A stretch of 64,000 nucleotides of DNA, taken from NCBI RefSeq assembly GCF_016026235.1, contig NZ_CP065613.1. The stretch is one strand, 5' to 3'. The stretch comes from Escherichia coli. GTDB lineage: Bacteria > Pseudomonadota > Gammaproteobacteria > Enterobacterales > Enterobacteriaceae. Below are positions 1 to 64,000 of the stretch, piece by piece (within the stretch, counting starts at the first letter, position 1; every line of letters begins with the position of its first letter). The notes beneath the pieces were generated by a model. The model was not told the origin of the DNA. It searched no databases and saw nothing but the letters and a program-made list of their open reading frames with translations. The position numbers were made by a program, and so were the translations under genes.

Positions 1-14281: not shown

Positions 14282-15604
14282 TTATCCGTTAGTTGTCATG
14301 TTATTGACTTTGTTGGCGGCAATAACAAAAGGTAAATAGATCATTGTCGCCACACCTAAACATAAAAAACCAACCAGTAAAGCCAGCCAGTTCCCCCCGG
14401 TTCCGAGGAAAGCAATTAAAGGTCCGGGCGTAGTCCAGGGCACGGCATAAGCAACCGGTGGAATAATTTCCATCGAAACAAAGAAGTAACCAATGGCACA
14501 GTTAACAATGGGAACCATAATAAACGGCACCATCATGATGGGGTTAAGTACAATAGGAAGGCCAAACATTATCGGTTCATTGATATTGAAAATACCGGGG
14601 ATAAATGACATTTTTGCCAGATCACGGTATTCCGCACGCTTAGAAGCGATAAAAATAGCCAACAATAACCCCAACGTCATACCTGAACCGCCGCAGTTGG
14701 CGAATGCATCATTAATAGAAGTCCAGGTAATCGGATATGGCGCGCCCCAGGTAGTGCCATGTTGAGCGGCCCAGGAGAGATTCTCCAGATTAGCCTCAGA
14801 AAAAACGGTTTCTCGAATTGCCGATGTGGTATTAGGTCCGTGGATCCCCAGCACCCACAGGAAATTACCCACAGCCCCCAGGATAATTACCGCAAAGATA
14901 TTCGTTCCCATATGTTTGAGCGGCGTCTGGATTAATGTGTAAATAAGATCGTTTAGTCCTGCCGGGGATATCAGTGTCAGGCAATAATTAAGTGCGGAAA
15001 AGAACACCATGACAAAAAATATTGGCAATAAAACTTTACATGAACGCGCTACCGCAGGCGGTACAGCTGCCGGCATCGTTATGGTGATTTTTGGGTTTCG
15101 AGCTAAGCGACAAAATATTTCACTGGTGATCAATGCAACGATAACAGCAACAAACAACCCCTGCGCGCCGAGATATTTGGTCGTCAGGAATGCTTGCCCA
15201 TCTATCATCTGATATGGCGTATAAACAATAAAAAATGCTCCTATTGCCGTTAATCCGCATAAAAGATCATCTTGCTCATAGCTAATCGCCATATTCCTGG
15301 CGACCAGGAAAGCAATCATAATTGACATGATATTTACAGAACCATTCATTACCGGAGTAAAAATAGCTTGTGCTTTTTCAAGGTTGGGGAAAATGCTATT
15401 CAGATGCAGTAATCCGGCAATAAAACCGTCTGGCGATAATATGGCAAAGTTAATTAATATAATTAATGAACTTGCCATGATAATTGGAAACGTAAAAACG
15501 AATCCATCTCTCACCGCTGCAACATGTTTTTGTGAGTTTAACTTGATAGCAACTGGAACAAGAAAACGTTCCATTCCACGTTCGAATGAGGCCATTAATC
15601 CCAT
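14282..15604 (-). CDS. PTS lactose/cellobiose-family EIIC permease
   Basis: 440-aa polytopic membrane ORF, ChbC/CelB-like N-terminus. Confidence 0.85.
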   Translation of the reverse strand: MGLMASFERGMERFLVPVAIKLNSQKHVAAVRDGFVFTFPIIMASSLIILINFAILSPDGFIAGLLHLNSIFPNLEKAQAIFTPVMNGSVNIMSIMIAFLVARNMAISYEQDDLLCGLTAIGAFFIVYTPYQMIDGQAFLTTKYLGAQGLFVAVIVALITSEIFCRLARNPKITITMPAAVPPAVARSCKVLLPIFFVMVFFSALNYCLTLISPAGLNDLIYTLIQTPLKHMGTNIFAVIILGAVGNFLWVLGIHGPNTTSAIRETVFSEANLENLSWAAQHGTTWGAPYPITWTSINDAFANCGGSGMTLGLLLAIFIASKRAEYRDLAKMSFIPGIFNINEPIMFGLPIVLNPIMMVPFIMVPIVNCAIGYFFVSMEIIPPVAYAVPWTTPGPLIAFLGTGGNWLALLVGFLCLGVATMIYLPFVIAANKVNNMTTNG

Positions 15605-15717
15605 TTTTTATACCTGTTGTTTTGGATATTTATACATCCCAATAAAGCATGTATGCCATATCCATTTTATGATGTGTGAAAAGTTAGTTCAGGTAATAGT
15701 TTAATAATATTAGATTC

Positions 15718-16029
15718 TTACTCTTGCAGTAGTTTCATCGCAAATTCAAGAACTGCCTGTCCGTTCATGGTGCCGTAGTCTTTCATCTCGATAACGGCTA
15801 CAGGCATTTTCCCCTGTGCAACGGCTTCAATCTCTGGTTTCTGAAAGCGAACTTGCGGGCCAAGTAAAACAACGTCAACTTCGTTATTTTTAATTTTCCC
15901 TTTAGCCTCTGCAATCGCCAATGCGGAAATATTAACTTCAAGTGAAATAGCGTTAGCATGATCAATCATACGTTTAACCAGCATACTGGTTGACATGCCC
16001 GCAGCGCAAACTAACAATATTTTTTTCAT
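15718..16029 (-). CDS. PTS lactose/cellobiose-family EIIB component
   Basis: 103-aa ORF MKKILLVCAAGMSTSMLV... with the conserved N-terminal Cys phosphorylation motif. Confidence 0.85.
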   Translation of the reverse strand: MKKILLVCAAGMSTSMLVKRMIDHANAISLEVNISALAIAEAKGKIKNNEVDVVLLGPQVRFQKPEIEAVAQGKMPVAVIEMKDYGTMNGQAVLEFAMKLLQE

Positions 16030-16227
16030 ATTTTCCCTTACTGGTATATAACAGATTACATTGTTTAAATATCATATCCCGCAGTAGCTATACGTCCTGG
16101 TACATTGATCACAGTAATACAGTGATAAAGTTGTTCAACATCAGGGTGATTATTAAACGACTCGGCCATACGATAAACCAATCAGGACTCAACTCCTTGT
16201 TTTCAATGGCTCTTAAAAGGTGCAAAA

Positions 16228-16926
16228 GTGATTTTTCAAAAGATTGCCCGCTTACTTAAATCCGAAATCAATGGCAATTCATGGCATGTTGGTGATTTGT
16301 TGCCGTCAGAAGCGGAACTCGCTGTTCGTTATAATGTTTCGCGTAATACCCTGCGTAAGGCATTATCCTTGCTGGAAGGCGAAGGAATTATTCACAGAAA
16401 GCATGGTTCAGGAACATACATTCAAAAAAAGAATTTTGTTGCACACATTGATCACATGAACAGTTTCAGTGAAATTGCGCATAAAAGCGGCAAAGAGGCA
16501 GGGAGTCAGATTATGAAATTTGAAGTGCAGGATGCTTCACCCACTATTGCGACTGAGCTGAATTTAGTGACTGGTGAGCAGGTTTATTACATAAAGAGAC
16601 TGCGATTCATTGAGGATAATGCAGCACAATTAGAAGAAACGTGGATGTCAGTAGCACGTTTTCCTGATTTAACCGTGTCACATATGCAAAAATCCAAATT
16701 TTCATATATTGAGAATGAATGCGGGATCAAAATCATTGGCACCTTTGAAACTTTCTCCCCTACTTTTCCTACCCCAGAAATCGCCAGTATTTTACGGATC
16801 AGCCCACGGGATCCCATACTTAAAATTCAGACCCAGGCTGTGGACAGTAACTCTATTCCGCTGGATTATTCGTTACTTTACAGCAATATTTTCGAGTTCC
16901 AGGTAAAGTACTTTTTCCCGCGATAA
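16228..16926 (+). CDS. GntR/HutC-family transcriptional regulator (GTG start), divergent from the PTS operon
   Basis: 232-aa ORF with N-terminal GntR HTH (...EAELAVRYNVSRNTLRKALSLLEGEGII...) and a UTRA-like C-terminal domain. Confidence 0.8.
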   Translation: MIFQKIARLLKSEINGNSWHVGDLLPSEAELAVRYNVSRNTLRKALSLLEGEGIIHRKHGSGTYIQKKNFVAHIDHMNSFSEIAHKSGKEAGSQIMKFEVQDASPTIATELNLVTGEQVYYIKRLRFIEDNAAQLEETWMSVARFPDLTVSHMQKSKFSYIENECGIKIIGTFETFSPTFPTPEIASILRISPRDPILKIQTQAVDSNSIPLDYSLLYSNIFEFQVKYFFPR

Positions 16927-16970
16927 AAGCAGACGCACAGAGTGCTGACATCACATTCTGTGCGTATGGT

Positions 16971-17870
16971 TTAGCCTCTAACCTTTACCGCTTTACGCCA
17001 CCGCAAGCCAAATACATTGATATACAGCCCGGTCATAATGAGCACCGCACCTAAAAATTGCAGACCCGTTAAGCGTTCATCCAACAATAGTGCCGCACTT
17101 GCCAGTCCGACTACGGGCACCAGTAACGATAACGGTGCAACCCGCCAGGTTTCATAGCGTCCCAGTAACGTCCCCCAGATCCCATAACCAACAATTGTCG
17201 CCACAAACGCCAGATACATCAGAGACAAGATGGTGGTCATATCGATAGTAACCAGACTGTGAATCATGGTTGCGGAACCATCGAGAATCAGCGAGGCAAC
17301 AAAGAAGGGAATGATTGGGATTAAAGCGCTCCAGATTACCAGCGACATCACCGCCGGACGCGTTGAGTGCGACATGATCTTTTTATTGAAGATGTTGCCA
17401 CACGCCCAACTAAATGCTGCCGCCAGGGTCAACATAAAGCCGAGCATCGCCACATGCTGACCGTTCAGACTATCTTCGATTAACACCAGTACGCCAAAAA
17501 TCGCTAAGGCGATCCCCGCCAATTGTTTGCCATGCAATCGCTCCCCGAAAGTAAACGCGCCAAGCATGATAGTAAAAAACGCCTGTGCCTGTAACACCAG
17601 CGAAGCCAGTCCAGCAGGCATACCGAAGTTAATGGCACAAAAAAGAAAAGCAAACTGCGCAAAACTGATGGTTAATCCATACCCCAGCAGCAAATTCAGT
17701 GGTACTTTCGGTCGTGCGACAAAAAAGATAGCCGGAAAAGCGACCAGCATAAAGCGCAAACCGGCCAGCATCAGCGGTGGCATGTTATGAAGCCCCACTT
17801 TGATGACCACAAAATTTAGCCCCCATACGACCACTACCAGTAGCGCCAACACCCCATCTTTTCGCGACAT
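16971..17870 (-). CDS. eamA: Cysteine / O-acetylserine exporter EamA (YdeD)
   Basis: ORF 16971-17891; 299-aa product from MSRKDGVLALLVVVVWGLNF...; DMT-family membrane protein. Confidence 0.85.
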   Translation of the reverse strand: MSRKDGVLALLVVVVWGLNFVVIKVGLHNMPPLMLAGLRFMLVAFPAIFFVARPKVPLNLLLGYGLTISFAQFAFLFCAINFGMPAGLASLVLQAQAFFTIMLGAFTFGERLHGKQLAGIALAIFGVLVLIEDSLNGQHVAMLGFMLTLAAAFSWACGNIFNKKIMSHSTRPAVMSLVIWSALIPIIPFFVASLILDGSATMIHSLVTIDMTTILSLMYLAFVATIVGYGIWGTLLGRYETWRVAPLSLLVPVVGLASAALLLDERLTGLQFLGAVLIMTGLYINVFGLRWRKAVKVRG

Positions 17871-18064
17871 TCTACCGCCTCTGAATTTCATCTTTTGTAA
17901 GCAATCAACTTAGCTGAATTTACTTTTCTTTAACAGTTGATTCGTTAGTCGCCGGTTACGACGGCATTAATGCGCAAATAAGTCGCTATACTTCGGATTT
18001 TTGCCATGCTATTTCTTTACATCTCTAAAACAAAACATAACGAAACGCACTGCCGGACAGACAA

Positions 18065-19252
18065 ATGAACTTATCCCTACGACGCTCTACCAGCGCCCTT
18101 CTTGCCTCGTCGTTGTTATTAACCATCGGACGCGGCGCTACGCTGCCATTTATGACCATTTACTTGAGTCGCCAGTACAGCCTGAGTGTCGATCTAATCG
18201 GTTATGCGATGACAATTGCGCTCACTATTGGCGTCGTTTTTAGCCTCGGTTTTGGTATCCTGGCGGATAAGTTCGACAAGAAACGCTATATGTTACTGGC
18301 AATTACCGCCTTCGCCAGCGGTTTTATTGCCATTCCTTTAGTGAATAACGTAACGCTGGTGGTGCTCTTTTTTGCCCTCATTAACTGCGCCTATTCTGTT
18401 TTTGCTACCGTGCTGAAAGCCTGGTTTGCCGACAATCTTTCGTCCACCAGCAAAACGAAAATCTTCTCAATCAACTACACCATGCTAATCATTGGCTGGA
18501 CCATCGGTCCGCCGCTCGGCACGCTGTTGGTGATGCAGAGCATCAATCTGCCCTTCTGGCTGGCAGCTATCTGTTCCGCGTTTCCCATGCTTTTCATTCA
18601 AATTTGGGTAAAGCGCAGCGAGAAAATCATCGCCACGGAAACAGGCAGTGTCTGGTCGCCGAAAGTTTTATTACAAGATAAAGCACTGTTGTGGTTTACC
18701 TGCTCTGGTTTTCTGGCTTCTTTTGTAAGCGGCGCATTTGCTTCATGCATTTCACAATATGTGATGGTGATTGCTGATGGGGATTTTGCCGAAAAGGTGG
18801 TCGCGGTTGTTCTTCCGGTGAATGCTGCCATGGTGGTTACGTTGCAATATTCCGTGGGCCGCCGACTTAACCCGGCTAACATCCGCGCGCTGATGACAGC
18901 AGGCACCCTCTGTTTCGTCATCGGTCTGGTCGGTTTTATTTTTTCCGGCAACAGCCTGCTATTGTGGGGTATGTCAGCTGCGGTATTTACTGTCGGTGAA
19001 ATCATTTATGCGCCGGGCGAGTATATGTTGATTGACCATATTGCGCCGCCAGGAATGAAAGCCAGCTATTTTTCCGCCCAGTCTTTAGGCTGGCTTGGTG
19101 CCGCGATTAACCCATTAGTGAGTGGCGTAGTGCTAACCAGCCTGCCGCCTTCCTCGCTGTTTGTCATCTTAGCGTTGGTGATCATTGCTGCGTGGGTGCT
19201 GATGTTAAAAGGGATTCGTGCAAGACCGTGGGGGCAGCCCGCGCTTTGTTGA
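18065..19252 (+). CDS. ydeE: MFS transporter YdeE
   Basis: 395-aa 12-TM-type ORF. Confidence 0.85.
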   Translation: MNLSLRRSTSALLASSLLLTIGRGATLPFMTIYLSRQYSLSVDLIGYAMTIALTIGVVFSLGFGILADKFDKKRYMLLAITAFASGFIAIPLVNNVTLVVLFFALINCAYSVFATVLKAWFADNLSSTSKTKIFSINYTMLIIGWTIGPPLGTLLVMQSINLPFWLAAICSAFPMLFIQIWVKRSEKIIATETGSVWSPKVLLQDKALLWFTCSGFLASFVSGAFASCISQYVMVIADGDFAEKVVAVVLPVNAAMVVTLQYSVGRRLNPANIRALMTAGTLCFVIGLVGFIFSGNSLLLWGMSAAVFTVGEIIYAPGEYMLIDHIAPPGMKASYFSAQSLGWLGAAINPLVSGVVLTSLPPSSLFVILALVIIAAWVLMLKGIRARPWGQPALC

Positions 19253-19378
19253 TTTAAGTCGAACACAATAAAAATTTAATTCAGCCTTCGTTTAGGTTAC
19301 CTCTGCTAATATCTTTCTCATTGAGATGAAAATTAAGGTAAGCGAGGAAACACACCACACCATAAACGGAGGCAAATA

Positions 19379-19474
19379 ATGCTGGGTAATATGAATGTTT
19401 TTATGGCCGTACTGGGAATAATTTTATTTTCTGGTTTTCTGGCCGCGTATTTCAGCCACAAATGGGATGACTAA
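19379..19474 (+). CDS. mgtS: Small membrane protein MgtS (YneM), 31 aa
   Basis: Hand translation gives MLGNMNVFMAVLGIILFSGFLAAYFSHKWDD then TAA; shorter than the ORF-track minimum. Confidence 0.85.
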   Translation: MLGNMNVFMAVLGIILFSGFLAAYFSHKWDD

Positions 19475-19501
19475 TGAACGGAGATAATCCCTCACCTAAC
19501 C

Positions 19502-19540
19502 GGCCCCTTGTTACAGTTGTGTACAAGGGGCCTGATTTTT
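19502..19540 (+). terminator. Rho-independent terminator after mgtS
   Basis: GGCCCCTTGT...ACAAGGGGCC hairpin followed by a T-run. Confidence 0.6.
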
Positions 19541-19549
19541 ATGACGGCG

Positions 19550-19650
19550 AAAAAAAACCGCCAGTAAACCGGCGGTGAATGCTTGCATGGATAGATTTGT
19601 GTTTTGCTTTTACGCTAACAGGCATTTTCCTGCACTGATAACGGATCGTT
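19550..19650 (-). ncRNA. mgrR: Probable PhoP-dependent sRNA MgrR; ends approximate
   Basis: Minus-strand terminator (hairpin ACCGCCGGTTTACTGGCGG then U8, plus coordinates 19550-19575) about 100 nt downstream of a PhoP-box direct repeat; position between mgtS and dgcZ matches recall of the K-12 layout. Confidence 0.45.
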
Positions 19651-19682
19651 GACACAGTAGCATCAGTTTTCTCAATGAATGT

Positions 19683-19699
19683 TAAACGGAGCTTAAACT
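19683..19699 (-). promoter_or_regulatory. PhoP box-like direct repeat AGTTTA-N5-CGTTTA (minus strand) overlapping the dgcZ stop codon; candidate mgrR promoter element
   Basis: Reverse complement of 19683-19699 is AGTTTAAGCTCCGTTTA, matching the (T/G)GTTTA-N5-(T/G)GTTTA consensus spacing. Confidence 0.4.
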
Positions 19700-20583
19700 C
19701 GGTTAATCACATTTTGTTCGTCAATAAACATGCAGCGATTTCTTCCGGTTTGCTTACCCTCATACATTGCCCGGTCTGCTCTTCCAATGACCACATCCAG
19801 AGGCTCTTCAGGAAATGCGCGACTCACACCTGCTGTCACGGTAATGTTGATATGCCCTTCAGAATGTGTGATGGCATGGTTATCGACTAACTGGCAAATT
19901 CTGACACCTGCACGACATGCTTCTTCATCATTAGCCGCTTTAACAATAATGATAAATTCTTCGCCCCCGTAGCGATAAACCGTTTCGTAATCACGCGTCC
20001 AACTGGCTAAGTAAGTTGCCAGGGTGCGTAATACTACATCGCCGATTAAATGCCCGTAGGTATCATTAACCAATTTAAATCGGTCAATATCCAACAACAT
20101 TAAATAAAGATTCAGAGGCTCAGCGTTGCGTAACTGATGATCAAAGGATTCATCAAGAACCCGACGACCCGGCAATCCCGTCAAAACATCCATATTGCTA
20201 CGGATCGTCAGCAAATAAATTTTGTAATCGGTTAATGCCGCAGTAAAAGAAAGCAACCCCTCCTGAAAGGCGTCGAAATGCGCGTCCTGCCAGTGATTTT
20301 CAACAATAGCCAGCATTAATTCCCGACCACAATTATGCATATGTTGATGGGCAGAATCCATTAGCCGAACGTAAGGTAATTCATCGTTATCGAGTGGCCC
20401 CAGATGATCAATCCACCGACCAAACTGGCACAGTCCATAAGAATGGTTATCCGTTATTTCTGGCTTACTGGCATCTCTCGCGACCACGCTGTGAAACATA
20501 CTCACCAGCCACTGGTAGTGGGCATCGATAGCCTTATTGAGATTTAACAAGATGGCATCAATTTCCGTTGTCTTCTTGATCAT
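19693..20583 (-). CDS. dgcZ: Zinc-sensing diguanylate cyclase DgcZ (YdeH)
   Basis: ORF 19693-20589; protein from MIKKTTEIDAILLNL...; RYGGEEF GGDEF motif and N-terminal His/Cys-containing sensor region. Confidence 0.9.
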   Translation of the reverse strand: MIKKTTEIDAILLNLNKAIDAHYQWLVSMFHSVVARDASKPEITDNHSYGLCQFGRWIDHLGPLDNDELPYVRLMDSAHQHMHNCGRELMLAIVENHWQDAHFDAFQEGLLSFTAALTDYKIYLLTIRSNMDVLTGLPGRRVLDESFDHQLRNAEPLNLYLMLLDIDRFKLVNDTYGHLIGDVVLRTLATYLASWTRDYETVYRYGGEEFIIIVKAANDEEACRAGVRICQLVDNHAITHSEGHINITVTAGVSRAFPEEPLDVVIGRADRAMYEGKQTGRNRCMFIDEQNVINRV

Positions 20584-20837
20584 TGCCACTCCTTTTTCAC
20601 AGTTCCTTGTGCGCGCTATTCTAACGAGAGAAAAGCAAAATTACGTCAATATTTTCATAGAAATCCGAAGTTATGAGTCATCTCTGAGATAACATTGTGA
20701 TTTAAAACAAAATCAGCGGATAAAAAAGTGTTTAATTCTGTAAATCACCTCTGCATTATCGTAAATAAAAGGATGACAAATAGCATAACCCAATACCCTA
20801 ATGGCCCAGTAGTTCAGGCCATCAGGCTAATTTATTT

Positions 20838-21230
20838 TTATTTCTGCAAATGAGTGACCCGAACGACGGCCGGCGCGCTTTTCTTATCCAGACTGCCGCT
20901 AATGTTGATCATCTGGTCCGGCTGAACTTCTCGTCCATCAAAGACGGCCGCAGGAATCACGACATTAATTTCACCGCTCTTATCGCGAAAAACGTAACGG
21001 TCCTCTCCTTTGTGAGAAATCAAATTACCGCGTAGTGAAACCGAAGCGCCATCGTGCATGGTTTTTGCGAAATCAACGGTCATTTTTTTTGCATCATCGG
21101 TTCCGCGATAGCCATCTTCTATTGCATGAGGCGGCGGTGGCGCTGCATCCTGTTTTAAACCGCCCTGGTCATCTGCCAACGCATAAGGCATGACAAGAAA
21201 ACTTGCTAATACAATGGTCTGAAATTTCAT
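20838..21230 (-). CDS. ydeI: Periplasmic OB-fold (BOF/YgiW-family) stress protein YdeI
   Basis: 130-aa ORF with signal peptide. Confidence 0.85.
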
Positions 21231-21505
21231 ACTAACTCCTTAATTGCGTTTGGTTTGACTTATTAAGTCTGGTTGCTATTTTTATAATTGCCAAATAAGA
21301 ATACTGCCAATTGTTATAAGGCATTTAAAATCAGCCAACTAGCTGTCAAATATTCAGAGAATTTAACTCACTAAAGTTAAGAAGATTGAAGAGTCTTAAA
21401 CATATTTTCAGAATAATCGGATTTATATGTTTGAAAATTATTATATTGGACGAGCATACAGAAAAAGCAAATCACCTTTACATATAATAGCGTGGACAAA
21501 AAACA

Positions 21506-22024
21506 GTGAACATTAATAAAGATAAAATTGTACAACTCGCAGATACCGACACTATTGAAAACCTGACATCCGCATTGAGTCAAAGACTTATCGCGGATCA
21601 ATTACGCTTAACTACCGCCGAATCATGCACCGGCGGTAAGTTGGCTAGCGCACTGTGTGCAGCTGAAGATACCCCCAAATTTTACGGTGCAGGCTTTGTT
21701 ACTTTCACCGATCAGGCAAAGATGAAAATCCTCAGCGTAAGCCAGCAATCTCTTGAACGATATTCTGCGGTGAGTGAGAAAGTGGCAGCAGAAATGGCAA
21801 CCGGTGCCATAGAGCGTGCGGATGCTGATGTCAGTATTGCCATTACCGGCTACGGCGGACCGGAGGGCGGTGAAGATGGTACGCCAGCGGGTACCGTCTG
21901 GTTCGCGTGGCATATTAAAGGCCAGAACTACACTGCGGTTATGCATTTTGCTGGCGACTGCGAAACGGTATTAGCTATAGCGGTGAGGTTTGCCCTCGCC
22001 CAGCTGCTGCAATTACTGCTATAA
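21506..22024 (+). CDS. ydeJ: CinA-C / PncC-like protein YdeJ
   Basis: 172-aa ORF (...AESCTGGKLASALCAAEDT...), CinA C-terminal domain-like. Confidence 0.85.
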   Translation: MNINKDKIVQLADTDTIENLTSALSQRLIADQLRLTTAESCTGGKLASALCAAEDTPKFYGAGFVTFTDQAKMKILSVSQQSLERYSAVSEKVAAEMATGAIERADADVSIAITGYGGPEGGEDGTPAGTVWFAWHIKGQNYTAVMHFAGDCETVLAIAVRFALAQLLQLLL

Positions 22025-22068
22025 CCAGGCTGGCCTGGCGATATCTCCAGTCCAGCCATTGGTGGTGT

Positions 22069-24114
22069 TTATATGTTCAAGCCACGATGTTGCAGCATCG
22101 GCATAATCTGAGGTGCCTTACCGCGCCATTGTCGATACAGGCGTTCCAGATCTTCGCTGTTACCTCTGGAAAGGATCGCCTCGCGAAAACGCAGCCCATT
22201 TTCACGCGTTAATCCGCCCTGCTCAACAAACCACTGATAACCATCATCGGCCAACATTTGCGTCCACAGATAAGCGTAATAACCTGCGGCATATCCGCCA
22301 CCAAAAATATGGGCGAAATAACTGCTGCGATAGCGTGGCGGTATAGCAGGAAGATCCATATTTTCCGCCACCAGCGCCCGCAATTCGAAATCATCGACAT
22401 CCTGCATTGCTTCGTTTTCTTCCAGGCAATGCCAGCGCATATCGAGAAGTGCGGCGCTAAGCAGTTCGCTCATCTCATACCCTTTGTTGAACAGGCTGGC
22501 ATTACGCATTTTCTGTTGCAGTTCGTCAGGCATTGCTGCCCCGCTCTGATAATGCCGGGCGTAGCGAGCGAATACCTGCGGATGCGTTGCCCAGTGTTCG
22601 TTGATTTGCGACGGAAATTCGACAAAATCATGCGGCGTGTTGGTGCCGGAAAGCGTGGCATAACGCTGGCGGGCAAAAAGGCCGTGCAGCGTATGACCAA
22701 ATTCATGGAATAAGGTTATGACATCATCCCAGAGTAACAACGCAGGCTCACCGGCAGCGGGTTTCTGATAATTGCAGACGTTATAAATTACCGGATGTGT
22801 TTCATTAAGCGTTGATTGCTCAACAAAATTGCCCATCCATGCACCGCCGCTTTTTGAATCACGGGCGAAGAAATCACCGTAAAATAACGCCAGCCCCACG
22901 CCATTATGATCAAAAATTTCCCACACCCGAACGTCAGGATGGTAGACAGGAATATCAAAACGTTCGACAAACTTAATACCGAAGAGCTGATTCGCGGTCC
23001 AGAATACACCTTCATTCAACACCGTGTTTAATTCAAAATATGGCTTGAGCTGCGCCTCATCAAGATCAAATTTCTCCCGCCGTACCTGTTCCGCATAAAA
23101 TGCCCAGTCCCACGGCTGCGCGCTAAACCCGCCCTGCTGCTTATCGATAACCGCCTGTATGGAGGCTAATTCATCGCTCGCACGTTGACGCGCCGCTGGA
23201 ACAATTTCCCGCATAAAGTTGAGTGCTGCTTCTGGCGTTTTTGCCATCTGATCGGCGATTTTCCATGCGGCATAATGAGGAAAACCAAGCAGTTTCGCCT
23301 GCTGTGCGCGAATCTCTACCAGACGTTGAATGATAGCGCGGGTATCATTGCCATCATTTTTTTCCGCTCGCGTCCAGCCCGCAATAAACAGTTTTTCACG
23401 CGTCGCACGATCGCGCATTTCGGCAAGCGCCGGTTGTTGGGTGGTATTCAGCAGCGGAATCAGCCATTTGTTATCCAGACCTTTCTCGCGAGCCGCCTCT
23501 GCCGCCAGCGCAATCTCTTGCTCACTCATTCCTGCCAGCTGCGCGATATCGTTCACAACCAGACCGCCGGATTTATTTGCTGCAAGTAACCGCTGGTTAA
23601 ACTGGCTGGTCAGGGTCGCAGCTTCTGTATTCAGTACTTTTAATTTTGCTTTATCAGCTTGCGCAAGTTTGGCTCCGGCAAGGACAAAACGTTGATGAAT
23701 AACCTCCACCAGGCGGATGGATTCACTATCAAGCCCCAGGGATTCACGGCGCTGCCAGACAGCATCTACCCGCGCGAATAATTCACCGTTCAGATAGATA
23801 TCATTAGCCAGTTCCGCCAGTTCAGCGGAAAACTGTTCATCAAGACGCTGTAATTCATCATTGGTATGCGCCGCAGTCATCGCAAAAAAGACGCTGGTAA
23901 CGCGGGTAAGTAATTCTCCGCTTTGTTCCAGTGCCAGAATAGTATTGTTGAAATCAGGCGTTTGCGGGTTAAGCGCGATGGCAGCAATTTCTGCCCGCTT
24001 TTGCTGCATTCCCTCATCGAATGCCGAGCGATAGTGATGATTGGCAATTTGATCAAAATGAGGAGCCAGATACGGCAGTGTGCTTTGCACAAGGAAAGGA
24101 TTCATTGTTGTCAT
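22069..24114 (-). CDS. dcp: Dipeptidyl carboxypeptidase II (Dcp), M3 metallopeptidase
   Basis: ORF 22069-24180; start likely MTTMNPFLVQ at 24114 (681 aa); HEFGH zinc motif present. Confidence 0.9.
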   Translation of the reverse strand: MTTMNPFLVQSTLPYLAPHFDQIANHHYRSAFDEGMQQKRAEIAAIALNPQTPDFNNTILALEQSGELLTRVTSVFFAMTAAHTNDELQRLDEQFSAELAELANDIYLNGELFARVDAVWQRRESLGLDSESIRLVEVIHQRFVLAGAKLAQADKAKLKVLNTEAATLTSQFNQRLLAANKSGGLVVNDIAQLAGMSEQEIALAAEAAREKGLDNKWLIPLLNTTQQPALAEMRDRATREKLFIAGWTRAEKNDGNDTRAIIQRLVEIRAQQAKLLGFPHYAAWKIADQMAKTPEAALNFMREIVPAARQRASDELASIQAVIDKQQGGFSAQPWDWAFYAEQVRREKFDLDEAQLKPYFELNTVLNEGVFWTANQLFGIKFVERFDIPVYHPDVRVWEIFDHNGVGLALFYGDFFARDSKSGGAWMGNFVEQSTLNETHPVIYNVCNYQKPAAGEPALLLWDDVITLFHEFGHTLHGLFARQRYATLSGTNTPHDFVEFPSQINEHWATHPQVFARYARHYQSGAAMPDELQQKMRNASLFNKGYEMSELLSAALLDMRWHCLEENEAMQDVDDFELRALVAENMDLPAIPPRYRSSYFAHIFGGGYAAGYYAYLWTQMLADDGYQWFVEQGGLTRENGLRFREAILSRGNSEDLERLYRQWRGKAPQIMPMLQHRGLNI

Positions 24115-24250
24115 TTTCTTCTCCTGAACGCGAGGTGTTCCATAGCGTAGGCTTACTGATAACGGAGTGCAATCTTGCAAACCAGTATTACCCGCTCTTA
24201 AGCATCACGTGCTATGTTATTGACACACAAAAGCGTTGAGGAACAGTGAG

Positions 24251-24997
24251 ATGATCGTTTTAGTAACTGGAGCAACGGCAGGTTTTGGTGAATGCATTAC
24301 TCGTCGTTTTATTCAACAAGGGCATAAAGTTATCGCCACTGGCCGTCGCCAGGAGCGGTTGCAGGAGTTAAAAGACGAACTGGGAGATAATCTGTATATC
24401 GCCCAACTGGACGTTCGCAACCGCGCAGCTATTGAAGAGATGCTGGCATCGCTCCCTGCCGAGTGGTGCAATATTGATATCCTGGTAAATAATGCCGGCC
24501 TGGCGTTGGGCATGGAGCCTGCGCATAAAGCCAGCGTTGAAGACTGGGAAACGATGATTGATACCAACAACAAAGGCCTGGTATATATGACGCGCGCCGT
24601 CTTACCGGGTATGGTTGAACGTAATCATGGTCATATTATTAACATTGGCTCAACGGCAGGTAGCTGGCCGTATGCCGGTGGTAACGTTTACGGTGCGACG
24701 AAAGCGTTTGTTCGTCAGTTTAGCCTGAATCTGCGTACGGACCTGCATGGTACGGCGGTGCGCGTCACCGACATCGAACCGGGTCTGGTGGGTGGCACCG
24801 AGTTTTCCAATGTCCGCTTTAAAGGCGATGACGGTAAAGCGGAAAAAACCTATCAAAATACCGTTGCATTGACGCCAGAAGATGTCAGCGAAGCCGTTTG
24901 GTGGGTGTCAACGCTGCCTGCTCACGTCAATATCAATACCCTGGAAATGATGCCGGTTACCCAAAGCTATGCCGGACTGAATGTCCACCGTCAGTAA
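24251..24997 (+). CDS. ydfG: NADP-dependent 3-hydroxy acid dehydrogenase YdfG (SDR family)
   Basis: ORF 24236-24997; start MIVLVTGATAGFG (Rossmann TGxxxGxG) at 24251. Confidence 0.9.
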   Translation: MIVLVTGATAGFGECITRRFIQQGHKVIATGRRQERLQELKDELGDNLYIAQLDVRNRAAIEEMLASLPAEWCNIDILVNNAGLALGMEPAHKASVEDWETMIDTNNKGLVYMTRAVLPGMVERNHGHIINIGSTAGSWPYAGGNVYGATKAFVRQFSLNLRTDLHGTAVRVTDIEPGLVGGTEFSNVRFKGDDGKAEKTYQNTVALTPEDVSEAVWWVSTLPAHVNINTLEMMPVTQSYAGLNVHRQ

Positions 24998-25085
24998 TTT
25001 TTATACCCGGCGTAACTGCCGGGTTATTGCTTGTCACAAAAAAGTGGTAGACTCATGCAGTTAACTCACTCACAAGCAAGAACGA

Positions 25086-25772
25086 ATGACCGTCGAAACG
25101 CAACTTAATCCCACACAGCCTGTCAATCAGCAAATTTATCGTATCCTTCGTCGCGACATTGTCCATTGCCTGATTGCTCCAGGCACACCGTTGTCGGAAA
25201 AAGAAGTTTCTGTTCGTTTCAATGTGTCACGCCAGCCGGTTCGTGAAGCCTTTATTAAACTGGCGGAAAACGGCCTGATTCAAATTCGTCCACAGCGTGG
25301 CAGCTACGTCAACAAAATTTCCATGGCCCAGGTGCGCAACGGCAGTTTTATCCGTCAGGCCATTGAGTGCGCGGTGGCGCGTCGGGCGGCGAGCATGATT
25401 ACCGAAAGCCAGTGCTACCAACTGGAACAAAATCTTCACCAGCAACGCATTGCCATTGAGCGCAAGCAACTGGATGATTTTTTTGAACTTGATGACAACT
25501 TCCATCAACTCCTGACGCAGATTGCCGACTGTCAACTGGCGTGGGATACCATTGAGAACCTGAAAGCGACCGTTGATCGCGTGCGCTATATGAGTTTCGA
25601 CCATGTTTCTCCACCAGAAATGCTGTTACGCCAGCATCTTGATATTTTCTCTGCCCTGCAAAAACGTGATGGCGATGCGGTAGAACGTGCAATGACGCAA
25701 CATTTGCAGGAAATCAGCGAATCCGTGCGCCAGATCCGCCAGGAAAACAGCGACTGGTTTAGCGAAGAGTAA
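25086..25772 (+). CDS. rspR: GntR/FadR-family regulator RspR (YdfH)
   Basis: 228-aa ORF with N-terminal GntR HTH. Confidence 0.85.
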
Positions 25773-25780
25773 TTCATTTA

Positions 25781-25810
25781 CTCTCATCCCATCCGGGATG
25801 AGAGGCTTTT
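25781..25810 (+). terminator. Rho-independent terminator after rspR
   Basis: Hairpin CTCTCATCCC...GGGATGAGAG followed by TTTT. Confidence 0.55.
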
Positions 25811-25949
25811 CCCCCCGCCTTACGGCTCATGCATGCATCAAAAAAGATGTGAGCTTGATCAAAAACAAAAAATATTTCACTCGACAGGAGTATTTATATT
25901 GCGCCCGTTACGTGGGCTTCGACTGTAAATCAGAAAGGAGAAAACACCT

Positions 25950-26153
25950 ATGACGACCTACGATCGTAACCGTAACGCAATCACCACTGGCAGCCGTGTT
26001 ATGGTTAGCGGCACCGGTCACACTGGCAAGATCCTGTCGATTGATACTGAAGGTCTGACCGCTGAGCAAATCCGCCGCGGAAAAACCGTAGTTGTTGAAG
26101 GTTGTGAAGAGAAACTGGCACCTCTGGACCTGATTCGTCTCGGCATGAACTAA
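25950..26153 (+). CDS. ydfZ: Small protein YdfZ
   Basis: 67-aa [33 protein letters not shown]... Confidence 0.85.
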
Positions 26154-26160
26154 GTGTGTG

Positions 26161-26190
26161 AATGCCGCCGATGGCGGCATTGCTTTTTTT
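26161..26190. terminator. Bidirectional terminator between ydfZ and ydfI
   Basis: Hairpin AATGCCGCCGATGGCGGCATT followed by T7. Confidence 0.6.
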
Positions 26191-27649
26191 ACTTCACGGA
26201 ATATTTCGCCACGGTCGCTTTCGCGCCATGCGCTAATAAAGACAAGTACGCTTCCGTCACTTTTGCAGTAAACAAGCTATTGTCTGGCAAATCATCACCA
26301 AAGATTGCCTTAATCGCCAGCAATGACTGGACGCGCGCTTTCCCTTCGGCACTACTTTGTACAGCCTTCTGAATAACAGGTAACAGTGGGTCACTGATTT
26401 CTATCGGATTTCCCTGTTCATCAACACCACCGACATAACGCATCCAACCCGCGACGCCCAGCGCCAGCAGATCGAACTTGCTGTCATGCGCCAGATGCCA
26501 GCGAACAGAATCCAACATCCGCTGTGGCAATTTCTGGCTACCATCCATCGCAATCTGCCAGGTTCGATGACGTAACGCCGGGTTGCTATAGCGTTCAATT
26601 AATCGGTTAGCGTAATCTTGCAAATCAACGCCCTGCACTTTCAGCGTCGGCGCTTGTTCCTGCAACATCAAGCCATACGCCGCATAACGATAATGTTCAT
26701 CTTCCATGCAGTCATTAATGTGCTGATATCCAGCAAGATAACCCAAATACGCCAGGAATGAATGACTGCCGTTGAGCATGCGCAACTTCATCTCTTCATA
26801 AGGCAGCACATCACTAACCAGTTCGGCTCCCGCTTTTTCCCATTCTGGACGTCCGGCAACAAAGTTATCTTCTATTACCCACTGGCGGAAAGGTTCACAG
26901 GCAACGCCCGCAGGATCGCCCACACCGGTAAGTTGTTCGATTTTCGCCAGCGTATCCTCTGTCACTGCGGGCACAATACGGTCCACCATTGTTGATGGGA
27001 AAGTCACGTTATCTTCGATCCATTGTGCCAGTTTTTCATCAACGGCTTGCGCGTAGGAAGTGACAACGTCACGCATAACATGACCGTTTTCTGGCATGTT
27101 GTCACATGACATGACGGTAAATGCGGGAAGTCCTGCCGCTTTACGGCGAGCCAGCGCCTCAACAATCACCCCTGTTGCTGTTTTCGGCTGGTGGGGATTT
27201 TGCACGTCGGCAACGACCATCGGGTGATCGAGCATTAACTGTCCGGTCGCCGGAGAGTGGAAATACCCTTTTTCGGTGATTGTCAGAGAGACAATCGCGA
27301 TTTGTGGTTCACACATCGCAGCCAACACGGTTTCTAAGCCATCCATCTGTACGTGCAAGGCTTTTTTAACGACGCCAACGACGCGAGCCGTCCACGCATC
27401 GGCCGACATTTCCGCAACGGTATAAAGATTATCTTGCTGTTGTAAATCGGCAATTTGCTGTTCGCCACCGATTAAGTTGACCTCATAATATCCCCAGTCA
27501 CTGAAATGTTCTGTAGCAAGAATATCGGCATACACGCCCTGATGCGCACGGTGAAATGCACCAAAGCCTAAATGAACAATTCTTGGGGCCAGGTTATTAC
27601 GATCATAAACAGGGAGTGTCGCTTTTGCTGATAACAAATTATTTCCCAT
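26189..27649 (-). CDS. ydfI: Mannitol-dehydrogenase-family oxidoreductase YdfI
   Basis: 486-aa ORF, Rossmann-like N-terminus. Confidence 0.85.
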
Positions 27650-27738
27650 AACAATTCCTTAAATTTAAATATGGCAAGCTACATGTTTTGTTATATGAAT
27701 AAAAAATCCCCTCTCCGGTAAGAGAAGGGATTAAGGAT

Positions 27739-29022
27739 TTAAAGACTTCTGGAAGGTTGCGCAGCTCTTACAACACGCGGTTGATCTTCCGCAGCGTCTT
27801 CCAGCGCACTTAAATCACGGTCTTTCACTTCTGGCATTTTCAGCGCAGAGATTAAACCAATCACTGAATATGCCATGATCATAATGGCGATCGGATACCA
27901 GGATTCCGTCATGGTGCAGAAAATACCCGCCAGGATAGGACCAAAACCGGAAGCGATAAGACCACCAATTTCTTTAGAAATAGCCATCCGGGTAAAGCGG
28001 TTTTTACAGCCGAACATTTCTGCCATGGTAATGTTTTCCAGAGCAAATAATCCCAGCACCGCACAGTTATGAATCACAATCAGTGCAACCATAATGGTGC
28101 TCGGGGCATAGCTTTTATCTACGATGATAGAAAGCATTGGCCATGCCAGCACAATCGCGGAGGTATTCATAATAATATACGGGATCCGGCGACCAATTTT
28201 ATCGGATAACCAACCAAGGAACGGAATGGTCATAAAGCCGAGAATCGAACTAATCATCAATGCATCTGTTGGAATTGCTTTGTTAAACAATAACGTCTGC
28301 ACTAAATAGCCTGCAAGGAAAGTCTGAATTAACCCGGAGTTACCCGCCTGACCAAAACGCAGCCCTGTTGCCAGCCAGAAGGATTTGCTCTGGAACATGC
28401 TACCAGCAGGTGCAGGTTTTGCTGTCGGTTGGTTGCTGTCATTAACCTTCTCAAAGACCGGGCTTTCTTTCAGATTCATACGTAACCAGATAGCAAAGAC
28501 CATCACGACAACGCTCGCCAGGAACGGTATACGCCATCCCCACGCCAGCAGTTCCTCTTTACTGAGAATGAAGAACATAAAGGCCCAGATTGCCGTTGCG
28601 CTCAAGGTTCCGCAGTTAGTTCCCATAGCTACAAATGAGGAGATAATTCCGCGCTTACCTTTTGGCGCATATTCCGCCAGCATCGTACCGGCACCGGAAA
28701 TTTCCGCACCTGCACCCAATCCCTGAATAATACGCAGCGTCACCAGCAAAATGGGTGCAAAAACACCAATCTGTGCATAGGTCGGTAACACACCAATTAA
28801 GGTGGTACAGATCCCCATCATGGTGATGGTAATAAAGAGCACTTTTTTACGCCCTATTCTGTCGCCCATTTTGCCGAAAATAAATGCTCCGACAATACGC
28901 GCCACATAACCTGCACCGTAGGTTCCCATTGCCAAAATTAACGCCATTGCCGTTGATGATTCAGGAAAAAATATTTCATGAAACACTAACGCTGCGCCGA
29001 GCGAATATAACTGGAAATCCAT
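27739..29022 (-). CDS. ydfJ: MFS metabolite transporter YdfJ, apparently N-terminally truncated at the prophage junction
   Basis: 427-aa ORF starts inside the first TM helix with a stop two codons upstream in frame; ProP-like MFS proteins carry about 25 more N-terminal residues. Confidence 0.75.
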   Translation of the reverse strand: MDFQLYSLGAALVFHEIFFPESSTAMALILAMGTYGAGYVARIVGAFIFGKMGDRIGRKKVLFITITMMGICTTLIGVLPTYAQIGVFAPILLVTLRIIQGLGAGAEISGAGTMLAEYAPKGKRGIISSFVAMGTNCGTLSATAIWAFMFFILSKEELLAWGWRIPFLASVVVMVFAIWLRMNLKESPVFEKVNDSNQPTAKPAPAGSMFQSKSFWLATGLRFGQAGNSGLIQTFLAGYLVQTLLFNKAIPTDALMISSILGFMTIPFLGWLSDKIGRRIPYIIMNTSAIVLAWPMLSIIVDKSYAPSTIMVALIVIHNCAVLGLFALENITMAEMFGCKNRFTRMAISKEIGGLIASGFGPILAGIFCTMTESWYPIAIMIMAYSVIGLISALKMPEVKDRDLSALEDAAEDQPRVVRAAQPSRSL

Positions 29023-29626
29023 AATTCACAGGTGTTTTTTCCCATCCTGTGGTTTCCTTGGCGTTTTCTAGGTTTTTTCAGATAGTTGCATTTTTTAAAA
29101 AGCATCCTAAGTTCGATCTCAGTGTCTATCTGGGGCCTATTTCTGTCCCATATATGCCCCAAAAAAAACTCCCCAACAGATAAGTAGTTTTTTCATGGAT
29201 TTATGCGTAAAATCAAGAACGGCTGGAAATCATTCAATACTCACACTATCGAAAAATTTACCAGCCAACCGCAGCACGTTCTTGCATAAGGCGTGTCTGC
29301 GGTTTTTCAACTATTCAGATACATCACTCCCATCACATTCATTCCTCCGCATCAAAGGCATATAGGCTATATCACCTTGATATTTTTCTTTTTCAGATAA
29401 AAACTGTTATCTATGTATACTTTTAAACCCAATCCGTGTAGAGTCTCTGCATAAGATAGTTTACAGTTGCCGCTTCAGCTTGCGCCATAAACCGCCTGAT
29501 TTTTGCTGCCACCTGTTAGCATTCCTGTATACCTGAAACGACAATGTTTATCTACGAACTTTAAGAACACCCAAGATAAAAATTGTCAACTATATCATAT
29601 ATAACACATTACTAATTCGAGGCTAT

Positions 29627-29740
29627 ATGAACAGCATACTGATAATCACATCTCTCCTTATCATATTCAGCATTTTTAGTCATGCCCTAATAAAATTAGG
29701 GATTGGCATATCCAATAACCCAGACAAAACCGATGTATAA
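29627..29740 (+). CDS. Candidate small hydrophobic protein (37 aa) upstream of ydfK
   Basis: ATG with a GAGG Shine-Dalgarno 7 nt upstream; encodes [37 protein letters not shown] (one predicted TM helix). Confidence 0.3.
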
Positions 29741-29775
29741 GTCAACATATCCTGAATCAGACATACAATATCGCA

Positions 29776-30042
29776 ATGAAAATCAATAATATTTTAAGGA
29801 ATATCTTCATGAAATCAAAAGACACCCTAAAGTGGTTCCCTGCGCAGCTTCCTGAAGTAAGAATTATCCTAGGGGATGCTGTAGTGGAAGTAGCAAAACA
29901 GGGAAGACCTATCAATACCAGAACATTGCTTGATTACATTGAAGGAAACATAAAGAAAAAATCATGGCTGGATAACAAAGAATTATTACAAACAGCGATA
30001 TCAGTTCTTAAAGACAACCAAAATTTAAATGGTAAAATGTAA
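29776..30042 (+). CDS. ydfK: Prophage cold-shock-associated protein YdfK (alternative start at 29809 giving 77 aa)
   Basis: 88-aa ORF; internal MKSKDTLKWFPAQLPEVRIILGDAVVEVAK... matches YdfK/YnaE-type prophage proteins as recalled. Confidence 0.75.
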   Translation: MKINNILRNIFMKSKDTLKWFPAQLPEVRIILGDAVVEVAKQGRPINTRTLLDYIEGNIKKKSWLDNKELLQTAISVLKDNQNLNGKM

Positions 30043-30358
30043 TATAATAAACTTACTTTTTTATCATTTTTCCACTTTAACAACATTTTGCTCCACTTTT
30101 CCACGACCAAACAACTTGAAATCTGGTTAAAATAACACGCAACACTATTCTTCTTCCTTGAGTCCGCCCGGAACTCGAAAAACAAACCGAGTTAAAGCCA
30201 TTTTTCACAAAATCGATTTTGGGTCTCACCAAAATTACGGGGTTGCATACGCATTCGTTTATTTTCGAACGTGTACATACAAATATGCACAAAAATAATC
30301 ATAATTATTTTCTGAGATGCATTATGATATGAACACCAATTTCGTATAGAGTCTCACT

Positions 30359-30949
30359 ATGTCTCGAATTTTTGCTTACTGTCGGATATCAACGCTGGAT
30401 CAGACCACCGAAAATCAACGCCGGGAAATCGAAAGTGCAGGTTTTAAAATCAAACCTCAGCAAATAATCGAAGAACACATTAGCGGCTCAGCAGCAACCA
30501 GTGAGCGTCCTGGTTTTAACCGGTTGCTTGCTCGCCTGAAATGTGGTGATCAATTGATTGTGACAAAACTGGATCGCCTTGGTTGTAATGCAATGGATAT
30601 CAGGAAAACAGTGGAACAACTGACCGAAACAGGTATCAGAGTGCATTGCTTAGCATTGGGTGGCATTGACCTGACCAGTCCAACAGGAAAAATGATGATG
30701 CAAGTAATTTCAGCAGTCGCTGAATTTGAACGAGACCTTTTACTTGAACGCACTCATTCCGGGATAGTAAGAGCCCGCGGCGCAGGGAAACGTTTTGGTC
30801 GACCACCTGTGTTAAATGAAGAACAGAAACAGGTGGTATTCGAACGAATTAAGTCAGGTGTAAGTATAAGTGCCATTGCCCGGGAATTCAAAACCTCGCG
30901 GCAAACCATTTTAAGAGCCAAAGCAAAACTTCAGACACCTGACATATAA
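30359..30949 (+). CDS. pinQ: Serine-recombinase DNA invertase Pin (Gin/Hin/Cin family)
   Basis: 196-aa [23 protein letters not shown]... with catalytic Ser in the RIS motif and C-terminal HTH. Confidence 0.9.
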
Positions 30950-31046
30950 AAAATAATCTCGGTGTGAGATGCTTTACGTCTTCCAAGCCCCCTTCCTTGC
31001 CGTAAATGGAAAGATACATCTAATTATAGAATTTATATGTTTTACC

Positions 31047-31622
31047 CTACGGCAGTGCTGGCCATTCAATATCCTGTGCAGTTGACGTATCAACACGGTT
31101 CAGCAATACCCGATACTTTTTCCATGCTTCCAGCAACGAGATTTCTTCCTCCGTTGCAATTTCCAGATCTGCAGCATCCTGAAGCGGCGCAATATGCTCA
31201 CTGGCTACCTGCATCAGGTTGTTTTTTGTTTCTTCCGCCTCCCGGATCCGGAACAGTTTTTCTGCTTCCGTATCCTTCACCCAGGCTGTGCCGTTCCACT
31301 TCTGAAACTCCCCTTCCGGCGATAACCAGGTAACATTTTCCGGTAACGGACCGAGTTCAGAAATAAATAACGCGTCGCCGGAAGCCACGTCATAAACCGT
31401 TTTACCCCGATGATCTTCAACGAGATGCCACGATGACTCATCACTGTTGAAAACAGCCACGAAGCCAGCCGGAATATCTGGCGGTGCAATATCGGTACTG
31501 TTTGCTGGCAGACCTGTATGAGGCGGAATATATGCATCACCTTCACCAATAAATTCATTAGTTCCGGCCAGCAGATTATAAATTTTTATGGTCCGTGGTT
31601 GTTCACTCATTCTGAATGCCAT
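31047..31622 (-). CDS. tfaQ: Tail fiber assembly protein Tfa
   Basis: 191-aa ORF directly downstream of the stf C-terminal segment. Confidence 0.85.
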
Positions 31623-34600
31623 TATGCAAGCCTCACAATATAGTTAAATGCGATGTTTTTGACGGTGTTTTCCGCGTTACCAGCAGCGTTAACGGTGATG
31701 GTGTGTCCATGTGAACCAATCGCAACGGAGTGCGTATGAGCACCAATACCGACAGTATGCGCGTGTGCACCTGCAGATGCTGCTGTGCCGGACAGTGAGT
31801 GGCTATGATTACCATCTGTACTGGTATTAGCTAACCACCCCGTAGACATACCTACTGAGCCTTGTACACCCCAGGTATTTTGACCTGAGCTTGTATAACC
31901 ATATTGATAAGTATCTTTAAAAACACTGGGGTTAAATCGACGGCCATCTCTATGGCTGTGATTACCAGCTGCATTCGTGCTGCCACTTAAACTATGGGTA
32001 TGCGCACCAGTGTTATTCGTGGATTTAGTGCCGTAATCAAACGACGATGTGGTTTTCGTCCCCAAATCCGTACTGGATGCGCTGGCGCTGTGGGTATGCG
32101 ATTTAATGCCGTCCTATTCCTGAGACAATACGGCCCGACCACTGGTAGGTTTGCCCTTAATCGTCCAGCCACGCATATCAGGGATCACGCCTGACGGATA
32201 AGCCGCTGCAAGTTTCGGGTATGCAGATTTGTCAAAAGTCTGCCCCTGCATCAGGGCATAGCCAGACGGAACGGTATCTGATGGCCACGGGATTGGTGCA
32301 CCGACTGGATAAAACTCTGCAGGAGGATGAGCCGAGGTGTAAAGCTGCGCCCACGGCGACCAGTTTGCGTCGGTCGTATCCCGTCGTGAACGAATAAATG
32401 CCGGAGCATGAGCACCGCTTGTACCACTCCAGCCGATGAGTAACTCACCTTCGCCAACGGCTGTCATCCCTTTCAGGTGAATGATATTTCCATACGCTGT
32501 TGGATATCCGTTGTTATACACCTCGTATAACTCAAGACCTGTTGCCCCCTGCGTATTGTCTGTCAGCGCGGTTACCCGACCTTTTGAAGACAGATTAACT
32601 GATGATACTGCTGTTCCACCTGACGGTAACGCCCCGATCTCTGATGCCGTTGGCTTATTTCTGGAGTTATAGTCCCTTCGCCAGCCAGGTGAATAATCTG
32701 TTCCGTGATTAATATAGGTAAACTGGGCGTTAGTTGTTCCACCACCAGTGGAGGTGGTCGGTGTGGTAATGCGGATCGTCATCGCTGACTTTATCCCCAT
32801 TACTTCAATGACAGCTCCGGCGAGATGAATATTACCGCAGTCAGTATCAGTAATGATTTTATTATTGCCATAAGACCAGGAACCCTTGCACATCCAGTAG
32901 GGATGGTTAAATGCTCCCTGAGAATCCAGCCACTCGATAAACTGTGCAGTCGTCCAGTTTCCTGTTATTGTGCTTACTGACCCACCAAAGGCACGGCAGG
33001 CACCAATATTTTTCGTAAAGGTGTCTTTGCCAGGGATATCCGCACCGTTCTGATCTTTCTGCAGACGTTTCTCAGCATTGTCATAGGCTGTTTTTACTGC
33101 CTTTGGTGTCGCGGCAAGCGTTTCAGACGTGCTGTTGGTCGCGCTGCTTAGCTGGATTATCCCTTTCTGTGCTGTCGTTGCATCCTGTGCGGTGTATTTC
33201 CCGTTAGCCAGGTCATACGCGGCCTTAACGGCTTTTGGTGTTGCCGCCAGTGACTCGGAAGTGCTGTTAGTCGCACTACTGAGCTGTACTATCCCCTTTT
33301 TCGTCGTGCTCGCATCCTCAAGCGCCACAGCGGATGCAATATCCTCTGCCCGTTTTGCTGCTGTCTCGGCGCGCGTTGCTGCGGATTCTGCCGTACTCTT
33401 GCTCTGTGCTGCCGCCGTCGCACTGCCAGCAGCCTCTGTTGCCTTCGTGGATGCCGTCGTGGCGCTGCCCTTCGCTGCTGACGCTTGTCTGGTCGCCTCA
33501 TCTTTTGAAGCAGACGCCGATGAGGCCGATGACGCCGCCGAACTGGCGGACGATGCGGCAGCCGTTTTTGAGGATTCTGCGCTGGTTTCCGACGCTTTCG
33601 CGTTCGTTTCGGATGTCTTCGCTGCGGAAGCTGACCTCGCTGCTGCGCTGGCCTGTTCAGTGGCTTCGCCAGCCTTCGTTGTGGCTGTTGAAGCGGATGA
33701 TGCGGCGCTTTCTGCCGATTTTCCGGCGGCGATGGCACTGGCTGAGGCCTGCCCGGCACTTGTTGACGCGGCACTGGCAGACGACGCAGCCGCTGTTTTT
33801 GAGCCTGCCGCAGCTGAGGCGCTCTGTCCCGCTGCCGTCTCAGAAGACCTGGCGTTCGTCTCGGACGTTTTTGCCGCCTTCGCGGAATTTGCTGCCGCCG
33901 TTGCCGAGGAAGCTGCGCTACTGGCGCTCGAGGATGCGTTCGTTTCTGATGATTTTGCCGCCTCTTTTGAAGCCGACGCATCCTGGGCTGAGGTGGCAGC
34001 TTCTGACGCTTTCGTAGTCGCGGTGGATGCAGAAGTGGCTGCTGATTGTTGTGACGCTGCAGCATTCGTTTCTGACGTTTTCGCGGCACTGGCACTGGTA
34101 GCTGCCGCGCTTTTTGAGGACTCTGCAGCGGCAGCACTTTTTGATGCTTCAGTGGCCTTTGCTGATGCCGTTCCTGCGCTGGAAGACGCTGACTGAGCCG
34201 ACGACGCGGCCTGTCCGGCTGACGTGCTGGCTGCGCGTGCTAAGCCTGCAGCATCAGTTGCATGGGTTGCCGCCTCACGGGCTGATGTGCCGGCATCGCT
34301 GGCTGACTTCTTCGCGGCTGCTGTGTTCTGTGCCACCGCGGACGCGTTACGCGCCACCTCTTCCACCATCAGTTCAAAACGTCGCAGTGCCTCCGGACGG
34401 GCATCATCCTCCGTCATGGCACCGAGAAAATCATTCAGCGTACCGGGTTGAGAATCTTCATACACGGTGATGGTCCCGGCATGTGACGGCGGGAATCCTT
34501 CCACCAACAGAATAACGCTGTACTGACCGTACTCAACGTCCATGCTGTAACGCCCGGCTTCATCCGGATTTTCTGAGGCCAGCGTGTTCACCACCACCGC

Positions 34601-34693
34601 GGTGCTGTTACGTTTTGCTTTCAGCTGGATTGTGCAGTTCTGTACCGGTTTTCCTGTGCCGTCTTTCAGTACACCTGAAATCTTTACTGCCAT
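31622..34693 (-). pseudogene. stfQ: Side tail fiber Stf, interrupted by an in-frame amber codon at 32114-32116
   Basis: 873-aa ORF (lambda-Stf-like [26 protein letters not shown]... start at 34693) and a 147-aa ORF with His-rich tail-fiber repeats share one frame, separated only by TAG. Confidence 0.7.
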
Positions 34694-34756
34694 ATTCACC
34701 CCACAAAAAGCCCGCCTGAACCAGCGGGCTGTCATAACACTGTGTTACCTGGCTAA

Positions 34757-35356
34757 TCAGAACTTATAACCGACACCCACGATGAAACCGTCAGTGCGCC
34801 AGTCGCCACTGCCGGAACCTTCATAAGCAAGGTCAATGGCCACGGATTCGGTCGGGTTAAACTGCACGCCAGCTCCCCACGCCAGAGACGTGTTGCTGTG
34901 GCGACCGTCATCACTTCCGGTCAGCACGTCGTGCGTTTTCCCCTTGTTGTCAGTTACGCGGAGATAATCCCCGGAGAAAGTCGACACACGGCTGTAAGCC
35001 ATACCCGCCATCGCATACGCGCTGAACCATTCATTCACGCGCACAGACGGCCCCACCATCACGCTGAACCAGCGGTTACGCACGGAATCTTCATGCCAGC
35101 GGGTATCGCTGTAACGGGTAAGCTGGCGATTCTTGTCTCCTGCATAGCTGAATGACGTCACCAGCCCCAGTGTGTCCGTAAACTCATAACGGTATTTCAC
35201 GTTAATCCCGTTAAGATCATCGCTGCCGGGAACGTTCGTCGAGGCATGAAGATACCCCGCGCTCAGCGTGGACTGATGTTCAGATGCCCATGCAGGCGCA
35301 CCGGATACGGCCAGACAAATGGCTGCGGACAAAATGGCGGCATAAAGTTTACGCAT
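34757..35356 (-). CDS. lom: Lom-like outer-membrane protein (Ail/Lom/OmpX family)
   Basis: 199-aa ORF with signal peptide and beta-barrel pattern, ending ...VGVGYKF. Confidence 0.85.
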
Positions 35357-35380
35357 AATTACCTCTCGCTTTTCTGCAAT

Positions 35381-35404
35381 AAAAAAGGCACCATTTCTGG
35401 TGCC
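35381..35404 (-). terminator. Hairpin plus U-run on the minus strand between J and lom
   Basis: Minus strand reads GGCACCAGAAATGGTGCC followed by TTTTTT. Confidence 0.45.
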
Positions 35405-35425
35405 CTTATATGGGTTATAACAATT

Positions 35426-38838
<3,413 letters not shown>

Positions 38839-38895
38839 TCACGCTCCATAAACGACAAAACCGCCCGGAGGCGGTTTCACATAAAACGTTTTTCA

Positions 38896-39543
38896 TCAGC
38901 GACCAATCACCACAACCTGACCACCATCCCCTTCGTCTGCCGTGCGGATCTCCTGAGAGACCACCCGCGACCCCACGCGCATTTCACCGTACAGAACGGG
39001 CAGAACATTGCCCTGGGCAACCATGTTATCCAGTGAGGAGAAATAGGTGTTCTGTTTGCCGTTATCTGTACTTGCTGCCGTGGGCGTCCTGGCTTTCGGT
39101 GCCAGCATCTGCGCCACTCCGCCCAGGATCATACTGGCCCCTGCCGCATACATGCCCGATACAGCCGCGGCACCCAGCCAGCCCACAGGGTTCCACCATG
39201 CCACCGCAATCAGCGCCACCCCCAGCACCACCTGAAACACACTGCCACTTTTAGCTCCCGCCAGACGCGGCACGATGTGGATCACGGCACCATTTGCCAG
39301 CGGCTCATTAAGACGGGCAGACAATTCGGTTTCACCTGCATCACGCCCGGCAATGCGTACCTGGTACCAGCCGTCGCTCAGTTTCTGACGAAACGCCGGG
39401 ATCTGCATGGCCAGCGCCCGGATGGCTTCGGACCCCGTTTTCACTCGAAGGTCGATGCGGCGGCCAAATCGTTGTAAATCCCCGTAAAGGCAGATGCGTG
39501 CCATGCCCGGTGACGCCAGAGGGAGTGTGTGCGTCGCTGCCAT
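38896..39543 (-). CDS. Tail assembly protein I (lambda gpI-like)
   Basis: 215-aa ORF in lambda gene order. Confidence 0.85.
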   Translation of the reverse strand: MAATHTLPLASPGMARICLYGDLQRFGRRIDLRVKTGSEAIRALAMQIPAFRQKLSDGWYQVRIAGRDAGETELSARLNEPLANGAVIHIVPRLAGAKSGSVFQVVLGVALIAVAWWNPVGWLGAAAVSGMYAAGASMILGGVAQMLAPKARTPTAASTDNGKQNTYFSSLDNMVAQGNVLPVLYGEMRVGSRVVSQEIRTADEGDGGQVVVIGR

Positions 39544-40193
39544 TTGTCGGTGTACCTCTCTCGTTTGCTCAGTTGTTCAGGAATATGGTGCAGCAGCTCG
39601 CCGTCACCACAGTAAATGGCGGCATGATTCGGCACCGATGAACCAAAACAGCACAGCAGCACATCGCCCGGCTGCGCCGCTGACAACGGCACCTGATACA
39701 GCCCTGTGGCCTCCAGATTATCCAGATAGAGATTCTGACCGTTACGCCACCAGTCATCCTCGCGATGAAAATCCGGCATCTCAATCCCCGCCAGATGGTA
39801 AGCATCCCGGAACAGCGTGTAACAGTCCGTCACCCCGTGCTCAAAGCGCCGCCCGGAAAGATGTGGCACACAGCGGAACTTGTGAATCGCCCCCCGGCAA
39901 ACCAGCCACCACGGCAAATCACTCTGCACCTGCAGCCGCCGGTCGGTCTCACTCAGCCAGGGCAGACCACCGGGGTGGCTGTGGACCAGCGCCACAATCT
40001 CACCCTGCATCTCTGCCCGCAGCCAGTCCTCCGGCGACATCCGGAAATACTCCTCCGGCTCACCGGAGATATTCACGCAGGGAAAATATCTTTCCCCCTC
40101 CGGTGTTCTCACCACGAAGCCGCACGACTCCGCTGGCGCACATCGCCGGGCGTGCGCCAGAATCGCTGATTCTGTCTCTGTCATGGGATTCAC
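39441..40193 (-). CDS. Tail assembly protein K (lambda gpK-like, MPN/NlpC-P60 type); 3' end overlaps I
   Basis: 250-aa ORF with HSHPGG (JAMM-like) and Cys-His peptidase-type motifs. Confidence 0.8.
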   Translation of the reverse strand: MNPMTETESAILAHARRCAPAESCGFVVRTPEGERYFPCVNISGEPEEYFRMSPEDWLRAEMQGEIVALVHSHPGGLPWLSETDRRLQVQSDLPWWLVCRGAIHKFRCVPHLSGRRFEHGVTDCYTLFRDAYHLAGIEMPDFHREDDWWRNGQNLYLDNLEATGLYQVPLSAAQPGDVLLCCFGSSVPNHAAIYCGDGELLHHIPEQLSKRERYTDKWQRRTHSLWRHRAWHASAFTGIYNDLAAASTFE

Positions 40194-40888
40194 TGCGAAA
40201 GTTTGTTAATGGAAAGGAAGCCGCCAAAGTTGCCGACGTTATTGCGAAACTTACAGCCGCTCAGGCATTTGCTGCATTTATCCTTCGTGATATCGGAGGT
40301 CGGCTGGTCATATTCATCCGCGACCGCCGGACCGTGATAACCGCACTCATCACCGCGATAGGTCCAGGTGCAGGTATTAGCCAGCATGATGCGCCCCGGA
40401 AAAACAGCGCCGTCCGTTTCCGTCGGCGTGGACAGTACAAAAGAGGCACTCACCGCGCTCAGTTCGCTGCACTGCTCGATGCGCCAGCGGCTGATCACCT
40501 CCTGCTCCGGATCGGCGTCACTGTTTCCGTTGACGAAGTTCACCGCATCCAGAAAACGGGCGTAAACCTTACGCCGGACCACCGTTCCTCCGACCAGACT
40601 CTGCAGGTCTTCCGCCATCCCGGTGACCATGCCGTGCAGGTTAGAAACCGTCAGTGTCGGACGGGCAGCACTGCCTTTGCCGTTCAGTTCAAATCCCGTC
40701 CCCTGAATGGGATACGCCTGATACTGTCGCCTCTGCCAGGTGACCGGCTCACCTTTATCGTTCTGCTCATTACAGAAAAAATAACGCTCACCACCGACCT
40801 CTGTCAGATCGATTTCCCAGAGCTCCACCCGGACTGACTGCTCCGCACGGGTGCATTCATTCAGTGTTTCCTGCCGGATATCCTGCAT
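40190..40888 (-). CDS. Minor tail protein L (lambda gpL-like)
   Basis: 232-aa ORF, same length as lambda L, in order. Confidence 0.85.
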   Translation of the reverse strand: MQDIRQETLNECTRAEQSVRVELWEIDLTEVGGERYFFCNEQNDKGEPVTWQRRQYQAYPIQGTGFELNGKGSAARPTLTVSNLHGMVTGMAEDLQSLVGGTVVRRKVYARFLDAVNFVNGNSDADPEQEVISRWRIEQCSELSAVSASFVLSTPTETDGAVFPGRIMLANTCTWTYRGDECGYHGPAVADEYDQPTSDITKDKCSKCLSGCKFRNNVGNFGGFLSINKLSQ

Positions 40889-41217
40889 CAGTTCACCACC
40901 TGTTCAAAATCGGCCGTTACAGTCACCCATAACGCCCCCACGCTTGCCGACCATTTACGACAAACCACCCTGATCGGTTTCCAGTCATAAGGTGGCGTCC
41001 ACTGAAATGCGCGGACGCCACCGTGCCGTTCCAGAAAGGCTTTTAAAGATGGGTGTTCACATTTACGAACACGTATCGTCACGCTGTAAATCGACAACTG
41101 GTTATTCAGTCCCGCCGCACGACGCTGTTCATAACCATCGCCCAGCTTCACTGTCACCACTTTCGGCTCTGATACCACATTCATATCCGGGCGCACTTTC
41201 CAGTGAAACGTCTCCAT
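40888..41217 (-). CDS. Minor tail protein M (lambda gpM-like)
   Basis: 109-aa ORF, same length as lambda M. Confidence 0.85.
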   Translation of the reverse strand: METFHWKVRPDMNVVSEPKVVTVKLGDGYEQRRAAGLNNQLSIYSVTIRVRKCEHPSLKAFLERHGGVRAFQWTPPYDWKPIRVVCRKWSASVGALWVTVTADFEQVVN

Positions 41218-44200
41218 TACCGATATGCTCCACTTAACCGACCACCATCACGGGCCTGCTGTTGCATAAAGTCCGCTGCCGCTTTTTTCCCAAGGTCATA
41301 AACCACCTTCAGGGCAGCCGGACCTATCTGCCCGTTCGTGCCATCGTTATTGATCTCGATGTTGTACTGCGGGGCAAACATCGCCATACCTGAACCACCA
41401 ATATCCGCCACAACCCCCAGCTTACCGTCAGCACCACGACGCAGTGGCAGAATGGCTTCAGGTCCAGCTTCCCCCATCACACCCGCGCCTTTTGCAAAAG
41501 CAAAAAACGTCGGACGGTTAACCACCGTGCCACTGTAACGACTCAAATCAGCAGACTGATAAATCCCCCCATTGGCATTCAGGGAAAGGCTGCTGAGATC
41601 AAATCCCAGTACACTGCCAATCCCTTTTATCGATTTCATCATGGTTGCCTGCGCCAGGATTTTCGCCATATCTGACAGCACCGAAGAGGTGAAGGATTTG
41701 AAGTTGAGTTTGCCGGTAGTGACAAAAGTTGCCAGGCCATTTCCCATGTTGCTGAAGGCTGATGAGAACACCTGTTCTGCTGTTCCTGCCGTATTGTCTG
41801 CATCCACGGTAAAATCCTGAAATGCACGCAGGACTCCGTTTTTCCAGTTACCCTGCACAACTTCAAGCTGTTGCCAGTAACGGCGATTCTCATTCAGTTG
41901 TCGGTTCAGGCTCTCCGTCAGCGCCTGCTCGGCCTTTCTGTAGTCATCCGTGTTATATGTCCCTTTCTGCTCACTATCCCGCCTCAACTGCTCCAGCTGT
42001 TGCTGGTATTTCTGGCGAAGACTCAGTTGTACCTGATATCGCTGCCGCTGCTGATCACCCATACCCACCGTGGCGATATCCAGGTCATGTTGCTGACGCT
42101 GAGCGCGCTCTTCTTCAGCCAGTTGACTGGTCAGCTGAATTGTTTTTTTCTTCAGATCGTTGAGTGCCGTTTGTTTCTGAAGCTCCTGCTGTTTTACATC
42201 CAGCAGCGTCAGTGCCTGAATCAGCTCATTCTTACGGGCCAGCACACTCTTTTCATCTGCCGTCAGCTTTTTCCCGTCCAGGTCGCTGATGCGCTGCTGC
42301 AGGGCCAGAAGCTGTTTATGCGCTTCAGTCATCCTTTCAGTGGCAATGCCTGCTGACTGTCTTGCAGCAGCAATCTGTCCTTCCACCTGTGCCTGTTGCT
42401 GACTGTACTGCAGCAATAACCGGGTGGCCTCATCATTACGGGTTTCGCGTGTTTTTTTCTTACCGGATGCCAGGGCTTTCTCGTAACGTTCATTTTCACG
42501 TTGTATCGCCGCATCCCTGACAGCCTGGTCGGCGTACTGCATGGCATTAATACGCGCAATTTCACGCTGATGTCGTGCTGCTTCCGTTTCATTCATCCGG
42601 TTCAGTGCAGCATTTTCAGCATTACGTCGTTTCTGTTGCTCCTGATAATTCCGCTCTGCCTGCTCTTTTGCATCCTGCAAATCCTTCTGGCGTTTTTTCT
42701 CCTGAAGATCGTTAAGACGCTGCTGATCGTATTCAACCTGAGAAGATGATGCCGTCCAGGGGAGTCTTTTCGCCCGCGACACTTTCTCCTGTAAAGCGGT
42801 AATCTGTTCATCCAGCGAGTCTTCACGACCAATATTCATGGCCGCATCCCAGAAACGACTCCACAAATCAGACAGATACTTCAGCGTACTGCCAAGCGCA
42901 TTGAGGTTATTATCAATATCCGCAGTACGCCGACCGGTTTCCTCTGCCAGTGCAGACATGGCTATCCGTGCAGCATCACTGGACCGTCCCTGATCCCCAA
43001 GGACACGTATCTGCTCAAGCTGAGTGGCAGTAAGAAAATGCAGCTCATTGTCCAGAGCCTTCGCGGCATTTACAGGATCATCCTTCAGCCGCTTAAACTG
43101 ATTTATGGTATCGCTGACCGACTGGCCAACCGATCGCTCCATCTGTGCGGCAGCTCTCGCCACCATACCGATATCGTTTCCACGAAATGCACCACTCCCC
43201 ACCACCTGCGCCAACGCACCGGCTGCAGCATGTTGCGTGATACCATTCCCGGAAATAGCACGACTGAGCGTCCACAGCTGCCCGGCAGTGACTCCGGCAT
43301 AATGCCCCGTCAGCGACAACTGGCGGTTAAATTCTTCCCCCTCCTTCTGACCGTCATACCAGGCTTTACCCAGACCATAGACGGCCGCGGCAATACCGCC
43401 AATAACCCCGCCAAGCATCATGCCTTTCGGTGACATCAGTGCGCCTGTCCATCCGGCACGGTTAGCCAGCGTTATCCCGGATCCCCTCAGCGCCCCTAAA
43501 TTGCCGCGGGCCAGTTCACCTATCAGAACGCCTATCTCCTGGCGGGCTGCTGCACTTTTCAGACCCAGCGAATGCGTGGCTTTTCCTGCCTGCTCCATTT
43601 TGCGGATATACACTTCTGCAGCACTGCTTACCCCCAGCTGGGCTGCCCTGGCGCGAAGCAACTCAGAAGATGAAAGATTCTGGCGGGTTGCCTGCTCTTT
43701 AAGCTGACGGATAAACGCCACTTTCTGTCGGGTAGCCTCTTCCTCAGCCTGTGTAAGAACACGGGTTTTCGCAGTAACCTCAGAAATCAGCGCCAGATAA
43801 TCCTGCTGACCAATCCCGCCACTGTTTCTGGCCTGTCGGATCTGCTGCTGAATACGCTGTAATTCCTGCAGCCCCGCACTGGCCTGTTTCACACTGTCAA
43901 TCTGACGATAAAACGCAGCAGCCGCTTTATCCTGAGCCTCCGCCAGAGCCATGGCCTGCGCCTGTTCCTCGCGCATTTTCTGGCTCAGCGCCTCCATGCG
44001 CTGGCGGGTTTTCTCCACCTCGCGGGCCATGCGTTCATGAGCCTGTGCGTTCTTCTCCACCGTCTGCGCATGGACGGATGCGGCTGTTGCAGCCGAAGAA
44101 GCCGCCTGCGTTGTCTGCCGGGCGGCCTGAGTCTGACGCTCCATAAAACGCTGCATACGGGCAGAAGACCGTTCTGCATCGCTGGCTGCACCATTCAGAA

Positions 44201-44282
44201 GGTTTTTGATACGGGGAATTTCATTTTTAAACTCTGCCGCATCAATCCCCAAATCAATGACCAGGTTGGCTATCTGGTCCAT
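41217..44282 (-). CDS. Tail tape measure protein H (lambda gpH-like), start taken at MDQIANLVIDLGIDAAEF
   Basis: ORF 41217-44312; coiled-coil-rich about 1020-aa protein with gpH-like N- and C-termini (...NNDGTNGQIGPAALK...). Confidence 0.85.
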   Translation of the reverse strand: MDQIANLVIDLGIDAAEFKNEIPRIKNLLNGAASDAERSSARMQRFMERQTQAARQTTQAASSAATAASVHAQTVEKNAQAHERMAREVEKTRQRMEALSQKMREEQAQAMALAEAQDKAAAAFYRQIDSVKQASAGLQELQRIQQQIRQARNSGGIGQQDYLALISEVTAKTRVLTQAEEEATRQKVAFIRQLKEQATRQNLSSSELLRARAAQLGVSSAAEVYIRKMEQAGKATHSLGLKSAAARQEIGVLIGELARGNLGALRGSGITLANRAGWTGALMSPKGMMLGGVIGGIAAAVYGLGKAWYDGQKEGEEFNRQLSLTGHYAGVTAGQLWTLSRAISGNGITQHAAAGALAQVVGSGAFRGNDIGMVARAAAQMERSVGQSVSDTINQFKRLKDDPVNAAKALDNELHFLTATQLEQIRVLGDQGRSSDAARIAMSALAEETGRRTADIDNNLNALGSTLKYLSDLWSRFWDAAMNIGREDSLDEQITALQEKVSRAKRLPWTASSSQVEYDQQRLNDLQEKKRQKDLQDAKEQAERNYQEQQKRRNAENAALNRMNETEAARHQREIARINAMQYADQAVRDAAIQRENERYEKALASGKKKTRETRNDEATRLLLQYSQQQAQVEGQIAAARQSAGIATERMTEAHKQLLALQQRISDLDGKKLTADEKSVLARKNELIQALTLLDVKQQELQKQTALNDLKKKTIQLTSQLAEEERAQRQQHDLDIATVGMGDQQRQRYQVQLSLRQKYQQQLEQLRRDSEQKGTYNTDDYRKAEQALTESLNRQLNENRRYWQQLEVVQGNWKNGVLRAFQDFTVDADNTAGTAEQVFSSAFSNMGNGLATFVTTGKLNFKSFTSSVLSDMAKILAQATMMKSIKGIGSVLGFDLSSLSLNANGGIYQSADLSRYSGTVVNRPTFFAFAKGAGVMGEAGPEAILPLRRGADGKLGVVADIGGSGMAMFAPQYNIEINNDGTNGQIGPAALKVVYDLGKKAAADFMQQQARDGGRLSGAYR

Positions 44283-44583
44283 AACGCACACCTCCGGAAA
44301 TACCTTCCCCAAGATGCATCAGTTCTTCGTCCGTTCGCTCCGGTATCCCGTTCTCTTCCGGTAAAAGGCTGAAATCAGCCACCGCAGCATCACTGCTGCC
44401 GGACACCATTCTCACGATCAATGCCTTCAGCGAGGCAAACTGCGCATCCATCCACACATCACTGAAGCTCTGCATCCGGAAATAATCGCCCCACTCACCA
44501 AGCTCAGTGGCCGACATTTCCGACAGCATCCGCCGCCAGTCTGCCCGCCTGAACTCCCGGGCAAGCCGCATGACAAACTGCAT
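44254..44583 (-). CDS. gpT frame of the tail assembly chaperone pair; expected to be made only as a G-T fusion by -1 frameshifting
   Basis: 109-codon ORF in the -1 frame relative to G, overlapping the G 3' end and the H 5' end. Confidence 0.55.
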   Translation of the reverse strand: MQFVMRLAREFRRADWRRMLSEMSATELGEWGDYFRMQSFSDVWMDAQFASLKALIVRMVSGSSDAAVADFSLLPEENGIPERTDEELMHLGEGISGGVRYGPDSQPGH

Positions 44584-44591
44584 TTCCCGCG

Positions 44592-44978
44592 TCAGGACTT
44601 TTCCGGCGTCAGCACCTCATGCTCCAAATCCCCGGCATTCTCAATGGCTCCCATACCGCTCAGCGACAGAACCATCTCCGCCCCCGCTCCCAGGGCATCA
44701 TACGACCATGTTGTAATAACGGATGCGCAAAGCGTCTCAACATCCTGAGACTGTTCCGCATTCCACAGTGAGCGGGAAACCAGCCAGGCATTGATATCCA
44801 TCCCCATCCGTAGAAAAGCAATCTGTCGTTCAGCCTCCGGCAGTTCTCCCTCTTCGGCATCAAACTTTGCCGTTCGCTGCTGAACAAACGCCAGATATTC
44901 AATTCTCTGCAGCCCGGACAGCTCACTGAGCACCACGGACTGCTTTTCATAATTAAACGTGCCCTGTTTCAGAAACAT
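44592..44978 (-). CDS. Tail assembly chaperone G (lambda gpG-like)
   Basis: ORF 44592-44996; start at MFLKQGTFNYEKQSVVLSELSGLQRIEYLA, similar to the lambda G N-terminus. Confidence 0.8.
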   Translation of the reverse strand: MFLKQGTFNYEKQSVVLSELSGLQRIEYLAFVQQRTAKFDAEEGELPEAERQIAFLRMGMDINAWLVSRSLWNAEQSQDVETLCASVITTWSYDALGAGAEMVLSLSGMGAIENAGDLEHEVLTPEKS

Positions 44979-45037
44979 CATGTTCTCCGGATGCAAAAAG
45001 CCCCGGATAACCGGGGCAAATGATGAGTATCGTCCTG

Positions 45038-45669
45038 TTAACCTGCGGCGCTGACAGCCACCGTAGCCACTGCCACAAAATCGCCGTCAGAAGTCATGCC
45101 CACAATGCTGACACTGCCCTGCTTCACGCCTTTCACCGTGGCAGTCTGTGGATCTGTCGAATGCACACTGATCGCTTTGTCACTGGCTCCGTCAGGTTTT
45201 ACTGTAAAGGTCAGCGTGGTGGTTGCTCCCGCTTTGACACTGGCAGATGCCGGTGCCATCGTCAGCCCGGTAACGCCCACGATTTCAGTGCCTTCCTCTG
45301 CCAGATACGGAAAACATCAACAGTACCGTTGGGATATTTGATACGAAAAGCGCAGACTTCACCGGAGTCGAACAACTGAACCAGTTTTTTCTGCCCGCTG
45401 TCCCCCGGACGCCAGGCCAGCGTCGCCGAAGTATCACCGACTGATTTCTGCCCCTGGGTTGTCGTTTTCCAGTCTGCATCTTCATCATCGAGATAAGTGT
45501 CATCTTCTGCATCAGCGGTCATTTCGCCAGGTTGCAGATCCTTCACCATCGCAAGACGCAGCCAGTCAGTGTCCGATAAAGGGTTCGCAAACGCATCGCC
45601 CTTGCCGGTATACATCCAGAACGTCGTTCCCGCACCTTTCGTTTTTGCCAGTGGATTTGGTGTGGTCAT
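45038..45669 (-). pseudogene. Major tail protein V, disrupted by an out-of-frame internal deletion
   Basis: N-terminal part ([18 protein letters not shown]...VDVFR, then 14 out-of-frame codons and stop at 45262) and C-terminal Ig-like part (...[25 protein letters not shown]...) lie in different frames; about 30 codons present in lambda V are absent. Confidence 0.65.
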
Positions 45670-45679
45670 TACCACCTCC

Positions 45680-46081
45680 TTAATTCGTGTACGTGATCTG
45701 GTACGTGATTTCCGCCATCGCCCAGGTGGCCATCTCATTATCACGTTGATAGTTAAAACCGAGTGGGATCAGGGTGTCGATGAGTCCGGAAAGTGCTGGT
45801 ACATCATTCAGGGCCGGGAAAATGGTGCTCTCCATCCACATATCCAGCTCTGAATCCGGTGCCTGTGCCCGGATGAAGACAGCAATATGCAGAACAGCCT
45901 GCCAGTCATCTTCATCCGTCATTTTTCCGGTGTACTGAGCATCACTCAGCCACACCGCCACGGCAGGCAGTTCCTGCGCATCAACAAATGCCGGAAGCCC
46001 GTCAAAAAACGTGGCGCTGTCTCCACACTGTTCCCGAAGGCGTGCCAGTACGACCTGGCGGATTTGTGTATGTCGGTTCAT
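45680..46081 (-). CDS. Minor tail protein U (lambda gpU-like)
   Basis: ORF 45680-46093; start MNRHTQIR... at 46081, overlapping the Z stop (ATGA). Confidence 0.85.
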
Positions 46082-46656
46082 CGGGTCAGCCATAACCTCA
46101 GTTGTTGTTTCAGTGCATACCCCAGCTGTTTCGGCATTTCCGCAGCAATGATGCGGTCGCGGGCATCTTCAAATGTCTGTGTCAGCGGTCCGGACAGCGG
46201 GATTTTCACCACATCAATGGGGTAACGATTTTTGCCATCAATACGCCGCATCACATGCCAGCGACCATTCGCCAGTTGCTGAATAAACGCATCCCGGAAA
46301 AGATATTTACCCACCTTCAGCACACTGCCACGGTACTGCAGTTTTCCACCACGCCGGGCCAGTCTGACCCGGGCTGTCCCCAGCTTAATGGCAGGCAGAT
46401 TGCCCCGGTTAACGCGGATCCTGGCCGTCATTTTTCCTGACGGACTGGCTTTAAACACCCGGACACGCTGACGTACCAGTTTCAGGGGGATCCCTTTCAC
46501 CTGGTTATCTCCCGCAACGGTATTCCCGGCAACCTGCCGGGTGGCAACCGAGACCGCTTTCTGTGCCACACGGTTTATCGCCCATGCGCTGGCCTGTGGC
46601 ACCATACGGGTATCAAGGCTGTTCAGATTGCGGATGGCATTCTCAAGCCCCTTCAT
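46078..46656 (-). CDS. Tail completion protein Z (lambda gpZ-like)
   Basis: 192-aa ORF, same length as lambda Z. Confidence 0.85.
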   Translation of the reverse strand: MKGLENAIRNLNSLDTRMVPQASAWAINRVAQKAVSVATRQVAGNTVAGDNQVKGIPLKLVRQRVRVFKASPSGKMTARIRVNRGNLPAIKLGTARVRLARRGGKLQYRGSVLKVGKYLFRDAFIQQLANGRWHVMRRIDGKNRYPIDVVKIPLSGPLTQTFEDARDRIIAAEMPKQLGYALKQQLRLWLTR

Positions 46657-46667
46657 CCCACACCTCT

Positions 46668-46943
46668 TTACTCAATAAAGATCATTGGCTTACCGTTAAA
46701 GCGTTCATGCCGTGTGACCGTCCATTGTTGTCCGTCATAAACAACGCGATCACCGCGCCGTGGGCGGTATCCCGAAGAAAACACCACCAGAGAGACCGCA
46801 GGTCCGGACAGAGCATTCAGCTCTGCCAGTGTTTCTCCCGGGATCACAGTCATATCGACATCATTAATCGAGGCTGTCTTTCCCATCTTTCTGACCGTGA
46901 TAGCATCCATACGCGCTGCCAGCCGGGAAAAGGGATCAGACAT
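46668..46943 (-). CDS. Putative head-tail joining / adaptor protein (FII-position gene)
   Basis: 91-aa ORF immediately upstream of Z; assignment by position only. Confidence 0.5.
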   Translation of the reverse strand: MSDPFSRLAARMDAITVRKMGKTASINDVDMTVIPGETLAELNALSGPAVSLVVFSSGYRPRRGDRVVYDGQQWTVTRHERFNGKPMIFIE

Positions 46944-47259
46944 TGAGTTTTACCGGCACTTCTTCTGCACTGGTTCCGGCATCTGCCCAGACAACCCCGA
47001 CCAGCGGATCAGAGCCGCTGTTAGTCAGCTGAATTTTTCCGGACTTCAGATAAACCTTCTTACCCGTTTTCATGTCATCCGTTTTCAGCTTAGGCAGCAT
47101 AAACACACCTTCGGTCATGCCGTCGCCTGTTTCACCCTGTGGAATATCGGTCAGCGCCACCGCAAAAACATCGCCCACCTGCACCAGATCTCCGCTGCTG
47201 ATGGCTGCACTGGCAACAATCGCCACCGTTTTTCCTTCTTCTACAAAATTCTTTGCCAT
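46936..47259 (-). CDS. Hypothetical phage head-associated protein
   Basis: ORF 46936-47304; probable start MAKNFVEEGKTVAIVA at 47259; sits between the capsid gene and the head-tail joining gene. Confidence 0.45.
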   Translation of the reverse strand: MAKNFVEEGKTVAIVASAAISSGDLVQVGDVFAVALTDIPQGETGDGMTEGVFMLPKLKTDDMKTGKKVYLKSGKIQLTNSGSDPLVGVVWADAGTSAEEVPVKLNV

Positions 47260-47345
47260 AACTGTCTCCGCACAGCCCCGTTCAGGGGCTGATTTCAGGT
47301 ACAAAAAAAGCCCTTACGGGCCATCAGAGATGTTGTCTGCGACGT

Positions 47346-49057
47346 TTACGCCGTACATTTCACCAGACCGCGGTGATCAACTGGCGCGACACCGGCGTCA
47401 ATACGCACTTTCGTTGTCACGCCATCCACACTGAAGCCCTCCATCTGATCAATATATGGCGTATCCACACCGTTGAGATAAGCCACTTCAATCGTATCGG
47501 AGCCTTTTGACGCAGCCAAGTAGAAGGTGGTCTGGCTGTTATCATCAAGACGAGGCTCTGCAATAACGGTCGCAAAATCTTTCACCGGGTTAATAATACC
47601 GGCGTTAATGTCAGCCCCCTTGACACTTGAGGAGCGAATGACCTGGTTAGCAACAGACTCCATCGCCGTCGGTACCAGTACGAACGCAGGACGAATATTC
47701 AGATGACGCTCCCCCTCTTTCTGAACGCGCATCAACTGGCGGGCTTTATCCAGCGATGCCACGTCCATTGCAGCGCTCTCCAGTACGTTTGCATGTTTCG
47801 CTTTATCGAACAGACTTACATTATCTGTGGAGATTTTCGGGTTAGACGTCAGAATGGCATAAACCAGATCGGCAATAGTGGATTTCGCCGCACGGCCCAG
47901 TTTCATCGGGACATCGGTCAGCATATTCAGATCATCATTGATAATGGCCTGACGGGTGATACTGAACAGCTCGCCATAGGTCGCCAGTGCAATAGTGGCC
48001 TGTTTATCTCCGGTGGTGACGTATTTATATTCCGCCCCTTCACGCACCTGACGCAGAGCACTGAAGCCCCCCATACCCACACGATGGGCAATTTTAAAAT
48101 CAGACAACTGACCTTTCCGCGTCCACTGTTCATAGGTTTCAGGGGCATCTTCCCAGCCCTGCAGAATGGCTTTGTTCGCAACATCCAGCAGAATATTACC
48201 GAAGTCAGACGTACTGTGTGTGAACGCCGCACCGACCATCTGCATCGGGTTATAACCGGAAACCCCAATACCCCGTTCAGTCAGTGACATACGGGCATAT
48301 TCACGCAGGGTCATCCCGTTGTAGACATTATCACGTTCGGTTTTTTCAAATCCGGCACGCGCCATCAGCGCCTGGCGGATCCCGTCCCCCACAAAATTAC
48401 CGTTACCGGCATAAATATGAGCCGGGGTATTTTTATTGGATGGCGTGGACTCGCGCCCCATCTCGTTCAACAGCTTTTCACGGGCCTGCTCCAGCGAACA
48501 TTCAGGATCGGCAAGACACTGAGCCTGCAGCGTCTGATAACGCCCGCCAAACATGGCAAACAGATCATTAATACCGTTTACACGCGCTTTTTGCTCTGCC
48601 AGTACCTGCGCACGGATGCTGTTTTCATCCACCACGGGTGCTGCTGCCTGCACTGGCGTCCGGGAGGCTTCAGATTCATTATCCTGTACGCGTGGAGCAC
48701 TGTTGCGTGGCGGAGTAATCATGTTTCGAATGGATTCCGGCATCTTTTTAAATTCCTCTGTACGTTTTGACTGAATACATGCCATTGCCTTAACGGCTGG
48801 CGTTACCTGATCAGCAAATCCATGTGCCAGACATTCGGCACCGGACATCCAGGTCTCATCCGCCAGCATGGCAGCAATTTCATCGGTGGTTTTCCCGGTT
48901 TTCTGTGCATAAGCGGGTAACAGAACCGCCTCAACTTTATCGAGCAGGTCGGCATAGGTGCGCATGTCCTCCGCATCACCGCCCGTAAAGCCAAATGGTT
49001 TATGAATCATCATGAAGGTGTTTTCCGGCATAATGACCGGGTTTCCTACCATCGCAA
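47346..49057 (-). CDS. Prohead protease - major capsid protein fusion (HK97-like), 5'-truncated by the IS600-like insertion
   Basis: 575-aa ORF whose first codons (TTG at 49071-49073) lie inside the IS terminal repeat; N-terminal part ClpP-like, C-terminal about 330 aa capsid-like. Confidence 0.65.
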
Positions 49058-49100
49058 TGAGGTGTACTGGCAATAGCGGACACTACCATTTGTTCTTTTT

Positions 49101-49919
49101 TTAAGCAGCCATCTGATGATATTTTTCCCTGAAGGCTGCCGGGGAGATATTCCCCAGACGAGAGTGACGACGCTGACGATTGTAGAAAATCTCAATGTAT
49201 TCCCGTATTACTGAGATGGCTTCATCCCGGTTATTAAAACGATAGTGGCTCAGGCTCTCATTTTTCAGCGTTCCCCAGAAGCTTTCCATCGGAGCGTTGT
49301 CGTAACAGTTACCTTTACGCGACATTGATGTTTTCAGACCAAACTGCTCCTGTATGACCCGGTAATCGTATGCGCAGTACTGTGAACCTCGATCAGAGTG
49401 GTGGATTAGCCCGGCAGGTGGGCGCTGGCTCCTGAGCGCCATAAACAGGGCTTTACCTGTCAGCTCTTTTGTCATGCGCTCTCCCATGGCGTAGCCGACA
49501 ATTTCGCACGTATAAACATCTTTGATGCCAGCGAGGTACAACCATCCCTCCTGTGTGGCAACATACGTCAGGTCCGCCACCCAGACCTGATTTGGTGCTG
49601 TAGGAGCGAACGTCTGGTTCAGCAGATTTGGCGCAACTGGCAGATTGTGGTTCGGGTTCGTAGTCGCTCTGAACTTGCGTTTCTGCTTACAGCGTAGCCT
49701 TAGCTCCTTACGAAGACGTGCCAGTCGGTCACGACCAACGATGATGCCATTCTCTGCCAGCTCCGTCTGGAGCCGCCGGGTTCCATATGTTTCGCGAGTG
49801 CGGATATGTGCCACCTTAATCTCCAGTTTTAGCCGCTCATCACTTTGTTTTCTGTCTGAGGGTTCATGCTGTACCCAGTTGTAATAACCGCTCCTGGATA
49901 CACCAAATACCTGACACAT
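49101..49919 (-). CDS. IS3-family transposase OrfB (DDE integrase domain); normally expressed as an OrfAB fusion
   Basis: 272-aa ORF with ...HHSDRGSQY... and ...GNCYDNAPMESFW... motifs. Confidence 0.85.
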   Translation of the reverse strand: MCQVFGVSRSGYYNWVQHEPSDRKQSDERLKLEIKVAHIRTRETYGTRRLQTELAENGIIVGRDRLARLRKELRLRCKQKRKFRATTNPNHNLPVAPNLLNQTFAPTAPNQVWVADLTYVATQEGWLYLAGIKDVYTCEIVGYAMGERMTKELTGKALFMALRSQRPPAGLIHHSDRGSQYCAYDYRVIQEQFGLKTSMSRKGNCYDNAPMESFWGTLKNESLSHYRFNNRDEAISVIREYIEIFYNRQRRHSRLGNISPAAFREKYHQMAA

Positions 49920-49954
49920 CGCTTCAATGGGAAATTGTTGTCGCCATTGTTCGA

Positions 49955-50257
49955 TTAACGCGTATTTTTCAGCGACTCCTGTGCAAAATACGCTGTTGCT
50001 TTTTTTAATATATCTCGCTCAAGGCGAGCTTCATTTAACGCCTTACGCAGTTGCAGAATTTCAGATTCCAGTTCAGCCACCGTGCGGGAGCCAGGAGTAC
50101 CGAGCCCTTTTCTGGCGGCGGTAACCCATTGTCCTAAAGTGCCTTCAGGAAGGGATAATCGGGAAGCGCCTTCACTGATCGAAAGTTGATTTTCAAGAAC
50201 CGTTCTGACAGCTTCGGCTTTGAACTCTTTAGAGTAACGTTGGGTTTTTCTGCTCAT
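49955..50257 (-). CDS. IS3-family transposase OrfA (HTH, leucine zipper)
   Basis: 100-aa ORF MSRKTQRYSKEFKAEAVR...; ends ...LKKATAYFAQESLKNTR with the A7G run (plus 49998-50005) at the LKK codons. Confidence 0.85.
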   Translation of the reverse strand: MSRKTQRYSKEFKAEAVRTVLENQLSISEGASRLSLPEGTLGQWVTAARKGLGTPGSRTVAELESEILQLRKALNEARLERDILKKATAYFAQESLKNTR

Positions 50258-50439
50258 TATTAGCTCCTTCTGATGCCATTCTATTTCAGGAAGGAGTGTC
50301 CGTTAAACTCAGGCTACCTCAGTTTTCCCTGACTCTTACGCCTTTATAAACAAACCAGATACGTAATTTCCCTCCATGGCTTTCCACGCCTGTCGGATAT
50401 TTCATTTCAATTTCTCTCATTAGTTAGTGTGGCTTTTAG

Positions 50440-50691
50440 TCAAGTAAGATGACGTCTTGGTCTTGCTGATGCCTGGCGCTCAATCCAGCGATCAATTTCT
50501 TCCAGGTTGTAAAAGCATGGACTGTTATCCCATGGCATACCGTCATGAGCGACATGCTTATATTCCCTTCCTTCCATAAACGATTTTTCCCGGGCCTTTT
50601 TTAACGTACCTTTTTTTATTCCTTTCAGCGCAATTAACTGCTCTTCGGATACCCATTTGCCGGGAGAGACAATCATGATTACTTCGCTCAT
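50440..50691 (-). CDS. Putative prophage excisionase (Xis-like)
   Basis: 83-aa ORF with a GREY motif as in lambda Xis; adjacent to the recombination-module remnant. Confidence 0.55.
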   Translation of the reverse strand: MSEVIMIVSPGKWVSEEQLIALKGIKKGTLKKAREKSFMEGREYKHVAHDGMPWDNSPCFYNLEEIDRWIERQASARPRRHLT

Positions 50692-50763
50692 CGATTTCTT
50701 TATCTCTTACATCAGACGAGCGCCGGTTGCAGAATACCAGTCACAACCGGCGACAGTTGAACA

Positions 50764-50904
50764 TTAAGAATCAGCCTGACTCGGGATCAGTTTTTGCCAG
50801 ATAACTGAAACGTATTTTGCCTGGTAACGGGCGTCATCAAGTGCATTATGGCGCTCACCTTCGAATGGAATAGCCGTTCTGGCATCGAAGTCTATGGCTT
50901 TCCC
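50764..50904 (-). pseudogene. 3'-terminal remnant (about 46 codons) of a DEDDh-type 3'-5' exonuclease gene, truncated by the IS10-like element
   Basis: Minus-strand frame open from the IS end to TAA at 50764-50766 reads ...PIDFDARTAIPFEGERHNALDDARYQAKYVSVIWQKLIPSQADS*; H-x-A-L-x-D-A resembles the Exo III motif. Confidence 0.4.
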
Positions 50905-52198
50905 CTGAGGAATCCCCAGAAAACAAGACAGGCATAGTGAGATGTGATCTAATTGATTGTGCTAACAATTTCAAGGAGATCACCACTATGCCTGCACGTT
51001 CATTATGCCAAAATTTCCTTAACAACATACTGGCCCCTTTGCATCTTTACCGTCAAAAATCACTGATTGACGCAACTAATGCTGTAATAAATGGCGCTTC
51101 CCTCACACTTACCAGTATCGGGCGTCATTTAACCGGTACGGCATCAGTTAAAAACAAAATAAAGCGGGTGGATCGACTGTTGGGGAATCGACATTTGCAA
51201 AATGAGGTTTCCACCATTTTTCAGCGAATTACCCAAAAGATTACGCGGGGAATGTCTCGTGTTGTGATACTCATTGACTGGAGTGCTTATCATGCCTCTC
51301 GTTTTCAGCTTTTGCGGGCAAGCCTGGCATGTGACGGGCGTTCTTTACCGTTGATGAGTTGTGTCGTTCCATCATCACAGACAGCGAATGCAGATGTACA
51401 TGAGCGTTTTCTGGAATCGCTTGCTGAGTGCTTTTCCCCCGGGACTGATGTCATTGTTATTACAGATGCCGGTTTTCAGGGGCGATGGTTCCAACAGCTC
51501 CGCTCCCGTGGCTGGACCTATATTTGCCGGGTACTGGGCAATCATTATTACAATGTTGGTAATGGCTGGGAAAAGGTGTCGGACTCAGGCACAAAAGCAT
51601 CAACGACAGCAATTTATTTAGGTGAAGGCCTGCTGGGTCGAGATAAAAATGCACAACATGAAGGGCATTTTTATCTTTATAAAAGTAAGCCTAAAGGTCG
51701 TAGATTTAAACGCTCGAAGGAAAGAGCAACCAGACCATCGGTGACGGCTAAAGCTCGTACTGCCGGGAAATCACCATGGTTTATTTTCACAAACAGTACT
51801 GAGTTCTCGCCAAAACAGGTAATGAAATTATACAGCCGTAGAATGCAAATTGAGCAAAATTTCAGGGATGAAAAAAATCCTCGCTGGGGATTTGGACTAC
51901 GGTTTGGTGCCAGTCATTCATCCGGGCGGGTCACGGTATTGAGTCTGATCGCAACATTAGCCAGTATCATTATGTGGTTAAGCGGTTTCAGCCTGGAAAA
52001 CAAAGGGATACATCATAAATATCAGGCAAATACAGTGAAGCACAGGCGAGTCATCTCGTTATTAAAACTGGCGGAGAATGTGATTCGACATTCTCCACTC
52101 ATACTAAACACACTGTCACTTGACGCAGGGCTGAAAGTTCTACAGCAACGGTATACCAATATGATAATGGTTTACTAAATTTTCTGGGGATCCCTCAG
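50905..52198 (+). mobile_element. IS4-family (IS10-like) insertion sequence with 18-bp terminal inverted repeats CTGAGG(A/G)ATCCCCAGAAA
   Basis: Left end 50905-50922 CTGAGGAATCCCCAGAAA; right end 52181-52198 reverse-complements to CTGAGGGATCCCCAGAAA (17/18); single transposase ORF. Confidence 0.75.
50988..52178 (+). CDS. IS4-family DDE transposase (IS10-like); start at MPARSL preceded by AAGGAG
   Basis: ORF 50937-52178; YREK signature (Y-x2-R-x3-E-x6-K in YSRRMQIEQNFRDEK); segments resembling the IS10 transposase as recalled (IKRVDRLLGNRHL, ITDAGF, YQANTV). Confidence 0.8.
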   Translation: MPARSLCQNFLNNILAPLHLYRQKSLIDATNAVINGASLTLTSIGRHLTGTASVKNKIKRVDRLLGNRHLQNEVSTIFQRITQKITRGMSRVVILIDWSAYHASRFQLLRASLACDGRSLPLMSCVVPSSQTANADVHERFLESLAECFSPGTDVIVITDAGFQGRWFQQLRSRGWTYICRVLGNHYYNVGNGWEKVSDSGTKASTTAIYLGEGLLGRDKNAQHEGHFYLYKSKPKGRRFKRSKERATRPSVTAKARTAGKSPWFIFTNSTEFSPKQVMKLYSRRMQIEQNFRDEKNPRWGFGLRFGASHSSGRVTVLSLIATLASIIMWLSGFSLENKGIHHKYQANTVKHRRVISLLKLAENVIRHSPLILNTLSLDAGLKVLQQRYTNMIMVY

Positions 52199-52824
52199 CA
52201 GTCAGCCCCGCTCTCTTTCGCTTTTTCCAGTCGTTCATCAATGCGATCGGCAACAATCACATTTTTAACGTTATAGACGCCTTTTAATACCTGAACGATC
52301 GTCAGGCCGATTGGACCGGCACCGTAAACCAGAACGGTATCATTTTCAGTCGGTTGACCATGGCCGGTTACGTTAGCCGCAATGGTAAAAGGTTCGATCA
52401 TCACCGCATATTGATCGGCCACTGCTTCAGGAATTTTCCACGCATTTTTTGCCGGAACCACGGCATATTCACTGAAACCACCGTCAGCGTGCACACCTAA
52501 TACAGCCAGTGTCGTACAAACGTTCGGTTTACCTATAGAGCACGGATAGCAATGCCCACAGCTGACCACCGGATCGACAGCAACACGTTCACCGACTCTG
52601 GCGCTTTCCACACCTTCACCCACCGCATCAATGACGCCAAAGAATTCATGTCCAATGACGCGCGGATATTTCGCAAAAGGATTATGCCCACGATAAATAT
52701 GGCTATCTGAACCACAAATTCCGGCAAGTTTCACTTTTACTCGTACTTCACCCGCTGACGGGGTGGGTATTTCACGTTCGACAATCGCCAGTTGATTCGG
52801 TTTTTCAATTAATATGCTTTTCAT
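52195..52824 (-). pseudogene. rspB: Starvation-sensing zinc-dependent dehydrogenase RspB, 3'-truncated at the IS10-like junction (about 208 of about 339 codons)
   Basis: ORF 52195-52848; N-terminus MKSILIEKPNQLAIVEREIPTPSAGEVRVKV and GHE/Cys zinc-ADH motifs present; reading frame runs into the IS repeat and stops. Confidence 0.75.
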
Positions 52825-52835
52825 TATCTTACTCC

Positions 52836-54050
52836 TTACCAGTTCCACAGCGTGCCATCTTCCAGACGTGCGACTGGTAGATAAGCAGGTTCATAGGGAT
52901 ATTTCGCCGCCAGCTTTTCATCGAATTCGATGCCAAGACCCGGTTTGTCTCCCGGATGCATATAGCCGTTATCGAAAGTCCAGTTGTGCGGGAAGACTTC
53001 GAGCATTTGTTCGGAATAACCCATGTATTCCTGGACACCGAAATTGGGGACCCACAGATCAAAGTGCAGCGCTGCAGCCATGCAGACTGGTGACAAATCG
53101 GAAGGACCGTGTGAGCCAGTACGTACCTGATACAGCGAAGCAAAATCGGCAATCCGGCGCATACCGGTAATTCCGCCTGCATGGGTCAGCGTGGTGCGGA
53201 TATAATCGATGAGTTGCTCTTCAATCAGTTGTTTGCAGTCCCAGATGCTGTTGAAGACTTCACCCACTGCGATGGGTGTGACGGTATGTTGGCGAATGAG
53301 ACGGAAGCATTCCTGGTTTTCCGCAGGCGTCGGGTCTTCCATCCAGAACATGCGATAATCTTCAATGCTTTTACCAAAGCGCGCCGCTTCAATAGGCGTT
53401 AAGCGATGGTGCATGTCATGCAGCAAATGTTCATTAAAACCAAACTTGTTACGTACCGCGTCAAACAATTTCGGCATGAAATCGAGGTATTTCTCCGTCG
53501 ACCACAGCTGCTCTTCCGGCCACTGTCCTTTGGTTGCGGGTTCATAAGCCAGACCTTTACCTTTCGACATGCCGTAGGTGGTTTTCATACCAGGGATTCC
53601 GCACTGCACGCGGATGGCTTTGAATCCCAGCTCCTGATGACGGGCATAATCATCCAGAGCTTCATCAATACTGTGACCGGTGGTATGGCAATAAACCATC
53701 ACCCCTTCACGAGACGCGCCGCCGAGTAACTGGTAAAGCGGCATGTTGGCAGCTTTGGCTTTAATATCCCACAGCGCCATATCAACCGCTGAAATGGCCG
53801 ACATCGTAACCGGACCGCGACGCCAGTAAGCACCTTTATAGAAAAACTGCCAGATATCTTCGATACGGTGCGCATCGCGACCAATAAGCTGCGGACAAAG
53901 GTGATCCTGCAAATAAGAGGCCACGGAAAGCTCACGTCCATTGAGGGTGGCATCCCCAAGGCCCGTAATACCGTCCTCAGTGGTGATTTTTAATGTGACG
54001 AAATTACGCCCCGGACAGGTAACAAAAACTTCAGCCTTTACGATCTTCAT
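52836..54050 (-). CDS. rspA: Starvation-sensing protein RspA (enolase-superfamily mannonate dehydratase-like)
   Basis: ORF 52836-54083; start [17 protein letters not shown] at 54050 (404 aa). Confidence 0.9.
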
Positions 54051-54255
54051 GTTCGATTCCTTGCATCGCTTGTCGTGATGCATGAAATCTACGCAACTGA
54101 ACTACTACCATACAAGTATGAAGATCGAAAAAAGCCGGAGTGATCACAAAAAAAGGCGTATATTTGCGCTGTGAATGGTTGACAAAAGATGAAATAGAAT
54201 ACCTTTTGTCAGCTGACGCTTCCTCGTATCTTATTGATAAAATGGATTTATGTTC

Positions 54256-54582
54256 CTACGTGCGCCCCCAGCCCGCAACAATGATCAACATGCCGCAAAG
54301 CGCAATCAACGCACCCGTCCAGTCATAAAGTGTCAGTTTCACGCCATCCACAACGCGCAGCCACATCAACGCCGTGCAGACATAAACGCCACCATAAGCC
54401 GCGTAAACACGCCCACTCGCCGCAGGATGCAACGTTAACAACCAGACAAACAGCGCCAGTGAAATCCCCGCCGGAAGCAACAGCCAGATACTGGCGTTTC
54501 GTTTTAACCACAACCAGGGCAGAAAGCATCCAATAATTTCACACAGCGCAGTAGCAAAAAATAGTAACGTTGTTTTAATCAT
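54256..54582 (-). CDS. ynfA: UPF0060 membrane protein YnfA
   Basis: ORF 54256-54591; 108-aa hydrophobic protein from [20 protein letters not shown]. Confidence 0.85.
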
Positions 54583-54716
54583 CTTTGTCACTTATTGACA
54601 TCATGTATAGTTATAGGGCGACATAATATCATCAATATAAACACCCTCCTGGTACGTTTTGCGTCCGCAGTGGATGGTGTAGAATCACCTTTAATCATTC
54701 ACACAGGGAATGAATT

Positions 54717-55058
54717 ATGAAAATCACTCTCAGCAAACGAATCGGCCTGCTCGCTTTTCTGCTGCCTTGCGCACTGGCATTGAGCACAACTGTTCATGCC
54801 GAAACTAACAAACTGGTGATTGAGTCTGGCGACAGTGCACAAAGCCGCCAGCACGCCGCTATGGAAAAAGAGCAATGGAATGACACGCGCAATCTGCGCC
54901 AGAAAGTGAATAAACGCACTGAAAAAGAGTGGGATAAAGCCGACGCCGCTTTTGATAACCGCGATAAATGTGAGCAAAGCGCCAACATCAATGCCTACTG
55001 GGAGCCAAATACTTTGCGCTGCCTGGACCGTCGAACTGGCCGCGTTATTACCCCCTAA
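54717..55058 (+). CDS. ynfB: Secreted protein YnfB (UPF0482)
   Basis: 113-aa ORF with signal peptide. Confidence 0.85.
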
Positions 55059-55092
55059 CCTGTTATTGATTTAAGGAATGTAAGGACACGTT

Positions 55093-55653
55093 ATGCCAAG
55101 CGCCCACAGTGTTAAGCTACGCCCGCTGGAGCGTGAAGATTTACGCTATGTACATCAACTCGACAATAACGCCAGTGTGATGCGTTACTGGTTTGAGGAA
55201 CCCTACGAAGCCTTTGTTGAACTCTCTGATCTGTATGATAAGCATATTCACGATCAGAGCGAACGACGCTTTGTGGTGGAATGTGACGGCGAAAAAGCCG
55301 GTCTGGTGGAGTTGGTGGAAATTAACCATGTACATCGCCGCGCAGAATTTCAGATAATTATCTCCCCGGAGTATCAGGGGAAAGGTCTGGCAACCCGTGC
55401 CGCCAAATTAGCAATGGACTATGGCTTCACCGTTCTCAATCTCTATAAGCTGTATCTGATCGTTGATAAAGAGAATGAAAAAGCGATTCACATTTACCGC
55501 AAGCTTGGCTTTACGGTTGAAGGTGAATTGATGCATGAGTTCTTTATTAATGGTCAATATCGTAATGCCATTCGCATGTGTATATTCCAGCATCAGTATC
55601 TGGCAGAGCACAAAACACCGGGTCAGACTCTCCTGAAGCCGACCGCACAATAG
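55093..55653 (+). CDS. speG: Spermidine N1-acetyltransferase SpeG (GNAT)
   Basis: 186-aa ORF; GNAT fold. Confidence 0.9.
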
Positions 55654-55655
55654 CA

Positions 55656-56366
55656 TTAATAATAATCGATCGTATTTTTGATGGTGTAAACCCGTTCGAC
55701 GGCGGGTTTTACTCCTTCATCAACAATGATCAGCTGACAGTCCACCGGATTGGCGTGACTGTCATATTCACAGCTCTGTTTTACATTACCAACTCGTTGA
55801 TTATTCAGTAAAGTAACCGCTGTGTAATCTAATTTTTTGATCGGGTCCGTTGATGGCGTGGCGCTGACAGATAATGTTTTGTCGTTACTTTTCGTGGTTT
55901 TACCCAGTGGATAACCCTGATCATCATAGCGATATTCCATCTGCATTTGTTTGCTGCTGGCTTTAATCACGAAGCCATTATCATCGGTTTCCCAACTCAC
56001 CCCGGCAGAAGGTAATTCTGCTAGCTGGCATTTTCCCTGTAAACGTACTCTCTTCTCCAGCGTCTCGGCATCACGGTAATAATTGGCGTCCAGTACCAGA
56101 GCGACCACGGTATTATTTTCCAGATCCAGTAATTCGAGTGAATCAAAACAGCCTTCTTCCGACAAAGTCCCCGAAACACGTTTCGTCACTTCACCTTGCT
56201 CATCCATTAATGTCTGAGTGAAATCTTTTACCGGACCACGCAGCGGATCAAAATCGAATTCATTAGAGAAACTGGCCATCTCAGGAGTAAATGAAAGTGT
56301 TACCTCTGTGCGGTCACATCCTGTGAGTAATATCGCGAGTAAGCATGGCAGTAATTTGTATTTCAC
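55656..56366 (-). CDS. ynfC: Lipoprotein YnfC (UPF0257); GTG start
   Basis: ORF 55656-56402; lipobox LLTGC near the N-terminus when started at GTG 56364-56366. Confidence 0.8.
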   Translation of the reverse strand: MKYKLLPCLLAILLTGCDRTEVTLSFTPEMASFSNEFDFDPLRGPVKDFTQTLMDEQGEVTKRVSGTLSEEGCFDSLELLDLENNTVVALVLDANYYRDAETLEKRVRLQGKCQLAELPSAGVSWETDDNGFVIKASSKQMQMEYRYDDQGYPLGKTTKSNDKTLSVSATPSTDPIKKLDYTAVTLLNNQRVGNVKQSCEYDSHANPVDCQLIIVDEGVKPAVERVYTIKNTIDYY

Positions 56367-56473
56367 ATCAGTCACCAGAGAGTAGAGATGATTCTCAATC
56401 ATAGTAGCAAATACAGTACTTTACACGTTAAATGCTATGCTTAAAGAAGTTATCTTCGCGTAAGGAGCTTATG

Positions 56474-56779
56474 ATGAAACTCTCAACCTGCTGTGCCGCG
56501 CTTCTGCTCGCCCTCGCCTCACCCGCGGTACTCGCCGCGCCGGGATCCTGTGAGCGCATACAAAGCGATATATCACAGCGCATTATCAATAATGGCGTAC
56601 CCGAAAGCAGCTTCACGTTAAGTATTGTACCCAATGACCAGGTTGATCAGCCTGATTCCCAGGTCGTCGGGCATTGCGCTAATGATACGCATAAAATTCT
56701 CTACACCCGCACCACCAGCGGTAACGTCTCTGCTCCCGCGCAGTCTACCCAGGATGGCGCGCCTGCCGAACCGCAGTAA
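56474..56779 (+). CDS. ynfD: Secreted protein YnfD (DUF1161)
   Basis: ORF 56432-56779; signal peptide MKLSTCCAALLLALASPAVLA. Confidence 0.8.
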   Translation: MKLSTCCAALLLALASPAVLAAPGSCERIQSDISQRIINNGVPESSFTLSIVPNDQVDQPDSQVVGHCANDTHKILYTRTTSGNVSAPAQSTQDGAPAEPQ

Positions 56780-56795
56780 CACATTATCGACTGAA

Positions 56796-56818
56796 CGCCG
56801 GATACGACGCATCCGGCG
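56796..56818 (+). terminator. REP-like palindromic hairpin after ynfD
   Basis: CGCCGGATACGACGCATCCGGCG perfect stem. Confidence 0.4.
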
Positions 56819-56863
56819 ATTTGAACATACAACATAACCCACCTTATTACTCATACCCTTCTA

Positions 56864-56877
56864 TTGATATGGATTAA
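56864..56877 (+). promoter_or_regulatory. Candidate FNR site TTGAT-N4-ATTAA upstream of ynfE
   Basis: One mismatch to TTGAT-N4-ATCAA, about 100 bp upstream of the ynfE start; anaerobic control is expected for this operon. Confidence 0.35.
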
Positions 56878-56976
56878 TAATTCTTAACCCAAAATGGGTA
56901 GACTCCCTCTATTGTTAGCGCGCTAAATATTCAATATATAAACTTTTATATAACGATAAAGAACAGGGAGTGAGTT

Positions 56977-59403
56977 ATGTCCAAAAATGAACAAATGGTG
57001 GGCATCAGCCGCAGAACACTCGTTAAATCCACCGCGATAGGTTCTCTGGCGCTGGCTGCAGGCGGTTTTTCTTTACCGTTCACCCTGCGCAGTGCAGCGG
57101 CAGCGGTACAACAGGCCAGCGAGAAAGTGGTCTGGGGTGCCTGTTCCGTCAACTGTGGTAGCCGCTGTGCACTTCGTCTGCATGTTAAAGATAATGAAGT
57201 GATCTGGGTGGAAACTGACAACACCGGCAACGACGAGTATGGCAATCATCAAGTACGCGCCTGTTTGCGCGGTCGCTCCATCCGCCGGCGTATTAATCAT
57301 CCCGATCGCTTGAATTACCCAATGAAACGCGTGGGTAAACGCGGTGAACGCAAATTCGAACGGATTAGCTGGGATGAAGCCCTAGATACTATCGCCAGTA
57401 GCCTGAAAAAAACCGTCGAACAATATGGCAATGAGGCTGTATATATTCAGTACTCTTCGGGGATTGTTGGCGGCAATATGACCCGCTCTTCGCCATCAGC
57501 CTCGGCGGTCAAACGCCTGATGAACTGCTACGGCGGTTCACTCAACCAGTATGGCTCCTACAGCACTGCGCAAATTTCCTGTGCCATGCCCTACACCTAC
57601 GGCAGTAATGATGGCAACAGCACCACGGATATTGAAAACAGCAAGCTGGTCGTGATGTTTGGTAACAACCCGGCAGAAACCCGCATGAGCGGCGGTGGCA
57701 TCACTTATCTTCTTGAAAAAGCGCGCGAAAAATCGAACGCAAAAATGATTGTTATCGATCCGCGATATACCGATACGGCTGCCGGTCGTGAAGACGAATG
57801 GCTTCCTATTCGCCCGGGCACCGATGCCGCGCTGGTTGCGGGTATTGCCTGGGTATTGATTAACGAAAATCTCGTTGATCAACCTTTTCTCGATAAATAC
57901 TGCGTCGGCTATGACGAAAAAACCTTACCCGCAGATGCACCCCAAAATGGTCACTATAAAGCCTATATTCTTGGTGAAGGAGACGATAAAACAGCGAAAA
58001 CGCCGCAGTGGGCTTCGCAAATTACCGGTATCCCAGTGGACCGTATCATCAAACTGGCGCGTGAAATTGGCACAGCAAAACCCGCTTATATCTGCCAGGG
58101 CTGGGGGCCGCAACGCCAGGCAAACGGCGAACTGACCGCACGCGCTATTGCTATGTTGCCAATTCTGACGGGCAATGTCGGCATCAGCGGCGGAAATAGT
58201 GGCGCGCGTGAATCGACCTATACCATTACCATAGAACGCCTGCCGGTGCTGGATAATCCGGTCAAAACGTCAATTTCCTGCTTCAGCTGGACAGATGCTA
58301 TCGATCATGGTCCGCAAATGACGGCAATCCGCGACGGCGTCCGCGGCAAAGATAAACTGGATGTGCCCATTAAGTTCATCTGGAACTACGCGGGAAATAC
58401 CCTGGTTAATCAGCATTCTGACATCAACAAAACGCATGAAATTCTGCAAGACGAATCGAAATGCGAAATGATTGTGGTCATCGAAAACTTTATGACCTCA
58501 TCGGCAAAATATGCCGACATTCTGCTGCCAGACCTGATGACCGTTGAGCAGGAAGATATTATTCCTAACGACTACGCCGGTAACATGGGATATCTCATTT
58601 TCCTCCAGCCAGTCACCAGCGAAAAATTCGAACGTAAACCGATTTACTGGATCCTGAGTGAAGTCGCGAAACGTCTTGGACCTGACGTCTATCAAAAGTT
58701 CACTGAAGGTCGCACGCAGGAACAATGGTTACAACATCTGTACGCCAAAATGCTTGCCAAAGATCCGGCGTTACCGTCTTACGACGAACTGAAAAAAATG
58801 GGTATCTATAAGCGTAAAGATCCCAATGGTCATTTTGTCGCCTACAAAGCATTTCGTGACGACCCCGAGGCAAATCCACTTAAAACACCTTCCGGTAAGA
58901 TTGAAATTTATTCCAGCAAGCTGGCGGAAATTGCCCGTACCTGGGAACTGGAAAAAGATGAAGTGATAAGCCCACTGCCAGTTTATGCCTCTACCTTTGA
59001 AGGCTGGGACTCACCTGAACGTAGAACCTTCCCACTGCAACTGTTTGGTTTCCATTACAAATCCCGTACTCACTCGACCTACGGCAACATTGATGTCCTG
59101 AAAGCAGCCTGCCGTCAGGAGGTGTGGATCAACCCTATAGATGCGCAGAAACGTGGGATTGCCAACGGCGATATGGTGCGGGTGTTTAACCATCGTGGCG
59201 AAGTTCGGCTACCAGCCAAAGTGACACCACGTATTCTCCCTGGAGTTAGCGCTATGGGCCAGGGAGCCTGGCACGAGGCCAATATGTCTGGCGATAAAAT
59301 CGACCATGGAGGCTGTGTGAATACGCTAACCACTCTGCGCCCTACACCACTGGCGAAGGGAAACCCGCAGCATACGAATCTGGTCGAGATCGAAAAAATA
59401 TAA
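56977..59403 (+). CDS. ynfE: Molybdopterin-containing selenate / DMSO-reductase-family catalytic subunit YnfE (Tat-exported)
   Basis: 808-aa ORF with twin-arginine signal (...SRRTLVK...) and N-terminal Cys cluster. Confidence 0.9.
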   Translation: MSKNEQMVGISRRTLVKSTAIGSLALAAGGFSLPFTLRSAAAAVQQASEKVVWGACSVNCGSRCALRLHVKDNEVIWVETDNTGNDEYGNHQVRACLRGRSIRRRINHPDRLNYPMKRVGKRGERKFERISWDEALDTIASSLKKTVEQYGNEAVYIQYSSGIVGGNMTRSSPSASAVKRLMNCYGGSLNQYGSYSTAQISCAMPYTYGSNDGNSTTDIENSKLVVMFGNNPAETRMSGGGITYLLEKAREKSNAKMIVIDPRYTDTAAGREDEWLPIRPGTDAALVAGIAWVLINENLVDQPFLDKYCVGYDEKTLPADAPQNGHYKAYILGEGDDKTAKTPQWASQITGIPVDRIIKLAREIGTAKPAYICQGWGPQRQANGELTARAIAMLPILTGNVGISGGNSGARESTYTITIERLPVLDNPVKTSISCFSWTDAIDHGPQMTAIRDGVRGKDKLDVPIKFIWNYAGNTLVNQHSDINKTHEILQDESKCEMIVVIENFMTSSAKYADILLPDLMTVEQEDIIPNDYAGNMGYLIFLQPVTSEKFERKPIYWILSEVAKRLGPDVYQKFTEGRTQEQWLQHLYAKMLAKDPALPSYDELKKMGIYKRKDPNGHFVAYKAFRDDPEANPLKTPSGKIEIYSSKLAEIARTWELEKDEVISPLPVYASTFEGWDSPERRTFPLQLFGFHYKSRTHSTYGNIDVLKAACRQEVWINPIDAQKRGIANGDMVRVFNHRGEVRLPAKVTPRILPGVSAMGQGAWHEANMSGDKIDHGGCVNTLTTLRPTPLAKGNPQHTNLVEIEKI

Positions 59404-64000: not shown

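Follow-up and report, generated by a model that had tools for sequence, protein, structure and literature searches.

The mgtS-mgtT/mgrR magnesium-stress locus between ydeE and dgcZ in an Escherichia coli genome, compared with K-12 and related genera

A described magnesium-stress locus

In Escherichia coli K-12 MG1655, the genes mgtS (b4599), mgtT (b4775), and mgrR (b4698) lie together at 1622646-1622914 of NC_000913.3. Transcription of mgtS and mgrR is convergent and PhoPQ-dependent (10.1101/2021.06.30.450655; PMC6239178; PMC11429745), and mgtT, also PhoQP-dependent, is in an operon with mgtS (PMC11429745). An ARN motif, a seed, and a terminator have been described for MgrR (10.1101/2021.06.30.450655), and pitA was recovered as a MgrR partner in RIL-seq (PMC12721325), a source that likewise reports PhoP dependence of mgrR. 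The Salmonella counterparts are STnc560 (MgrR, RF01407), a ~90-nt Hfq-enriched or Hfq-bound sRNA convergent with the yneM/mgtS transcript, and STnc570 (the yneM ORF, mgtS mRNA), which is ~190 nt long and encoded on the strand opposite STnc560 (PMC2515195). The natural dual-function RNA SgrS/SgrT likewise unites a small protein and a base-pairing sRNA in the response to one stress (10.1101/2021.06.30.450655); unlike SgrS/SgrT, the activities of MgtS and MgrR reside on separate convergent transcripts and have been joined in one RNA only artificially (MgtSR). Published work has MgtS interacting with the Mg2+ importer MgtA and raising both the level of MgtA and intracellular Mg2+. MgtS reportedly also modulates the phosphate symporter PitA, going by the title of Yin et al. 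2019.

We analyzed a window of 64,000 nucleotides (the whole stretch of DNA under study) from a strain background other than K-12, with 165 differences from it over 4.5 kb. Positions 19278-19699 of the window are almost certainly the ydeE/dgcZ intergenic region with the E. coli mgtS-mgtT/mgrR locus, comprising two convergent transcription units of the PhoQ/PhoP low-Mg2+ response (Table 1). Genes, order, strands, and neighbours were the same as in K-12, with the co-linear arrangement eamA-ydeE-mgtS-mgtT-mgrR-dgcZ-ydeI in both. In the alignment mgtS and mgtT were identical, and so were the 73 nt upstream of mgrR; mgrR itself agreed at 97 of 98 bases, the ydeE-mgtS spacer differed at 1 of 126 bases, and a SNP at 19273 was located upstream of the mgtS box. 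From this identity with K-12 we infer that the transcription units of the present strain would be PhoP-dependent as well. PhoQP dependence, Hfq binding, the targets of MgrR, and the MgtA interaction are taken here from the literature; sequence identity, family matches, structures, and promoter-motif conservation are from the present analysis.

The magnesium-stress locus is already known and well studied, and nothing at it is new. As a discovery it carries little weight, MgtS, MgtT, and MgrR being annotated in K-12 and experimentally studied since 2008-2009; its value is for annotation, in that two small-protein genes and an sRNA gene escape ORF-length filters. The 31-aa and 34-aa ORFs would be below a usual 60-aa threshold. 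Of 5426 complete E. coli genomes, 5416 contain the 561-bp region, which bears mgtS/mgtT annotation in the 25 records listed. In the two PGAP RefSeq records inspected, mgtS and mgtT were annotated and mgrR was absent.

Table 1. Coordinates of the features of the mgtS-mgtT/mgrR locus and its flanking genes within the window
Feature	Position	Strand	Basis or remark
ydeE	18065-19252	+	flanking gene
mgtS PhoP-box-like repeat, AATTCA-GCCTT-CGTTTA (AATTCAGCCTTCGTTTA)	19278-19294	+	read from sequence
mgtS putative -10 hexamer, TAATAT	19307-19312	+	sequence; conserved TAnnAT column block
mgtS (formerly yneM) CDS, 31-aa single-helix membrane protein	19379-19474	+	0 mismatches to K-12 b4599
mgtT CDS, 34 aa	19474-19578	+	0 mismatches to K-12 b4775
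mgtS intrinsic terminator	19502-19540	+	hairpin 19502-19532, T5 at 19536-19540
mgrR, 98-nt Hfq-dependent sRNA	19550-19647	-	K-12 ncRNA b4698, 1 mismatch at 19644
MgrR terminator	stem 19576-19557, U8 19557-19550	-	8-pair stem; last stem base is first U of U8
mgrR extended -10, TGcTACTGT	19654-19662	-	sequence; hexamer TACTGT 19659-19654
mgrR putative PhoP box, AGTTTA-AGCTC-CGTTTA (AGTTTAAGCTCCGTTTA)	19683-19699	-	sequence; -52 to -36 from annotated +1
dgcZ CDS	19693-20583	-	K-12 annotation, 3 mismatches; upstream of mgrR, strand shared with mgrR

The comparative sample consisted of 34 loci for MgrR, an alignment of 30 sequences upstream of mgtS, and 31 loci for the terminator and the start of mgtT. 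Homologues of MgtS in these loci were located by tblastn together with a sequence pattern, and they include H-for-N variants. No MgtS match was present in 4 of the 34 loci (L030, C. amalonaticus L013, Lelliottia L034, and Huaxiibacter L036); for L030 mgtS would be expected past the point where the locus stops. Enterobacteriaceae sequence in a Caldithrix MAG (L005) and in a 'Chryseobacterium' assembly (L031) was treated as contamination, not as a sign of wider distribution. In the Salmonella loci (L016 and L029) the MgrR core and terminator, mgtS, and the proximal half-site of the PhoP box are shared with the window, and MgtS is 81% identical.

The mgtS transcription unit

The mgtS frame, translated as MLGNMNVFMAVLGIILFSGFLAAYFSHKWDD, is preceded by a Shine-Dalgarno sequence, GGAGG, at 19368-19372, 6 nt 5' of the ATG. 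The protein is identical to K-12 YP_001165319.1 and, over residues 1-31 of 31, matched both the NCBIfam equivalog NF033842 (80.6 bits, cut-off 35) and Pfam PF22865 (88.2 bits, cut-off 27). MgtS proteins were 81-100% identical across 30 loci from at least 10 genera, 30 of the 34 loci had the gene next to the MgrR core in convergent orientation, and pN/pS for mgtS was 0.07, showing that MgtS is under strong purifying selection. Beyond the gene, the terminator hairpin comprises 13 pairs (-22.6 kcal/mol, z -4.1, with 0 of 200 shuffles folding as well) and is followed by UGAUUUUUA; the hairpin GGCCCCTTG...CAAGGGGCC and then a T-run were conserved in 31 of 31 loci examined. The initial annotation had recognized MgtS in this 31-codon frame, had staked its reading on the conservation of the frame, and had placed a strong plus-strand terminator 3' of it, and on all three points the comparison bore it out. 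A simple terminator scan did not list the mgtS terminator, whose hairpin was seen by folding; this terminator and that of MgrR each fold significantly better than shuffles. Most mgtS transcripts should stop at the hairpin, which is inside mgtT, and a terminator so placed probably limits the synthesis of MgtT.

The PhoP-box-like repeat upstream of mgtS has a good proximal and a weak distal half-site, with 4 mismatches to the PhoP-box consensus (T/G)GTTTA-N5-(T/G)GTTTA of PMC7667037, and at a criterion of two mismatches or fewer the proximal half-site alone qualifies. In the 30-sequence alignment, ATTCA/ATTAA-N6-GTTTA was conserved upstream of mgtS, and the putative -10 hexamer is 12 nt downstream of the proximal half-site, which would put the start of transcription near 19319-19320. 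A PhoP-type promoter of this composition (half-site CGTTTA, 12 nt, -10 TAATAT) would produce a short plus-strand mRNA encoding MgtS, a 31-aa inner-membrane protein, and the same mRNA would also carry the out-of-frame ORF mgtT.

MgrR and its promoter

On the minus strand, the initial annotation had pointed to a repeat AGTTTA-N5-CGTTTA over the dgcZ stop, a canonical terminator some 100-130 nt beyond it, and between them an sRNA-sized interval consistent with MgrR. The repeat is present at 19699-19683. Measured from it, the terminator stem begins at 107 nt and the U-run is complete at 133 nt, in keeping with the stated distance, and the interval is MgrR both by its agreement with b4698 and by its match to Rfam RF01407 (STnc560, the Salmonella name of MgrR; 281.9 bits, E 1.8e-64, gathering score 55). 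That reading is left standing by the three elements it had omitted, namely mgtT (19474-19578), the mgtS promoter (19278-19312), which is upstream of the interval that the annotation covered, and the 5' end of MgrR.

The single difference from K-12 is at MgrR nucleotide 4, which is C here and U in K-12, C being the majority allele in the cross-genus alignment. MgrR folds at -25.9 kcal/mol (z -2.9) and contains a 5' stem-loop (19643-19613), an (ARN)3 motif, AAAAGCAAA, at 19611-19603, and a conserved single-stranded core at approximately 19605-19578. Across the alignment of 34 sequences 89% of cells were paired and 10 pairs had changed on both sides, which 0 of 500 shuffles reached, so that the helices are supported by compensatory changes. 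By sequence, the putative Hfq-binding modules are the ARN motif and the 8-pair terminator stem with its U8. MgrR would bind Hfq via this motif and the U-rich terminator, and would repress the eptB, ygdQ, and pitA mRNAs, among others, by base-pairing via the conserved single-stranded core.

The candidate mgrR box ends 36 nt upstream of the annotated 5' end of MgrR and, with 2 mismatches to the consensus of PMC7667037, qualifies at two mismatches or fewer. It overlaps the dgcZ stop codon (19693-19695), so its distal half-site is within the last two codons of dgcZ. With both strands counted, the 64-kb window had a single occurrence of GTTTA-N6-GTTTA (0.14 expected), and 14 of 100 shuffles had one or more, so the repeat alone is modest evidence only; the weight of the box rests on position and conservation. 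The hexamer TACTGT stops 6 nt short of the +1, annotated at 19647. Of the 34 loci, which represent at least 10 genera, 33 keep the proximal yGTTTA together with the extended -10 TGnTAnnnT, the TA..T columns being invariant. An alternative -10, AAAACT (19670-19665), located 12 nt past the box and giving an RNA of ~109 nt, was rejected: its hexamer is not conserved, TGnTAnnnT is, and the K-12 +1 is annotated at the equivalent of 19647. The candidate box at -52 to -36 and the extended -10 would direct synthesis of the minus-strand 98-nt MgrR.

Both promoters resemble the classical PhoP-activated ones, in which the box is at the -35 region, in having a poor -35 and two half-sites spaced by one helical turn, the proximal of which is yGTTTA. 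They differ from the classical promoters in that the mgtS box ends 12 nt and the mgrR box 23 nt from the -10, the latter being about one helical turn further upstream than in the mgtS promoter, and in the first base of the half-site, which is A or C here versus T or G in the classical consensus. The promoter motifs of both mgtS and mgrR were conserved in at least 10 genera.

Two other accounts of MgrR were weighed against that of a 98-nt sRNA with its own promoter. MgrR might arise by processing from the 3' end of dgcZ mRNA, with the PhoP-like repeat over the dgcZ stop a chance match: the genes share a strand and are 46 nt apart, the terminator scan found no terminator-like site from the dgcZ stop to MgrR, so that dgcZ transcripts probably reach the MgrR terminator, and the repeat alone, by the shuffles above, is not significant. 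We nevertheless regard this as highly improbable, given that the proximal half-site and TGnTAnnnT are kept in all but one of the 34 loci although, between genera, conservation does not extend upstream of the box, that mgrR transcription is reported to be PhoP/PhoQ-dependent (PMC6239178; 10.1101/2021.06.30.450655), and that the flanking gene upstream of MgrR in Salmonella is ydeI, not dgcZ as here (PMC2515195), so that the box there is without the overlap with a dgcZ stop. It is just as hard to credit that the functional RNA is the whole stretch covered by the Rfam model, which aligns end to end (19468-19681, model positions 1-214 of 214). The 214-nt model begins upstream of the annotated +1, within the mgrR promoter, and continues past the strong U8 terminator to take in, as reverse complement, the terminator and stop codon of mgtS; its extra length owes its conservation to the mgtS 3' region and the mgrR promoter, both of which lie within the span. 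The K-12 annotation is 98 nt, and with a Salmonella band of ~90 nt (PMC2515195) the Rfam span was rejected as the boundaries of MgrR.

The mgtT reading frame

As a side result of the comparison, MgtS and the MgrR core were strongly conserved and the MgtT reading frame was not. The ATG of mgtT overlaps the mgtS stop (TAATG), and the ORF spans the mgtS terminator hairpin, with its 3' part antisense to the 3'-terminal 29 nt of MgrR. MgtT of the window matched Pfam PF23498 at 96.3 bits (gathering threshold 27), and the 34-aa protein was alignable at full length only between E. coli and E. albertii. Conservation as a protein was not found beyond Escherichia, the frame having 8-83 codons in other genera; in Salmonella it has 41-60 codons and a different C-terminus, and in Citrobacter Res13 it also has 34 codons, again with a different C-terminus. 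Within Escherichia, where the frame of E. whittamii contains a frameshift, pN/pS was ~1.8-1.9 for mgtT versus 0.20 for mgtS, values based on small counts, and the MgtT frame, unlike MgtS, is not under strong purifying selection. This weak conservation bears on whether MgtT is a selected protein; the identity of the ORF with E. coli mgtT is unaffected.

Whether MgtT is a protein with a selected Mg2+-response function of its own, and not a by-product of translation in the 3' region of mgtS, has to be judged against these data. MgtT is translated and was detected by tagging (10.1101/511675), its induction in low Mg2+ is PhoQ-dependent (10.1101/511675; PMC11429745), a Pfam family exists for it, all 31 loci examined have the overlapping ATG, and codons 1-8 were under some constraint (pN/pS 0.38). 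Apart from the variable length of the frame, its frameshift, and its pN/pS, the conserved residues NRPLV, KGP, and GEKKPPVNRR are encoded where the sequence also forms the arms of the mgtS terminator and lies antisense to the MgrR terminator, which suggests that overlapping RNA elements account for what is conserved in MgtT. Neither deletion nor overexpression of mgtT produced a phenotype (PMC11429745), with which a non-conserved frame agrees. A selected function for MgtT is in our judgement unlikely. Still more doubtful, and put forward as speculation from the geometry of ORF and hairpin and a weak codon periodicity, is that an ORF at the mgtT position could be conserved for the ribosome that invades the terminator hairpin and not for its peptide, and might in this way adjust how the mgtS mRNA terminates or how stable its 3' end is, and with that the read-through transcription antisense to MgrR; if so, the two PhoP-dependent genes would be coupled. 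In every genus examined a short ORF begins where T(A/G)ATG overlaps the mgtS stop and has the conserved N-terminus M-N-x-D-N/S-P-x-P. Among the other genera this ORF stops at the foot of the terminator hairpin of mgtS (7 loci), in the hairpin loop (8 loci), or beyond.

Layout of the mgtS-mgtT/mgrR locus

The interval between ydeE and dgcZ is an already known, well characterised locus, and its features, placed by moving K-12 coordinates to the window with a constant offset of 17232, keep the K-12 order of mgtS, mgtT, mgrR (opposite strand), and dgcZ. From the sequence alone, the initial annotation had described MgtS, a probable MgrR, and a terminator for each; its reading of the locus is supported and every observation was confirmed, although it overlooked mgtT and the mgtS promoter, which sits upstream of the interval it covered (19379-19700). 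In the alignment to K-12, mgtS has no mismatches, nor does mgtT, mgrR has one (19644, RNA nucleotide 4), and the 73 nt 5' of mgrR are the same. By megablast, 19200-19760 was matched in 5416 of 5426 complete E. coli genomes, with ydeE, mgtS, mgtT, and dgcZ annotated in the 25 records listed. The PGAP annotation of two E. coli genomes (L002 and L037) lists mgtS and mgtT and has no mgrR ncRNA feature, unlike the curated K-12 record, which carries one. An IS1 is inserted at the ydeE 3' end, immediately before the promoter region of mgtS, in L037 (NZ_CM148369.1) and in a further E. coli genome, H2 (NZ_CP024155.1).

Features of the locus, in window coordinates
Feature	Position	Strand	Basis or remark
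ydeE	18065-19252	+	flank of interval
mgtS putative PhoP-box-like repeat, AATTCA-GCCTT-CGTTTA	19278-19294	+	sequence
mgtS −10 candidate, TAATAT	19307-19312	+	12 nt past repeat
mgtS SD, GGAGG	19368-19372	+	5' of mgtS ORF
mgtS (b4599)	19379-19474	+	K-12 annotation
mgtT (b4775)	19474-19578	+	K-12 annotation
mgrR ncRNA (b4698), 98 nt	19550-19647	−	K-12 annotation
MgrR terminator stem, 8 pairs, then T8	19576-19557	−	folding/terminator scan
mgrR extended −10, TGcTACTGT	19662-19654	−	5' of annotated +1 at 19647
mgrR predicted PhoP box, AGTTTA-AGCTC-CGTTTA	19699-19683	−	sequence; over dgcZ stop
dgcZ	19693-20583	−	other flank; stop codon 19693-19695

mgtS and its relatives

The 31-codon mgtS ORF encodes MLGNMNVFMAVLGIILFSGFLAAYFSHKWDD, which matched NCBIfam NF033842 (80.6 bits, threshold 35) and Pfam PF22865 (88.2 bits, threshold 27). 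MgtS binds MgtA, a Mg2+ importer whose level it increases, and mgtS and mgrR are convergently transcribed, both depending on PhoQ/PhoP in low Mg2+ (10.1101/2021.06.30.450655). An exact 20-mer of the MgrR core, searched in a species-representative genome collection, returned 34 loci from Escherichia, Salmonella, Citrobacter, Kosakonia, Phytobacter, Pluralibacter, Enterobacter, Lelliottia, Huaxiibacter, and unnamed Enterobacteriaceae, a sample conditioned on that core and thus biased toward relatives retaining it. mgtS adjoins MgrR convergently in 30 of these, with 81-100% protein identity. In the mgtS upstream alignment ATTCA/ATTAA-N6-GTTTA, the 12-nt spacing, and TAnnAT are kept across loci. 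The strong plus-strand terminator noted initially is a 13-pair hairpin (19502-19532; −22.6 kcal/mol, z −4.1, equalled in stability by 0/200 shuffles) followed by UGAUUUUUA, and was found in 31/31 loci.

The mgtS 5' leader also contains a near-invariant block across genera, AGGTAAGnGAGG (19336-19347, +), roughly 30 nt before the actual SD, with its GAGG unchanged in 30/30 sequences; the block resembles an additional SD-like or regulatory element. Two of the 20-mer hits place Enterobacteriaceae mgtS/MgrR sequence on contigs of a Caldithrix MAG (L005, SMXE01000224.1; MgtS, MgtT, and the compared junction identical to E. coli) and of 'Chryseobacterium sp. 18061' (L031), both probably contaminated assemblies or bins. 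In Enterobacteriaceae bacterium RIT691 (L010), the MgrR core and terminator occur twice, 1.6 kb apart (1441-1460 and 3035-3054), with two ORFs (127 and 177 aa) between them; the conserved PhoP half-site and extended −10 are missing from the copy adjoining mgtS, the distal copy retains both, and the arrangement looks as if an insertion had duplicated the terminator region.

MgrR, its promoter, and its sources

The sRNA-sized transcript proposed on the minus strand corresponds to MgrR, which matched Rfam RF01407 (STnc560) with 281.9 bits (threshold 55) over 19468-19681 (−); this 214-nt span was rejected as the RNA itself, as it takes in promoter sequence and extends over the mgtS 3' region in reverse complement. 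An unrelated second Rfam match in the window, RF02111 (IS009), is full length at 31081-31279 (−; 220.9 bits, gathering score 117). The MgrR fold (−25.9 kcal/mol, z −2.9) comprises a 5' stem-loop, a single-stranded (ARN)3 motif, AAAAGCAAA, with the core likewise unpaired, and a terminator with U8. Across the 34 sequences, which are related and one of which supplied the structure, 89% of cells in two helices are paired and 10 pairs changed on both sides, a pairing equalled in 0/500 shuffles (slid controls, 29-45%). MgrR belongs to the class II Hfq sRNAs and represses both eptB and ygdQ (PMC6239178), with pitA a further pairing partner (PMC12721325; also according to the title of Yin et al. 2019). 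In Salmonella, STnc560 is a candidate sRNA of ~90 nt between ydeI and ydeE with 29-fold Hfq enrichment, and the 'yneM ORF' transcript STnc570 (~190 nt) lies on the opposite strand (PMC2515195). The sequence features fit the published PhoQ/PhoP-Hfq picture.

The predicted mgrR box, at −52 to −36, has 2 mismatches to the consensus (T/G)GTTTA-N5-(T/G)GTTTA (quoted in PMC7667037); the −35 is poor, and the box ends 23 nt from the −10, versus 12 nt for mgtS. GTTTA-N6-GTTTA occurs once in the window (0.14 expected), and since 14/100 shuffles also gave at least one match, the motif on its own is weak evidence; the weight lies on its location and conservation. The proximal half-site yGTTTA is present in 33/34 loci, together with a TTCATTGAG block and TGnTAnnnT, while the distal half-site is partially retained (AGTT) and sequence further upstream was not alignable.

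A rival source of MgrR, very unlikely to be the sole one, would be dgcZ mRNA. The two share a strand and the terminator scan found no terminator-like site between them (19647-19695, −), so dgcZ mRNA probably ends at the MgrR terminator, with the complete MgrR sequence probably forming the 3' end of dgcZ transcripts. However, this mRNA cannot be the only source, because the mgrR promoter elements are also conserved where the neighbour is other than dgcZ.

Translation and selection of mgtT

The mgtT ATG overlaps the mgtS stop (GAC TAATG AAC), and its 34-codon frame crosses the mgtS hairpin and U-run to a stop at 19576-19578, its end antisense to the final 29 nt of MgrR. MgtT matched Pfam PF23498 (96.3 bits, threshold 27); ribosome profiling revealed it and epitope tagging showed it at levels below MgtS (10.1101/511675), and it is PhoQP-dependent, in an operon with mgtS, not membrane-bound, and without phenotype on deletion or overexpression (PMC11429745). 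The overlapping ATG is present in 31/31 loci, with frames of 8 to 83 codons: the stop falls in the hairpin loop in 8, just past the hairpin (24-27 codons) in 4, and near the MgrR terminator in 9, and the frame runs through the MgrR antisense in 3. In the remaining 7 loci it ends after 8-9 codons, exactly at the hairpin foot. E. whittamii has a frameshift.

With small counts, non-independent pairs, and some sites constrained by RNA structure, pN/pS within Escherichia was about 1.8-1.9 for mgtT and 0.20 for mgtS, and over all loci 0.38 for mgtT codons 1-8 and 0.07 for mgtS. The conserved MgtT residues NRPLV and KGP coincide with the two hairpin arms, and GEKKPPVNRR with the antisense of the MgrR terminator. 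MgtT is translated, yet appears to be without visible protein-level selection, in agreement with the published absence of phenotype, and a selected function for the protein seems unlikely. Speculatively, ribosomes on the short overlapping ORF could act on the mgtS terminator, thereby coupling both convergent genes.

Directly after the mgtS stop, TGAACGGAGATAATCCC (19475-19491, +) is conserved across genera, varying mainly at mgtT-frame third positions (GAy, CCy, CCn).

Follow-up and report, generated by a model that had tools for sequence, protein, structure and literature searches.

Qin-type prophage integration clipped ydfJ in an Escherichia coli chromosome, and insertion sequences in all likelihood closed the way to its repair

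How did the sugar-acid-type transporter gene ydfJ of this Escherichia coli chromosome come to begin in the middle of its first transmembrane helix, and could excision of the adjacent prophage make the gene whole again? The ORF lies in a 64-kb stretch of DNA that was analysed as a whole (hereafter, the window). It comprises 1284 nt and encodes 427 amino acids, with the N-terminal residues MDFQLYSLGAAL in the ORF list, and the product matches residues 29-455 of WP_000151243.1 with 100% identity. On the gene strand, the sequence up to the start reads ...AAA AAA CAC CTG TGA ATT ATG, with an in-frame TGA two codons before the ATG, exactly where the original prediction had put a stop. The AT-rich phage DNA that it described beyond the start is present as well: the GC fraction is 0.43-0.51 inside ydfJ and only 0.33-0.39 from 29000 to 30350, and the DNA past 29028 is Qin-type prophage DNA. 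The 1284-nt ydfJ is tagged 'incomplete; missing N-terminus' by PGAP in every prophage-bearing genome that we opened, whereas in the K-12 RefSeq record the 427-aa ORF is entered as an ordinary CDS. The features on which the following argument draws are listed in Table 1.

Table 1. Positions in the window of the clipped ydfJ gene, its chromosomal neighbours, the prophage remnant and the insertion sequences at the far prophage end
Feature	Position	Strand	Basis and remarks
ydfI, mannitol dehydrogenase family, 486 aa, intact chromosomal neighbour downstream of ydfJ	26189..27649	minus	ORF list; syntenic annotation in XJ34, K-12 and others
Terminator-like hairpin between the ydfJ stop codon and ydfI	27705..27732	minus	Consensus scan only
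ydfJ', clipped MHS-family MFS transporter gene	27739..29022	minus	Codons 29-455 of 455; ORF otherwise intact
Attachment core at the window-left junction (tail-fibre-proximal prophage end), GAAATCCATAATTCA, 15 bp	29014..29028	none	Three-way junction comparison; limits of the K-12 Qin feature agree
Qin-type lambdoid prophage remnant, late genes only	29029..49057	none	Identity to K-12 Qin and to the 20Ec-P-124 prophage
IS600, IS3 family, 1264 bp	49058..50321	minus	RefSeq 'IS3-like element IS600'; Pfam and NCBIfam matches; junction sequences
Inverted int'-xis-exo' remnant, 583 bp	50322..50904	minus	Identity to XJ34 Qin; Arm-DNA-bind_2 and DUF1233 matches
ISEc60, IS4 family, distant IS10 relative, 1294 bp	50905..52198	plus	RefSeq name; NF033591 and PF01609 matches; terminal repeats
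rspB', 5' 626 nt of the 1020-nt rspB	52199..52824	minus	Empty-site synteny; ADH_N and the first 36 positions of ADH_zinc_N only

A megablast comparison of window positions 27600-29400 with 5426 complete E. coli genomes matched ydfI and ydfJ in 5425 of them. The matches run past the start of ydfJ' into prophage-type flank in 3180 genomes (the number that a coverage threshold of at least 80% implies), and in many genomes they end exactly at query base 1429, that is, at window position 29028. An uninterrupted ydfJ site was identified in 2007 of the 5426 genomes. In one of the prophage-free genomes, NZ_CP159141.1, ydfJ directly adjoins rspB and comprises 1368 nt that encode the 455-aa protein WP_000151243.1 (N-terminus MTIEKHERSTKDLVKAAVSGWLGTALEF-MDFQLY); homology between this genome and the window breaks off at 29028. 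An identical 455-aa ydfJ is found in five further empty-site E. coli genomes. Given that the exact breakpoint is common to K-12 and about 3180 complete E. coli genomes, chance is not at issue here.

The alignment with prophage-free ydfJ that had been proposed as a way of delimiting the attachment core was carried out as a three-way comparison of the empty site (genome L002), the left junction in the window and in K-12, and the int-proximal junction in K-12 and XJ34. In the window orientation, these read AACTG GAAATCCATAAATTCA AGCGCAG, AACTG GAAATCCATAA-TTCA CAGGTGT and ACTCTT GAAATCCATAAATTCA AGCGCAG, respectively, which gives a core of GAAATCCATAA(A)TTCA, with GAAATCCATAA as the perfectly common part. 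The core has a 16-bp form (GAAATCCATAAATTCA) at the empty site and at the int-proximal junction, and a 15-bp form at the junction in the window. The latter junction, which under the lambda convention would be attR, is the same as the K-12 Qin junction over the 81 bases compared; ydfJ is clipped at a true attachment junction, as predicted, and this junction is a reliable marker of the Qin integration site. The ATG of Met29 lies inside the core, and the stop two codons upstream is the core's own TGA. In intact ydfJ (CTT GAA TTT ATG), this TGA is out of frame; it is in frame in the window (CTG TGA ATT ATG) because the core form found there is one base shorter. Since the int-proximal junction carries the 16-bp form, excision with a crossover to the left of the extra base would be expected to regenerate the wild-type ydfJ frame.

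Beyond the core, the remnant contains ynfT, ydfK, pinQ (30359-30949), tfaQ, a tail fibre gene, a lom-like gene, a frameshifted gpJ and tail assembly genes, followed by tape measure, tail tube (with an internal deletion) and head genes and by a ClpP-protease/capsid fusion gene that is cut at 49057, its 5' 313 nt being absent. Window positions 20733-31818, Qin part included, are 98.8% identical to K-12, and the remnant up to 49060 shares 98.4-98.7% identity with the fuller prophage of strain 20Ec-P-124. The genes beside the junction (ynfT, ydfK, pinQ, tfaQ, stf) are those of Qin, with the same annotation in XJ34. Of the marks of a Qin prophage at ydfJ, then, the core junction and the gene content are present in the window, and the second junction, with the ydfJ 5' fragment, is missing. 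In K-12, where the 'cryptic prophage Qin' feature spans 1632277..1652745, that fragment is annotated as ynfP.

How much of the protein is lost can be gauged from an AlphaFold2 model of full YdfJ, built from 123 diverse homologues (mean pLDDT 93.8, pTM 0.91), in which helix 1 comprises residues 10-45 with pLDDT above 90. According to this model, Met29 sits 19 residues into the 36-residue helix, so that ydfJ' starts mid-helix, in agreement with the original prediction that the MFS ORF starts within the first transmembrane helix. Both G23 and E27, which belong to the missing part, are at least 90% conserved across the 123 MHS-family homologues. An AlphaFold run on a shallow alignment of 14 near-orthologues yielded a mean pLDDT of 35 and was discarded. 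A sequence search of PDB chains for a solved relative of YdfJ returned none at E <= 1e-5, so the helix limits given here are not drawn from an experimental structure. Full-length YdfJ matches TIGR00883 (metabolite/H+ symporter) with 462.9 bits over positions 1-400, starting from residue 23, and its Pfam MFS_1 match opens at residue 21; the clipped protein matches TIGR00883 from profile position 7 with 453.5 bits, the cut-off being 443.45. The clipped protein passes the cut-off of the MHS-family model but lacks the complete 12-helix core with the whole of TM1 (G..E..D..Y signature), and it does not agree in length and start with its orthologues (455 aa at the E. coli empty site, 454-460 aa elsewhere).

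The product of the clipped gene is most likely non-functional. The alternative is that ydfJ' is a live gene, which would be transcribed from the phage side, translated from Met29 and active as a transporter or, more broadly, maintained as a working or regulatory membrane protein; we consider it unlikely in either form. The 1284-nt ORF is intact in all 10 clipped copies that were sampled from diverse E. coli, and pN/pS is practically the same for these 10 copies as for 6 intact ydfJ copies (0.021 vs. 0.023). If the clipped gene were maintained, this would explain the open frames and a pN/pS of about 0.02 even where repair by excision is impossible. The TIGR00883 score, still above the cut-off, and the CDS in K-12 RefSeq also speak for a live gene, as does a K-12 RNA-seq study in which ydfJ expression differed upon induction of DicC, which indicates that it is transcribed there (bioRxiv 10.1101/2024.09.21.614188). 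However, 19 of the 36 residues of helix 1 are gone, together with the two family-conserved residues. Moreover, a consensus scan of about 770 bp upstream of ydfJ' found no promoter-like site above chance on the gene strand, and there is no good Shine-Dalgarno sequence upstream of the ATG.

The low pN/pS, for its part, is uninformative on decay because clipped and intact alleles are intermixed and the distances along the two arms of the junction are discordant. Thus, 7 synonymous changes separate the ydfJ allele in the window from an allele that is intact, and 33 separate it from one that, like itself, is clipped. The distance between the window and ETEC6333 is 0.026 for the host arm and 0.003 for the phage arm; for ST865 and P27, the corresponding values are 0.002 and 0.40. 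Such discordance indicates that prophages have been gained, lost or replaced repeatedly at ydfJ, and most of the divergence among the clipped copies may accordingly predate each clipping event, to judge from these alleles.

If the clipped gene is indeed non-functional, the question becomes whether the damage is reversible. The missing ydfJ codons would normally be found at the other end of the prophage, as the original prediction held, and this is where the 28 codons lie, at the int-proximal end, in K-12 (as ynfP), XJ34 and assembly GCA_901482675.2 (L020). The second junction, with the ydfJ 5' fragment, is present in these three genomes and in GCA_014155105.1 (L042). In the window, synteny with the empty-site genome resumes only at 52199, which corresponds to position 5958 of L002 and falls inside rspB, such that the 3' 394 nt of rspB, the rspB-ydfJ intergenic region and the 5' 78-84 nt of ydfJ are all absent from the right end. 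Neither the ydfJ 5' fragment nor its N-terminal peptide in any frame was found within the 64-kb window, in which the attachment core, too, occurs only once.

What occupies this end instead is a remnant of the integrase region between two insertion sequences. IS600 has no target-site duplication (CAA on the left, GTT on the right) and hence marks a deletion joint. Next to it, int is reduced to its first 33 codons (50319-50420), which encode the arm-binding domain; the excisionase gene (50440-50691, DUF1233) is intact but inverted; and of the exonuclease (ydfE-like) gene, only the last ~140 nt are left. This remnant is 98.3-98.8% identical to int-xis-exo of the XJ34 Qin prophage and has the opposite orientation relative to rspB.

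The second element, ISEc60, has the terminal repeats CTGAGGAATCCCCAGAAAA and CTGAGGGATCCCCAGAAAA, with the inverted repeats CTGAGG(A/G)ATCCCCAGAAAA, and its flanks in the window do not match each other (GGCTTTCCC vs. CAGTCAGCC). The transposase matches NF033591 (360 bits) and PF01609 (DDE_Tnp_1). The transposase type, the inverted repeats and the target duplication of ~9 bp upon simple insertion, seen in L020, are those of the IS4 family. IS10 itself was considered and ruled out, the transposase being 36% identical to that of IS10A/ISVsa5 and the RefSeq name being ISEc60; as far as the sequences go, 'IS10-like' is a fair family label but not an identity. The joint of exo', ISEc60 and rspB' was found in 0 of the 5426 complete E. 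coli genomes.

With a single copy of the core, an integrase gene of 33 codons and an excisionase gene that is intact but inverted, the remnant does not have what excision takes. There is no second att site, no usable integrase and no 5' fragment in the window, and therefore excision cannot rebuild ydfJ and the remnant is locked in place; the prediction that this copy probably cannot be restored by excision is supported.

The path by which the integrase end was lost can be followed in public assemblies, where the chimeric RspB' product was found by means of an exact-protein index. One of these assemblies, GCA_900449985.1 (contig UGFA01000002.1), matches the window over 20,630 bp with 100% identity. 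Two others represent earlier stages. In L020 (stage 1), the same ISEc60 copy sits in rspB with a 9-10 bp duplication (GGGCTGACTG) on its flanks, and beyond it follow the 3' part of rspB, a 42-aa ORF (MTIEKHERSTRDLVKAAVSGWLGTALEFMDFKSHTCQLFDKY) in which the ydfJ 5' fragment continues into phage DNA, and int, xis and exo, all three intact and normally oriented. In L042 (stage 2), which is 100% identical to window positions 49058-57856, two inverted ISEc60 copies flank an inverted rspB3'-ydfJ5'-att-int-xis-exo3' segment, and the exo target TGGCTTTCCC(C) adjoins both copies. In the same assembly, the IS600 copy that is found in the window interrupts int as a simple insertion, with GTT duplicated at its ends. 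The window has the L042 arrangement minus everything to the left of IS600, back to the capsid gene.

Comparison of these arrangements supports a loss in several steps, namely ISEc60 insertion, inversion and an IS600-adjacent deletion. Of the earlier claim that an IS10-like deletion replaced the other end of the prophage, the part that stands is that the end is gone; the single deletion gives way to a multi-step loss that would have involved both ISEc60 and IS600. A look-up of the truncated capsid product, intended to reveal any relative in which another IS600 copy occupies the capsid breakpoint, returned only contigs of the same lineage that are broken at the IS, and no genome was found that combines IS600 at the capsid breakpoint with the rest of the prophage. 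The last step is accordingly left as either of two processes: two IS600 copies could have recombined, or transposition could have occurred intramolecularly.

The multi-step history also bears on the possibility that the ydfJ 5' fragment was not lost but moved elsewhere by IS-mediated inversion, in which case the two halves of the gene would still coexist in the genome. We regard this as very improbable. A displaced fragment is not without precedent: in the near-identical L042, it survives between the two ISEc60 copies, and the IS600 and ISEc60 joints, which lack target duplications, could be the endpoints of larger rearrangements. However, the right flank of IS600 is identical to that in L042, and on the left the sequence passes directly into the capsid gene of this same prophage, a pattern typical of a local deletion. 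Furthermore, the index lists the exact 42-aa ORF for 7 assemblies, both relatives (L020 and L042) included, and the same exact-ORF look-up did not find it indexed for GCA_900449985.1, which supports its loss and is no proof of absence. The 82-aa ORF of the rspB 3' part is called in 552 index blocks and hence is not specific as a tracer of the lost segment. Even if the fragment were located elsewhere, int would still be left with 33 codons.

There remains the question of whether 427 codons might simply be the native length. YdfJ orthologues from Citrobacter, Enterobacter, Leclercia, Lelliottia and Superficieibacter are 454-460 aa long with 82-85% identity, and residues 12-28 are nearly invariant among them; distant MHS-family homologues (30-40% identity) align starting at query residues 7-20. 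Among the E. coli empty sites and these five genera, we found no orthologue from a prophage-free genome that starts at Met29, so the comparison suggested as a potential refutation upholds the clipping instead. The reading of the 427-aa ORF as a native full-length gene, with a junction that is no insertion site, has on its side the K-12 RefSeq entry and one 427-aa call in the prophage-free contig L033, but that call was made although the 455-codon frame is open and, on the sequence, is an annotation choice, and the reading is refuted by the contiguous 455-codon genes at the 2007 empty sites and by the orthologue N-termini.

Taken together, these observations make us highly confident that Qin-type integration split ydfJ and that the stepwise, IS-driven loss of the integrase end blocks its repair, with a clipped ORF that is most likely non-functional. 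Under the scenario that we propose, a Qin-type lambdoid phage would have integrated site-specifically at the 15/16-bp core within ydfJ codons 27-32, splitting the gene such that the promoter, the start codon and codons 1-28 came to lie at the integrase end, beside rspB, and codons 29-455 at the tail-fibre end. The Met29 ATG would happen to fall in the core, and the TGA of the 1-nt-shorter form would close the frame upstream. The resulting 427-codon ORF would have been deprived of the first half of helix 1 and of any native expression signals, and to date it has suffered no further damage. ISEc60 would then have inserted into rspB, and a second, inverted ISEc60 copy in the exonuclease gene would have inverted the rspB3'-ydfJ5'-att-int-xis-exo3' segment. 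Subsequently, IS600 would have inserted into int, and an IS600-adjacent deletion reaching from the capsid gene to int codon ~30 would have taken the ydfJ 5' fragment and the second att site with it.

On this reconstruction, the IS elements would have made permanent a prophage disruption that had been potentially reversible, and a public assembly preserves each of the intermediate states. The window is a tidy case of prophage "grounding" in an IS-rich E. coli lineage and involves no new principle: it is ordinary prophage and IS decay that matters little beyond correct annotation. In that respect, the 427-aa "YdfJ" is better annotated as a clipped gene, as by PGAP, than as a normal CDS, as in K-12 RefSeq.

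Reversible disruption of host genes by prophages (active lysogeny) is represented by Listeria phi10403S in comK and, in B. subtilis, by skin in sigK and SPbeta in spsM. As with Qin at ydfJ, the phage sits in a coding sequence in these systems, and precise excision at a short core rebuilds the gene. To our knowledge, no regulated excision of Qin at ydfJ has been described. The window differs from the active-lysogeny systems in lacking the second att site and the integrase. The Qin-type prophages of 20Ec-P-124 and XJ34 share the left junction with the window but, unlike it, have intact int and xis and both junctions, so that ydfJ would be restorable by excision in principle. K-12 Qin (Kim; ydfJ b1543 / ynfP b4534) shares with the window the TGA-ATT-ATG and the 427-codon remnant, as well as ynfT, ydfK, pinQ and tfaQ adjoining the junction. 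In K-12, however, the int-proximal junction with ynfP and an intQ pseudogene is kept and most late genes are lost, whereas in the window ~20 kb of late genes are retained, and the early region, most of int and the 3' end of rspB have disappeared along with the second att site and the 5' fragment of ydfJ.

The truncation of ydfJ by Qin is itself already known, being annotated for K-12 and published: the truncation by 28 codons and the promoter loss have been described (PMC6379469), and the integration site of Qin has been tabulated as ydfJ in the W, K-12, B and Crooks strains (PMC3032704). Two other lambdoid cryptic prophages of K-12, e14 at icd and Rac at ttcA, likewise lie within host coding sequences and have short cores; e14 brings a duplicate icd 3' end and Rac an alternative TtcA N-terminus, and both host genes stay functional (PMC6379469). 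Unlike e14 and Rac, Qin provides no replacement for the N-terminus of YdfJ (PMC6379469).

The joint at which exo', ISEc60 and rspB' meet was found in none of the 5426 complete genomes of the E. coli RefSeq set. Copies of ISEc60 itself are carried by large plasmids and by the chromosomes of a few strains (e.g., CFSAN029787), and contig UGFA01000002.1 of assembly GCA_900449985.1 is 100.000% identical to the window across 20,630 bp. Because rspB lacks its 3' end at this joint, the rspAB operon is damaged in addition to ydfJ. In the neighboring int'-xis-exo' remnant, int is cut to 33 codons, and the excisionase ORF (83 aa, DUF1233) is unbroken.

Coordinates and condition of the prophage remnant, rspB and the tail-tip gene in the window
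Feature	Position	Strand or orientation	Condition
int'-xis-exo' remnant, 583 bp	50322-50904	inverted	flanked by IS600 and ISEc60
rspB, truncated	52199-52824		3' 394 nt missing; truncation by ISEc60
gpJ, prophage tail-tip gene	35422-38835	minus	frameshifted vs. J of 20Ec-P-124

Comparison with the fuller Qin-type prophage of strain 20Ec-P-124 shows that gpJ in the window has lost a single nucleotide, at J nucleotide 2804 of the 1137-aa reference, and that the frame is consequently shifted, so that the ORF ends at codon 948 (approximately window position 35991). The alignment to the same prophage is also broken at approximately 45296-45311, where about 70 bp are gone within the gene for the 247-aa tail tube protein; in GCA_900449985.1, this gene is represented by two called ORFs, of 135 and 80 aa.

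Annotation of the clipped ydfJ differs among genomes. The K-12 RefSeq record (NC_000913.3) enters it as an ordinary CDS (1631002-1632285) and assigns the 5' fragment its own protein entry, YnfP (1652728-1652838), whereas in other genomes the clipped ORF carries a pseudogene label from PGAP. In one prophage-free contig, a 427-aa ydfJ product is called despite an open frame of 455 codons.

Outside the prophage, sequence that is absent from K-12 includes a 6.3-kb segment in the marB-eamA interval (10696-16980), with ORFs of 481, 557, 440 and 232 aa, and a 498-bp insertion in the dgcF-yneG intergenic region (1881-2378).

When the uninterrupted ydfJ-rspB site was used as the query, only its ydfJ 3' side was matched in the complete E. 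coli genomes D72, M7638 and 57_142493, the rspB-proximal half being missing from all three; the ydfJ 5' fragment has therefore been lost in other lineages as well.

Follow-up and report, generated by a model that had tools for sequence, protein, structure and literature searches.

A probable late-arm remnant of an mEp460-type lambdoid prophage, decayed in steps at the Qin site of Escherichia coli

A survey of 189 strains of Escherichia coli found prophages of 11 kb to 97 kb at the Qin locus; capsid, tape-measure and host-specificity genes occur in the larger of them, and the integrase is often inactivated (Ramisetty & Sudhakari 2019, PMC6379469). The K-12 Qin prophage has lost its tail and head modules, and its stfQ is fused to nohA. 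Complete relatives of about 45 kb have V, J, stf, portal, terminase, lysis, immunity and int genes intact. Complete Qin-type prophages (20Ec-P-124, NZ_AP017610) and viable mEp460-type phages use a head type based on a ClpP-like protease/capsid fusion, which is also the head type of the locus described here. In laboratory lambda the side tail fibre gene stf is itself broken (orf401/orf314), and the lambda annotation shows it split.

The locus lies in a window of 64,000 nucleotides from an E. coli assembly (contig NZ_CP065613.1). Sequence homology identifies the element at window positions 29023-50904 (21.9 kb, of which 20.6 kb is phage DNA) as a prophage in ydfJ, that is, at the Qin site; its attR and its homology to K-12 Qin agree with the preliminary description of this DNA, which had called it Qin-like. 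We consider it very probable that the element is what remains of the late arm of an mEp460-type lambdoid prophage that decayed stepwise and can neither excise nor form particles. The integration point is the ydfJ 5' end, in the interval from ydfJ to rspB, with rspB and rspA on the far side. Homology to the uninterrupted ydfJ of FDAARGOS_943 (L003) ends at 29028, the position of attR, and the truncated ydfJ (427 aa, ending at 29022) encodes the same truncated YdfJ as in K-12. Comparison of attB (L003), attR (window) and attL (L022) located the attR core and found no second att core in the window, attL being gone. On the right, the remnant is bounded by an IS4-family element beginning at 50905; the remainder of rspB and the first ydfJ codons were lost together with the left end of the prophage. 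We assigned genes by tblastn with the proteins of the complete Qin-type prophage of E. coli 20Ec-P-124 (L001), taking the Pfam assignments for Z, U, the tail and the small head genes from the near-identical relative L006. The features are as follows.

29011..29028, no strand: attR core CTGGAAATCCATAATTCA
29627-29740, plus strand: ynfT, intact, 100% protein identity to the L001 gene, also present in K-12 Qin
29809-30042, plus strand: ydfK, intact, 100% protein identity to the L001 gene, also present in K-12 Qin
30359..30949, plus strand: pinQ serine invertase, intact, 196 aa, 2 aa different from K-12 PinQ
31047..31622, minus strand: tfa, tail-fibre assembly, intact, 95% identical to lambda Tfa
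31622..34693, minus strand: stf side tail fibre pseudogene with an in-frame amber codon
34757..35356, minus strand: lom (Ail/Lom outer-membrane protein), intact
35426..38835, minus strand: J tail-tip gene, split by a -1 change
38896-39543, minus strand: I, intact
39441-40184, minus strand: K, intact
40190-40888, minus strand: L, intact
40888-41217, minus strand: M, intact
41217-44282, minus strand: H tape measure, intact
44254-44583, minus strand: T, intact
44592-44978, minus strand: G, intact
45038..45669, minus strand: V major tail tube pseudogene with 85-bp and 27-bp deletions
45680-46081, minus strand: U, intact
46078-46656, minus strand: Z, intact
46668-46943, minus strand: FII/Gifsy-2-type head-tail joining gene, intact (tblastn; Pfam via L006)
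46936-47259, minus strand: DUF2190 'cement' gene, intact (tblastn; Pfam via L006)
47346..49057, minus strand: 3' part of a ClpP-like prohead protease/major capsid fusion (NF045540 profile positions 75-651 of 652)
49058..50321, minus strand: IS600 (IS3 family), 1,264 bp, orfA and orfB intact
50322..50904, minus strand: early-left operon scrap, 584 bp, inverted relative to its native orientation
50322-50405, minus strand: int fragment in the scrap, 84 nt
50440-50691, minus strand: xis in the scrap, intact, 83 codons
50764-50904, minus strand: exo fragment in the scrap, 141 nt
50905..52198, plus strand: IS4-family element (PGAP: ISEc60 family) in rspB, 1,294 bp (NF033591 360 bits, cut-off 152)
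52199..52848, minus strand: 5' fragment of the chromosomal gene rspB (locus comparison)

The L001 proteins from tfa through Z, together with the FII-like, DUF2190 and protease/capsid proteins, match collinearly on the minus strand in the order tfa-stf-lom-J-I-K-L-M-H-T-G-V-U-Z, and lambda proteins from Z through tfa match in lambda order as well (14 of 14), so that the tail gene order and the presence of head genes are as first described. The lambda head proteins W, B, C, D, E, FI and FII have no tblastn match in the window, nor do portal, terminase or DUF1441, and the head genes that remain are mEp460/HK97-like, not lambda-like. The capsid fusion scores 845 bits against NF045540 (cut-off 475) and lacks its first 104 codons, IS600 cutting it at residue 105. 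T is read in the -1 frame with respect to the end of G. An Rfam IS009 match lies inside tfa at 31081-31279, and ynfT and ydfK sit next to attR as cargo genes.

A functional tail module has all of its essential genes intact; here V is frameshifted, stf carries an amber codon and J is frameshifted in the window sequence. The stf change, already recognized in the preliminary description, is CAG to TAG at codon 860 of 1023 (window 32116-32114); TAG also occurs in L005 and L006, and CAG in L001, L002 and K-12. The reported deletion in V proves to be an 85-bp frameshifting deletion between TCCGT repeats (junction near 45311), accompanied by a second, in-frame deletion of 27 bp between GCCACGGT repeats (junction near 45142); deletions between 5-bp and 8-bp direct repeats carry the signature of biological slippage. 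Every lineage-relative locus that includes V (L004-L009, L029 and L030, from 8 other assemblies) has both junctions, the V-deletion product is present in at least five assemblies, and among the 1,836 complete E. coli genomes with this V none has the 85-bp deletion. Because the same changes recur in independent public assemblies, we regard the stf, V and IS600 lesions as real. The J frameshift is likewise present in the window sequence, as the loss of one C from a run of five (C5 to C4, near 36028-36032), but it is seen nowhere else: across 31.6 kb nothing else separates the window from a near-identical NCTC assembly, and the change appears in none of the relatives compared (L001, L004, L005 and L006), J being intact in the last three at 1136 aa. 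It is either a private mutation or a sequencing or assembly artefact, and for J alone we lean towards the artefact; unless reads support the frameshift, it should be left out of the count of lesions.

The far end of the remnant is built around two insertion sequences. IS600 is defined by a length of about 1.26 kb, terminal inverted repeats, an orfA/orfB programmed frameshift and a 3-bp target duplication; the copy here is 99.7% identical to annotated IS600, with NF033516 matching both open reading frames, and its flanks (caa and gtt) show no 3-bp duplication, the rearrangement having removed it. L004 and L005 have the identical IS600-capsid junction as a simple insertion with a TTG duplication and retain portal and terminase upstream of it, and LSGL01 and CABWDS01 combine an open reading frame across the junction of the capsid N-terminal part and IS600 with lysis, terminase and portal genes. 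The IS4-family element, a type defined by a DDE_Tnp_1 transposase, terminal inverted repeats and a 9-12-bp target duplication, has 19-bp inverted repeats and is flanked by a 10-bp duplication, CAGTCAGCCC, in L003 and L022; the window copy lacks the duplication, and its left flank is exo. L022 carries this element at the identical rspB site and in the same orientation. FDAARGOS_943 has it at the identical site but flipped, which the rearrangement model set out below does not account for.

Between the two elements lies the 584-bp exo-xis-int scrap, whose native orientation is seen in L010 and in L022, where the layout is rspB'-IS4-rspB''-attL-int-xis-exo-dicB-cI and dicB, a cI-like repressor, cro, int and xis are retained. 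L010 spans the Q, replication and immunity genes together with exo, xis and int, and its only matches in the window are this scrap and the chromosome past rspB. The gene losses claimed at first therefore hold for lysis, replication, immunity, terminase and portal; the claimed lack of an integrase is right in effect, 84 nt of int surviving, and the scrap is all that the element keeps of its early genes. In the window and the NCTC assembly alike, neither insertion sequence is flanked by a target duplication, and the 584-bp block is inverted with respect to the chromosome around it. The IS insertion noticed earlier is thus present as IS600, but as the scar of a two-step rearrangement rather than a simple insertion.

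The V deletions, the stf amber codon, the IS600 insertion, the rearrangement and the J indel are independent events that can be ordered on the relatives, and their different distributions uphold the first impression of multiple independent lesions. The V deletions and IS600 insertion are common to all lineage relatives, the amber codon is common to L005 and L006, the IS-mediated inversion and deletion are confined to the NCTC assembly and the window, and the J indel to the window. Divergence from the relatives with full prophages amounts to 2 substitutions in 15 kb, and 494 of 5,426 complete E. coli genomes have at least 80% of the region.

These distributions suggest a history in which an ancestral prophage of about 46 kb would first have acquired the two slippage-type deletions in V and IS600 in the protease/capsid gene, and then the C-to-T amber mutation in stf. 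Two rearrangements may then have followed, in either order: inversion of the stretch bounded by the rspB copy of the IS4-family element and a site in exo, and deletion of the stretch from the capsid IS600 to a site in int (or to a second IS600 in int). Together the rearrangements would have removed about 25 kb, comprising the capsid 5' end, portal, terminase, lysis, Q, replication and immunity genes and most of exo and int, along with attL, the ydfJ 5' end and the rspB 3' end, and would have left the inverted scrap behind. The order and mechanism of both rearrangements are our reconstruction, and an intermediate between them was not found among the relatives.

As it stands, the remnant has no integrase, attL, late promoter, antiterminator or packaging genes, and its tube gene and side fibre are broken. 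Since only attR is left, it cannot excise, and since terminase, portal and the protease domain are missing and the tube gene is broken, it cannot make particles, in support of the preliminary view that it makes none by itself. A complete, inducible temperate prophage would have an integrase, two att sites, a repressor and genes for replication, terminase, portal and lysis; this one has 84 nt of int, a single att core and no match for portal or terminase. The remnant is probably transcriptionally silent. It may offer homology for recombination with incoming mEp460- or lambda-type phages, and carriage of the intact cargo genes ynfT, ydfK, pinQ and lom is its other realistic role.

The missing target duplications and the inverted early-operon piece would also fit an element that was split rather than truncated, its head, lysis and early half having been moved to a distant part of the chromosome by an IS600/IS4 inversion, and the roughly 33 copies of the IS4-family element in the closest complete genome make long-range IS recombination plausible in this lineage. 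Yet the sequence past each element is local (the early-operon scrap and rspB), as a local inversion plus deletion predicts, and the junction open reading frame recorded for LSGL01 and CABWDS01 is not recorded for the NCTC genome, otherwise identical to the window; comparable fragments are called in that genome's gene record, although this absence is no proof. The case against relocation of the missing half is indirect, the analysis covering 64 kb of the genome, but we judge a split very unlikely. We give still less credence to the idea that the lesions are sequencing or assembly artefacts in a truly intact tail module. The homopolymer change in J, with its restriction to the window sequence, is what such errors look like, but the V deletions, with their slippage repeats, the stf amber codon, and the IS600-capsid and both rearrangement junctions are identical to the base in independent assemblies of different projects, so that an artefact is possible for J alone.

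Alternatively, stepwise decay could have spared a tail machine domesticated as an F-type tailocin-like bacteriocin, or tail genes under selection: of the 16 late genes still full-length, 13 are intact, and, as Bobay et al. 2014 is summarised in PMC6379469, lambdoid prophage remnants conserve their tail regions relatively well. Against this, V is frameshifted, the side fibre truncated and J possibly broken. Lysis cassette, regulator and late promoter are all missing, and nothing in the window corresponds to the regulators and lysis genes of the complete reference prophage (L001, L010). F-type tailocins have intact tube and tip genes, their own regulator and lysis cassette, and no head genes; here the tube gene is broken and head-gene remnants persist. 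With only 2 substitutions in 15 kb there has been too little time for neutral decay elsewhere, so the intact genes are no evidence of selection, and we find this reading scarcely credible. Of the suggested co-option of the tail genes, recombinational rescue by an incoming phage is plausible, but a working tail machine is unsupported. Somewhat less remote, though still improbable, is selection on the attR-proximal block ynfT-ydfK-pinQ-tfaQ and lom, with the adjacent tail genes as a recombination reservoir. The block is nearly unchanged relative to K-12 Qin although the two remnants retain opposite phage halves, and PinQ has reportedly been found to defend against T2 by inverting DNA in another prophage. 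If this were so, incoming mEp460- and lambda-type phages could draw J, H or fibre alleles from the 14 kb of intact tail genes next to the block.

On the preferred reading, stepwise decay of a late-arm remnant, the biology is already known, and the dead prophage is an ordinary occupant of the well-known Qin site. It offers a worked example of prophage dismantling by slippage deletions, a nonsense mutation, an IS insertion and then IS-mediated inversion and deletion, with intermediate decay states preserved among sister assemblies. For annotation, the locus is a non-inducible remnant, and release of phage or tails from it is not to be expected in this strain; beyond annotation its importance is small.

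Compared with K-12 Qin (L031), the remnant has the same integration site and attR junction, and ydfJ'-ynfT-ydfK-pinQ-tfaQ with the stf 3' end is 98.8% identical in DNA over 6.1 kb, TfaQ being identical. K-12 Qin retains lysis and cold-shock genes, Q, relBE/hokD, dicA/C/F/B and a truncated intQ, all of which the remnant has lost: L031 aligns only from ydfJ' to stf and from rspB onward, leaving dicA/C/F/B, relBE, hokD, cspB/F/I, essQ/rrrQ and intQ' without a match. The two thus keep opposite halves, bearing out the difference from K-12 first noted, and E. coli lineages can evidently retain complementary halves of one prophage type at one site. Complete Qin-type prophages and mEp460-type phages are collinear with the remnant from tfa to capsid at 96-98.7% DNA identity, the remnant holding 45% of the DNA of its complete relatives. 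An 18-kb query (window 31000-49057) is matched over 84-100% of its length at 96.4-98.5% identity by mEp460, mEp460_ev081, cdtI and Ayreon, and in mEp460_ev081 the ydfK-pin-tfa-stf end adjoins int-xis-exo, the arrangement of the phage circle. Against lambda, K, L, Tfa and the first 938 J residues are 94-97% identical, H, G and T 25-38%, and the C-terminal receptor-binding part of J 48%. Relative to the published survey of Qin-locus prophages (PMC6379469) there is no conceptual difference; the locus adds one more allele, with its history reconstructed here.

The chromosomal backbone of the window is of E. coli type, running from the mar region through truncated ydfJ to truncated rspB, rspA and ynfA-H, and is 99.95% identical to that of E. 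coli FDAARGOS_943, in which ydfJ is uninterrupted and no prophage occupies the Qin site (32110-33477 of its locus, L003, against window 27739-29028). On the left, the match to the FDAARGOS_943 ydfJ ends at window 29028, and on the right the chromosomal match restarts at 52199 within rspB, beyond a 1,294-bp IS4-family element at 50905-52198. Since ydfJ homology ends at 29028 and the IS4 element starts at 50905, 29023-50904 is exactly the foreign segment. Comparing attB in FDAARGOS_943, attR in the window and attL in a relative that keeps the native early end (L022) gave an att core of approximately GAAATCCATAA(A)TTCA, with attR the sole copy within the window. The integration site is the Qin site. 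K-12 likewise has a truncated ydfJ followed by ynfT, ydfK, pinQ, tfaQ and stfQ, and this block is 98.8% identical to K-12, with TfaQ identical and PinQ differing at two residues. The rspB IS insertion, 0.5 kb away, is common to FDAARGOS_943 and the prophage-bearing relatives; either the prophage arrived after this insertion or it was precisely excised in the FDAARGOS_943 line.

Gene content was examined by tblastn using the proteins of a complete Qin-type prophage from E. coli 20Ec-P-124 (L001) as queries. Full-length, gap-free matches on the minus strand were found for tfa, lom, I, K, L, M, H, T, G, U and Z, and for an FII/Gifsy-2-type gene and a DUF2190 'cement' gene. The match to stf is full length with one interrupting stop, J and V each match in two frames, and the ClpP-like prohead protease/major capsid fusion matches from residue 105 onward only. 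The portal, small adaptor protein, large terminase and DUF1441 queries had no match in the window; the portal protein recurs in over 10,000 blocks of the genome collection and is hence not genome-specific. The window likewise lacks lysis, Q, replication and immunity genes, as judged by alignment to L001 beyond the capsid gene and to L010, a locus carrying Q, replication, immunity, exo, xis and int of a complete Qin-type prophage, which aligns over an int'-xis-exo' scrap with no counterpart of the lysis, Q, replication or immunity genes.

The preliminary description of a near-complete lambda-type tail module, in lambda order and lacking lysis, replication, immunity, terminase and portal genes, agrees with these results: the 14 lambda tail proteins Z, U, V, G, T, H, M, L, K, I, J, Lom, Stf (orf401/orf314) and Tfa all match collinearly, with identities from 25% (H) up to 97% (K and J residues 1-938). 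Head genes were also said to be kept, and remnants are indeed present, but they are not lambda-like, as no lambda head protein matched in the window; the tail module is therefore lambda-type and the head remnants mEp460/HK97-like. The integrase gene, described as absent, is mostly lost, although its first 84 nt survive.

Several further sequence features were observed within the remnant. The canonical lambda slippery heptamer GGGAAAG is not present in the G/T overlap (window 44590-44610, minus strand); G ends in CCGGAAAAGTCCTGA (CCG GAA AAG TCC TGA), with T in frame -1 relative to the end of G. The sole Rfam family above threshold in window 27000-54000 is IS009 (RF02111, 221 bits), at 31081-31279 on the minus strand inside tfaQ. 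Long plus-strand antisense ORFs lie opposite J (36211-38046, 611 codons), K/L (39494-40837, 447 codons) and stf (33129-34196, 355 codons), and are most likely shadow ORFs like those opposite other long phage structural genes.

Lesions and rearrangement scars in the remnant:
32116-32114, minus strand: stf amber, one C>T at codon 860, CAG in L001, O121 RM8352 (L002) and K-12, TAG here
V, deletion 1: 85 bp between two TCCGT repeats, shifting the frame past residue ~132
V, deletion 2: 27 bp, in frame, between two GCCACGGT repeats in the C-terminal Ig-like part
~36028-36032: J frameshift, one C short in a CCCCC run, shifting the frame at residue ~938
49058-50321: IS600 (IS3 family), 1,264 bp, 99.7% identity to annotated IS600, with two intact ORFs
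50322-50904, minus strand: 584-bp block made up of int (first 84 nt), xis (83 codons, intact) and exo (last 141 nt)

The amber codon removes the distal 164 residues of Stf, and IS600 interrupts the capsid fusion gene at residue 105, leaving it without its first 104 codons, including the beginning of the protease domain. The J indel falls at the junction of the lambda-like N-terminal part and a divergent receptor-binding end; the last ~200 residues (window 35426-36034) are only 48% identical to lambda J, and the receptor recognized by this J is presumably not LamB.

Relatives from other sequencing projects were collected by exact-protein look-up, and the lesion junctions were then probed across them.

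Recurrence of the lesions among lineage relatives:
Both V deletions: all loci covering V (L004-L009, L029, L030)
IS600/capsid-3' junction: L004-L007, L029
stf TAG: L005, L006
IS600/int' and exo'/IS4 junctions: only L006, an NCTC assembly (GCA_900449985.1)
J C4 allele: none; C5 and a 1,136-aa J in L001, L004, L005, L006

This V occurs in 1,836 complete E. coli genomes, all of them without the 85-bp deletion, which is thus lineage-specific. The recurrence of the V, stf and IS lesions in independent assemblies confirms them, and to this extent the multiple lesions originally listed hold; the J frameshift, seen in the window alone, is doubtful. Window 31218-62824 differs from the NCTC assembly by no substitutions and a single indel, the J indel itself, and exact-protein look-up of the frameshifted J fragment returned no match, although pseudogenes are often not called as genes. 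For the frameshift there are two readings, a private mutation of very recent origin and a sequencing error in the homopolymer, and we lean somewhat towards the error. The alignment proposed as a check, against lambda and other Qin-locus prophages, located the lesions and found the tail module collinear.

The IS600 in the capsid gene had been read as an insertion, and while the element is there, the simple insertion does not stand, since the right end is the scar of a two-step rearrangement. In L004 (GCA_014155105.1) and L005, IS600 interrupts the capsid gene at the same point and has a TTG target duplication at its ends; the capsid 5' end, portal and terminase are upstream. A lineage-specific ORF spanning the capsid 5' part and IS600 is also found in LSGL01, beside lysis, terminase and portal genes, and in CABWDS01. 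In the window and the NCTC genome, IS600 lacks a target duplication (flanks caa and gtt) and adjoins the contiguous 584-bp block, which is inverted relative to complete Qin-type prophages (L010) and to L022 (99.9% identical). The native right end in L022 runs from the rspB 5' part through the IS4 element and the rspB 3' part to the ydfJ 5' end with attL, followed by int, xis, exo, IS1, ydfD, dicB and a cI-like repressor with cro. The IS4 element in L022 has the window orientation and a 10-bp duplication, GGGCTGACTG; in the window its left flank is exo and the duplication is absent.

Single-step models, whether a replicative inversion by IS4, a homologous inversion between IS copies or an adjacent deletion, were rejected because none yields both the inverted 584-bp block and the capsid-exo loss; two events are required. 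One may have inverted the stretch from the rspB IS4 element to a site in exo, by intramolecular transposition or through a second inverted copy, and the other may have been a deletion between the capsid-gene IS600 and int, by adjacent deletion or recombination with a second IS600. The alternative order, an IS600 inversion followed by an IS4 adjacent deletion, would be equally possible. Either route would remove, by coordinates, ~23.8 kb of prophage from capsid codon 105 to exo, together with attL, the remainder of int, the 5' end of ydfJ and the 3' end of rspB. The exo breakpoint, tttCCC/CAGctcaacg, resembles the rspB target, cgCC/CAGTCAGCCC, a likeness that would fit IS4 transposition chemistry at the exo junction. 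True loss of the missing part is favoured over relocation, though not proven, because the NCTC genome, in which comparable fragments were called genes, has no capsid-IS600 junction ORF on record.

The orientation of the rspB element in FDAARGOS_943 was considered as ancestral, but this was dropped because in L022 the element is oriented as in the window and flanked by a proper target duplication. This 1,294-bp element (L003 33938-35231, window 50905-52198, L022 10627-11920) occupies one and the same site in rspB in FDAARGOS_943 and L022, with an identical 10-bp duplication but in opposite orientations, although the genomes are ~99.95% identical; this would call for the element either to have flipped in place or to have inserted there a second time. 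Among 5,426 complete E. coli genomes, a copy in rspB occurs in FDAARGOS_943 alone, which carries ~33 copies of the element.

The remnant is nonfunctional as a phage, and the claim that it cannot make particles is borne out. With no integrase and a single att site, excision is impossible; lacking a repressor, replication genes, Q and a late promoter, it has no programme to run; the loss of terminase, portal and the first 104 capsid codons precludes heads; and the frameshift in V precludes a tail tube. A tailocin reading was ruled out, with V broken and lysis genes and regulators absent. Judging from intact reading frames, the cargo genes ynfT, ydfK, pinQ and lom are potentially active, as are the orphan xis and the two apparently intact IS elements. 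K-12 PinQ is reported to act in trans, inverting the e14 P segment and blocking phage T2 adsorption (2025 paper, PMC12529663), and the near-identical, intact serine invertase here (window 30359-30949) is a candidate for the same activity. When the surroundings of pinQ, tfa and stf were scanned for inverted repeats that could bound a Pin-invertible segment, only weak, chance-level pairs emerged, and no alternative fibre cassette was found beside pinQ. Related phages that infect the cell could plausibly acquire the intact tail genes through homologous recombination, consistent with the 96-98.5% identity to viable phages; recombinational gene capture is documented for defective prophages in general (De Paepe et al. 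2014, PMC3945230; summarised in PMC6379469). The intactness of these tail genes is not evidence of selection, because relatives with the full prophage are only two substitutions apart in 15 kb.

Other structural variation was seen in and around these loci. In E. coli O121 RM8352 (L002 3594-8001), int is complete and sits immediately upstream of ynfT-ydfK-pin-tfa, giving an int-attP-tail-end junction like that of a phage circle, with IS600 copies downstream of exo and within tfa and a second truncated prophage next; the region resembles a Qin-type array that is tandem or rearranged. L004 has a ~770-bp insertion between J and lom (18939-19708) and, past lom (beyond 20417), a shorter fibre gene of another kind, followed by a DUF4376 protein and a gene for an ABC-3 transporter; the right end or the location of its prophage copy therefore differs. 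Elsewhere in the window, a 6.3-kb island between marB and eamA (10696-16980) carries genes for a PTS cellobiose-type transporter, a 6-phospho-beta-glucosidase, a carbohydrate porin and a GntR regulator. The island is missing from 20Ec-P-124, reaches at least 80% coverage in 2,494 of the 5,426 complete genomes and contains an IS1 and a deletion in FDAARGOS_943.

IS-mediated prophage erosion is textbook biology, and the remnant represents already-known biology, the earlier observation being confirmed and its interpretation supported. At least 80% of the 21.9-kb interval occurs in one place in 494 of the 5,426 complete genomes. Across strains, Qin-locus prophages range from 11 to 97 kb, the larger ones with structural genes (PMC6379469). 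The closest viable phages are mEp460_ev081 (100% of an 18-kb query at 98.5% identity), mEp460, vB_EcoS-569R4, Ayreon, phi458 and cdtI; in mEp460_ev081, ydfK-pin-tfa-stf adjoins int-xis-exo, as the circular form of a Qin-type phage would have it.

Follow-up and report, generated by a model that had tools for sequence, protein, structure and literature searches.

The closest described relatives of the small open reading frame (ORF) analyzed here are two identical proteins of Escherichia coli K-12. In Table 1 of VanOrsdel et al. 2018 (PMC6001520), the exact YnfT peptide was entered twice among the detected small proteins: once as ynaM, in the ynaE/ttcC interval of the Rac prophage, and once as ynfQ, in the ydfJ/ydfK interval at MG1655 coordinates 1632890-1633003 (PMC6001520). 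The 2024 y-ome paper (PMC11551758) lists the Qin genes with ynfT at the head, and this list starts at the same coordinate, so that the ynfQ of 2018 now bears the name ynfT. Immunoblotting of a chromosomally encoded C-terminal SPA fusion detected the protein, for which tetracycline ribosome profiling was also positive (PMC6001520). A protein identical to YnfT is, according to this published work, made in E. coli K-12. Retapamulin and Onc112 profiling (Weaver et al., 10.1101/511675) gave no start-codon peak for YnaM; we suspect that the peak is missing due to the presence of two identical copies in K-12, with the loss of multi-mapping reads. Searching the literature for the exact peptide string returned only PMC6001520, and the search on ynaM and ynfT returned detection reports only, with no paper found that assigns a function.

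YnaM of the Rac prophage and YnfT share an identical 37-residue sequence. The ynaM gene lies just upstream of ynaE, a paralogue of ydfK, and beside the pinR invertase gene, that is, in the same position as ynfT. The two differ only by prophage and site, with Rac located at ttcA/ttcC and the prophage analyzed here inserted in ydfJ.

Identity and architecture of YnfT

The window, that is, the whole 64,000-nucleotide stretch of E. coli DNA that was analyzed, contains an ATG-initiated ORF of 37 codons plus stop (Table 1), in the position and frame reported in a preliminary description of this DNA. The ORF had been described as unannotated, which is incorrect: the RefSeq CDS ynfT (WP_120795384.1) has exactly the same coordinates, the peptide has been published, and two family profiles recognize it. 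The RefSeq comparison locus is 100% identical to the window over the 1336 bases compared (window 29023-30358), and in this record ynfT occupies locus positions 3605-3718, corresponding to window positions 29627-29740, flanked by the ydfJ pseudogene and, at its opposite end, by ydfK, pinQ and tfaQ.

The YnfT peptide scored 63.9 bits against NCBIfam NF041477 (cut-off 35; profile positions 1-34 of 34) and 96.2 bits against Pfam PF23676, 'YnaM-like' (cut-off 27; positions 1-37 of 37). It also matched PHROG 35882 (function unknown); PADLOC yielded no match for YnfT. The traits of the YnaM/YnfT family are present, namely, a length of about 37 residues, an N-terminal hydrophobic helix, a conserved C-terminal tail of 12 residues, and a lambdoid prophage site directly upstream of ydfK or ynaE. 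We consider it very likely that the ORF is a real gene and that it is the known ynfT of the YnaM/YnfT family. As a gene, ynfT is not new: it is already catalogued in RefSeq, Pfam, NCBIfam and PHROGs, and its expression was shown in 2018.

The single transmembrane helix and short polar tail that had been predicted from the sequence were both recovered. The most hydrophobic 19-residue stretch of YnfT comprises residues 4-22, with a Kyte-Doolittle mean of 2.52, and the only charged residues are K23, D33, K34 and D36. AlphaFold2, run on the single sequence, predicts one helix over residues 2-30 with a mean pLDDT of 88.7, reaching 95-97 over the first 20 residues. The hydrophobicity of YnfT is unique among the 322 ORFs of 30-50 amino acids in the six frames of the window. 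The Shine-Dalgarno core GAGG and the ATG are unchanged across the E. coli phages and Salmonella phage 118970_sal3; the spacing between them, previously given as 7 nt, is shorter (Table 1).

Table 1. Features of the ynfT locus in window coordinates, with identity of the compared segments to the Salmonella phage copy
Feature	Coordinates	Strand	Basis or remark	Identity to Salmonella copy
ydfJ, N-terminus missing, RefSeq pseudogene	27739..29022	-	RefSeq, ORF list	
87 nt upstream of ynfT				54%
ynfT Shine-Dalgarno core GAGG	29619..29622	+	sequence; 4 nt before ATG	
ynfT CDS, 37 codons plus stop	29627..29740	+	ORF list, RefSeq, NF041477, PF23676, PMC6001520 Table 1, dN/dS	81%
Predicted transmembrane helix, codons 4-22	29636..29692	+	Kyte-Doolittle 2.52; AlphaFold2	
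Invariant polar tail, codons 25-36	29699..29734	+	5 synonymous, 0 non-synonymous differences vs Salmonella phage 118970_sal3; two more synonymous in phage 2H10	
ynfT-ydfK spacer, 68 nt	29741..29808	+	promoter-like match TCAACA-16-TACAAT at 29742-29769	66%
ydfK, 77 aa, cold shock protein YdfK, Pfam YnaE family	29809..30042	+	RefSeq	83%

Distribution and selection

The whole block 29023-30358 was found by megablast in 2767 of 5426 complete E. coli genomes, with the ORF labelled 'ynfT: YnaM/YnfT family protein'. The ORF region itself (29600-29760) was detected in 2806 of the 5426 genomes (52%), at 3391 places and, among the matches listed, every full-length copy is annotated as ynfT or ynaM. In phages, blastn identified the ynfT-ydfK block in 13 records, 11 of which are E. 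coli lambdoid phages (mEp460, Tritos, 2H10, Turner and others); the remaining two are records of Salmonella phage 118970_sal3, with 78.7% nucleotide identity. A tblastn search of the phage collection with the 37-residue peptide yielded no match, likely because of the low-complexity filter and the short query. The YnaM/YnfT family is tiny: a HMMER search among 1.84 billion cluster representatives found four representatives, two of them truncated or degenerate. Given that the family is so small and barely diverged, the comparative evidence comes mainly from one Salmonella lineage.

The ynfT copy of Salmonella phage 118970_sal3 likewise encodes 37 residues and differs from the gene in the window by 15 synonymous and 8 non-synonymous changes, with 15 of the 23 differences at third codon positions (binomial P = 0.0017). 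The resulting estimates are dS 1.27, dN 0.099 and dN/dS 0.078, compared with a dN/dS of 0.079 for ydfK in the same pair of E. coli and Salmonella phage sequences. Comparison with phage 2H10 showed six synonymous changes and one non-synonymous change. The annotated ynfT frame alone is open in both species. The amino acid differences from the Salmonella copy map to the N-terminal end, the helix, L24 and the last residue; the tail carries none (Table 1). This pattern of substitution indicates that the ynfT reading frame is conserved under purifying selection that is as strong as that on ydfK. The checks proposed in the preliminary description thus gave positive outcomes, with the frame kept at a dN/dS of 0.04-0.08 and with ribosome occupancy already published in the tetracycline profiling data, alongside detection of the protein by SPA tagging.

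These comparisons bear directly on the reading of the ORF as a chance open frame in AT-rich prophage DNA that has no product of its own. The ORF is short, its family is narrow, with four representatives, and degenerate variants occur in some genomes, as would be expected of such a frame. The purifying selection and conservation of the frame, the hydrophobicity unmatched among the 322 comparable ORFs, and the published detection of the protein refute this reading for practical purposes. The ynfT ORF is more than a chance occurrence: it is the sole ORF this hydrophobic, and its frame is under purifying selection.

Prophage setting and the ynfT-ydfK pair

The broken end of ydfJ at 29022 marks the prophage junction, the prophage being inserted in ydfJ. 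From the truncated ydfJ to ydfK, the GC content is 36.5% over 786 bp, compared with 49.3% for the window, in agreement with the AT-rich prophage arm recognized earlier. The view that this flank is otherwise gene-free stands insofar as no other gene is annotated there, but the interval is not empty: a 3'UTR and terminator of the dinI-like kind, now orphaned, occupy about 29206-29306.

In the E. coli loci examined, which include those of phages 2H10 and Turner and of an O145 prophage, the gene order is an attachment site, integrase or DinI-like gene, followed by ynfT, ydfK, an invertase gene, a tail-fibre assembly gene and a tail-fibre gene. Salmonella phage 118970_sal3 has no invertase gene at this place, and the tail-fibre assembly gene directly follows ydfK. 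The ynfT gene is located at the extreme end of a lambdoid prophage, by the pin invertase and tail-fibre module, which is an accessory ('moron') position.

The linkage of ynfT to ydfK is constant. The 13 phage records with ynfT are the only phage records with a YdfK match in tblastn, and the pair occurs in 13 of these 13 records and in the about 2767 genomes that have the whole block, with ynfT on the same strand as ydfK and 68 nt upstream of it. Such an arrangement would fit a leader ORF, in which the translation of ynfT, rather than its product, tunes the transcription, stability or translation of ydfK, and the short 'ydfK 5' leader' RNAs are the attenuated product. The claim of a 'ydfK leader RNA' reportedly goes back to Raghavan et al. 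in 2011. Prematurely terminated 5'-leader transcripts of ydfK and ynaE co-precipitate with Hfq (PMC5089854, PMC4152368), which is consistent with this reading. However, the amino acids of YnfT are selected as strongly as those of YdfK, with five synonymous and no non-synonymous differences in the tail, and a stable protein accumulates. The spacer 29741-29808 has no terminator-like site, RNA 29590-29830 folds no better than shuffled sequences (z -0.61), and distant YdfK homologues exist without ynfT. We regard a leader function as the explanation of ynfT as quite unlikely, although a leader role and a protein role could coexist.

The distant YdfK homologues (Pfam YnaE family; 55-64% identity) come from Enterobacter, E. 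coli and Limnobaculum, and no ynfT-like ORF was found upstream of them in the loci from these three sources. Hence, the pairing is specific to one young E. coli/Salmonella clade and YdfK has no need of YnfT, so that any functional link between YnfT and YdfK is not obligatory. The distant YdfK/YnaE homologues are consistently divergent from a small gene, either of the YnfU family or unannotated, and some of them adjoin a GH94 glycosyl hydrolase gene or a phage lysis cassette. The divergent YnfU-type arrangement points to a second conserved small-gene pairing for the YdfK/YnaE family.

Several candidate regulatory sites were noted around the pair. The promoter scan found 7 matches compared with 5.9 expected, which is the chance level. 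Of the two promoter motifs published from gSELEX for ydfK and ynaE, the window has one, inside ydfJ (28620), and lacks the other, so these motifs are uninformative here. For ydfK and ynaE, a Fur-box cluster scoring 17.1 bits has been predicted, placed at +8 relative to the former ydfK start (PMC2189734). The AT-rich sequence GAAAATCAATAATATTTTA at 29775-29795 is located in the ynfT-ydfK spacer, just upstream of the ydfK start and, by our own mapping, would correspond to this predicted Fur-box cluster (PMC2189734). If the site is real, ydfK has its own regulation downstream of ynfT.

About 40-85 nt before the ynfT start is a 14-nt inverted repeat, GACAATGTTTATCT at 29540-29553 and AGATAAAAATTGTC at 29574-29587, whose arms are 93% complementary and separated by 20 nt. 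Upstream of ynfT, the Salmonella phage copy shares a single block (GATAAAAA..TGTCAA), and the right arm of the repeat, AGATAAAAATTGTC, overlaps it. The repeat may serve as an operator or as the -35 region of a promoter for ynfT.

Two further candidates were examined and rejected. The position at the tail-fibre and attachment end, together with the PHROG assignment of 'unknown function', argues against a holin or lysis gene, and the lack of an Rfam match and the folding z-score of -0.61 argue against a riboswitch or other structured RNA in the ORF region.

The element at 29206-29306 on the plus strand is about 100 nt long, 84-92% conserved, and has a match in 5376 of the 5426 E. coli genomes. 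In other prophages, an element of this type is found immediately behind a DinI-like gene, adjoining its stop codon, and has an intrinsic terminator at its end (CCGCAGCACG...CGTGTCTGCGG-TTTTT). Because the DinI-like coding part is missing in the window, the element is an orphan 3'UTR and terminator. A core-genome copy is located between ecpE and ykgJ. The element folds into two hairpins (-34.3 kcal/mol, z -5.59) and matches no Rfam family. The Klebsiella small RNA DinR is cut from the 3' end of dinI (PMC10907235); the likeness to the element in the window is by analogy only.

Elsewhere in the window, full-length matches were obtained on the minus strand to Rfam IS009 (RF02111) at 31081-31279 (220.9 bits, gathering threshold 117), which overlaps the 3' part of the tail-fibre assembly gene beside the invertase, and to the Hfq-binding RNA STnc560 (RF01407) at 19468-19681 (281.9 bits, gathering threshold 55). 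DicF had no Rfam match anywhere in the window. Alignment of the window with its best-matching RefSeq record continues only to about 35.4 kb, at 98.7% identity, and is patchy from there to 40.9 kb. Taken together, the lack of DicF and the end of the alignment at about 35.4 kb mean that the prophage at this Qin-type site differs from the K-12 Qin further in. In the closest RefSeq record, NZ_CP020107.1 (2513282-2524133), the major capsid gene of the prophage is interrupted by about 11 kb of inserted DNA, which has genes for an integrase, an Icd-like protein and a primase as well as capsid and head-decoration genes of its own. From this gene content, the insert looks like a phage satellite. The window diverges from NZ_CP020107.1 before the capsid insertion point, and the insert is known from the related strain only.

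Proposed role and comparison with known systems

YnfT is kept intact in active lambdoid phages and in 52% of complete E. coli genomes, under selection like that on ydfK. Our tentative proposal, which we hold to be possible but would not put at even chances, is that YnfT is a membrane-anchored modulator that acts through its tail. The strongly hydrophobic helix (approximately residues 4-22) would insert in the inner membrane. The C-terminus would probably be cytoplasmic, as weakly favoured by the positive-inside rule, because K23, the only flanking positive charge, follows the helix. The conserved tail may contact a host or phage partner, as suggested by its being the most constrained part of the protein. 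YnfT would then act in the mode of other bacterial small membrane proteins, without membrane damage. The invariant C-terminal tail is the part of YnfT to mutate, a handle added by this analysis, and a phenotype for YnfT would place it among the few small prophage proteins that have a known role.

Another and, in our judgment, unlikely reading is that YnfT and YdfK together form a two-gene accessory module of the prophage, with YnfT as its membrane arm. The tail would dock on a specific host inner-membrane protein and alter a host trait, such as cold adaptation or the exclusion of other phages, to the benefit of the lysogen. If true, such a module would explain the presence of an intact copy in about half of E. 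coli genomes, even in decayed prophages, and the 'ydfK 5' leader' RNAs, once proposed to be riboswitch-like, would be the ynfT mRNA.

Small size, hydrophobicity, a prophage location, AT-rich DNA and duplication are traits shared with Hok, Ldr, Ibs and similar toxins. YnfT shows them all, being small, very hydrophobic, prophage-borne, encoded in AT-rich DNA and duplicated in K-12, and a minus-strand promoter-like match at 29818-29791 would give an antisense transcript. YnfT might accordingly be pictured as a type I toxin-antitoxin toxin that damages membranes, or as a holin-like peptide, in either case restrained by an RNA until stress or phage infection releases it. Several observations argue otherwise. 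YnfT accumulates under ordinary growth; no Rfam match to an antitoxin RNA was found in 27000-32000 at E<=1; promoter-like matches are at the chance level (7 found, 5.9 expected); and PADLOC gave no hit. Furthermore, ynfT resides at the tail-fibre and attachment end and not in a lysis cassette, and the neutral polar tail, not the helix, is the most conserved part of the protein. We consider a toxin or holin-like peptide very unlikely. The preliminary description had left the choice between a prophage small membrane protein and a toxin: the former holds, ynfT being a genuine prophage gene for a small single-helix membrane protein, and the latter is the less likely, because the protein accumulates in ordinary growth, unlike tightly silenced type I toxins.

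More generally, type I toxins (Hok, Ldr, Ibs, TisB, ShoB) resemble YnfT as small hydrophobic peptides that are often associated with prophages or repeats and often multi-copy. They differ from YnfT in that, for the latter, no antitoxin RNA was found by Rfam search, the protein accumulates in normal growth, and the conserved polar tail is neutral. No similarity of YnfT to type I toxins was detected by Pfam, NCBIfam or PADLOC.

AcrZ, MgtS and KdpF are small single-pass inner-membrane modulators of E. coli, the class whose mode of action is proposed for YnfT. YnfT is similar to them in architecture only: these proteins of about 30-50 residues combine one helix with a short soluble tail, and chromosomal expression is apparently free of toxicity. 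Unlike these proteins, with which it has no sequence relationship, YnfT is encoded by a prophage rather than by the core genome.

By position, ynfT is comparable to lambdoid 'moron' genes beside the tail-fibre region, such as lom, an Ail/Lom gene being present a few kb away in a related record. Like these genes, ynfT is accessory, AT-rich, located at the late-operon or attachment-site end, expressed in the prophage state and, as far as known, dispensable for phage growth. The products are distinct: Lom is an outer-membrane barrel with a known role in host adhesion, whereas YnfT is a 37-residue predicted inner-membrane helix.

Follow-up and report, generated by a model that had tools for sequence, protein, structure and literature searches.

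The window (the whole stretch of DNA that was analysed, 64 kb in length) consists of E. coli chromosomal DNA and a Qin-type lambdoid prophage that is integrated in ydfJ (Table 1). Gene for gene, this locus matches the Qin prophage of E. coli K-12, and the known K-12 counterparts, PinQ of Qin and PinR of Rac, represent the same gene, the same ydfK-pin-tfa-stf layout and the same integration in ydfJ. Two of the 196 residues of the PinQ protein encoded in the window are not as in K-12 PinQ. In contrast to K-12 Qin, in which all three genes have been lost, the window prophage has kept a near-full-length stf, lom and J, although stf is interrupted by an amber codon and J is frameshifted. Between positions 29500 and 33000 only one base differs from strain SCU-316, the rest being identical. 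The tfa and pin genes converge, and their stop codons are separated by 97 bp, close to the distance of about 100 bp given in an earlier note on this DNA. Isolated phages, including mEp460, 2H10, Tritos and HannyBb, have stf, tfa and pin arranged in this way and encode a Pin protein that is 100% identical, and the pin/tfa layout is also shared by a lineage that is 85% identical. No terminator was detected between 30000 and 31100, and a promoter scan of the same span returned weak consensus matches only.

Table 1. Genes and sequence features of the prophage locus. Positions are those of the window.
Feature	Position	Strand	Remarks
ydfI	26189-27649	-	
ydfJ, truncated	27739-29022	-	prophage integration gene
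ynfT	29627-29740	+	
ydfK	29809-30042	+	
TTCCT, left copy	30154-30158		5-bp direct repeat, putative target-site duplication; abuts outer end of left inverted repeat
Left terminal inverted repeat, degenerate (TGAGTCCGCCCGGAACTCGAAAAACAAACCGAGTTAAA)	30159-30196	+	26/38 match ColV left repeat
res subsite I remnant, crossover site	30244-30271	+	aligns with TGTCCGAAATCGACCGGTTTCGGACA of the ColV plasmid (L006)
res subsite II remnant (TGCACAAAAATAATCATAATTATTTTCTGAGA)	30286-30317	+	32-bp geometry as in relatives
res subsite III remnant (TGAACACCAATTTCGTATA)	30330-30348	+	aligns with TGTACACCCATTTCGTACA of L006
pinQ	30359-30949	+	intact 196-aa ORF; Pfam Resolvase (2.5e-36) and HTH_7
Cys76 codon (TGT)	30584-30586	+	catalytic-Arg position of the DRLG-R motif
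Right terminal inverted repeat, degenerate (CTCGGTGTGAGATGCTTTACGTCTTCCAAGCCCCC)	30958-30992	-	24/35 match ColV right repeat, 3-nt deletion
TTCCT, right copy	30993-30997		identical to left copy
tfaQ	31047-31622	-	Pfam Caudo_TAP 3.6e-43; sole tail-fibre assembly gene in the window
stf, side tail-fibre gene	31622-34693	-	single reading frame broken by amber codon at 32114-32116
stf position homologous to Mu gixL	32993-33018	-	constant/variable boundary by Mu S homology
lom	34757-35356	-	
J	35426-38835	-	reading frame frameshifted

The stf product contains prophage tail-fibre N-terminal, fibre-repeat and collar domains. What had been taken for a junction in stf at 32117 is an in-frame TAG on the minus strand. 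This amber codon results from a single G-to-A change (A instead of G at window position 32116) relative to strains SCU-316 and 20Ec-P-124, in both of which stf is a single gene encoding 1023 aa. Strain-specific decay at this locus is that of the tail genes, namely the amber codon in stf and the frameshift in J. There is also a Mu-like boundary in stf. Residues 504-564 of Stf are 64% identical to residues 111-171 of Mu S (E = 1e-19), and this match ends inside gixL. One half-site, TTTACGAAAA at 33010-33019, is kept with a score of 10.6 bits, and no partner half-site is present beside it. The e14 StfP protein shows no significant similarity to Stf of the window. The boundary records an earlier exchange of fibre modules in stf, and pin had no part in it.

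The earlier note had read pin as a Gin/Cin/Pin-type invertase left behind by a decayed tail-fibre switch, with a single tfa, a single stf C-terminus and weak gix-like motifs nearby. To search for remains of such a switch, we used the Tfa and Stf C-terminus of the window, e14 TfaP/TfaE, Mu U and P1 U' as tblastn queries. No second tfa or stf C-terminus and no relic fragments of either were found in the 64 kb (E ≤ 0.01), in agreement with the single copies counted before. Crossover sites were sought with a gix-type half-site weight matrix derived from Mu gix, P1 cixL and cixR, and e14 pixL and pixR, as read from sequence records; a position-weight-matrix scan is the check that the earlier note itself had proposed. 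On this matrix the genuine gix, cix and pix sites score 21.7-27.1 bits (leave-one-out). The best match in the 64 kb reached 11.4 bits, which is below the maximum for shuffled sequence (12.2 ± 1.9), so that gix-type sites are altogether absent from the window, including the 3' end of pin. The two motifs that had been pointed out, AAACCGAG at 30184-30191 and TTCCTG at 32117-32122, are indeed present, but with scores of −4.5 and −1.5 bits they are not crossover sites, and AAACCGAG falls within the transposon-type left terminal inverted repeat. No long, high-identity inverted repeat flanks the stf C-terminus and tfa in the region 29000-36000; the inverted repeats of this region are only 17-28 nt long with 71-94% match, and none of them is placed around these genes. 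A tail-fibre switch is therefore absent locally. With neither paired sites nor a second cassette, the observation that nothing beside pin can be flipped holds good, and with respect to its own prophage pin is an orphan, as had been proposed.

The absence of a switch at present could still reflect the loss of one in the past, in which the second cassette and the crossover sites of an ancestral arrangement of the type Sc-[Sv-U-U'-Sv']-pin would have disappeared and only pin would have stayed behind. The orientation of the genes is as in phage P1, in which S and U face a convergent cin whose stop codon is overlapped by cixL, and the surviving half-site and the 61 Stf residues shared with the constant part of Mu S fit such a history. 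However, this boundary belongs to the fibre gene and is independent of pin, and no relic of the lost parts was found. The same layout with an identical Pin is present in isolated phages, and the reading of the locus as a fossil switch is unsupported. Together with the affinities of PinQ and the discrete unit in which its gene lies, both described below, this makes a former Gin/Cin-type switch very improbable.

PinQ is only 38% identical to PinE, 35% to Gin and 35% to Cin. Its identity to recombinases of a ColV IncF plasmid, a Klebsiella IncFII plasmid and Shewanella is considerably higher (83%, 71% and 79%, respectively), and DNA homologous to pinQ occurs in 1835 plasmid records. With 71-83% identity to plasmid and Tn3-family recombinases, PinQ does not bear out the assignment to the Gin/Cin/Pin invertases. 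In a Klebsiella michiganensis plasmid the related gene is divergent from a Tn3-family transposase gene, and in Pantoea it lies directly downstream of one; no transposase gene adjoins the window copy. An Enterobacter relative is divergent from parA-parG, the relative on a Klebsiella plasmid is near repA and a gene for a MipZ-type ParA-like ATPase, and the ColV plasmid relatives are located between IS elements and an iron-transport operon. In none of the relative contexts inspected did we find tail-fibre genes beside a plasmid or transposon relative. These genomic contexts are those of resolvases. In a PDB search PinQ scored 105 bits against Gin and 83 bits against γδ resolvase, and since the match to Gin is slightly better, the sequence alone leaves PinQ unplaced among the resolvases. 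NCBIfam does not discriminate here, because neither PinQ nor PinE nor the transposon relative reaches the cut-off of any family. In the literature we found no demonstration of resolvase activity for any member of the PinQ clade.

Comparison with the ColV plasmid showed that pinQ lies within a unit of 834 bp (30159-30992). The intact ColV unit measures 852 bp, with the recombinase gene at L006 6059-6649 and its res at about 5940-6058. It is bounded by 38-bp inverted repeats, the left one being GGGGTCAGTTTGGAATTCGGAAAATAAACCATGTTAAG (L006 5844-5881) and the right one (6658-6695) the reverse complement of CTTAGCGTGGGATATTTTCCGTTTTCCAAGCGGACCCC. These repeats have the form GGGG...TAAG, which is typical of the ends of Tn3-family elements. 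The inner end of the repeat (...TTATCCCACGCTAAG) also adjoins tnpA of the K. michiganensis transposon, where an IS4321-family element is annotated about 80 bp past the end of tnpA, next to a repeat remnant. End pieces of the ColV repeat recur alone in many plasmids. The homology between the window and the ColV plasmid begins and stops exactly at the repeat ends. Identity is 32% in the left flank and rises to 68% in the left repeat, 66% in the spacer, 69% in the res remnant, 83% in the pinQ gene and about 88% in the spacer between the gene and the right repeat; it is 69% in the right repeat and falls to 22% in the right flank. The unit is directly flanked by the two TTCCT copies, and this 5-bp repeat is also present in the 85%-identity lineage. 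Tn3-family elements generate 5-bp duplications, for example AGCAA direct repeats (PMC13367494). The coincidence of the homology limits, the terminal repeats and the flanking duplication is good evidence that the gene arrived as an 834-bp IR-res-tnpR-IR cassette, with the caveat that a 5-bp repeat matches by accident in about 1 in 1000 cases and that the repeats of the window are only about 68% identical to intact ones.

An empty site, in which the ydfK and tfa flanks are joined, was looked for as a continuous match in 5426 E. coli genomes and 50,697 phage records and was found in none of them. Likewise, the exact pattern of the empty junction was absent from viral, genome and metagenome contigs, while the filled junction, which served as control, was present in 13 viral contigs. 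The lack of an empty site implies that the insertion predates all sampled copies, and it thus stays inferred rather than observed. On this evidence, pinQ is more likely to have arrived by transposition than to be left over from a Gin-like switch; the decayed tail-fibre switch of the earlier note gives way to a unit with terminal inverted repeats and a 5-bp duplication.

In seven relatives a fixed array of three subsites precedes the start codon. Subsite I is a 26-bp palindrome at about −115 (e.g. TGTCCGAAATCGACCGGTTTCGGACA in the ColV plasmid; 29-32 bits), subsite II a 32-bp inverted repeat at about −75 (27-32 bits) and subsite III a short site of 19-21 bp at about −32, with TATAAT located between subsites II and III. 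Scores refer to a PinQ-clade half-site matrix that was built from 35 half-sites of the relatives. The res sites of Tn3-family elements consist of three dimer-binding subsites with unequal spacing that overlap the resolvase promoter, strand exchange taking place at subsite I (PMC13367494), and on the basis of this description the upstream array of the relatives has the Tn3-family res layout. In the window the array is decayed. For the two halves of subsite I we obtained −20.0 bits (left) and 5.8 bits (right), as compared to 15.8 and 16.7 bits in intact relatives. Subsite II reaches 9.3 bits over both halves, which is under the shuffle maximum of 14.1 ± 2.7. The right half of subsite III has kept 12.1 bits, and a −10-like TATGAT is found immediately 5' of the subsite III remnant. 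With inner gaps of 0-14 nt allowed, no full site of the PinQ-clade type scored above the shuffle maximum in the 64 kb. A 20-bp palindrome at 30272-30291 was considered as a candidate site and rejected, as it arises where the remnant of subsite I meets the left half-site of subsite II.

The homology of this region to the res sites of the relatives, with its one strong half-site and the retained geometry of subsite II, would be in keeping with a PinQ that still works as a local resolvase, resolving dimers or cointegrates 5' of its own gene. Against this stand the loss of the left half of subsite I, the absence of a full site above chance and the lack of the catalytic Arg documented below; moreover, an integrated lambdoid prophage would have no obvious need for multimer resolution. 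We regard a working local resolvase as scarcely credible.

In solved structures, the position of Cys76 in PinQ is taken by an Arg, which is R71 in γδ and Tn3 resolvase and has its counterpart in Gin. While Y7, R9, S11 and R73 are present and position 39 is Glu throughout the clade, the complete catalytic set (Y6, R8, S10, D36, R68 and R71 in Tn3) is thus lacking in PinQ, in which the R71 equivalent is Cys76. The ColV plasmid copy has CGT at this codon, and Arg occupies the position in 114 of the 120 closest homologs. Five of the 120 have Cys, all of them E. coli prophage forms that represent clusters of 2148, 1066, 374, 359 and 6 sequences and include the 85%-identity lineage; Cys76 is also found in K-12 PinQ and in the phages with an identical Pin. 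In Tn3 resolvase the R71A and R71K substitutions abolish recombination and reduce cleavage about 1000-fold, while binding and synapsis are kept (PMC2794168). The HTH region of PinQ is nearly unchanged relative to its relatives.

Since the element has lost its crossover site, its intact terminal repeats and one catalytic residue, and since dN/dS rises from 0.16 relative to the plasmid copy to 0.35 within the phage clade, pinQ might be thought of as a dead gene that drifts without any function. Yet isolated phages and sequence clusters with thousands of members have kept the reading frame whole. The two Cys76 lineages differ by 34 nonsynonymous and 27 synonymous changes (dN/dS = 0.35), and this under-representation of nonsynonymous changes (binomial p = 2.7e-4 against neutrality) argues that some function was selected after the Arg-to-Cys change. 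Deletion phenotypes of pinQ have also been published, as described below, and a gene without function is therefore unlikely.

Taken at a probability of roughly 0.72, our preferred reading is that pinQ is the tnpR-type resolvase gene of a small, decayed, non-autonomous Tn3-family element that was never part of a tail-fibre switch. An ancestral lambdoid phage would have received the 834-bp IR-res-tnpR-IR element by transposition into its accessory region, between tfa and ydfK, and would have passed it on within its lineage since then, pinQ having no effect on the neighbouring stf and tfa genes. Recombination at home would have been lost through the disappearance of the left half of subsite I, the degeneration of both terminal repeats and the replacement of the catalytic Arg by Cys, while the ORF would have been kept intact under purifying selection. 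PinQ probably survives as a DNA-binding protein that occupies what is left of subsites II and III on either side of the pinQ promoter, and it may have at most a weak or partner-dependent recombinase activity on foreign sites, such as the e14 P segment. The convergence of pin on tfa, which resembles that of P1 cin on S and U, counts against this reading, as does a published effect on e14.

Kirigo et al. reported in 2025 that the e14 P segment, inverted to about 30% in K-12, reaches 88% inversion when PinQ is overproduced, and that raised P-segment inversion blocks adsorption of phage T2 (PMC12529663). Deletion of pinQ resulted in less inversion and lower survival of T2 infection, and T2 infection was found to induce pinQ/pinR expression (PMC12529663). 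The BLAST analysis of these authors detected inversions only in e14 and never in Qin or Rac (PMC12529663). The suggestion of the earlier note that an orphan Pin could act on sites elsewhere is accordingly supported, and was already published in 2025; it stands for the inversion seen upon PinQ overproduction, though for a pinE+ background only. An inversion level of 88% argues for real activity despite Cys76.

If Cys76 is tolerated, PinQ could be a fully active orphan invertase that acts in trans on the e14 pix sites, for which the overproduction and deletion effects, the induction by T2 and the purifying selection on the ORF would speak. However, all of these experiments were performed in pinE+ cells, a ΔpinE strain was locked in one orientation even though it was pinQ+ pinR+, and the supplementary table contains no ΔpinE strain that expresses PinQ (PMC12529663). 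In addition, the substituted residue is the one whose mutation abolishes recombination by Tn3 resolvase (PMC2794168), and the pix half-sites score no more than 2.6 bits on the PinQ-clade matrix. A bias of 88:12 would also be unexpected from a simple invertase equilibrium. The pinE+ background, the locked ΔpinE strain and the low pix scores mean that direct catalysis by PinQ is not established, and we consider a fully active orphan invertase possible but doubtful. An indirect role of PinQ through PinE is a live alternative. We tentatively suggest, as something that may well prove wrong, that PinQ and PinR are resolvase-derived proteins that have lost catalysis through the Arg-to-Cys change and are kept by lambdoid phages and their hosts as DNA-binding factors. 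In that case the effect of PinQ on e14 would be indirect: PinE would do the chemistry, and PinQ, itself no invertase, would bias or stimulate it or lock one orientation.

This matters because the long-standing names and DNA invertase annotations of pinQ and pinR go back to about 38% identity to e14 Pin, and because the "recombinase-activated" anti-phage mechanism proposed in 2025 rests on PinQ as the enzyme that flips the e14 P segment (PMC12529663). If PinQ is a stranded Tn3-type resolvase without a catalytic Arg and without a crossover site of its own, the missing invertible segment next to its gene needs no special explanation, the "invertase" annotation of the widespread pinQ gene is misleading, and the published mechanism needs a direct test. 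The locus would then be a tidy case of a non-autonomous res-tnpR cassette that became fixed in a temperate phage lineage. To our knowledge, two points are new and absent from the literature that we found, namely that pinQ originated as a res-tnpR cassette of the Tn3 family, now decayed, and that the whole prophage clade has Cys instead of Arg at a catalytic position.

Among known systems, Gin of Mu, Cin of P1, Pin of e14 and Hin are, like PinQ, small serine recombinases encoded beside tail-fibre genes, and they differ from the system studied here by their low identity to PinQ and by their 26-bp gix-type sites, invertible segments and alternative fibre cassettes. These systems have a Fis-bound enhancer in the 5' part of the invertase gene (L005 7679-7750 in P1), for which DNA homology to pinQ is not to be expected at 35% protein identity. 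The catalytic and HTH domains of PinQ are shared with the TnpR proteins of Tn3, γδ and Tn21 and with parA-adjacent plasmid resolvases. As in the Tn3 family, the relatives of PinQ combine a promoter-overlapping three-subsite res with a neighbouring transposase gene of that family, GGGG...TAAG ends of 38 bp and a repeat of 5 bp at the flanks, whereas the window copy has no transposase, a destroyed crossover subsite, degenerate ends and Cys in place of R71. One difference within this likeness is the length of subsite I, which is 26 bp in the PinQ clade and 28 bp in Tn3. Short non-autonomous Tn3-family units are known, some of which carry a res site (PMC13367494; PMC4133298). IS101, which has a functional res, resembles the window unit in being short and non-autonomous and in having Tn3-family inverted repeats; in contrast to IS101, the window unit also carries a resolvase gene, and the phage copy is decayed and probably immobile.

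The tail-fibre protein Stf and the constant part of the Mu tail-fibre protein, Mu S, have a stretch of 61 residues in common (64% identity), and this homology stops within the position of the Mu crossover site gixL, where a single half-site, TTTACGAAAA, is left in stf. The reading frame of stf is interrupted by an amber codon in place of a Gln codon. Compared with strains SCU-316 and 20Ec-P-124, a single G-to-A change accounts for this codon, which cuts the fibre short ahead of its His-rich distal part. In J, a 1-nt deletion relative to 20Ec-P-124 leaves two ORFs, and a second deletion, of 3 nt, is in frame; these deletions could be genuine decay or else an assembly error. Integration of the prophage in ydfJ has left this gene without its N-terminus, as is the case for Qin of K-12.

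Upstream of pinQ, an imperfect 20-bp palindrome, TGTACATACAAATATGCACA, arises at the join between what remains of res subsite I and the left half of subsite II; its counterpart is perfect in L010, a prophage lineage with the same pin/tfa layout. This palindrome may act as an operator or as a leftover binding site. Between the two lineages the pin coding sequence is diverged by about 10%, whereas tfa and the noncoding flanks of pin differ by only about 3%, and this unevenness suggests either mosaic recombination or quicker evolution of pin. Chimeric proteins (P0004-P0007) are encoded on a small number of short contigs from metagenomes; they have a plasmid-like N-terminal half, carrying the catalytic Arg, and a prophage-like C-terminal half, and may be recombinants or assembly chimeras.

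The Tn3-family transposon to which tnpA belongs in the K. michiganensis region L018 carries a PinQ-clade resolvase. Next to this tnpA, an IS4321-family (IS110-like) element adjoins a terminal-repeat remnant, and an IS110-family element also lies immediately to the left of the ColV-plasmid cassette (L006).

Coordinates of the features described
Feature	Sequence	Position (strand)
ydfJ	window	27739-29022
Palindrome	window	30272-30291
pin	window	30359-30949
pin	L010	165-755
Amber codon, stf	window	32114-32116 (-)
End of Mu S homology; half-site	window	32993-33019 (-)
J ORFs	window	35989-38835; 35426-35941
J, 3-nt deletion	window	35540
J, 1-nt deletion	window	~36029
IS4321-family element, tnpA	L018 (NZ_CP102104.1)	232400-233000
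IS110-family element	L006	4471-5481

Follow-up and report, generated by a model that had tools for sequence, protein, structure and literature searches.

In laboratory lambda PaPa, the side fibers of Ur-lambda are abolished by a frameshift in stf (PMC12617516). Side fibers speed adsorption via OmpC and are dispensable in viable lambdoid phages (PMC12617516). For T4 gp37, the collar fold (D10) is made up of residues 811-881 plus 1010-1026, and D11 (residues 882-1009) comprises a needle with seven His-coordinated iron ions together with the receptor-binding tip (PMC6957217). The iron-binding histidines of gp37 are essential and are critical to folding and function (PMC6957217).

Here, an stf gene carrying a premature amber codon was analyzed in a 64-kb stretch of Escherichia coli DNA (the window, to which all coordinates refer unless another sequence is named). 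The codon very probably represents a genuine, inherited, recent and neutral nonsense mutation (CAG, Gln860, to TAG) in the stf of a defective lambdoid prophage at the Qin site.

Position and reading frame of the amber codon

From the sequence and alignments, the premature TAG was located at 32114-32116 on the minus strand; the ancestral codon is CAG, which encodes Gln860 in the 1023-aa Stf. The gene-strand TAG at 32116-32114 reads cta on the plus strand; the mutation lies at window 32116, where the gene strand has T and the plus strand A. The upstream ORF was listed mechanically by the ORF lister at 32114-34735 (873 aa). Homologues and the PF08400 domain begin at MAVKISG (window 34693), so the first 14 codons of this ORF are spurious and 859 sense codons precede the TAG; on homologue starts and Pfam, the 5' part of stf was assigned to 32117-34693 on the minus strand. 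On the 3' side of the TAG, the same frame holds 163 sense codons and is free of stops until the natural TAA (31624-31622). This part, now untranslated, spans 31622-32113 on the minus strand, and the 147-codon ORF is the portion of it counted from the first TTG (32065), 16 codons past the TAG.

The original prediction, that stf carries a single in-frame TAG between the 873-codon ORF and a downstream ORF, was confirmed by reading of the frame and by the 1023-aa homologues. Its placing of the 873-codon and 147-codon ORFs in one frame stood as well, with the real parts measuring 859 codons (after removal of the 14 spurious ones) and 163 codons. Because 859 + 1 + 163 matches exactly the 1023-aa length of intact homologues, and the 1101-bp region around the site differs only at 32116 (see below), the split frame is not a chance arrangement. 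The frame that runs uninterrupted in a functional Stf gene is broken here by TAG at codon 860, so the locus belongs to the family as a pseudogene. In annotation, the 873-aa and 147-aa ORFs are best joined into a single stf pseudogene instead of being called as separate genes.

The stf shaft (window 33100-34300, codons ~130-480) is long, Ala/Ser/Thr-rich and internally repetitive. It yields long spurious ORFs, e.g., at 33129-34196 on the plus strand (355 aa) and at 33289-34137 on the minus strand (282 aa), which gene callers should disregard.

Ancestral codon and age of the lesion

A 1101-bp query around the site matched 28 complete genomes at 99.9% identity. When it was aligned to one of these 28 relatives (L001), the sole mismatch across the 1101 bp was window 32116, T versus C. 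The codon at the site is CAG in three E. coli chromosomes (L001, L002 and L009), in K-12 stfR (L008) and in the functional phage mEp460_ev081 (L010). The CAG-to-TAG change, first proposed by comparison with K-12 StfR, was thus borne out: the local StfR protein sequence is as given in that comparison, and CAG is the codon in all five of these sequences. The change is a C-to-T transition on the coding strand turning Gln860 CAG into TAG. Deamination at a Dcm site, the classic hot-spot route from CAG to TAG, was rejected, the ancestral context being AACAGG and not CCAGG.

Intact relatives annotate stf as one CDS of 1023 aa (1120 aa in StfR) followed by tfa, and 304 phage records span the tip-module site in one piece. 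In the alignment with intact homologues, none ended at the site with a separate downstream gene; RefSeq genomes and the functional phage carry single 1023-aa CDSs. Recurrent independent lesions at the site were considered and rejected, as the 147-aa ORF in two other assemblies was traced to a run of Ns in one case and to a 646-bp contig end beside IS1 in the other.

No nucleotide differs between the window and three intact relatives over the 492 nt 3' of the TAG, and for this reason the lesion is taken to be recent. An unchanged downstream stretch would be predicted by a recent lesion and would be compatible with continued use too. The locus shows each feature looked for in a recent pseudogene: a single-base difference, a frame kept downstream, restriction to one lineage and other lesions in the same element.

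Domain architecture and predicted product

Stf begins with the PF08400 N-terminal tail-attachment domain (residues 1-134, E=3e-71, Pfam), which is followed by an Ala/Ser-rich shaft, two Phage_fiber_2 repeats and a Pfam Collar domain (798-845). The C-terminal 230 residues of the read-through translation (Stf 794-1023) match the T4 gp37 tip structure 2XGF (E=1e-85), and this gp37-like collar and His-x-His needle C-terminus is encoded in the same frame as the PF08400 N-terminus. In the 2XGF alignment, the TAG falls at gp37 A877 and the first His-x-His (HTH) lies 5 codons later. The part that is left untranslated corresponds to the His-x-His needle and tip (the D11 homologue) plus the last D10 strands. 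The claim that the receptor-binding end of the fiber is cut off therefore holds, given the 2XGF match and a stop placed 5 residues before the needle/tip domain D11.

Translation would end once the first segment of the collar-fold domain has been made, giving a product that retains the tail-attachment domain and the shaft. Missing from it would be the entire His-x-His iron-binding needle, the receptor-binding tip and those C-terminal strands with which the collar is completed. Given what this region does in gp37, the 859-aa fragment would be expected not to work as a fiber. At the 3' end of the gene, the stf TAA overlaps the tfaQ ATG (TAATG), with GAGG 8 nt upstream. To judge from this overlap, tfaQ is probably no longer translationally coupled to stf: ribosomes would miss the TAATG overlap, and tfaQ translation would be left to its own GAGG site.

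Prophage context

The genes flanking the site are ydfJ' (truncated), ynfT, ydfK, pinQ, tfaQ, stf, lom, J, I, K, L, M, H, T, G, V, U and Z. The element is a Qin-site lambdoid prophage (ydfJ/ydfK/pinQ/tfaQ) and not Rac, whose paralogous block in K-12 is stfR-tfaR-pinR-ynaE. The gene order J-lom-stf-tfa is present, as in the lambdoid Stf family. By comparison, the tail fiber assembly gene tfaQ (31047-31622, minus strand) is intact and 100% identical to WP_000885611.1, and the orphan serine invertase gene pinQ (30359-30949, plus strand) is intact and 100% identical to WP_000086527.1. The Ail/Lom outer membrane protein gene lom (34757-35356, minus strand), directly upstream of stf, is also intact. 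In another E. coli assembly (JZNQ01000017.1), an operon with CdtA, CdtB and CdtC domains was observed at 2779-4879, directly downstream of a related stf-tfa pair, which points to a lambdoid prophage that carries cdt and shares the tip module.

Other genes of the element are damaged. The host-specificity gene J (35426-38835, minus strand) is frameshifted in the window only: the C run at 36028-36033 has 4 residues in the window versus 5 in L003, L004, L011, L012 and L013, and the 1136-aa protein of these siblings is split into 948-aa and 171-aa ORFs. Either a -1 frameshift arose here very recently, or the window's assembly contains a homopolymer error. The major tail protein gene V (~45041-45744, minus strand; 247 aa in NZ_CP150019.1) is broken into two frames, with ORFs of ~135 and ~80 aa, through a net loss of roughly 113 nt; the split is also found in L013 and is shared by L011 and L012, which show no indel versus the window there. 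An IS3-family element of 1.26 kb (49061-50321, minus strand; OrfA 49955-50257, 100 aa; OrfB 49101-49919, 272 aa), which we take to be IS600-like, truncates a ClpP-protease/major-capsid fusion gene at window 49060, at residue ~105. It abuts a remnant of the xis region both in the window and in UGFA01000002.1, which have both lost the portal, terminase, lysis and early genes, and an IS4-family transposase follows the remnant (window 50937-52178). The prophage is defective, with its capsid gene truncated by IS3, V frameshifted, and the portal, terminase, lysis and early genes missing. Every chromosomal gene in the window is intact by comparison with the closest annotated genome (L009).

L011 and L012 carry the same IS3 insertion and V lesion but keep the portal and terminase, and L013 and the window have an additional portal-to-xis deletion in common. 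In the likely order of events, the stf TAG, the V lesion and the insertion of IS3 into the capsid gene form a first group, the IS-adjacent deletion comes next, and the J -1 frameshift, if real, comes last. The stf lesion would represent neutral decay in a prophage already without an intact capsid gene and with a frameshifted V. Its biological weight is small, as it adds one more inactivating point mutation to a cryptic prophage without head, lysis and early genes.

Possible read-through and co-option

It is very unlikely that the amber codon is read through, by a suppressor (supE-type tRNA-Gln) or owing to its context, with full-length Stf being made, perhaps at a low or regulated level. A Gln-inserting suppressor would give back the ancestral residue, and the downstream 163 codons are undamaged. 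However, absence of decay there is expected in carriers that have diverged very little, the stop is conserved in no homologue, and the prophage cannot make particles (capsid truncated, V frameshifted, head and lysis genes deleted). No tRNA gene was found within the 64-kb window, and a locally encoded suppressor tRNA was rejected on this ground.

A further possibility, to which extremely little credence is given, is that the clade co-carries an amber suppressor and so produces a full-length fiber, or that the tip-less 859-aa Stf or the uncoupled tfaQ has been co-opted, e.g., against incoming lambdoid phages. A recent neutral nonsense mutation is the preferred reading.

Authenticity and distribution of the allele

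The exact 71-mer with TAG was found at none of the 2,781 places in the 2,277 complete RefSeq E. coli genomes that bear the surrounding 71-mer. This absence, together with the homopolymer difference in J (C4 versus C5), which is suspicious and is not seen in siblings, would fit a sequencing or assembly error in which the true base is C and the gene intact. Such an error is nevertheless extremely unlikely. The TAG is present in at least three other assemblies (GCA_900449985.1, GCA_902503985.1 and GCA_031665325.1), which come from different projects and include a draft, and the change is a substitution and not a homopolymer indel. GCA_900449985.1 (L003/L013; 4.56-Mb contig) and GCA_902503985.1 (L004; 58.5-kb contig) match the window exactly along 11-23 kb except for one indel elsewhere. 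GCA_031665325.1 (L012) belongs to a clearly different genotype: it has 80 substitutions, which cluster in lom and J, and its gene content differs, the terminase and portal genes being retained. The TAG allele is real; random sequencing error is ruled out by assemblies from different projects and of different genotypes.

The exact 873-aa product is on record as STL95641.1, on 4 contigs, and both the sequence and the truncated product are thus already in public databases. The allele is best regarded as a rare clade marker, carried by a handful of assemblies and absent from the complete genomes counted above.

Search for an invertase crossover

The stop had been described as lying at the junction of constant and variable parts of the fiber, where a shufflon crossover was expected. 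Neither claim was upheld. Residue 860 lies inside a conserved block (Stf residues ~796-901, ~106 residues) that StfR shares almost unchanged and that T4 gp37 also conserves strongly; the 71-mer common to the 2,277 genomes is taken from this block. The divergent parts are residues ~567-765 and ~902-960 in comparison with StfR, and the same pattern is seen against T4 gp37. Partial matches in 60 genomes, taken as a spread sample, began at query nt 2156-2446 or 2962 and ended at 392-1607, and none started or ended at the TAG (query 2620-2622); a recurrent mosaic breakpoint was found at query nt 2425, corresponding to codon ~795. The term shufflon is itself inapt, since shufflons use Rci tyrosine recombinases and PinQ is a serine invertase.

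Crossover sites of the Din family (26 bp) were sought by scanning for the core AAACCNNGGTTT, with e14 as positive control. In e14, both pix sites were recovered (CTCTCGAAAACCTTGGTTTGGGAGAA in stfP and TTCTCCCAAACCAACGTTTATGAAAA in stfE). The core was absent at up to 2 mismatches from window 30300-32800 (stf-tfaQ-pinQ), and at two mismatches none was found in K-12 Rac or in phage mEp460_ev081. Over the whole window at up to 1 mismatch, a single match at chance level was obtained, at 18416. No meaningful flanking or long inverted repeats were detected, and a second, oppositely oriented stf'/tfa' cassette is absent, the gap between tfaQ and pinQ being only 97 bp. By homology to StfE, the crossover equivalent to that of e14 would fall 5-13 codons before PVGxPxPWP, at Stf residue ~783-791, ~70 codons upstream of the stop. 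A crossover at the stop itself was rejected on the lack of Din cores and inverted repeats near stf, tfaQ and pinQ. A separately initiated downstream gene was also rejected, as TTG 32065 has no Shine-Dalgarno sequence before it.

A natural two-gene arrangement or Pin crossover junction, with a variable C-terminal cassette that is exchanged and a downstream ORF that is separately initiated, has practically no probability: although pinQ, 1.2 kb away, is an intact serine invertase gene and invertases exchange tail-fiber C-termini in Mu, P1 and e14, no site, repeat or second cassette accompanies stf, the e14-equivalent position is not residue 860, homologues are continuous across the site, the TTG is without a ribosome-binding sequence, and 147-aa ORF calls elsewhere are artefacts of Ns or contig ends.

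The window, K-12 Rac and the functional phage mEp460_ev081 (pin at L010 5366-5956) each have an orphan Pin gene, intact and fully conserved beside stf-tfa and without recognizable sites or a second cassette. A pin gene beside stf-tfa does not by itself mean an invertible segment.

Comparison with known side tail fibers

The invertible segments of the Din family (e14 P, Mu G and P1 C) resemble the window in that a Pin-type serine invertase gene adjoins stf-tfa, and they differ from it in possessing the crossover sites, inverted repeats and alternative cassette that the window lacks. The T4 gp37 tip (2XGF) shares with Stf a collar fold followed by a His-x-His iron-binding needle. In T4, gp37 is part of a myovirus long tail fiber with the chaperones gp38 and gp57A, whereas in Stf the module is carried on a lambdoid shaft with Tfa and is interrupted by the stop at the residue matching gp37 A877.

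K-12 StfR (Rac) and the StfQ/mEp460-type fibers have the same layout as the window's gene, with a PF08400 N-terminus, an Ala/Ser shaft, fiber repeats, collar and HxH needle, and with tfa and then an orphan pin gene following. The local sequence of StfR at the site is identical to the ancestral sequence of the window. Unlike the window's gene, StfR and the StfQ/mEp460-type genes are intact, with the Gln codon CAG, and the middle module (~567-765) and tip insert (~902-960) of StfR differ from those of the window Stf.

The closest precedent is lambda PaPa stf (orf401/orf314), when compared with Ur-lambda. In the window, a nonsense substitution takes the place of the frameshift and is located nearer the 3' end, where collar and needle meet, and the prophage, unlike lambda PaPa, was already unable to make particles. 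The event is of the same kind: in both cases a point lesion removes the distal, gp37-like receptor-binding part of the fiber.

Follow-up and report, generated by a model that had tools for sequence, protein, structure and literature searches.

Heptad shaft, Phage_fiber_2 units and distal module in the side tail fibre gene of a Qin-type lambdoid prophage

What does the long alanine-, serine- and threonine-rich tract in the middle of a prophage tail fibre gene encode, and how does the tandem repeat at its end bear on fibre length? We addressed this question in a 64,000-nucleotide stretch of Escherichia coli DNA (contig NZ_CP065613.1; hereafter the window), for which an original prediction had described such a region inside stf. 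Our analysis indicates that the region is very probably the middle of a lambda-type Stf, in which a coiled-coil shaft is followed by adaptor units and an exchangeable distal module, and whose length varies in quantised steps.

The gene and its neighbours are as follows.

32114..34693, minus strand: stf open reading frame in the window, 859 codons plus TAG, with the ATG at 34693 (ORF list and translation)
34412..34693, minus strand: Stf N-terminal collar domain, aa 1-94 (residues 1-94 of the lambda 'Tail fiber protein', PDB 9e7m/9mgh, E = 1.3e-51)
34757-35356, minus strand: lom
35989-38835, minus strand: J
31047..31622, minus strand: tfa, tail fibre assembly chaperone (Pfam Caudo_TAP, E = 3.6e-43; tfaQ in one relative's annotation)

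The stf product is the side tail fibre of a Qin-type lambdoid prophage. The gene shares 99.3% identity with annotated prophage and phage tail fibre genes, and its product carries the Pfam domains phage_tail_N, Phage_fiber_2 (twice) and Collar. The placement of the region inside stf thus held, on the strength of the phage_tail_N domain of PF08400-headed prophage fibres (E = 2.4e-71 over Stf 1-134), the 9e7m match and the flanking lom and tfa genes. All of J, lom, stf and tfa lie on the minus strand, and the same order, with J and lom before stf and tfa after it, is annotated in relatives. The N-terminal collar domain of Stf attaches the fibre to the tail tip (PMC12617516).

Directly downstream of this anchor, lag-7 autocorrelation and heptad stacking delimited one long element.

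33305..34396, minus strand: heptad tract, aa 100-463, 52 uninterrupted heptads of the form x-x-S-A-x-x-A

Between aa 120 and 465, Stf consists of 37.6% Ala, 24.0% Ser and 11.8% Thr, or 73% for the three residues together, compared with about 10%, 8% and 10% in the remainder of the protein; large hydrophobic residues number 6 out of 344. The motif KTSETNA occurs three times and KSSETNA once, in agreement with the description of the tract as (A/S/T)-rich and KTSETNA-like. The accompanying view that it is merely low-complexity sequence did not stand, for the tract holds a strict coiled-coil register over all 52 heptads, with Ala at 90% of seventh and 67% of fourth positions and Ser at 69% of third positions. 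Identity autocorrelation of the Stf protein peaked at lags 7, 14, 21 ... 56 only (z = 7.5-10 against 500 shuffles; z = 10 at lag 7). At the DNA level, each of the 22 strongest lags within 33000-34300 was a multiple of 21 nt (z = 3.1-6.0 relative to codon shuffles), with a mean z of 3.67 for multiples of 21 and 0.09 for other multiples of 3. Since the strongest DNA lags are all multiples of 21 nt, the internal repetition expected of a self dot-plot of this interval is present, as a 21-nt DNA period and a 7-aa protein period that both exceed shuffled controls.

The A/S/T tract is very probably a coiled-coil shaft; it is not random low complexity, and would extend for about 54 nm if fully coiled. 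AlphaFold2 predicted a single continuous helix over Stf aa 98-319 (pLDDT 89.9). By analogy with the Ur-lambda Stf and PCoil literature, the tract would be trimeric: cryo-EM/ET of lambda Stf revealed a trimeric coiled coil, which in Ur-lambda occupies Stf 102-393 on the proximal side and is followed by a hinge (PMC12617516), and the homologous PCoil was shown to be a trimeric coiled coil by CD and SEC-MALLS (PMC3368898). It is highly improbable that the tract is instead an intrinsically disordered, flexible low-complexity linker with no structured shaft. Such a linker would suit the extreme composition, with its 73% Ala+Ser+Thr and scarcity of large hydrophobic residues, but it conflicts with the strict register across 52 repeats, with the confident single helix, with length changes that mostly keep register among relatives, and with the published trimeric coiled coils of the PCoil homologue and of lambda Stf.

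The base composition of the codons accounts for several long open reading frames overlapping the shaft.

33129..34196, plus strand: spurious 355-aa antisense ORF (ORF list)
33334-34017, plus strand: spurious 227-aa antisense ORF (ORF list)
33289-34137, minus strand: spurious 282-aa ORF in a frame other than that of stf (ORF list)

These antisense and other-frame ORFs are base-composition artefacts, because C occupies codon position 2 in 65% of codons and leaves four of the six frames nearly stop-free (0-2 stops). Stop counts and codon-position composition thereby confirm the earlier suggestion that the complementary strand yields long spurious ORFs. That one of them, such as 33129-34196 on the plus strand, is a real overlapping gene is barely credible. 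Their lengths of 227-355 aa and the annotation of equivalents in some records might invite that reading; against it, GCN, TCN and ACN codons suffice to open the four frames, the antisense products are Ala/Asp/Phe-rich low-complexity strings, and the stf frame is backed by Pfam, the PDB and thousands of homologues. The tract matters for annotation, as the false ORFs that it generates have already entered public records; lambda orf206b is one, and three 'hypothetical proteins' of ev099 are others.

[quoted passage not shown]

33170..33301, minus strand: Phage_fiber_2 unit 1, aa 465-508 (repeat search, Pfam, translation)
33038..33169, minus strand: Phage_fiber_2 unit 2, aa 509-552, at the junction to the distal module (repeat search, Pfam, match to Mu gpS residues 115-151)

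The DNA repeat search paired 33080-33186 with 33212-33318, at a spacing of 132 nt and 72% identity over 107 nt. The pair of roughly 130-bp copies announced in the original prediction therefore exists, with a 132-nt spacing, although the interval given for it, about 33125-33390, is shifted to the right by roughly 90 bp. The encoded peptides match those quoted there exactly, and they belong to a true repeat family, PF03406 Phage_fiber_2, which scored 129.3 bits on Stf (cut-off 22) in two stretches. Among 150 representatives of this family, proteins carry 1-14 units, and the 44-aa spacing found here is also the modal one (153 intervals), followed by 56 aa; a PF03406-type unit was found in 3,035 cluster representatives at E <= 1e-3. 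A search of the unit profile against PDB sequences returned Mu gpS entries only (5yvq, 8ju3, 9ki1), in which the motif residues are possibly unmodelled. An AlphaFold2 monomer of aa 422-690, spanning the shaft end, the two units and the distal domain, reached a mean pLDDT of 34 and was unusable; the three-dimensional shape of the unit is one that we infer.

As peptides the two units are near-identical (28/30 residues of the core); as DNA they are diverged, at 57% identity across 132 nt and ~72% across the core, with no exact run longer than 8 nt and with 16 codons of the near-invariant peptide differing synonymously. Tandem Repeats Finder, run over 31000-37000, reported three tiny arrays only (periods 9-15, scores 39-43); the 21-nt periodicity and the 132-nt pair both escaped it, the latter because its copies are too diverged. 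The pair lacks the high identity and long exact matches expected of a slippage-prone repeat, and with a longest exact run of 8 nt, slippage here should be rare. In DNA comparisons, the unit recurs in P2 H, 186 K and P1/P7 Sc (71-88% identity) and in 163 phage records in all. Unit 2 is closer to the P2 gene H unit (86.6% DNA identity) than to unit 1, which suggests that an old duplication or modular exchange, and not recent slippage at the locus, probably brought the pair together.

A recent tandem duplication, forming a contingency repeat prone to slippage or unequal crossover that changes fibre length within the strain, is accordingly an improbable origin for the two 132-bp copies. It would fit the variation in copy number between close relatives and the nearly identical units of L071, which show that fresh duplications happen (below), and the junction in the single unit of PhiR29_1 falls at the longest run common to both copies, ACACCAAA. 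However, the pair shows too little DNA identity and too short an exact run, its synonymous differences lie within an almost unchanged peptide, it is invisible to Tandem Repeats Finder, and unit 2 has its nearer relative in P2 H. Moreover, the same diverged pair is kept at 100% identity in phage mEp460_ev081 and at 99.3% in E. coli SCU-316.

Variation among relatives supports the reading of the region as shaft, adaptor units and distal module. The stf gene matched 17,771 places in 5,135 E. coli genomes. In 73 Stf homologues whose N-termini are nearly the same, a redundant sample out of the top 80 among at least 589 IMG/VR hits, unit number was 0, 1, 2 or 3, always at a spacing of 44 aa, and shaft lengths were 247, 254, 345 and 359 aa, all equal modulo 7. 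Repeat copy number thus differs among strains, in fixed 44-aa steps. The lambda Stf shaft is shorter by exactly 105 aa (15 heptads). Tract indels that break the multiple-of-seven rule (-3, +3, -34 and +61 aa) occurred in 4 of 120 close homologues, mostly as single partial sequences, and the rule is, as far as these sequences indicate, dominant and not absolute. Unit counts were obtained with a regular expression plus a 12-sequence profile; a four-sequence unit HMM (hmmsearch, also with filters off) missed all single-unit proteins, in which units were present on inspection.

Chimeric units occur among these alleles. PhiR29_1, at 96% overall identity, carries one unit where the prophage here carries two, and this single unit is unit-1-like over its first 62 nt and unit-2-like thereafter. 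Other single-unit alleles are chimeric too, with differing switch points; the window's two copies are the sole reference for the unit-1-like and unit-2-like calls, and part of the patchiness may be shared polymorphism instead of crossovers. The L071 allele has units 1 and 2 that agree at 95% of positions and share an exact stretch of 86 nt, a pattern indicating a recent unit duplication. Beyond the last unit, the homologues continue into at least seven different distal sequences. We infer that recombination inside the unit is the main cause of copy-number change. The proposal that such repeats promote slipped recombination and fibre length variation was therefore right in that copy number and length vary among strains, but it does not extend to these two units, whose 57% identity and 8-nt run do not make them slippage-prone.

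The unit might alternatively be the target of a neighbouring Pin-type invertase, with variation arising by site-specific inversion in the style of Mu G, P1 C or e14 P.

30359-30949: pinQ-like serine invertase gene adjoining tfa (Pfam Resolvase, E = 2.5e-36, plus HTH_7)

Beyond this gene, inversion could draw on the partial ascription of old cross-family stf exchanges to fibre-associated invertases (PMC3945230), and on the location of the Mu unit in the constant part Sc, immediately upstream of the switch point. The locus itself speaks otherwise: between 29500 and 34800, no inverted repeat of at least 18 nt links stf/tfa to a partner site, and a search of the window for the gix-like AAACCNNGGTTT core gave a lone match at 18416, which is at chance level and not near the locus. 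Inverted crossover sites flanking alternative C-termini or chaperones were thus lacking in both searches, and there is a single tfa and a single fibre C-terminus with no alternative set. With no such inverted repeat in 29500-34800 and no gix-like core near the locus, the invertible-segment idea was rejected, and we regard inversion as very unlikely.

Downstream of the units lie the distal parts of the fibre.

32606..33082, minus strand: distal domain, aa 538-696, a homologue of the variable region in the S' fibre of phage Mu (PDB 8ju3, domain E = 8.2e-68)
32117..32314, minus strand: Collar domain, aa 794-859, common to T4 gp37 and lambda Stf (PDB 2xgf, E = 1.1e-29; Pfam Collar, E = 5.9e-12)
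32114..32116, minus strand: in-frame amber codon TAG, CAG (Gln860) in relatives (base 32116 is A here versus G in both relatives; translation)
31622..32113, minus strand: in-frame continuation of stf past the amber codon, 163 codons plus stop, encoding the receptor-binding tip with GxHxH repeats (Pfam Phage_fiber, E = 3e-07)

In relatives, a single 1023-aa protein runs across the amber site. The frame through the receptor-binding tip is interrupted in stf here, and ORF callers list the post-amber piece as a separate 147-aa ORF (31622-32065). The amber at 32114-32116 is private to the stf gene studied here: among 2,167 E. coli records carrying the segment, none was identical across it. With the gene cut by the amber codon, this strain may produce no side fibre whatsoever; as the codon removes the receptor-binding tip, the fibre would probably be non-functional unless the codon is suppressed. 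A supE host, which inserts Gln, would put back the residue of the relatives.

Taken as a fibre architecture, the region suggests the following arrangement. Three Stf chains would wind the 52-heptad helix into a thin, rigid, proximal coiled-coil shaft, its core positions filled by small Ala side chains flanked by Ser, which would hold the tail tip and the receptor-binding end apart. The two 44-residue units at the far end of the shaft would act as a conserved adaptor that links the coiled coil to the exchangeable distal module, here Mu S'-like with a T4 gp37-like tip at its end. As shaft and units both consist of pieces of constant size (7 aa and 44 aa), register-preserving insertions, deletions and exchanges would be tolerated in them, and fibre length would consequently differ between phages in quantised steps. 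The unit would in addition provide a homology patch for swapping distal modules, because its sequence is common to P2, P1, Mu and other lambdoid fibres. Trimer formation and a role in adsorption are carried over from the literature, in which trimeric Ur-lambda Stf sits on the tail tip and accelerates adsorption (PMC12617516). A further idea, which we consider rather unlikely, is that heptad and unit number act as a selected, quantised 'length dial' that fits fibre reach and hinge position to how thick a surface layer (O-antigen or capsule) the host bears, with recombination in the unit changing length and receptor-binding module together.

The coiled coil, heptad-quantised length, the Phage_fiber_2 repeat and mosaic module exchange have all been published, and the finding is real but ordinary. 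The nearest counterpart is Ur-lambda gpStf (UniProt P03764; 9e7m/9mgh; Wang et al. 2025, PMC12617516), which shares the N-terminal collar domain (aa 1-94, E = 1.3e-51), an Ala/Ser/Thr heptad shaft near-identical in sequence, a Phage_fiber_2 unit at the shaft end, the Collar domain, the GxHxH C-terminal tip and the lom-stf-tfa order. It differs in having a shaft shorter by 15 heptads (105 aa), one unit where there are two here, and its own hinge and distal domain where the module following the units here is Mu S'-like. Lambda PaPa stf is disrupted by a frameshift, whereas the lesion here is an amber at residue 860.

The EHEC fibres EPclA and EPclB (PfN-PCoil-Col-(Pf2)-PfC; PMC3368898) likewise differ in length by multiples of seven and use Pf2 (PF03406) as an inter-module domain. 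The PCoil pattern of heptads with small Ala/Ser core residues directly after PfN (Ghosh 2012) is also present here. Their PCoil, however, spans ~116 aa and is richer in Glu, compared with a tract of 364 aa in our case, and they contain collagen triple helices and PfC ends, both of which Stf here lacks. Among resident prophages, K-12 stfQ (Qin) and stfR (Rac) share the context ydfK-pinQ-tfaQ-stf-lom-J, by the annotation of E. coli SCU-316, and are known recombination substrates with lambda stf and tfa (PMC3945230); a probable difference is that the prophage in the window retains lom, J and an stf of nearly full length.

More distant fibres share parts of this architecture. In Mu gpS/gpS' (5yvq, 8ju3, 9ki1), S residues 115-151 constitute a Phage_fiber_2 unit (profile E = 1.2e-19), and Stf aa 538-696 are homologous to the S' variable part (E about 8e-68). 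Mu is nevertheless a myophage whose fibre has another N-terminal anchor on the baseplate and lacks a long Ala-rich coiled coil, and its fibre end is switched by Gin inversion, of which the inverted-repeat and gix-core searches gave no evidence here. P2 gpH, 186 K and P1/P7 gpS(Sc) contain the unit at 71-88% nucleotide identity, often in several copies per gene, but these are myophage fibres with other virion anchors and distal domains. They are the classic case in which unrelated phages have exchanged fibre segments horizontally. A functional engineered fibre joins lambda STF 1-393 to P2 H from residue 251 (PMC11338833), and lambda STF residue 393 is the exact end of the unit. Fibre engineers have a natural splice point for receptor-binding modules where the 44-aa unit ends, and it has already been used as such.

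The stf open reading frame runs on the minus strand from the lambda Stf start (MAVKISG...) at 34693 to a TAG at 32114-32116. Its domains, repeat units and neighbours are the following.

Aa 1-134 of Stf: phage_tail_N domain (Pfam, E = 2.4e-71)
Within Stf: two Phage_fiber_2 (PF03406) repeats (Pfam, 129 bits)
33170-33301, minus strand: unit 1, aa 465-508
33038-33169, minus strand: unit 2, aa 509-552
Aa 798-845 of Stf: Collar domain (Pfam)
34757-35356: lom, upstream of stf
From 35989: J, upstream of stf
31047-31622: tfa, downstream of stf
30359-30949, plus strand: pin-type serine invertase (pinQ-like), adjoining tfa, downstream of stf

The Pfam families and neighbours, together with relatives that include annotated prophage fibre genes (99.3% identity to the window segment) and phage mEp460_ev081 (99.0%), identify the gene by homology as the side tail fibre gene of a Qin-type lambdoid prophage. 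Around the matching segment of E. coli SCU-316 the gene order is ydfK-pinQ-tfaQ-stf-lom-gpJ. A terminator-like hairpin (AGCCCGC...GCGGGCT, then a T-run) separates lom from the start codon of stf (34709-34730, minus strand); its T-run is one T shorter in the window (34704) than in two close relatives. Several NCBI entries of this fibre family (P0018, P0021, P0035 and others) carry the name 'short-chain fatty acid transporter, partial', an evident misannotation.

The terminal TAG is an in-frame amber codon that cuts stf where relatives have CAG (Gln860); the next 163 codons stay in frame to 31622 and code for a GxHxH receptor-binding tip. Since none of 2,167 E. coli records is identical across the amber-spanning 61-nt segment (best 98.4%, one mismatch), the mutation appears, from these records, to be confined to this genome. 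In a supE suppressor background, the Gln of relatives would be restored.

The original prediction described the central region as low-complexity with KTSETNA-like units. The biased composition is real—Ala makes up 37.6%, Ser 24.0% and Thr 11.8% of residues 120-465, with KTSETNA occurring three times and KSSETNA once in the tract—but the label misses its order. Stacked in sevens, the sequence keeps a single unbroken register of 52 heptads, x-x-S-A-x-x-A, from aa 100 to aa 463, with Ala at 90% of seventh and 67% of fourth positions, Ser at 69% of third positions, and large hydrophobics at only 6 of 344 residues. Protein identity autocorrelation peaks at lags 7, 14 ... 56 (z = 7.5-10) and is flat or negative elsewhere. 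The predicted internal repetition is equally evident in DNA: in a self-comparison of 33000-34300, scored against codon-shuffled controls, each of the 22 strongest lags is a multiple of 21 nt (z = 3.1-6.0), with a mean z of 3.67 at multiples of 21 versus 0.09 at other multiples of 3. An AlphaFold2 single-chain run returned one continuous helix over aa 98-319 (mean pLDDT 89.9), and cryo-EM/ET of Ur-lambda places Stf 102-393 in a proximal trimeric coiled coil, after a flexible linker and before a hinge (PMC12617516). Heptad register, helix prediction and published biophysics all contradict a disordered linker. The tract is thus very probably a coiled coil built of heptads rather than plain low complexity, in agreement with that structure and with EHEC prophage fibres, whose Ala/Ser-rich coiled coil (PCoil) differs in length by multiples of seven (PMC3368898); its 364 residues would span ~54 nm at 0.1485 nm per residue.

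Long antisense ORFs cross the same tract, and were predicted to be spurious. That they are real genes is unlikely: because C occupies codon position 2 in 65% of codons, four of six frames contain only 0-2 stops, and stf is the sole frame with homology support. The lambda record J02459 annotates one such ORF, orf206b (1257-1877 of locus L087), and the ev099 record three antisense 'hypothetical proteins' (3162-4585 of locus L004), with stf split into two CDSs.

The predicted ~130-bp repeat corresponds to the two Phage_fiber_2 units. The pair and the quoted peptides are real, whereas the position proposed, 33125-33390, lies ~90 bp too far right: a repeat search placed the copies at 33080-33186 and 33212-33318 (132-nt spacing, 72% identity over 107 nt). 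Tandem Repeats Finder did not detect the 132-nt pair. Unit DNAs agree at 57% of positions across the full 132 nt and at about 72% in the conserved core, and their longest exact run is 8 nt; 16 synonymous codon differences fall within a peptide core identical at 28 of 30 residues. The diverged pair recurs at 100% identity in mEp460_ev081, and unit 2 is closer to the P2 gene H unit (86.6% identity) than to unit 1. Divergent DNA, near-invariant peptide, conservation and P2 H likeness make the pair look old or assembled by modular exchange, its peptide apparently kept constant by selection. Across PF03406, 3,035 cluster representatives (50% identity) match at E <= 1e-3; the best 150 carry 1-14 units each, most commonly spaced 44 aa apart (153 intervals), then 56 aa. 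Among solved-structure sequences, the motif was matched by sequence only in Mu gpS and gpS' (5yvq, 8ju3, 9ki1; residues 115-151), and a monomer model of the unit region (pLDDT 34) was too low to use.

We examined variation in the best 80 of at least 589 IMG/VR loci, with 96-99% identical N-terminal domains. Their 73 Stf proteins of at least 600 aa contain 0 (16 alleles), 1 (38), 2 (15) or 3 (4) units, always spaced 44 aa, and LMVEEV and the first unit lie 247, 254, 345 or 359 aa apart, lengths that leave the same remainder on division by 7; the lambda shaft is exactly 105 aa (15 heptads) shorter than the window's, and lambda has one unit. Exceptions to this rule of seven occur in 4 of 120 close homologues (tract indels of -3, +3, -34 and +61 aa), mostly single partial sequences. 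Phage PhiR29_1, 96% identical overall, has one unit rather than two: its first 62 nt match unit 1 and the remainder unit 2, switching at the ACACCAAA run, the longest identity between them. In other single-unit alleles the change from unit-1-like to unit-2-like sites comes at differing positions. In allele L071, units 1 and 2 share 95% identity and an exact run of 86 nt, the sign of a recent duplication. The family shows the anticipated variation in fibre length and copy number, in quantised steps, as well as recombination inside the unit, but the two copies in the window have diverged too far to act as a repeat prone to slippage; the original observation is confirmed and its interpretation partly supported.

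Fibre variation by invertase-mediated switching, conceivable with a pinQ-like gene beside tfa, is unsupported: the locus has one fibre end and one tfa only. No inverted repeats in 29500-34800 and no gix-like core near stf were found, so the gene appears to be an orphan invertase lacking an invertible fibre segment.

Beyond the last unit, alleles differ, with at least seven unrelated distal sequences among them. In the window, aa 538-696 (32606-33082, minus strand) have a strong homologue in the Mu S' fibre, in its variable part (PDB 8ju3, E = 8e-68), and T4 gp37 is the homologue of the end of the protein, aa 794-859 (E = 1.1e-29); given the Mu S' homology, this Stf is, as judged by its sequence, a lambda / Mu-S' / T4-gp37-type mosaic. 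Two IMG/VR alleles (L043, L047) abandon the common shaft right after a KTSETNA heptad (Stf aa ~280-340), running on through a different heptad-like stretch (DNSAQAAADSQ...KKSETNAKNSE...) to unrelated distal domains that lack a Phage_fiber_2 unit, which suggests that the coiled coil itself contains a second exchange point.

The 44-aa unit would act as an adaptor between shaft and distal module and as a point of module exchange. A total of 163 phage records share the unit DNA, among them P2 H, 186 K and P1/P7 Sc. A functional fibre has been engineered in which lambda STF 1-393 is continued by P2 H residues 251 onward (PMC11338833), and by count on the lambda sequence its unit region (...MDETNR) ends at residue 393. 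Everything of substance on tract and units is already in the literature, and stf and tfa are likewise known sites of recombination between lambda and the Qin and Rac prophages (PMC3945230).

What the first reader, a model, noticed from the sequence alone, without database searches (positions are those of the whole stretch)
44583..44610. Conserved G/T programmed -1 frameshift arrangement in the tail chaperone genes
The T frame is offset by -1 from G and overlaps the last G codons (...CCG GAA AAG TCC TGA). A G-T fusion would need a slip around CGGAAAAG, which is not the canonical lambda G GGA AAG heptamer. Either the slip site lies slightly upstream or it has mutated, which is another possible lesion.
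Basis: partly seen in the sequence, partly recalled or inferred. Interest (0 to 1): 0.3.

Follow-up and report, generated by a model that had tools for sequence, protein, structure and literature searches.

The report
Ordinary phage tail-chaperone G/T frameshift site
The tail-chaperone genes G and T of this E. coli prophage overlap as in phage lambda, and their slip sequence G GAA AAG is the conserved, already annotated form used by many viable relatives, not a mutation.

Summary
On the minus strand, G (44981..44592) ends ...ACG CCG GAA AAG TCC TGA. The T frame is -1 relative to G and overlaps its end. No canonical X XXY YYZ heptamer lies in phase anywhere in G.

The proposed reading (slip site elsewhere, or mutated) is not supported. 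The -1 frame is open for only 25 nt before the G stop. G GAA AAG (44604..44598) is the only shift-prone site there, and it opens a 114-codon T extension.

The same in-phase heptamer occurs in viable phages (phi458, Ayreon, mEp460, N15, HK225, mEp213). It also occurs in Gifsy-1, Gifsy-2 and Fels-1, and in 46 of 60 distinct junction contexts collected, although the 45 nt upstream are hypervariable. The N15 GenBank record annotates exactly GGAAAAG as the "slippery sequence for -1 translational frameshift".

T has no ribosome-binding site and no conserved start codon. T-frame conservation begins right after the heptamer.

Most likely mechanism: a low-level -1 slip. tRNA-Lys moves from AAG to AAA, and tRNA-Glu moves from GAA to GGA with a central G·U pair. 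This yields G plus a G-T fusion. No downstream RNA structure was found. [quoted passage not shown]

The real lesion nearby is an 85-nt frame-breaking deletion in the major tail gene V. The feature is already known and of low interest.

The parts
44592..44981 (-). Gene G, tail assembly chaperone (129 aa, MMFLKQ...LTPEKS*)
   Evidence: ORF and translation. PF06894 Phage_TAC_2 at 1.9e-39. TIGR01674 phage_lambda_G at 188 bits against a cut-off of 74. Same start as annotated in Ayreon and mEp460.
44598..44604 (-). Slip heptamer G GAA AAG (0-frame codons GAA AAG; -1-frame codons GGA AAA)
   Evidence: Only shift-prone in-phase site in the 25-nt overlap, and the only one in G that opens a long -1 ORF of 114 codons. 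Invariant in relatives at 46-100% protein identity. Identical to the slippery sequence annotated in N15.
44254..44598 (-). T extension read in the -1 frame after the slip (VLTREMQFVMRLAREF...GPDSQPGH*). Joined to G residues 1-128 it gives a 242-aa G-T fusion.
   Evidence: Translation. PF06223. TIGR01715 phage_lam_T at 134 bits, covering residues 133-239. phrog_32165 matches across the junction, residues 2-238. Fusion 100% identical to phage phi458 by tblastn.
44617..44619 (-). TGA stop in the -1 frame that closes the T frame upstream. It limits any productive slip to the last 25 nt of G.
44592..44594 (-). G stop codon TGA, one codon after the heptamer
44581..44583 (-). ATG that annotators use as the T start. 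It is probably an internal Met (M134 of the G-T fusion).
   Evidence: The preceding 20 nt, GAAAAGTCCTGACGCGGGAA, hold no correctly spaced SD. The codon is CTG or CTT in Gifsy-1, Fels-1, Gifsy-2, N15 and lambda. The invariant residue E133 lies upstream of it.
44613..44618 (-). SD-like GAGGTG, 8 nt 5' of the heptamer. Possible auxiliary stimulator (low confidence).
   Evidence: Duplex with the 16S 3' end is -9.2 kcal/mol, within the strongest 5.5% of windows in this G gene. It weakens to GAGGCG in mEp460 and is absent in the N15 and lambda clades.
45000..45017 (-). Terminator-like hairpin between V and G (context)
   Evidence: Annotated as a rho-independent terminator in mEp460, Ayreon and N15.
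41217..44282 (-). Tape measure gene H (context). Its start overlaps the end of T by 29 nt.
   Evidence: ORF list. Same overlap as in the Ayreon and mEp460 annotation.
45038..45672 (-). Major tail gene V (context), disrupted here
   Evidence: Phage_TTP_12 and Big_2 domains lie in different frames. There are 85-nt and 27-nt deletions relative to phi458, Ayreon and mEp460.

Best explanation
This is the normal lambda-type G/GT tail assembly chaperone pair, expressed by a programmed -1 ribosomal frameshift at G GAA AAG (44604..44598, minus strand). Most ribosomes read G through to TGA and make the 129-aa chaperone G. A small fraction slip back one base. tRNA-Lys (one species reads both AAA and AAG in E. 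coli) re-pairs from AAG to AAA. The P-site tRNA-Glu re-pairs from GAA to GGA, with two Watson-Crick pairs and a central G·U. Alternatively tRNA-Lys slips alone, which gives the same product. Translation then continues in the T frame and makes a 242-aa G-T fusion (...LTPEK-VLTREMQF...). By analogy with lambda, the G part binds the tape measure protein and the T part recruits the major tail protein, and the low slip rate sets the G:GT ratio. The heptamer is the native form for this phage lineage and for the N15, HK225, mEp213 and Gifsy lineages. It differs by one base from lambda's G GGA AAG. Shown here: gene identities, frames, the uniqueness of the site, its conservation, and the lack of an independent T start. 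Inferred: that slipping actually occurs, its rate, and which tRNAs move.
For: G and T domains are confirmed and lie in the -1 arrangement between V and H. The overlap is only 25 nt and holds a single candidate site. No canonical in-phase heptamer exists anywhere in G. The heptamer is in phase and at the homologous alignment position in 10 of 15 lambdoid G/T pairs from phage records, and in 46 of 60 distinct contexts once IMG/VR loci are included. The other contexts use G GGA AAG, A AAA AAG, G GCA AAA-TAG or G GAA AAA-TAG, and Vibrio phage HY01 uses C CCA AAA; all place a Lys AAR codon in the A site. The 45 nt upstream are hypervariable (mean column identity 0.54), and CACGCCGGAAAAGTCCTGA is invariant in Gifsy-1 although its flanks are only about 70% identical. 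The N15 GenBank record marks GGAAAAG as the -1 slippery sequence. The Gifsy-1 and Gifsy-2 records describe T as part of a frameshift product. T-frame conservation ([VA][LF]xxE[LMI]xF) starts right after the Lys, and the invariant E133 precedes the annotated ATG. TIGR01715 profile position 1 aligns to residue 133, and a PHROG of fusion proteins matches across the junction. The window's G-T fusion is 100% identical to that of viable phage phi458. Published background: A_AAG is the most shift-prone tetramer in E. coli (PMC4066793); a G:GT ratio of about 30:1 is required for lambda tail assembly (PMC5009743); and G:U-tolerant non-canonical motifs are discussed for annotated phage frameshifts (PMC10885494).
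Against: In a reconstituted E. coli system, G GAA AAG served as the 'less slippery' control and gave mainly 0-frame product (PMC6924986). A_AAG alone is near background without a stimulator (PMC4066793). I found no downstream stimulatory RNA structure: z is about 0 in the window, and RNAalifold returned no pairs in the first 60 nt downstream and only one marginal 4-bp stem (-1.6 kcal/mol) further on, across 19 non-redundant relatives. No tool result or paper I could read shows a G-T protein from a G GAA AAG phage. RefSeq and most phage records annotate T as a separate CDS from the ATG.
Confidence: 0.86

Rival explanations
1. T is an independent gene, translated from its own ATG at 44583 as most database records annotate it. 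The overlap with G is incidental.
For: An in-frame ATG exists 9 nt after the G stop. mEp460, cdtI-like records and RefSeq PGAP start T there. GGGAA lies just before the ATG.
Against: The GGGAA abuts the ATG with about 1 nt of spacing, so it is not a usable SD. The ATG is CTG or CTT in Gifsy-1, Fels-1, Gifsy-2, N15 and lambda. T-frame amino-acid conservation, including the invariant E133, extends upstream of the ATG to the heptamer. The heptamer is conserved at the nucleotide level where the flanks are not.
Confidence: 0.06
2. The slip site has decayed from lambda's G GGA AAG, so this prophage no longer makes enough G-T.
For: It differs by one base from lambda's heptamer. G GAA AAG is poorly slippery in vitro. 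The prophage does carry a real lesion in V.
Against: The same heptamer is found in plaque-forming or inducible phages, including phi458 with a 100% identical G-T fusion. It is invariant across relatives down to 46% protein identity. It is annotated as the slip site in N15.
Confidence: 0.03
3. The frameshift is real but needs an extra stimulator to make the weak heptamer work. In this clade that would be the upstream SD-like GAGGTG pairing with 16S rRNA, as in dnaX. This is a refinement of the main explanation rather than an alternative.
For: GAGGTG lies 8 nt 5' of the heptamer and pairs at -9.2 kcal/mol. Across 11 contexts in the short-overlap clade the mean is -6.1, against a median of -2.9 for G-body windows (naive resampling P about 0.0004). 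Once aligned to the SD consensus, the spacing is within 1 nt of the dnaX arrangement (my own reckoning from the published dnaX sequence quoted).
Against: The motif weakens to GAGGCG in mEp460. It is absent in N15, mEp213 and lambda, which use the same or a similar heptamer. The region encodes an acidic linker rich in GAG/GAA/GGA, and the lineages are not independent, so the P value is inflated. For individual sequences, 4-42% of their own G-body windows are as strong.
Confidence: 0.25

Closest known systems
Phage lambda G / G-T tail assembly chaperones (-1 frameshift at G GGA AAG)
   Same: Homologous G and T domains (TIGR01674 and TIGR01715 equivalogs; G-T fusion about 36% identical). Same gene order V-G-T-H. 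T lies in the -1 frame. The slip site is at the homologous alignment column. Both use an A-site Lys AAG. Neither shows an obvious downstream structure.
   Different: The third base of the heptamer is A rather than G, so the P-site codon is Glu GAA (re-pairing to GGA through a central G·U) rather than Gly GGA (re-pairing to GGG). The G stop is 1 codon after the heptamer rather than 5. The T part is shorter (114 codons against about 140).
Phage N15 gp14 / gene 15 (GenBank AF064539: 'slippery sequence for -1 translational frameshift')
   Same: Identical heptamer G GAA AAG, in phase and at the homologous position. The downstream half is annotated as a frameshift product.
   Different: About 36% protein identity. 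The N15 overlap is longer (37 nt), the codon before the heptamer is GCG rather than CCG, and N15 has no SD-like motif upstream.
cdtI / mEp460 / Ayreon / phi458 phages and Salmonella Gifsy-1, Gifsy-2, Fels-1 G/T pairs
   Same: Same clade and same junction (A)CGCCGGAAAAGTCCTGA. DNA is 96-99.6% identical for the E. coli phages and 68-70% for the Salmonella phages.
   Different: Essentially nothing at the G/T junction. The window differs from these phages by deletions in the neighbouring V gene.
E. coli dnaX -1 frameshift (SD-like element + A AAA AAG + stem-loop)
   Same: A-site Lys AAG read by the shift-prone tRNA-Lys. A possible upstream SD-like element at comparable spacing.
   Different: No downstream stem-loop. 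The P-site codon is non-canonical. The frameshift product is longer than the 0-frame product, not shorter. The genes are unrelated.

Membership tests
Lambda-type G/GT tail assembly chaperone pair | Upstream gene is a gpG homolog | tested here: met
   PF06894 at 1.9e-39. TIGR01674 equivalog at 188 bits against a cut-off of 74, full profile.
Lambda-type G/GT tail assembly chaperone pair | Downstream ORF is a gpT homolog in the -1 frame and overlaps the 3' end of G | tested here: met
   PF06223 at 5e-15. TIGR01715 at 134 bits against a cut-off of 77. 25-nt overlap in the -1 frame.
Lambda-type G/GT tail assembly chaperone pair | Located between the major tail gene and the tape measure gene | tested here: met
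   V domains lie upstream and a 1031-aa tape measure ORF lies downstream. Order identical to the annotated relatives.
Lambda-type G/GT tail assembly chaperone pair | Canonical X XXY YYZ slippery heptamer in the overlap | tested here: not met
   No in-phase canonical heptamer in the overlap or anywhere in G. The site is G GAA AAG.
Lambda-type G/GT tail assembly chaperone pair | A conserved shift-prone site in phase in the overlap (A-site tRNA re-pairs cognately in the -1 frame) | tested here: met
   A AAG lies within G GAA AAG. It is conserved in 46 of 60 distinct contexts, and all the variants keep an A-site Lys AAR codon.
Lambda-type G/GT tail assembly chaperone pair | T has no independent translation start | tested here: met
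   No correctly spaced SD. The ATG is not conserved. T-frame conservation starts at the heptamer. This is sequence inference only.
Lambda-type G/GT tail assembly chaperone pair | A G-T fusion protein is actually produced at a low ratio to G | not testable with these tools
   Needs a western blot, mass spectrometry or a reporter assay.
N15-type G GAA AAG slip site | Heptamer identical to the annotated N15 slippery sequence, in the same phase and at the same alignment position | tested here: met
   AF064539 misc_feature 10027..10033 is GGAAAAG. Homologous column in alignment A2.
dnaX-like three-part frameshift signal | Downstream stimulatory stem-loop or pseudoknot | tested here: not met
   Fold z-scores range from -1.0 to +0.9. 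RNAalifold on 19 relatives gave no pairs in the first 60 nt downstream and only one marginal 4-bp stem (-1.6 kcal/mol) further on.
dnaX-like three-part frameshift signal | Upstream SD-like stimulator at about 6-17 nt | tested here: inconclusive
   GAGGTG is present in the window (-9.2 kcal/mol) and enriched in its clade. It is absent in the N15 and lambda clades, and the test is confounded by composition.

The most novel reading that the evidence does not exclude
G GAA AAG was used as a poorly slippery control in vitro, yet it is the predominant selected slip site of a large clade of lambdoid phages. This could mean one of three things. tRNA-Glu may tolerate the GGA codon (central G·U) far better in vivo than in vitro. 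These phages may run on a much lower G-T set-point than lambda. Or an unrecognised stimulator operates, such as the SD-like element in the cdtI/Gifsy clade, the nascent ...TPEK peptide, or the 3' pyrimidine context.
Probability: 0.2. Interest if true: 0.35.

Novelty: already known. Interest (0 to 1): 0.1.

Why it matters
For this window it mostly clears up a false alarm. The G/T junction is intact and typical, so it should not be counted among the prophage's defects. The practical point is for annotation. This tail module has a match in 2637 of 5426 complete E. coli genomes, and PGAP calls T as a separate CDS from an internal ATG. The likely real product is a G-T fusion made by a slip at a non-canonical heptamer, which scanners restricted to X XXY YYZ will miss. 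The one small open question is quantitative. How does a heptamer that is weak in vitro supply enough G-T? That could be settled with a simple reporter swap between G GAA AAG and G GGA AAG.

Tried and rejected
1. There is none in phase anywhere in G, and the -1 frame is closed upstream by TGA at 44619..44617.

2. I looked for a downstream stimulatory RNA structure. Single-sequence folds of 40-110 nt gave z from -1.0 to +0.9. RNAalifold on 19 non-redundant relatives gave no pairs in the first 60 nt downstream and only one marginal 4-bp stem (-1.6 kcal/mol) further on. Rejected.

3. Transcriptional slippage. The A run is only 4 nt, too short on established knowledge. Rejected without a test.

4. 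Slip at the G stop, with tRNA-Ser on UCC. There is no possible -1 re-pairing to GUC. Rejected by inspection.

5. Independent T initiation. No SD, and the ATG is not conserved.

6. Upstream SD-like stimulator. Suggestive in this clade but confounded, so kept only as a low-confidence refinement.

7. Literature. Xu, Hendrix and Duda 2004 (Mol Cell) is not held. Searches for GGAAAAG in phage papers found no measured efficiency for a G GAA AAG phage site. The only direct data are the in-vitro control of PMC6924986.

Full report
**What is there.** The genes lie on the minus strand. G runs 44981..44592 and encodes 129 aa. It ends ...GAG GTG CTG ACG CCG GAA AAG TCC TGA.

The frame one base back (-1) is closed by a TGA at 44619..44617. 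It is then open for 25 nt before the end of the G stop, and continues to a stop at 44256..44254.

Pfam and NCBIfam identify the two parts. G matches lambda gpG (PF06894 at 1.9e-39; TIGR01674 at 188 bits against a cut-off of 74). T matches lambda gpT (PF06223 at 5e-15; TIGR01715 at 134 bits against a cut-off of 77).

The pair sits between a major tail gene (Phage_TTP_12 plus Big_2 domains) and a 1031-aa tape measure ORF.

**Is the slip site elsewhere?** No. A scan of all in-phase positions of G found no X XXY YYZ heptamer at all. Of the four in-phase sites with a shift-prone A-site tetramer, only G GAA AAG at 44604..44598 opens a long -1 ORF of 114 codons. The others hit a stop within 1-25 codons. 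Any slip upstream of 44619 would terminate at once.

**Is it a mutated site?** No.
- The closest records are viable or inducible phages: phi458 (99.6% DNA identity), Ayreon, cdtI and mEp460. They carry exactly the same junction.
- The window's predicted G-T fusion is 100% identical to that of phi458.
- Salmonella Gifsy-1 is only about 70% identical overall and diverges strongly just upstream. It still keeps CACGCCGGAAAAGTCCTGA base for base.
- Among 15 lambdoid G/T pairs taken from phage records, G GAA AAG is in phase at the homologous position in ten: the window, Ayreon, mEp460, Gifsy-1, Gifsy-2, Fels-1, mEp213, Eeyore, N15 and HK225.
- In the same set, lambda, Turner and PhiR12_1 have G GGA AAG, a Stx2d phage has A AAA AAG, and Vibrio phage HY01 has C CCA AAA.

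A scan of IMG/VR with an alignment of G-T fusions (A2) added 80 loci. Over all sources there are 60 distinct 162-nt contexts:

| Heptamer | Distinct contexts |
|---|---|
| GGAAAAG | 46 |
| GGGAAAG | 6 |
| GGCAAAA followed by TAG | 5 |
| AAAAAAG | 2 |
| GGAAAAA followed by TAG | 1 |

The 45 nt upstream encode a variable acidic linker and are poorly conserved, with a mean column identity of 0.54. The codon before the heptamer varies (CCG, GCG, CTG) except for its last G.

The common denominator of all the variants is a Lys AAR codon in the A site that can re-pair with AAA after a -1 shift.

The N15 GenBank record (AF064539) carries a misc_feature "slippery sequence for -1 translational frameshift" at 10027..10033, which reads GGAAAAG. 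The Gifsy-1 and Gifsy-2 records describe their T genes as parts of a frameshift product. This variant of the slip site is therefore already on record.

**Does T have its own start?** Annotators, including PGAP, begin T at the ATG at 44583. Four observations argue against that start.
- The 20 nt before it are GAAAAGTCCTGACGCGGGAA, which contain no correctly spaced Shine-Dalgarno (SD) sequence.
- The codon is CTG or CTT in Gifsy-1, Fels-1, Gifsy-2, N15 and lambda.
- In the alignment of fusions, the T-frame pattern [VA][LF]xxE[LMI]xF begins immediately after the slip-site Lys. The invariant E133 lies upstream of that Met.
- TIGR01715 begins at residue 133, and a PHROG built from fusion proteins matches continuously across the junction, residues 2-238.

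**Mechanism.** The best reading is a low-frequency -1 slip on G GAA AAG.
- tRNA-Lys moves from AAG to AAA. In E. coli a single tRNA-Lys reads both codons.
- A_AAG is the most shift-prone tetramer measured (PMC4066793).
- The P-site tRNA-Glu would re-pair from GAA to GGA with a central G·U.
- A solo slip of tRNA-Lys would give the same protein, so the sequence cannot distinguish the two routes.
- The outcome is G plus a 242-aa G-T fusion. In lambda the two are needed at about 30:1, with G binding the tape measure and T binding the tail tube protein (PMC5009743).

Two caveats are worth stating.
- Peng et al. 2019 used exactly G GAA AAG as the "less slippery" control in a reconstituted system and saw mainly 0-frame product (PMC6924986).
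- Sharma et al. found A_AAG alone near background without a stimulator. They found about 0.3% for the best V_VVA_AAG heptamers alone, rising to about 3.7% with a favourable 3' context.

I found no stimulatory structure downstream. Fold z-scores ran from -1.0 to +0.9. RNAalifold across 19 non-redundant relatives returned no pairs in the first 60 nt downstream and only one marginal 4-bp stem (-1.6 kcal/mol) further on.

The window does have an SD-like GAGGTG (44618..44613) 8 nt upstream, which pairs with the 16S 3' end at -9.2 kcal/mol. Such motifs are stronger than typical G-body windows in the short-overlap clade: mean -6.1 against a median of -2.9, naive P about 0.0004. However, the motif is weaker in mEp460 and absent from the N15 and lambda clades. 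The region is an acidic, GAG/GGA-rich linker, and the lineages are related. I therefore treat this only as a possible helper.

The actual frameshift rate in G GAA AAG phages remains unmeasured as far as I could find.

**Comparison and novelty.** This is a member of the lambda G/GT family in every feature I could test, except for the strictly canonical heptamer. In that respect it matches the annotated N15 type instead. The module has a match in 2637 of 5426 complete E. coli genomes. It is already known and ordinary.

The only mildly interesting residue is the gap between the in-vitro weakness of G GAA AAG and its prevalence in nature.

**Context.** The real damage in this prophage's tail module is next door. 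Relative to phi458, which otherwise shows only 6 mismatches in 1.6 kb, the major tail gene V has lost 85 nt near 45308-45312 (frame-breaking). It has also lost 27 nt at 45143 (in frame, between 10-bp direct repeats). This splits the tube domain from the Ig-like domain. G and G-T would then lack a functional tube partner, but their own expression signal is intact.

Noticed in passing
window 45038..45672 (minus strand); deletion points at about 45308-45312 and 45143: The major tail gene V is broken. Relative to phi458, Ayreon and mEp460 (744-nt V), the window lacks 85 nt, which shifts the frame and leaves a 136-aa N-terminal product ending ...[15 protein letters not shown]. It also lacks 27 nt in the Big_2 domain. 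The 27-nt loss lies between direct repeats GCCACGGTGA, and the 85-nt loss has TCCG at both edges. The rest of the 1.6 kb differs from phi458 at only 6 bases, so the deletions look recent.
   Followed up: partly
window 45000..45017 (minus strand): A GC-rich hairpin, GCCCCGGTTATCCGGGGC, followed by TTTTT lies between V and G. It is annotated as a rho-independent terminator in mEp460, Ayreon and N15. The window's T run is one T shorter than in relatives (5 against 6).
   Followed up: partly
window 44989..44991 (minus strand), just upstream of the G start: A three-base difference from phi458 and Ayreon in the G leader (GCAGGTGGAG becomes GCATCCGGAG). The GGAG core before the ATG is kept, so the effect on G translation is probably small.
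   Followed up: no
loci L064-L066, L069, L070, L073 (GGCAAAA TAG) and L067 (GGAAAAA TAG), about 10 nt before the end of G: A sub-clade of relatives places the Lys AAA codon directly before the G stop codon TAG and has a P-site codon (GCA) that cannot re-pair. This suggests a single-tRNA slip helped by the adjacent stop, a different solution at the same junction.
   Followed up: no
RefSeq NZ_CP029115.1 1116169..1116498 (L097) and most phage records: T is routinely annotated as a free-standing CDS from an internal ATG, or from a later start as in Ayreon and phi458, with no ribosomal-slippage join. The likely true product, the G-T fusion, is therefore missing from protein databases for this very common module.
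   Followed up: partly
window 47346..49073 (minus strand): The ORF encoding the head protein looks like a fusion of a ClpP-like prohead protease and the major capsid protein (575 aa listed, apparently longer upstream). Seen only in the ORF list and not examined.
   Followed up: no
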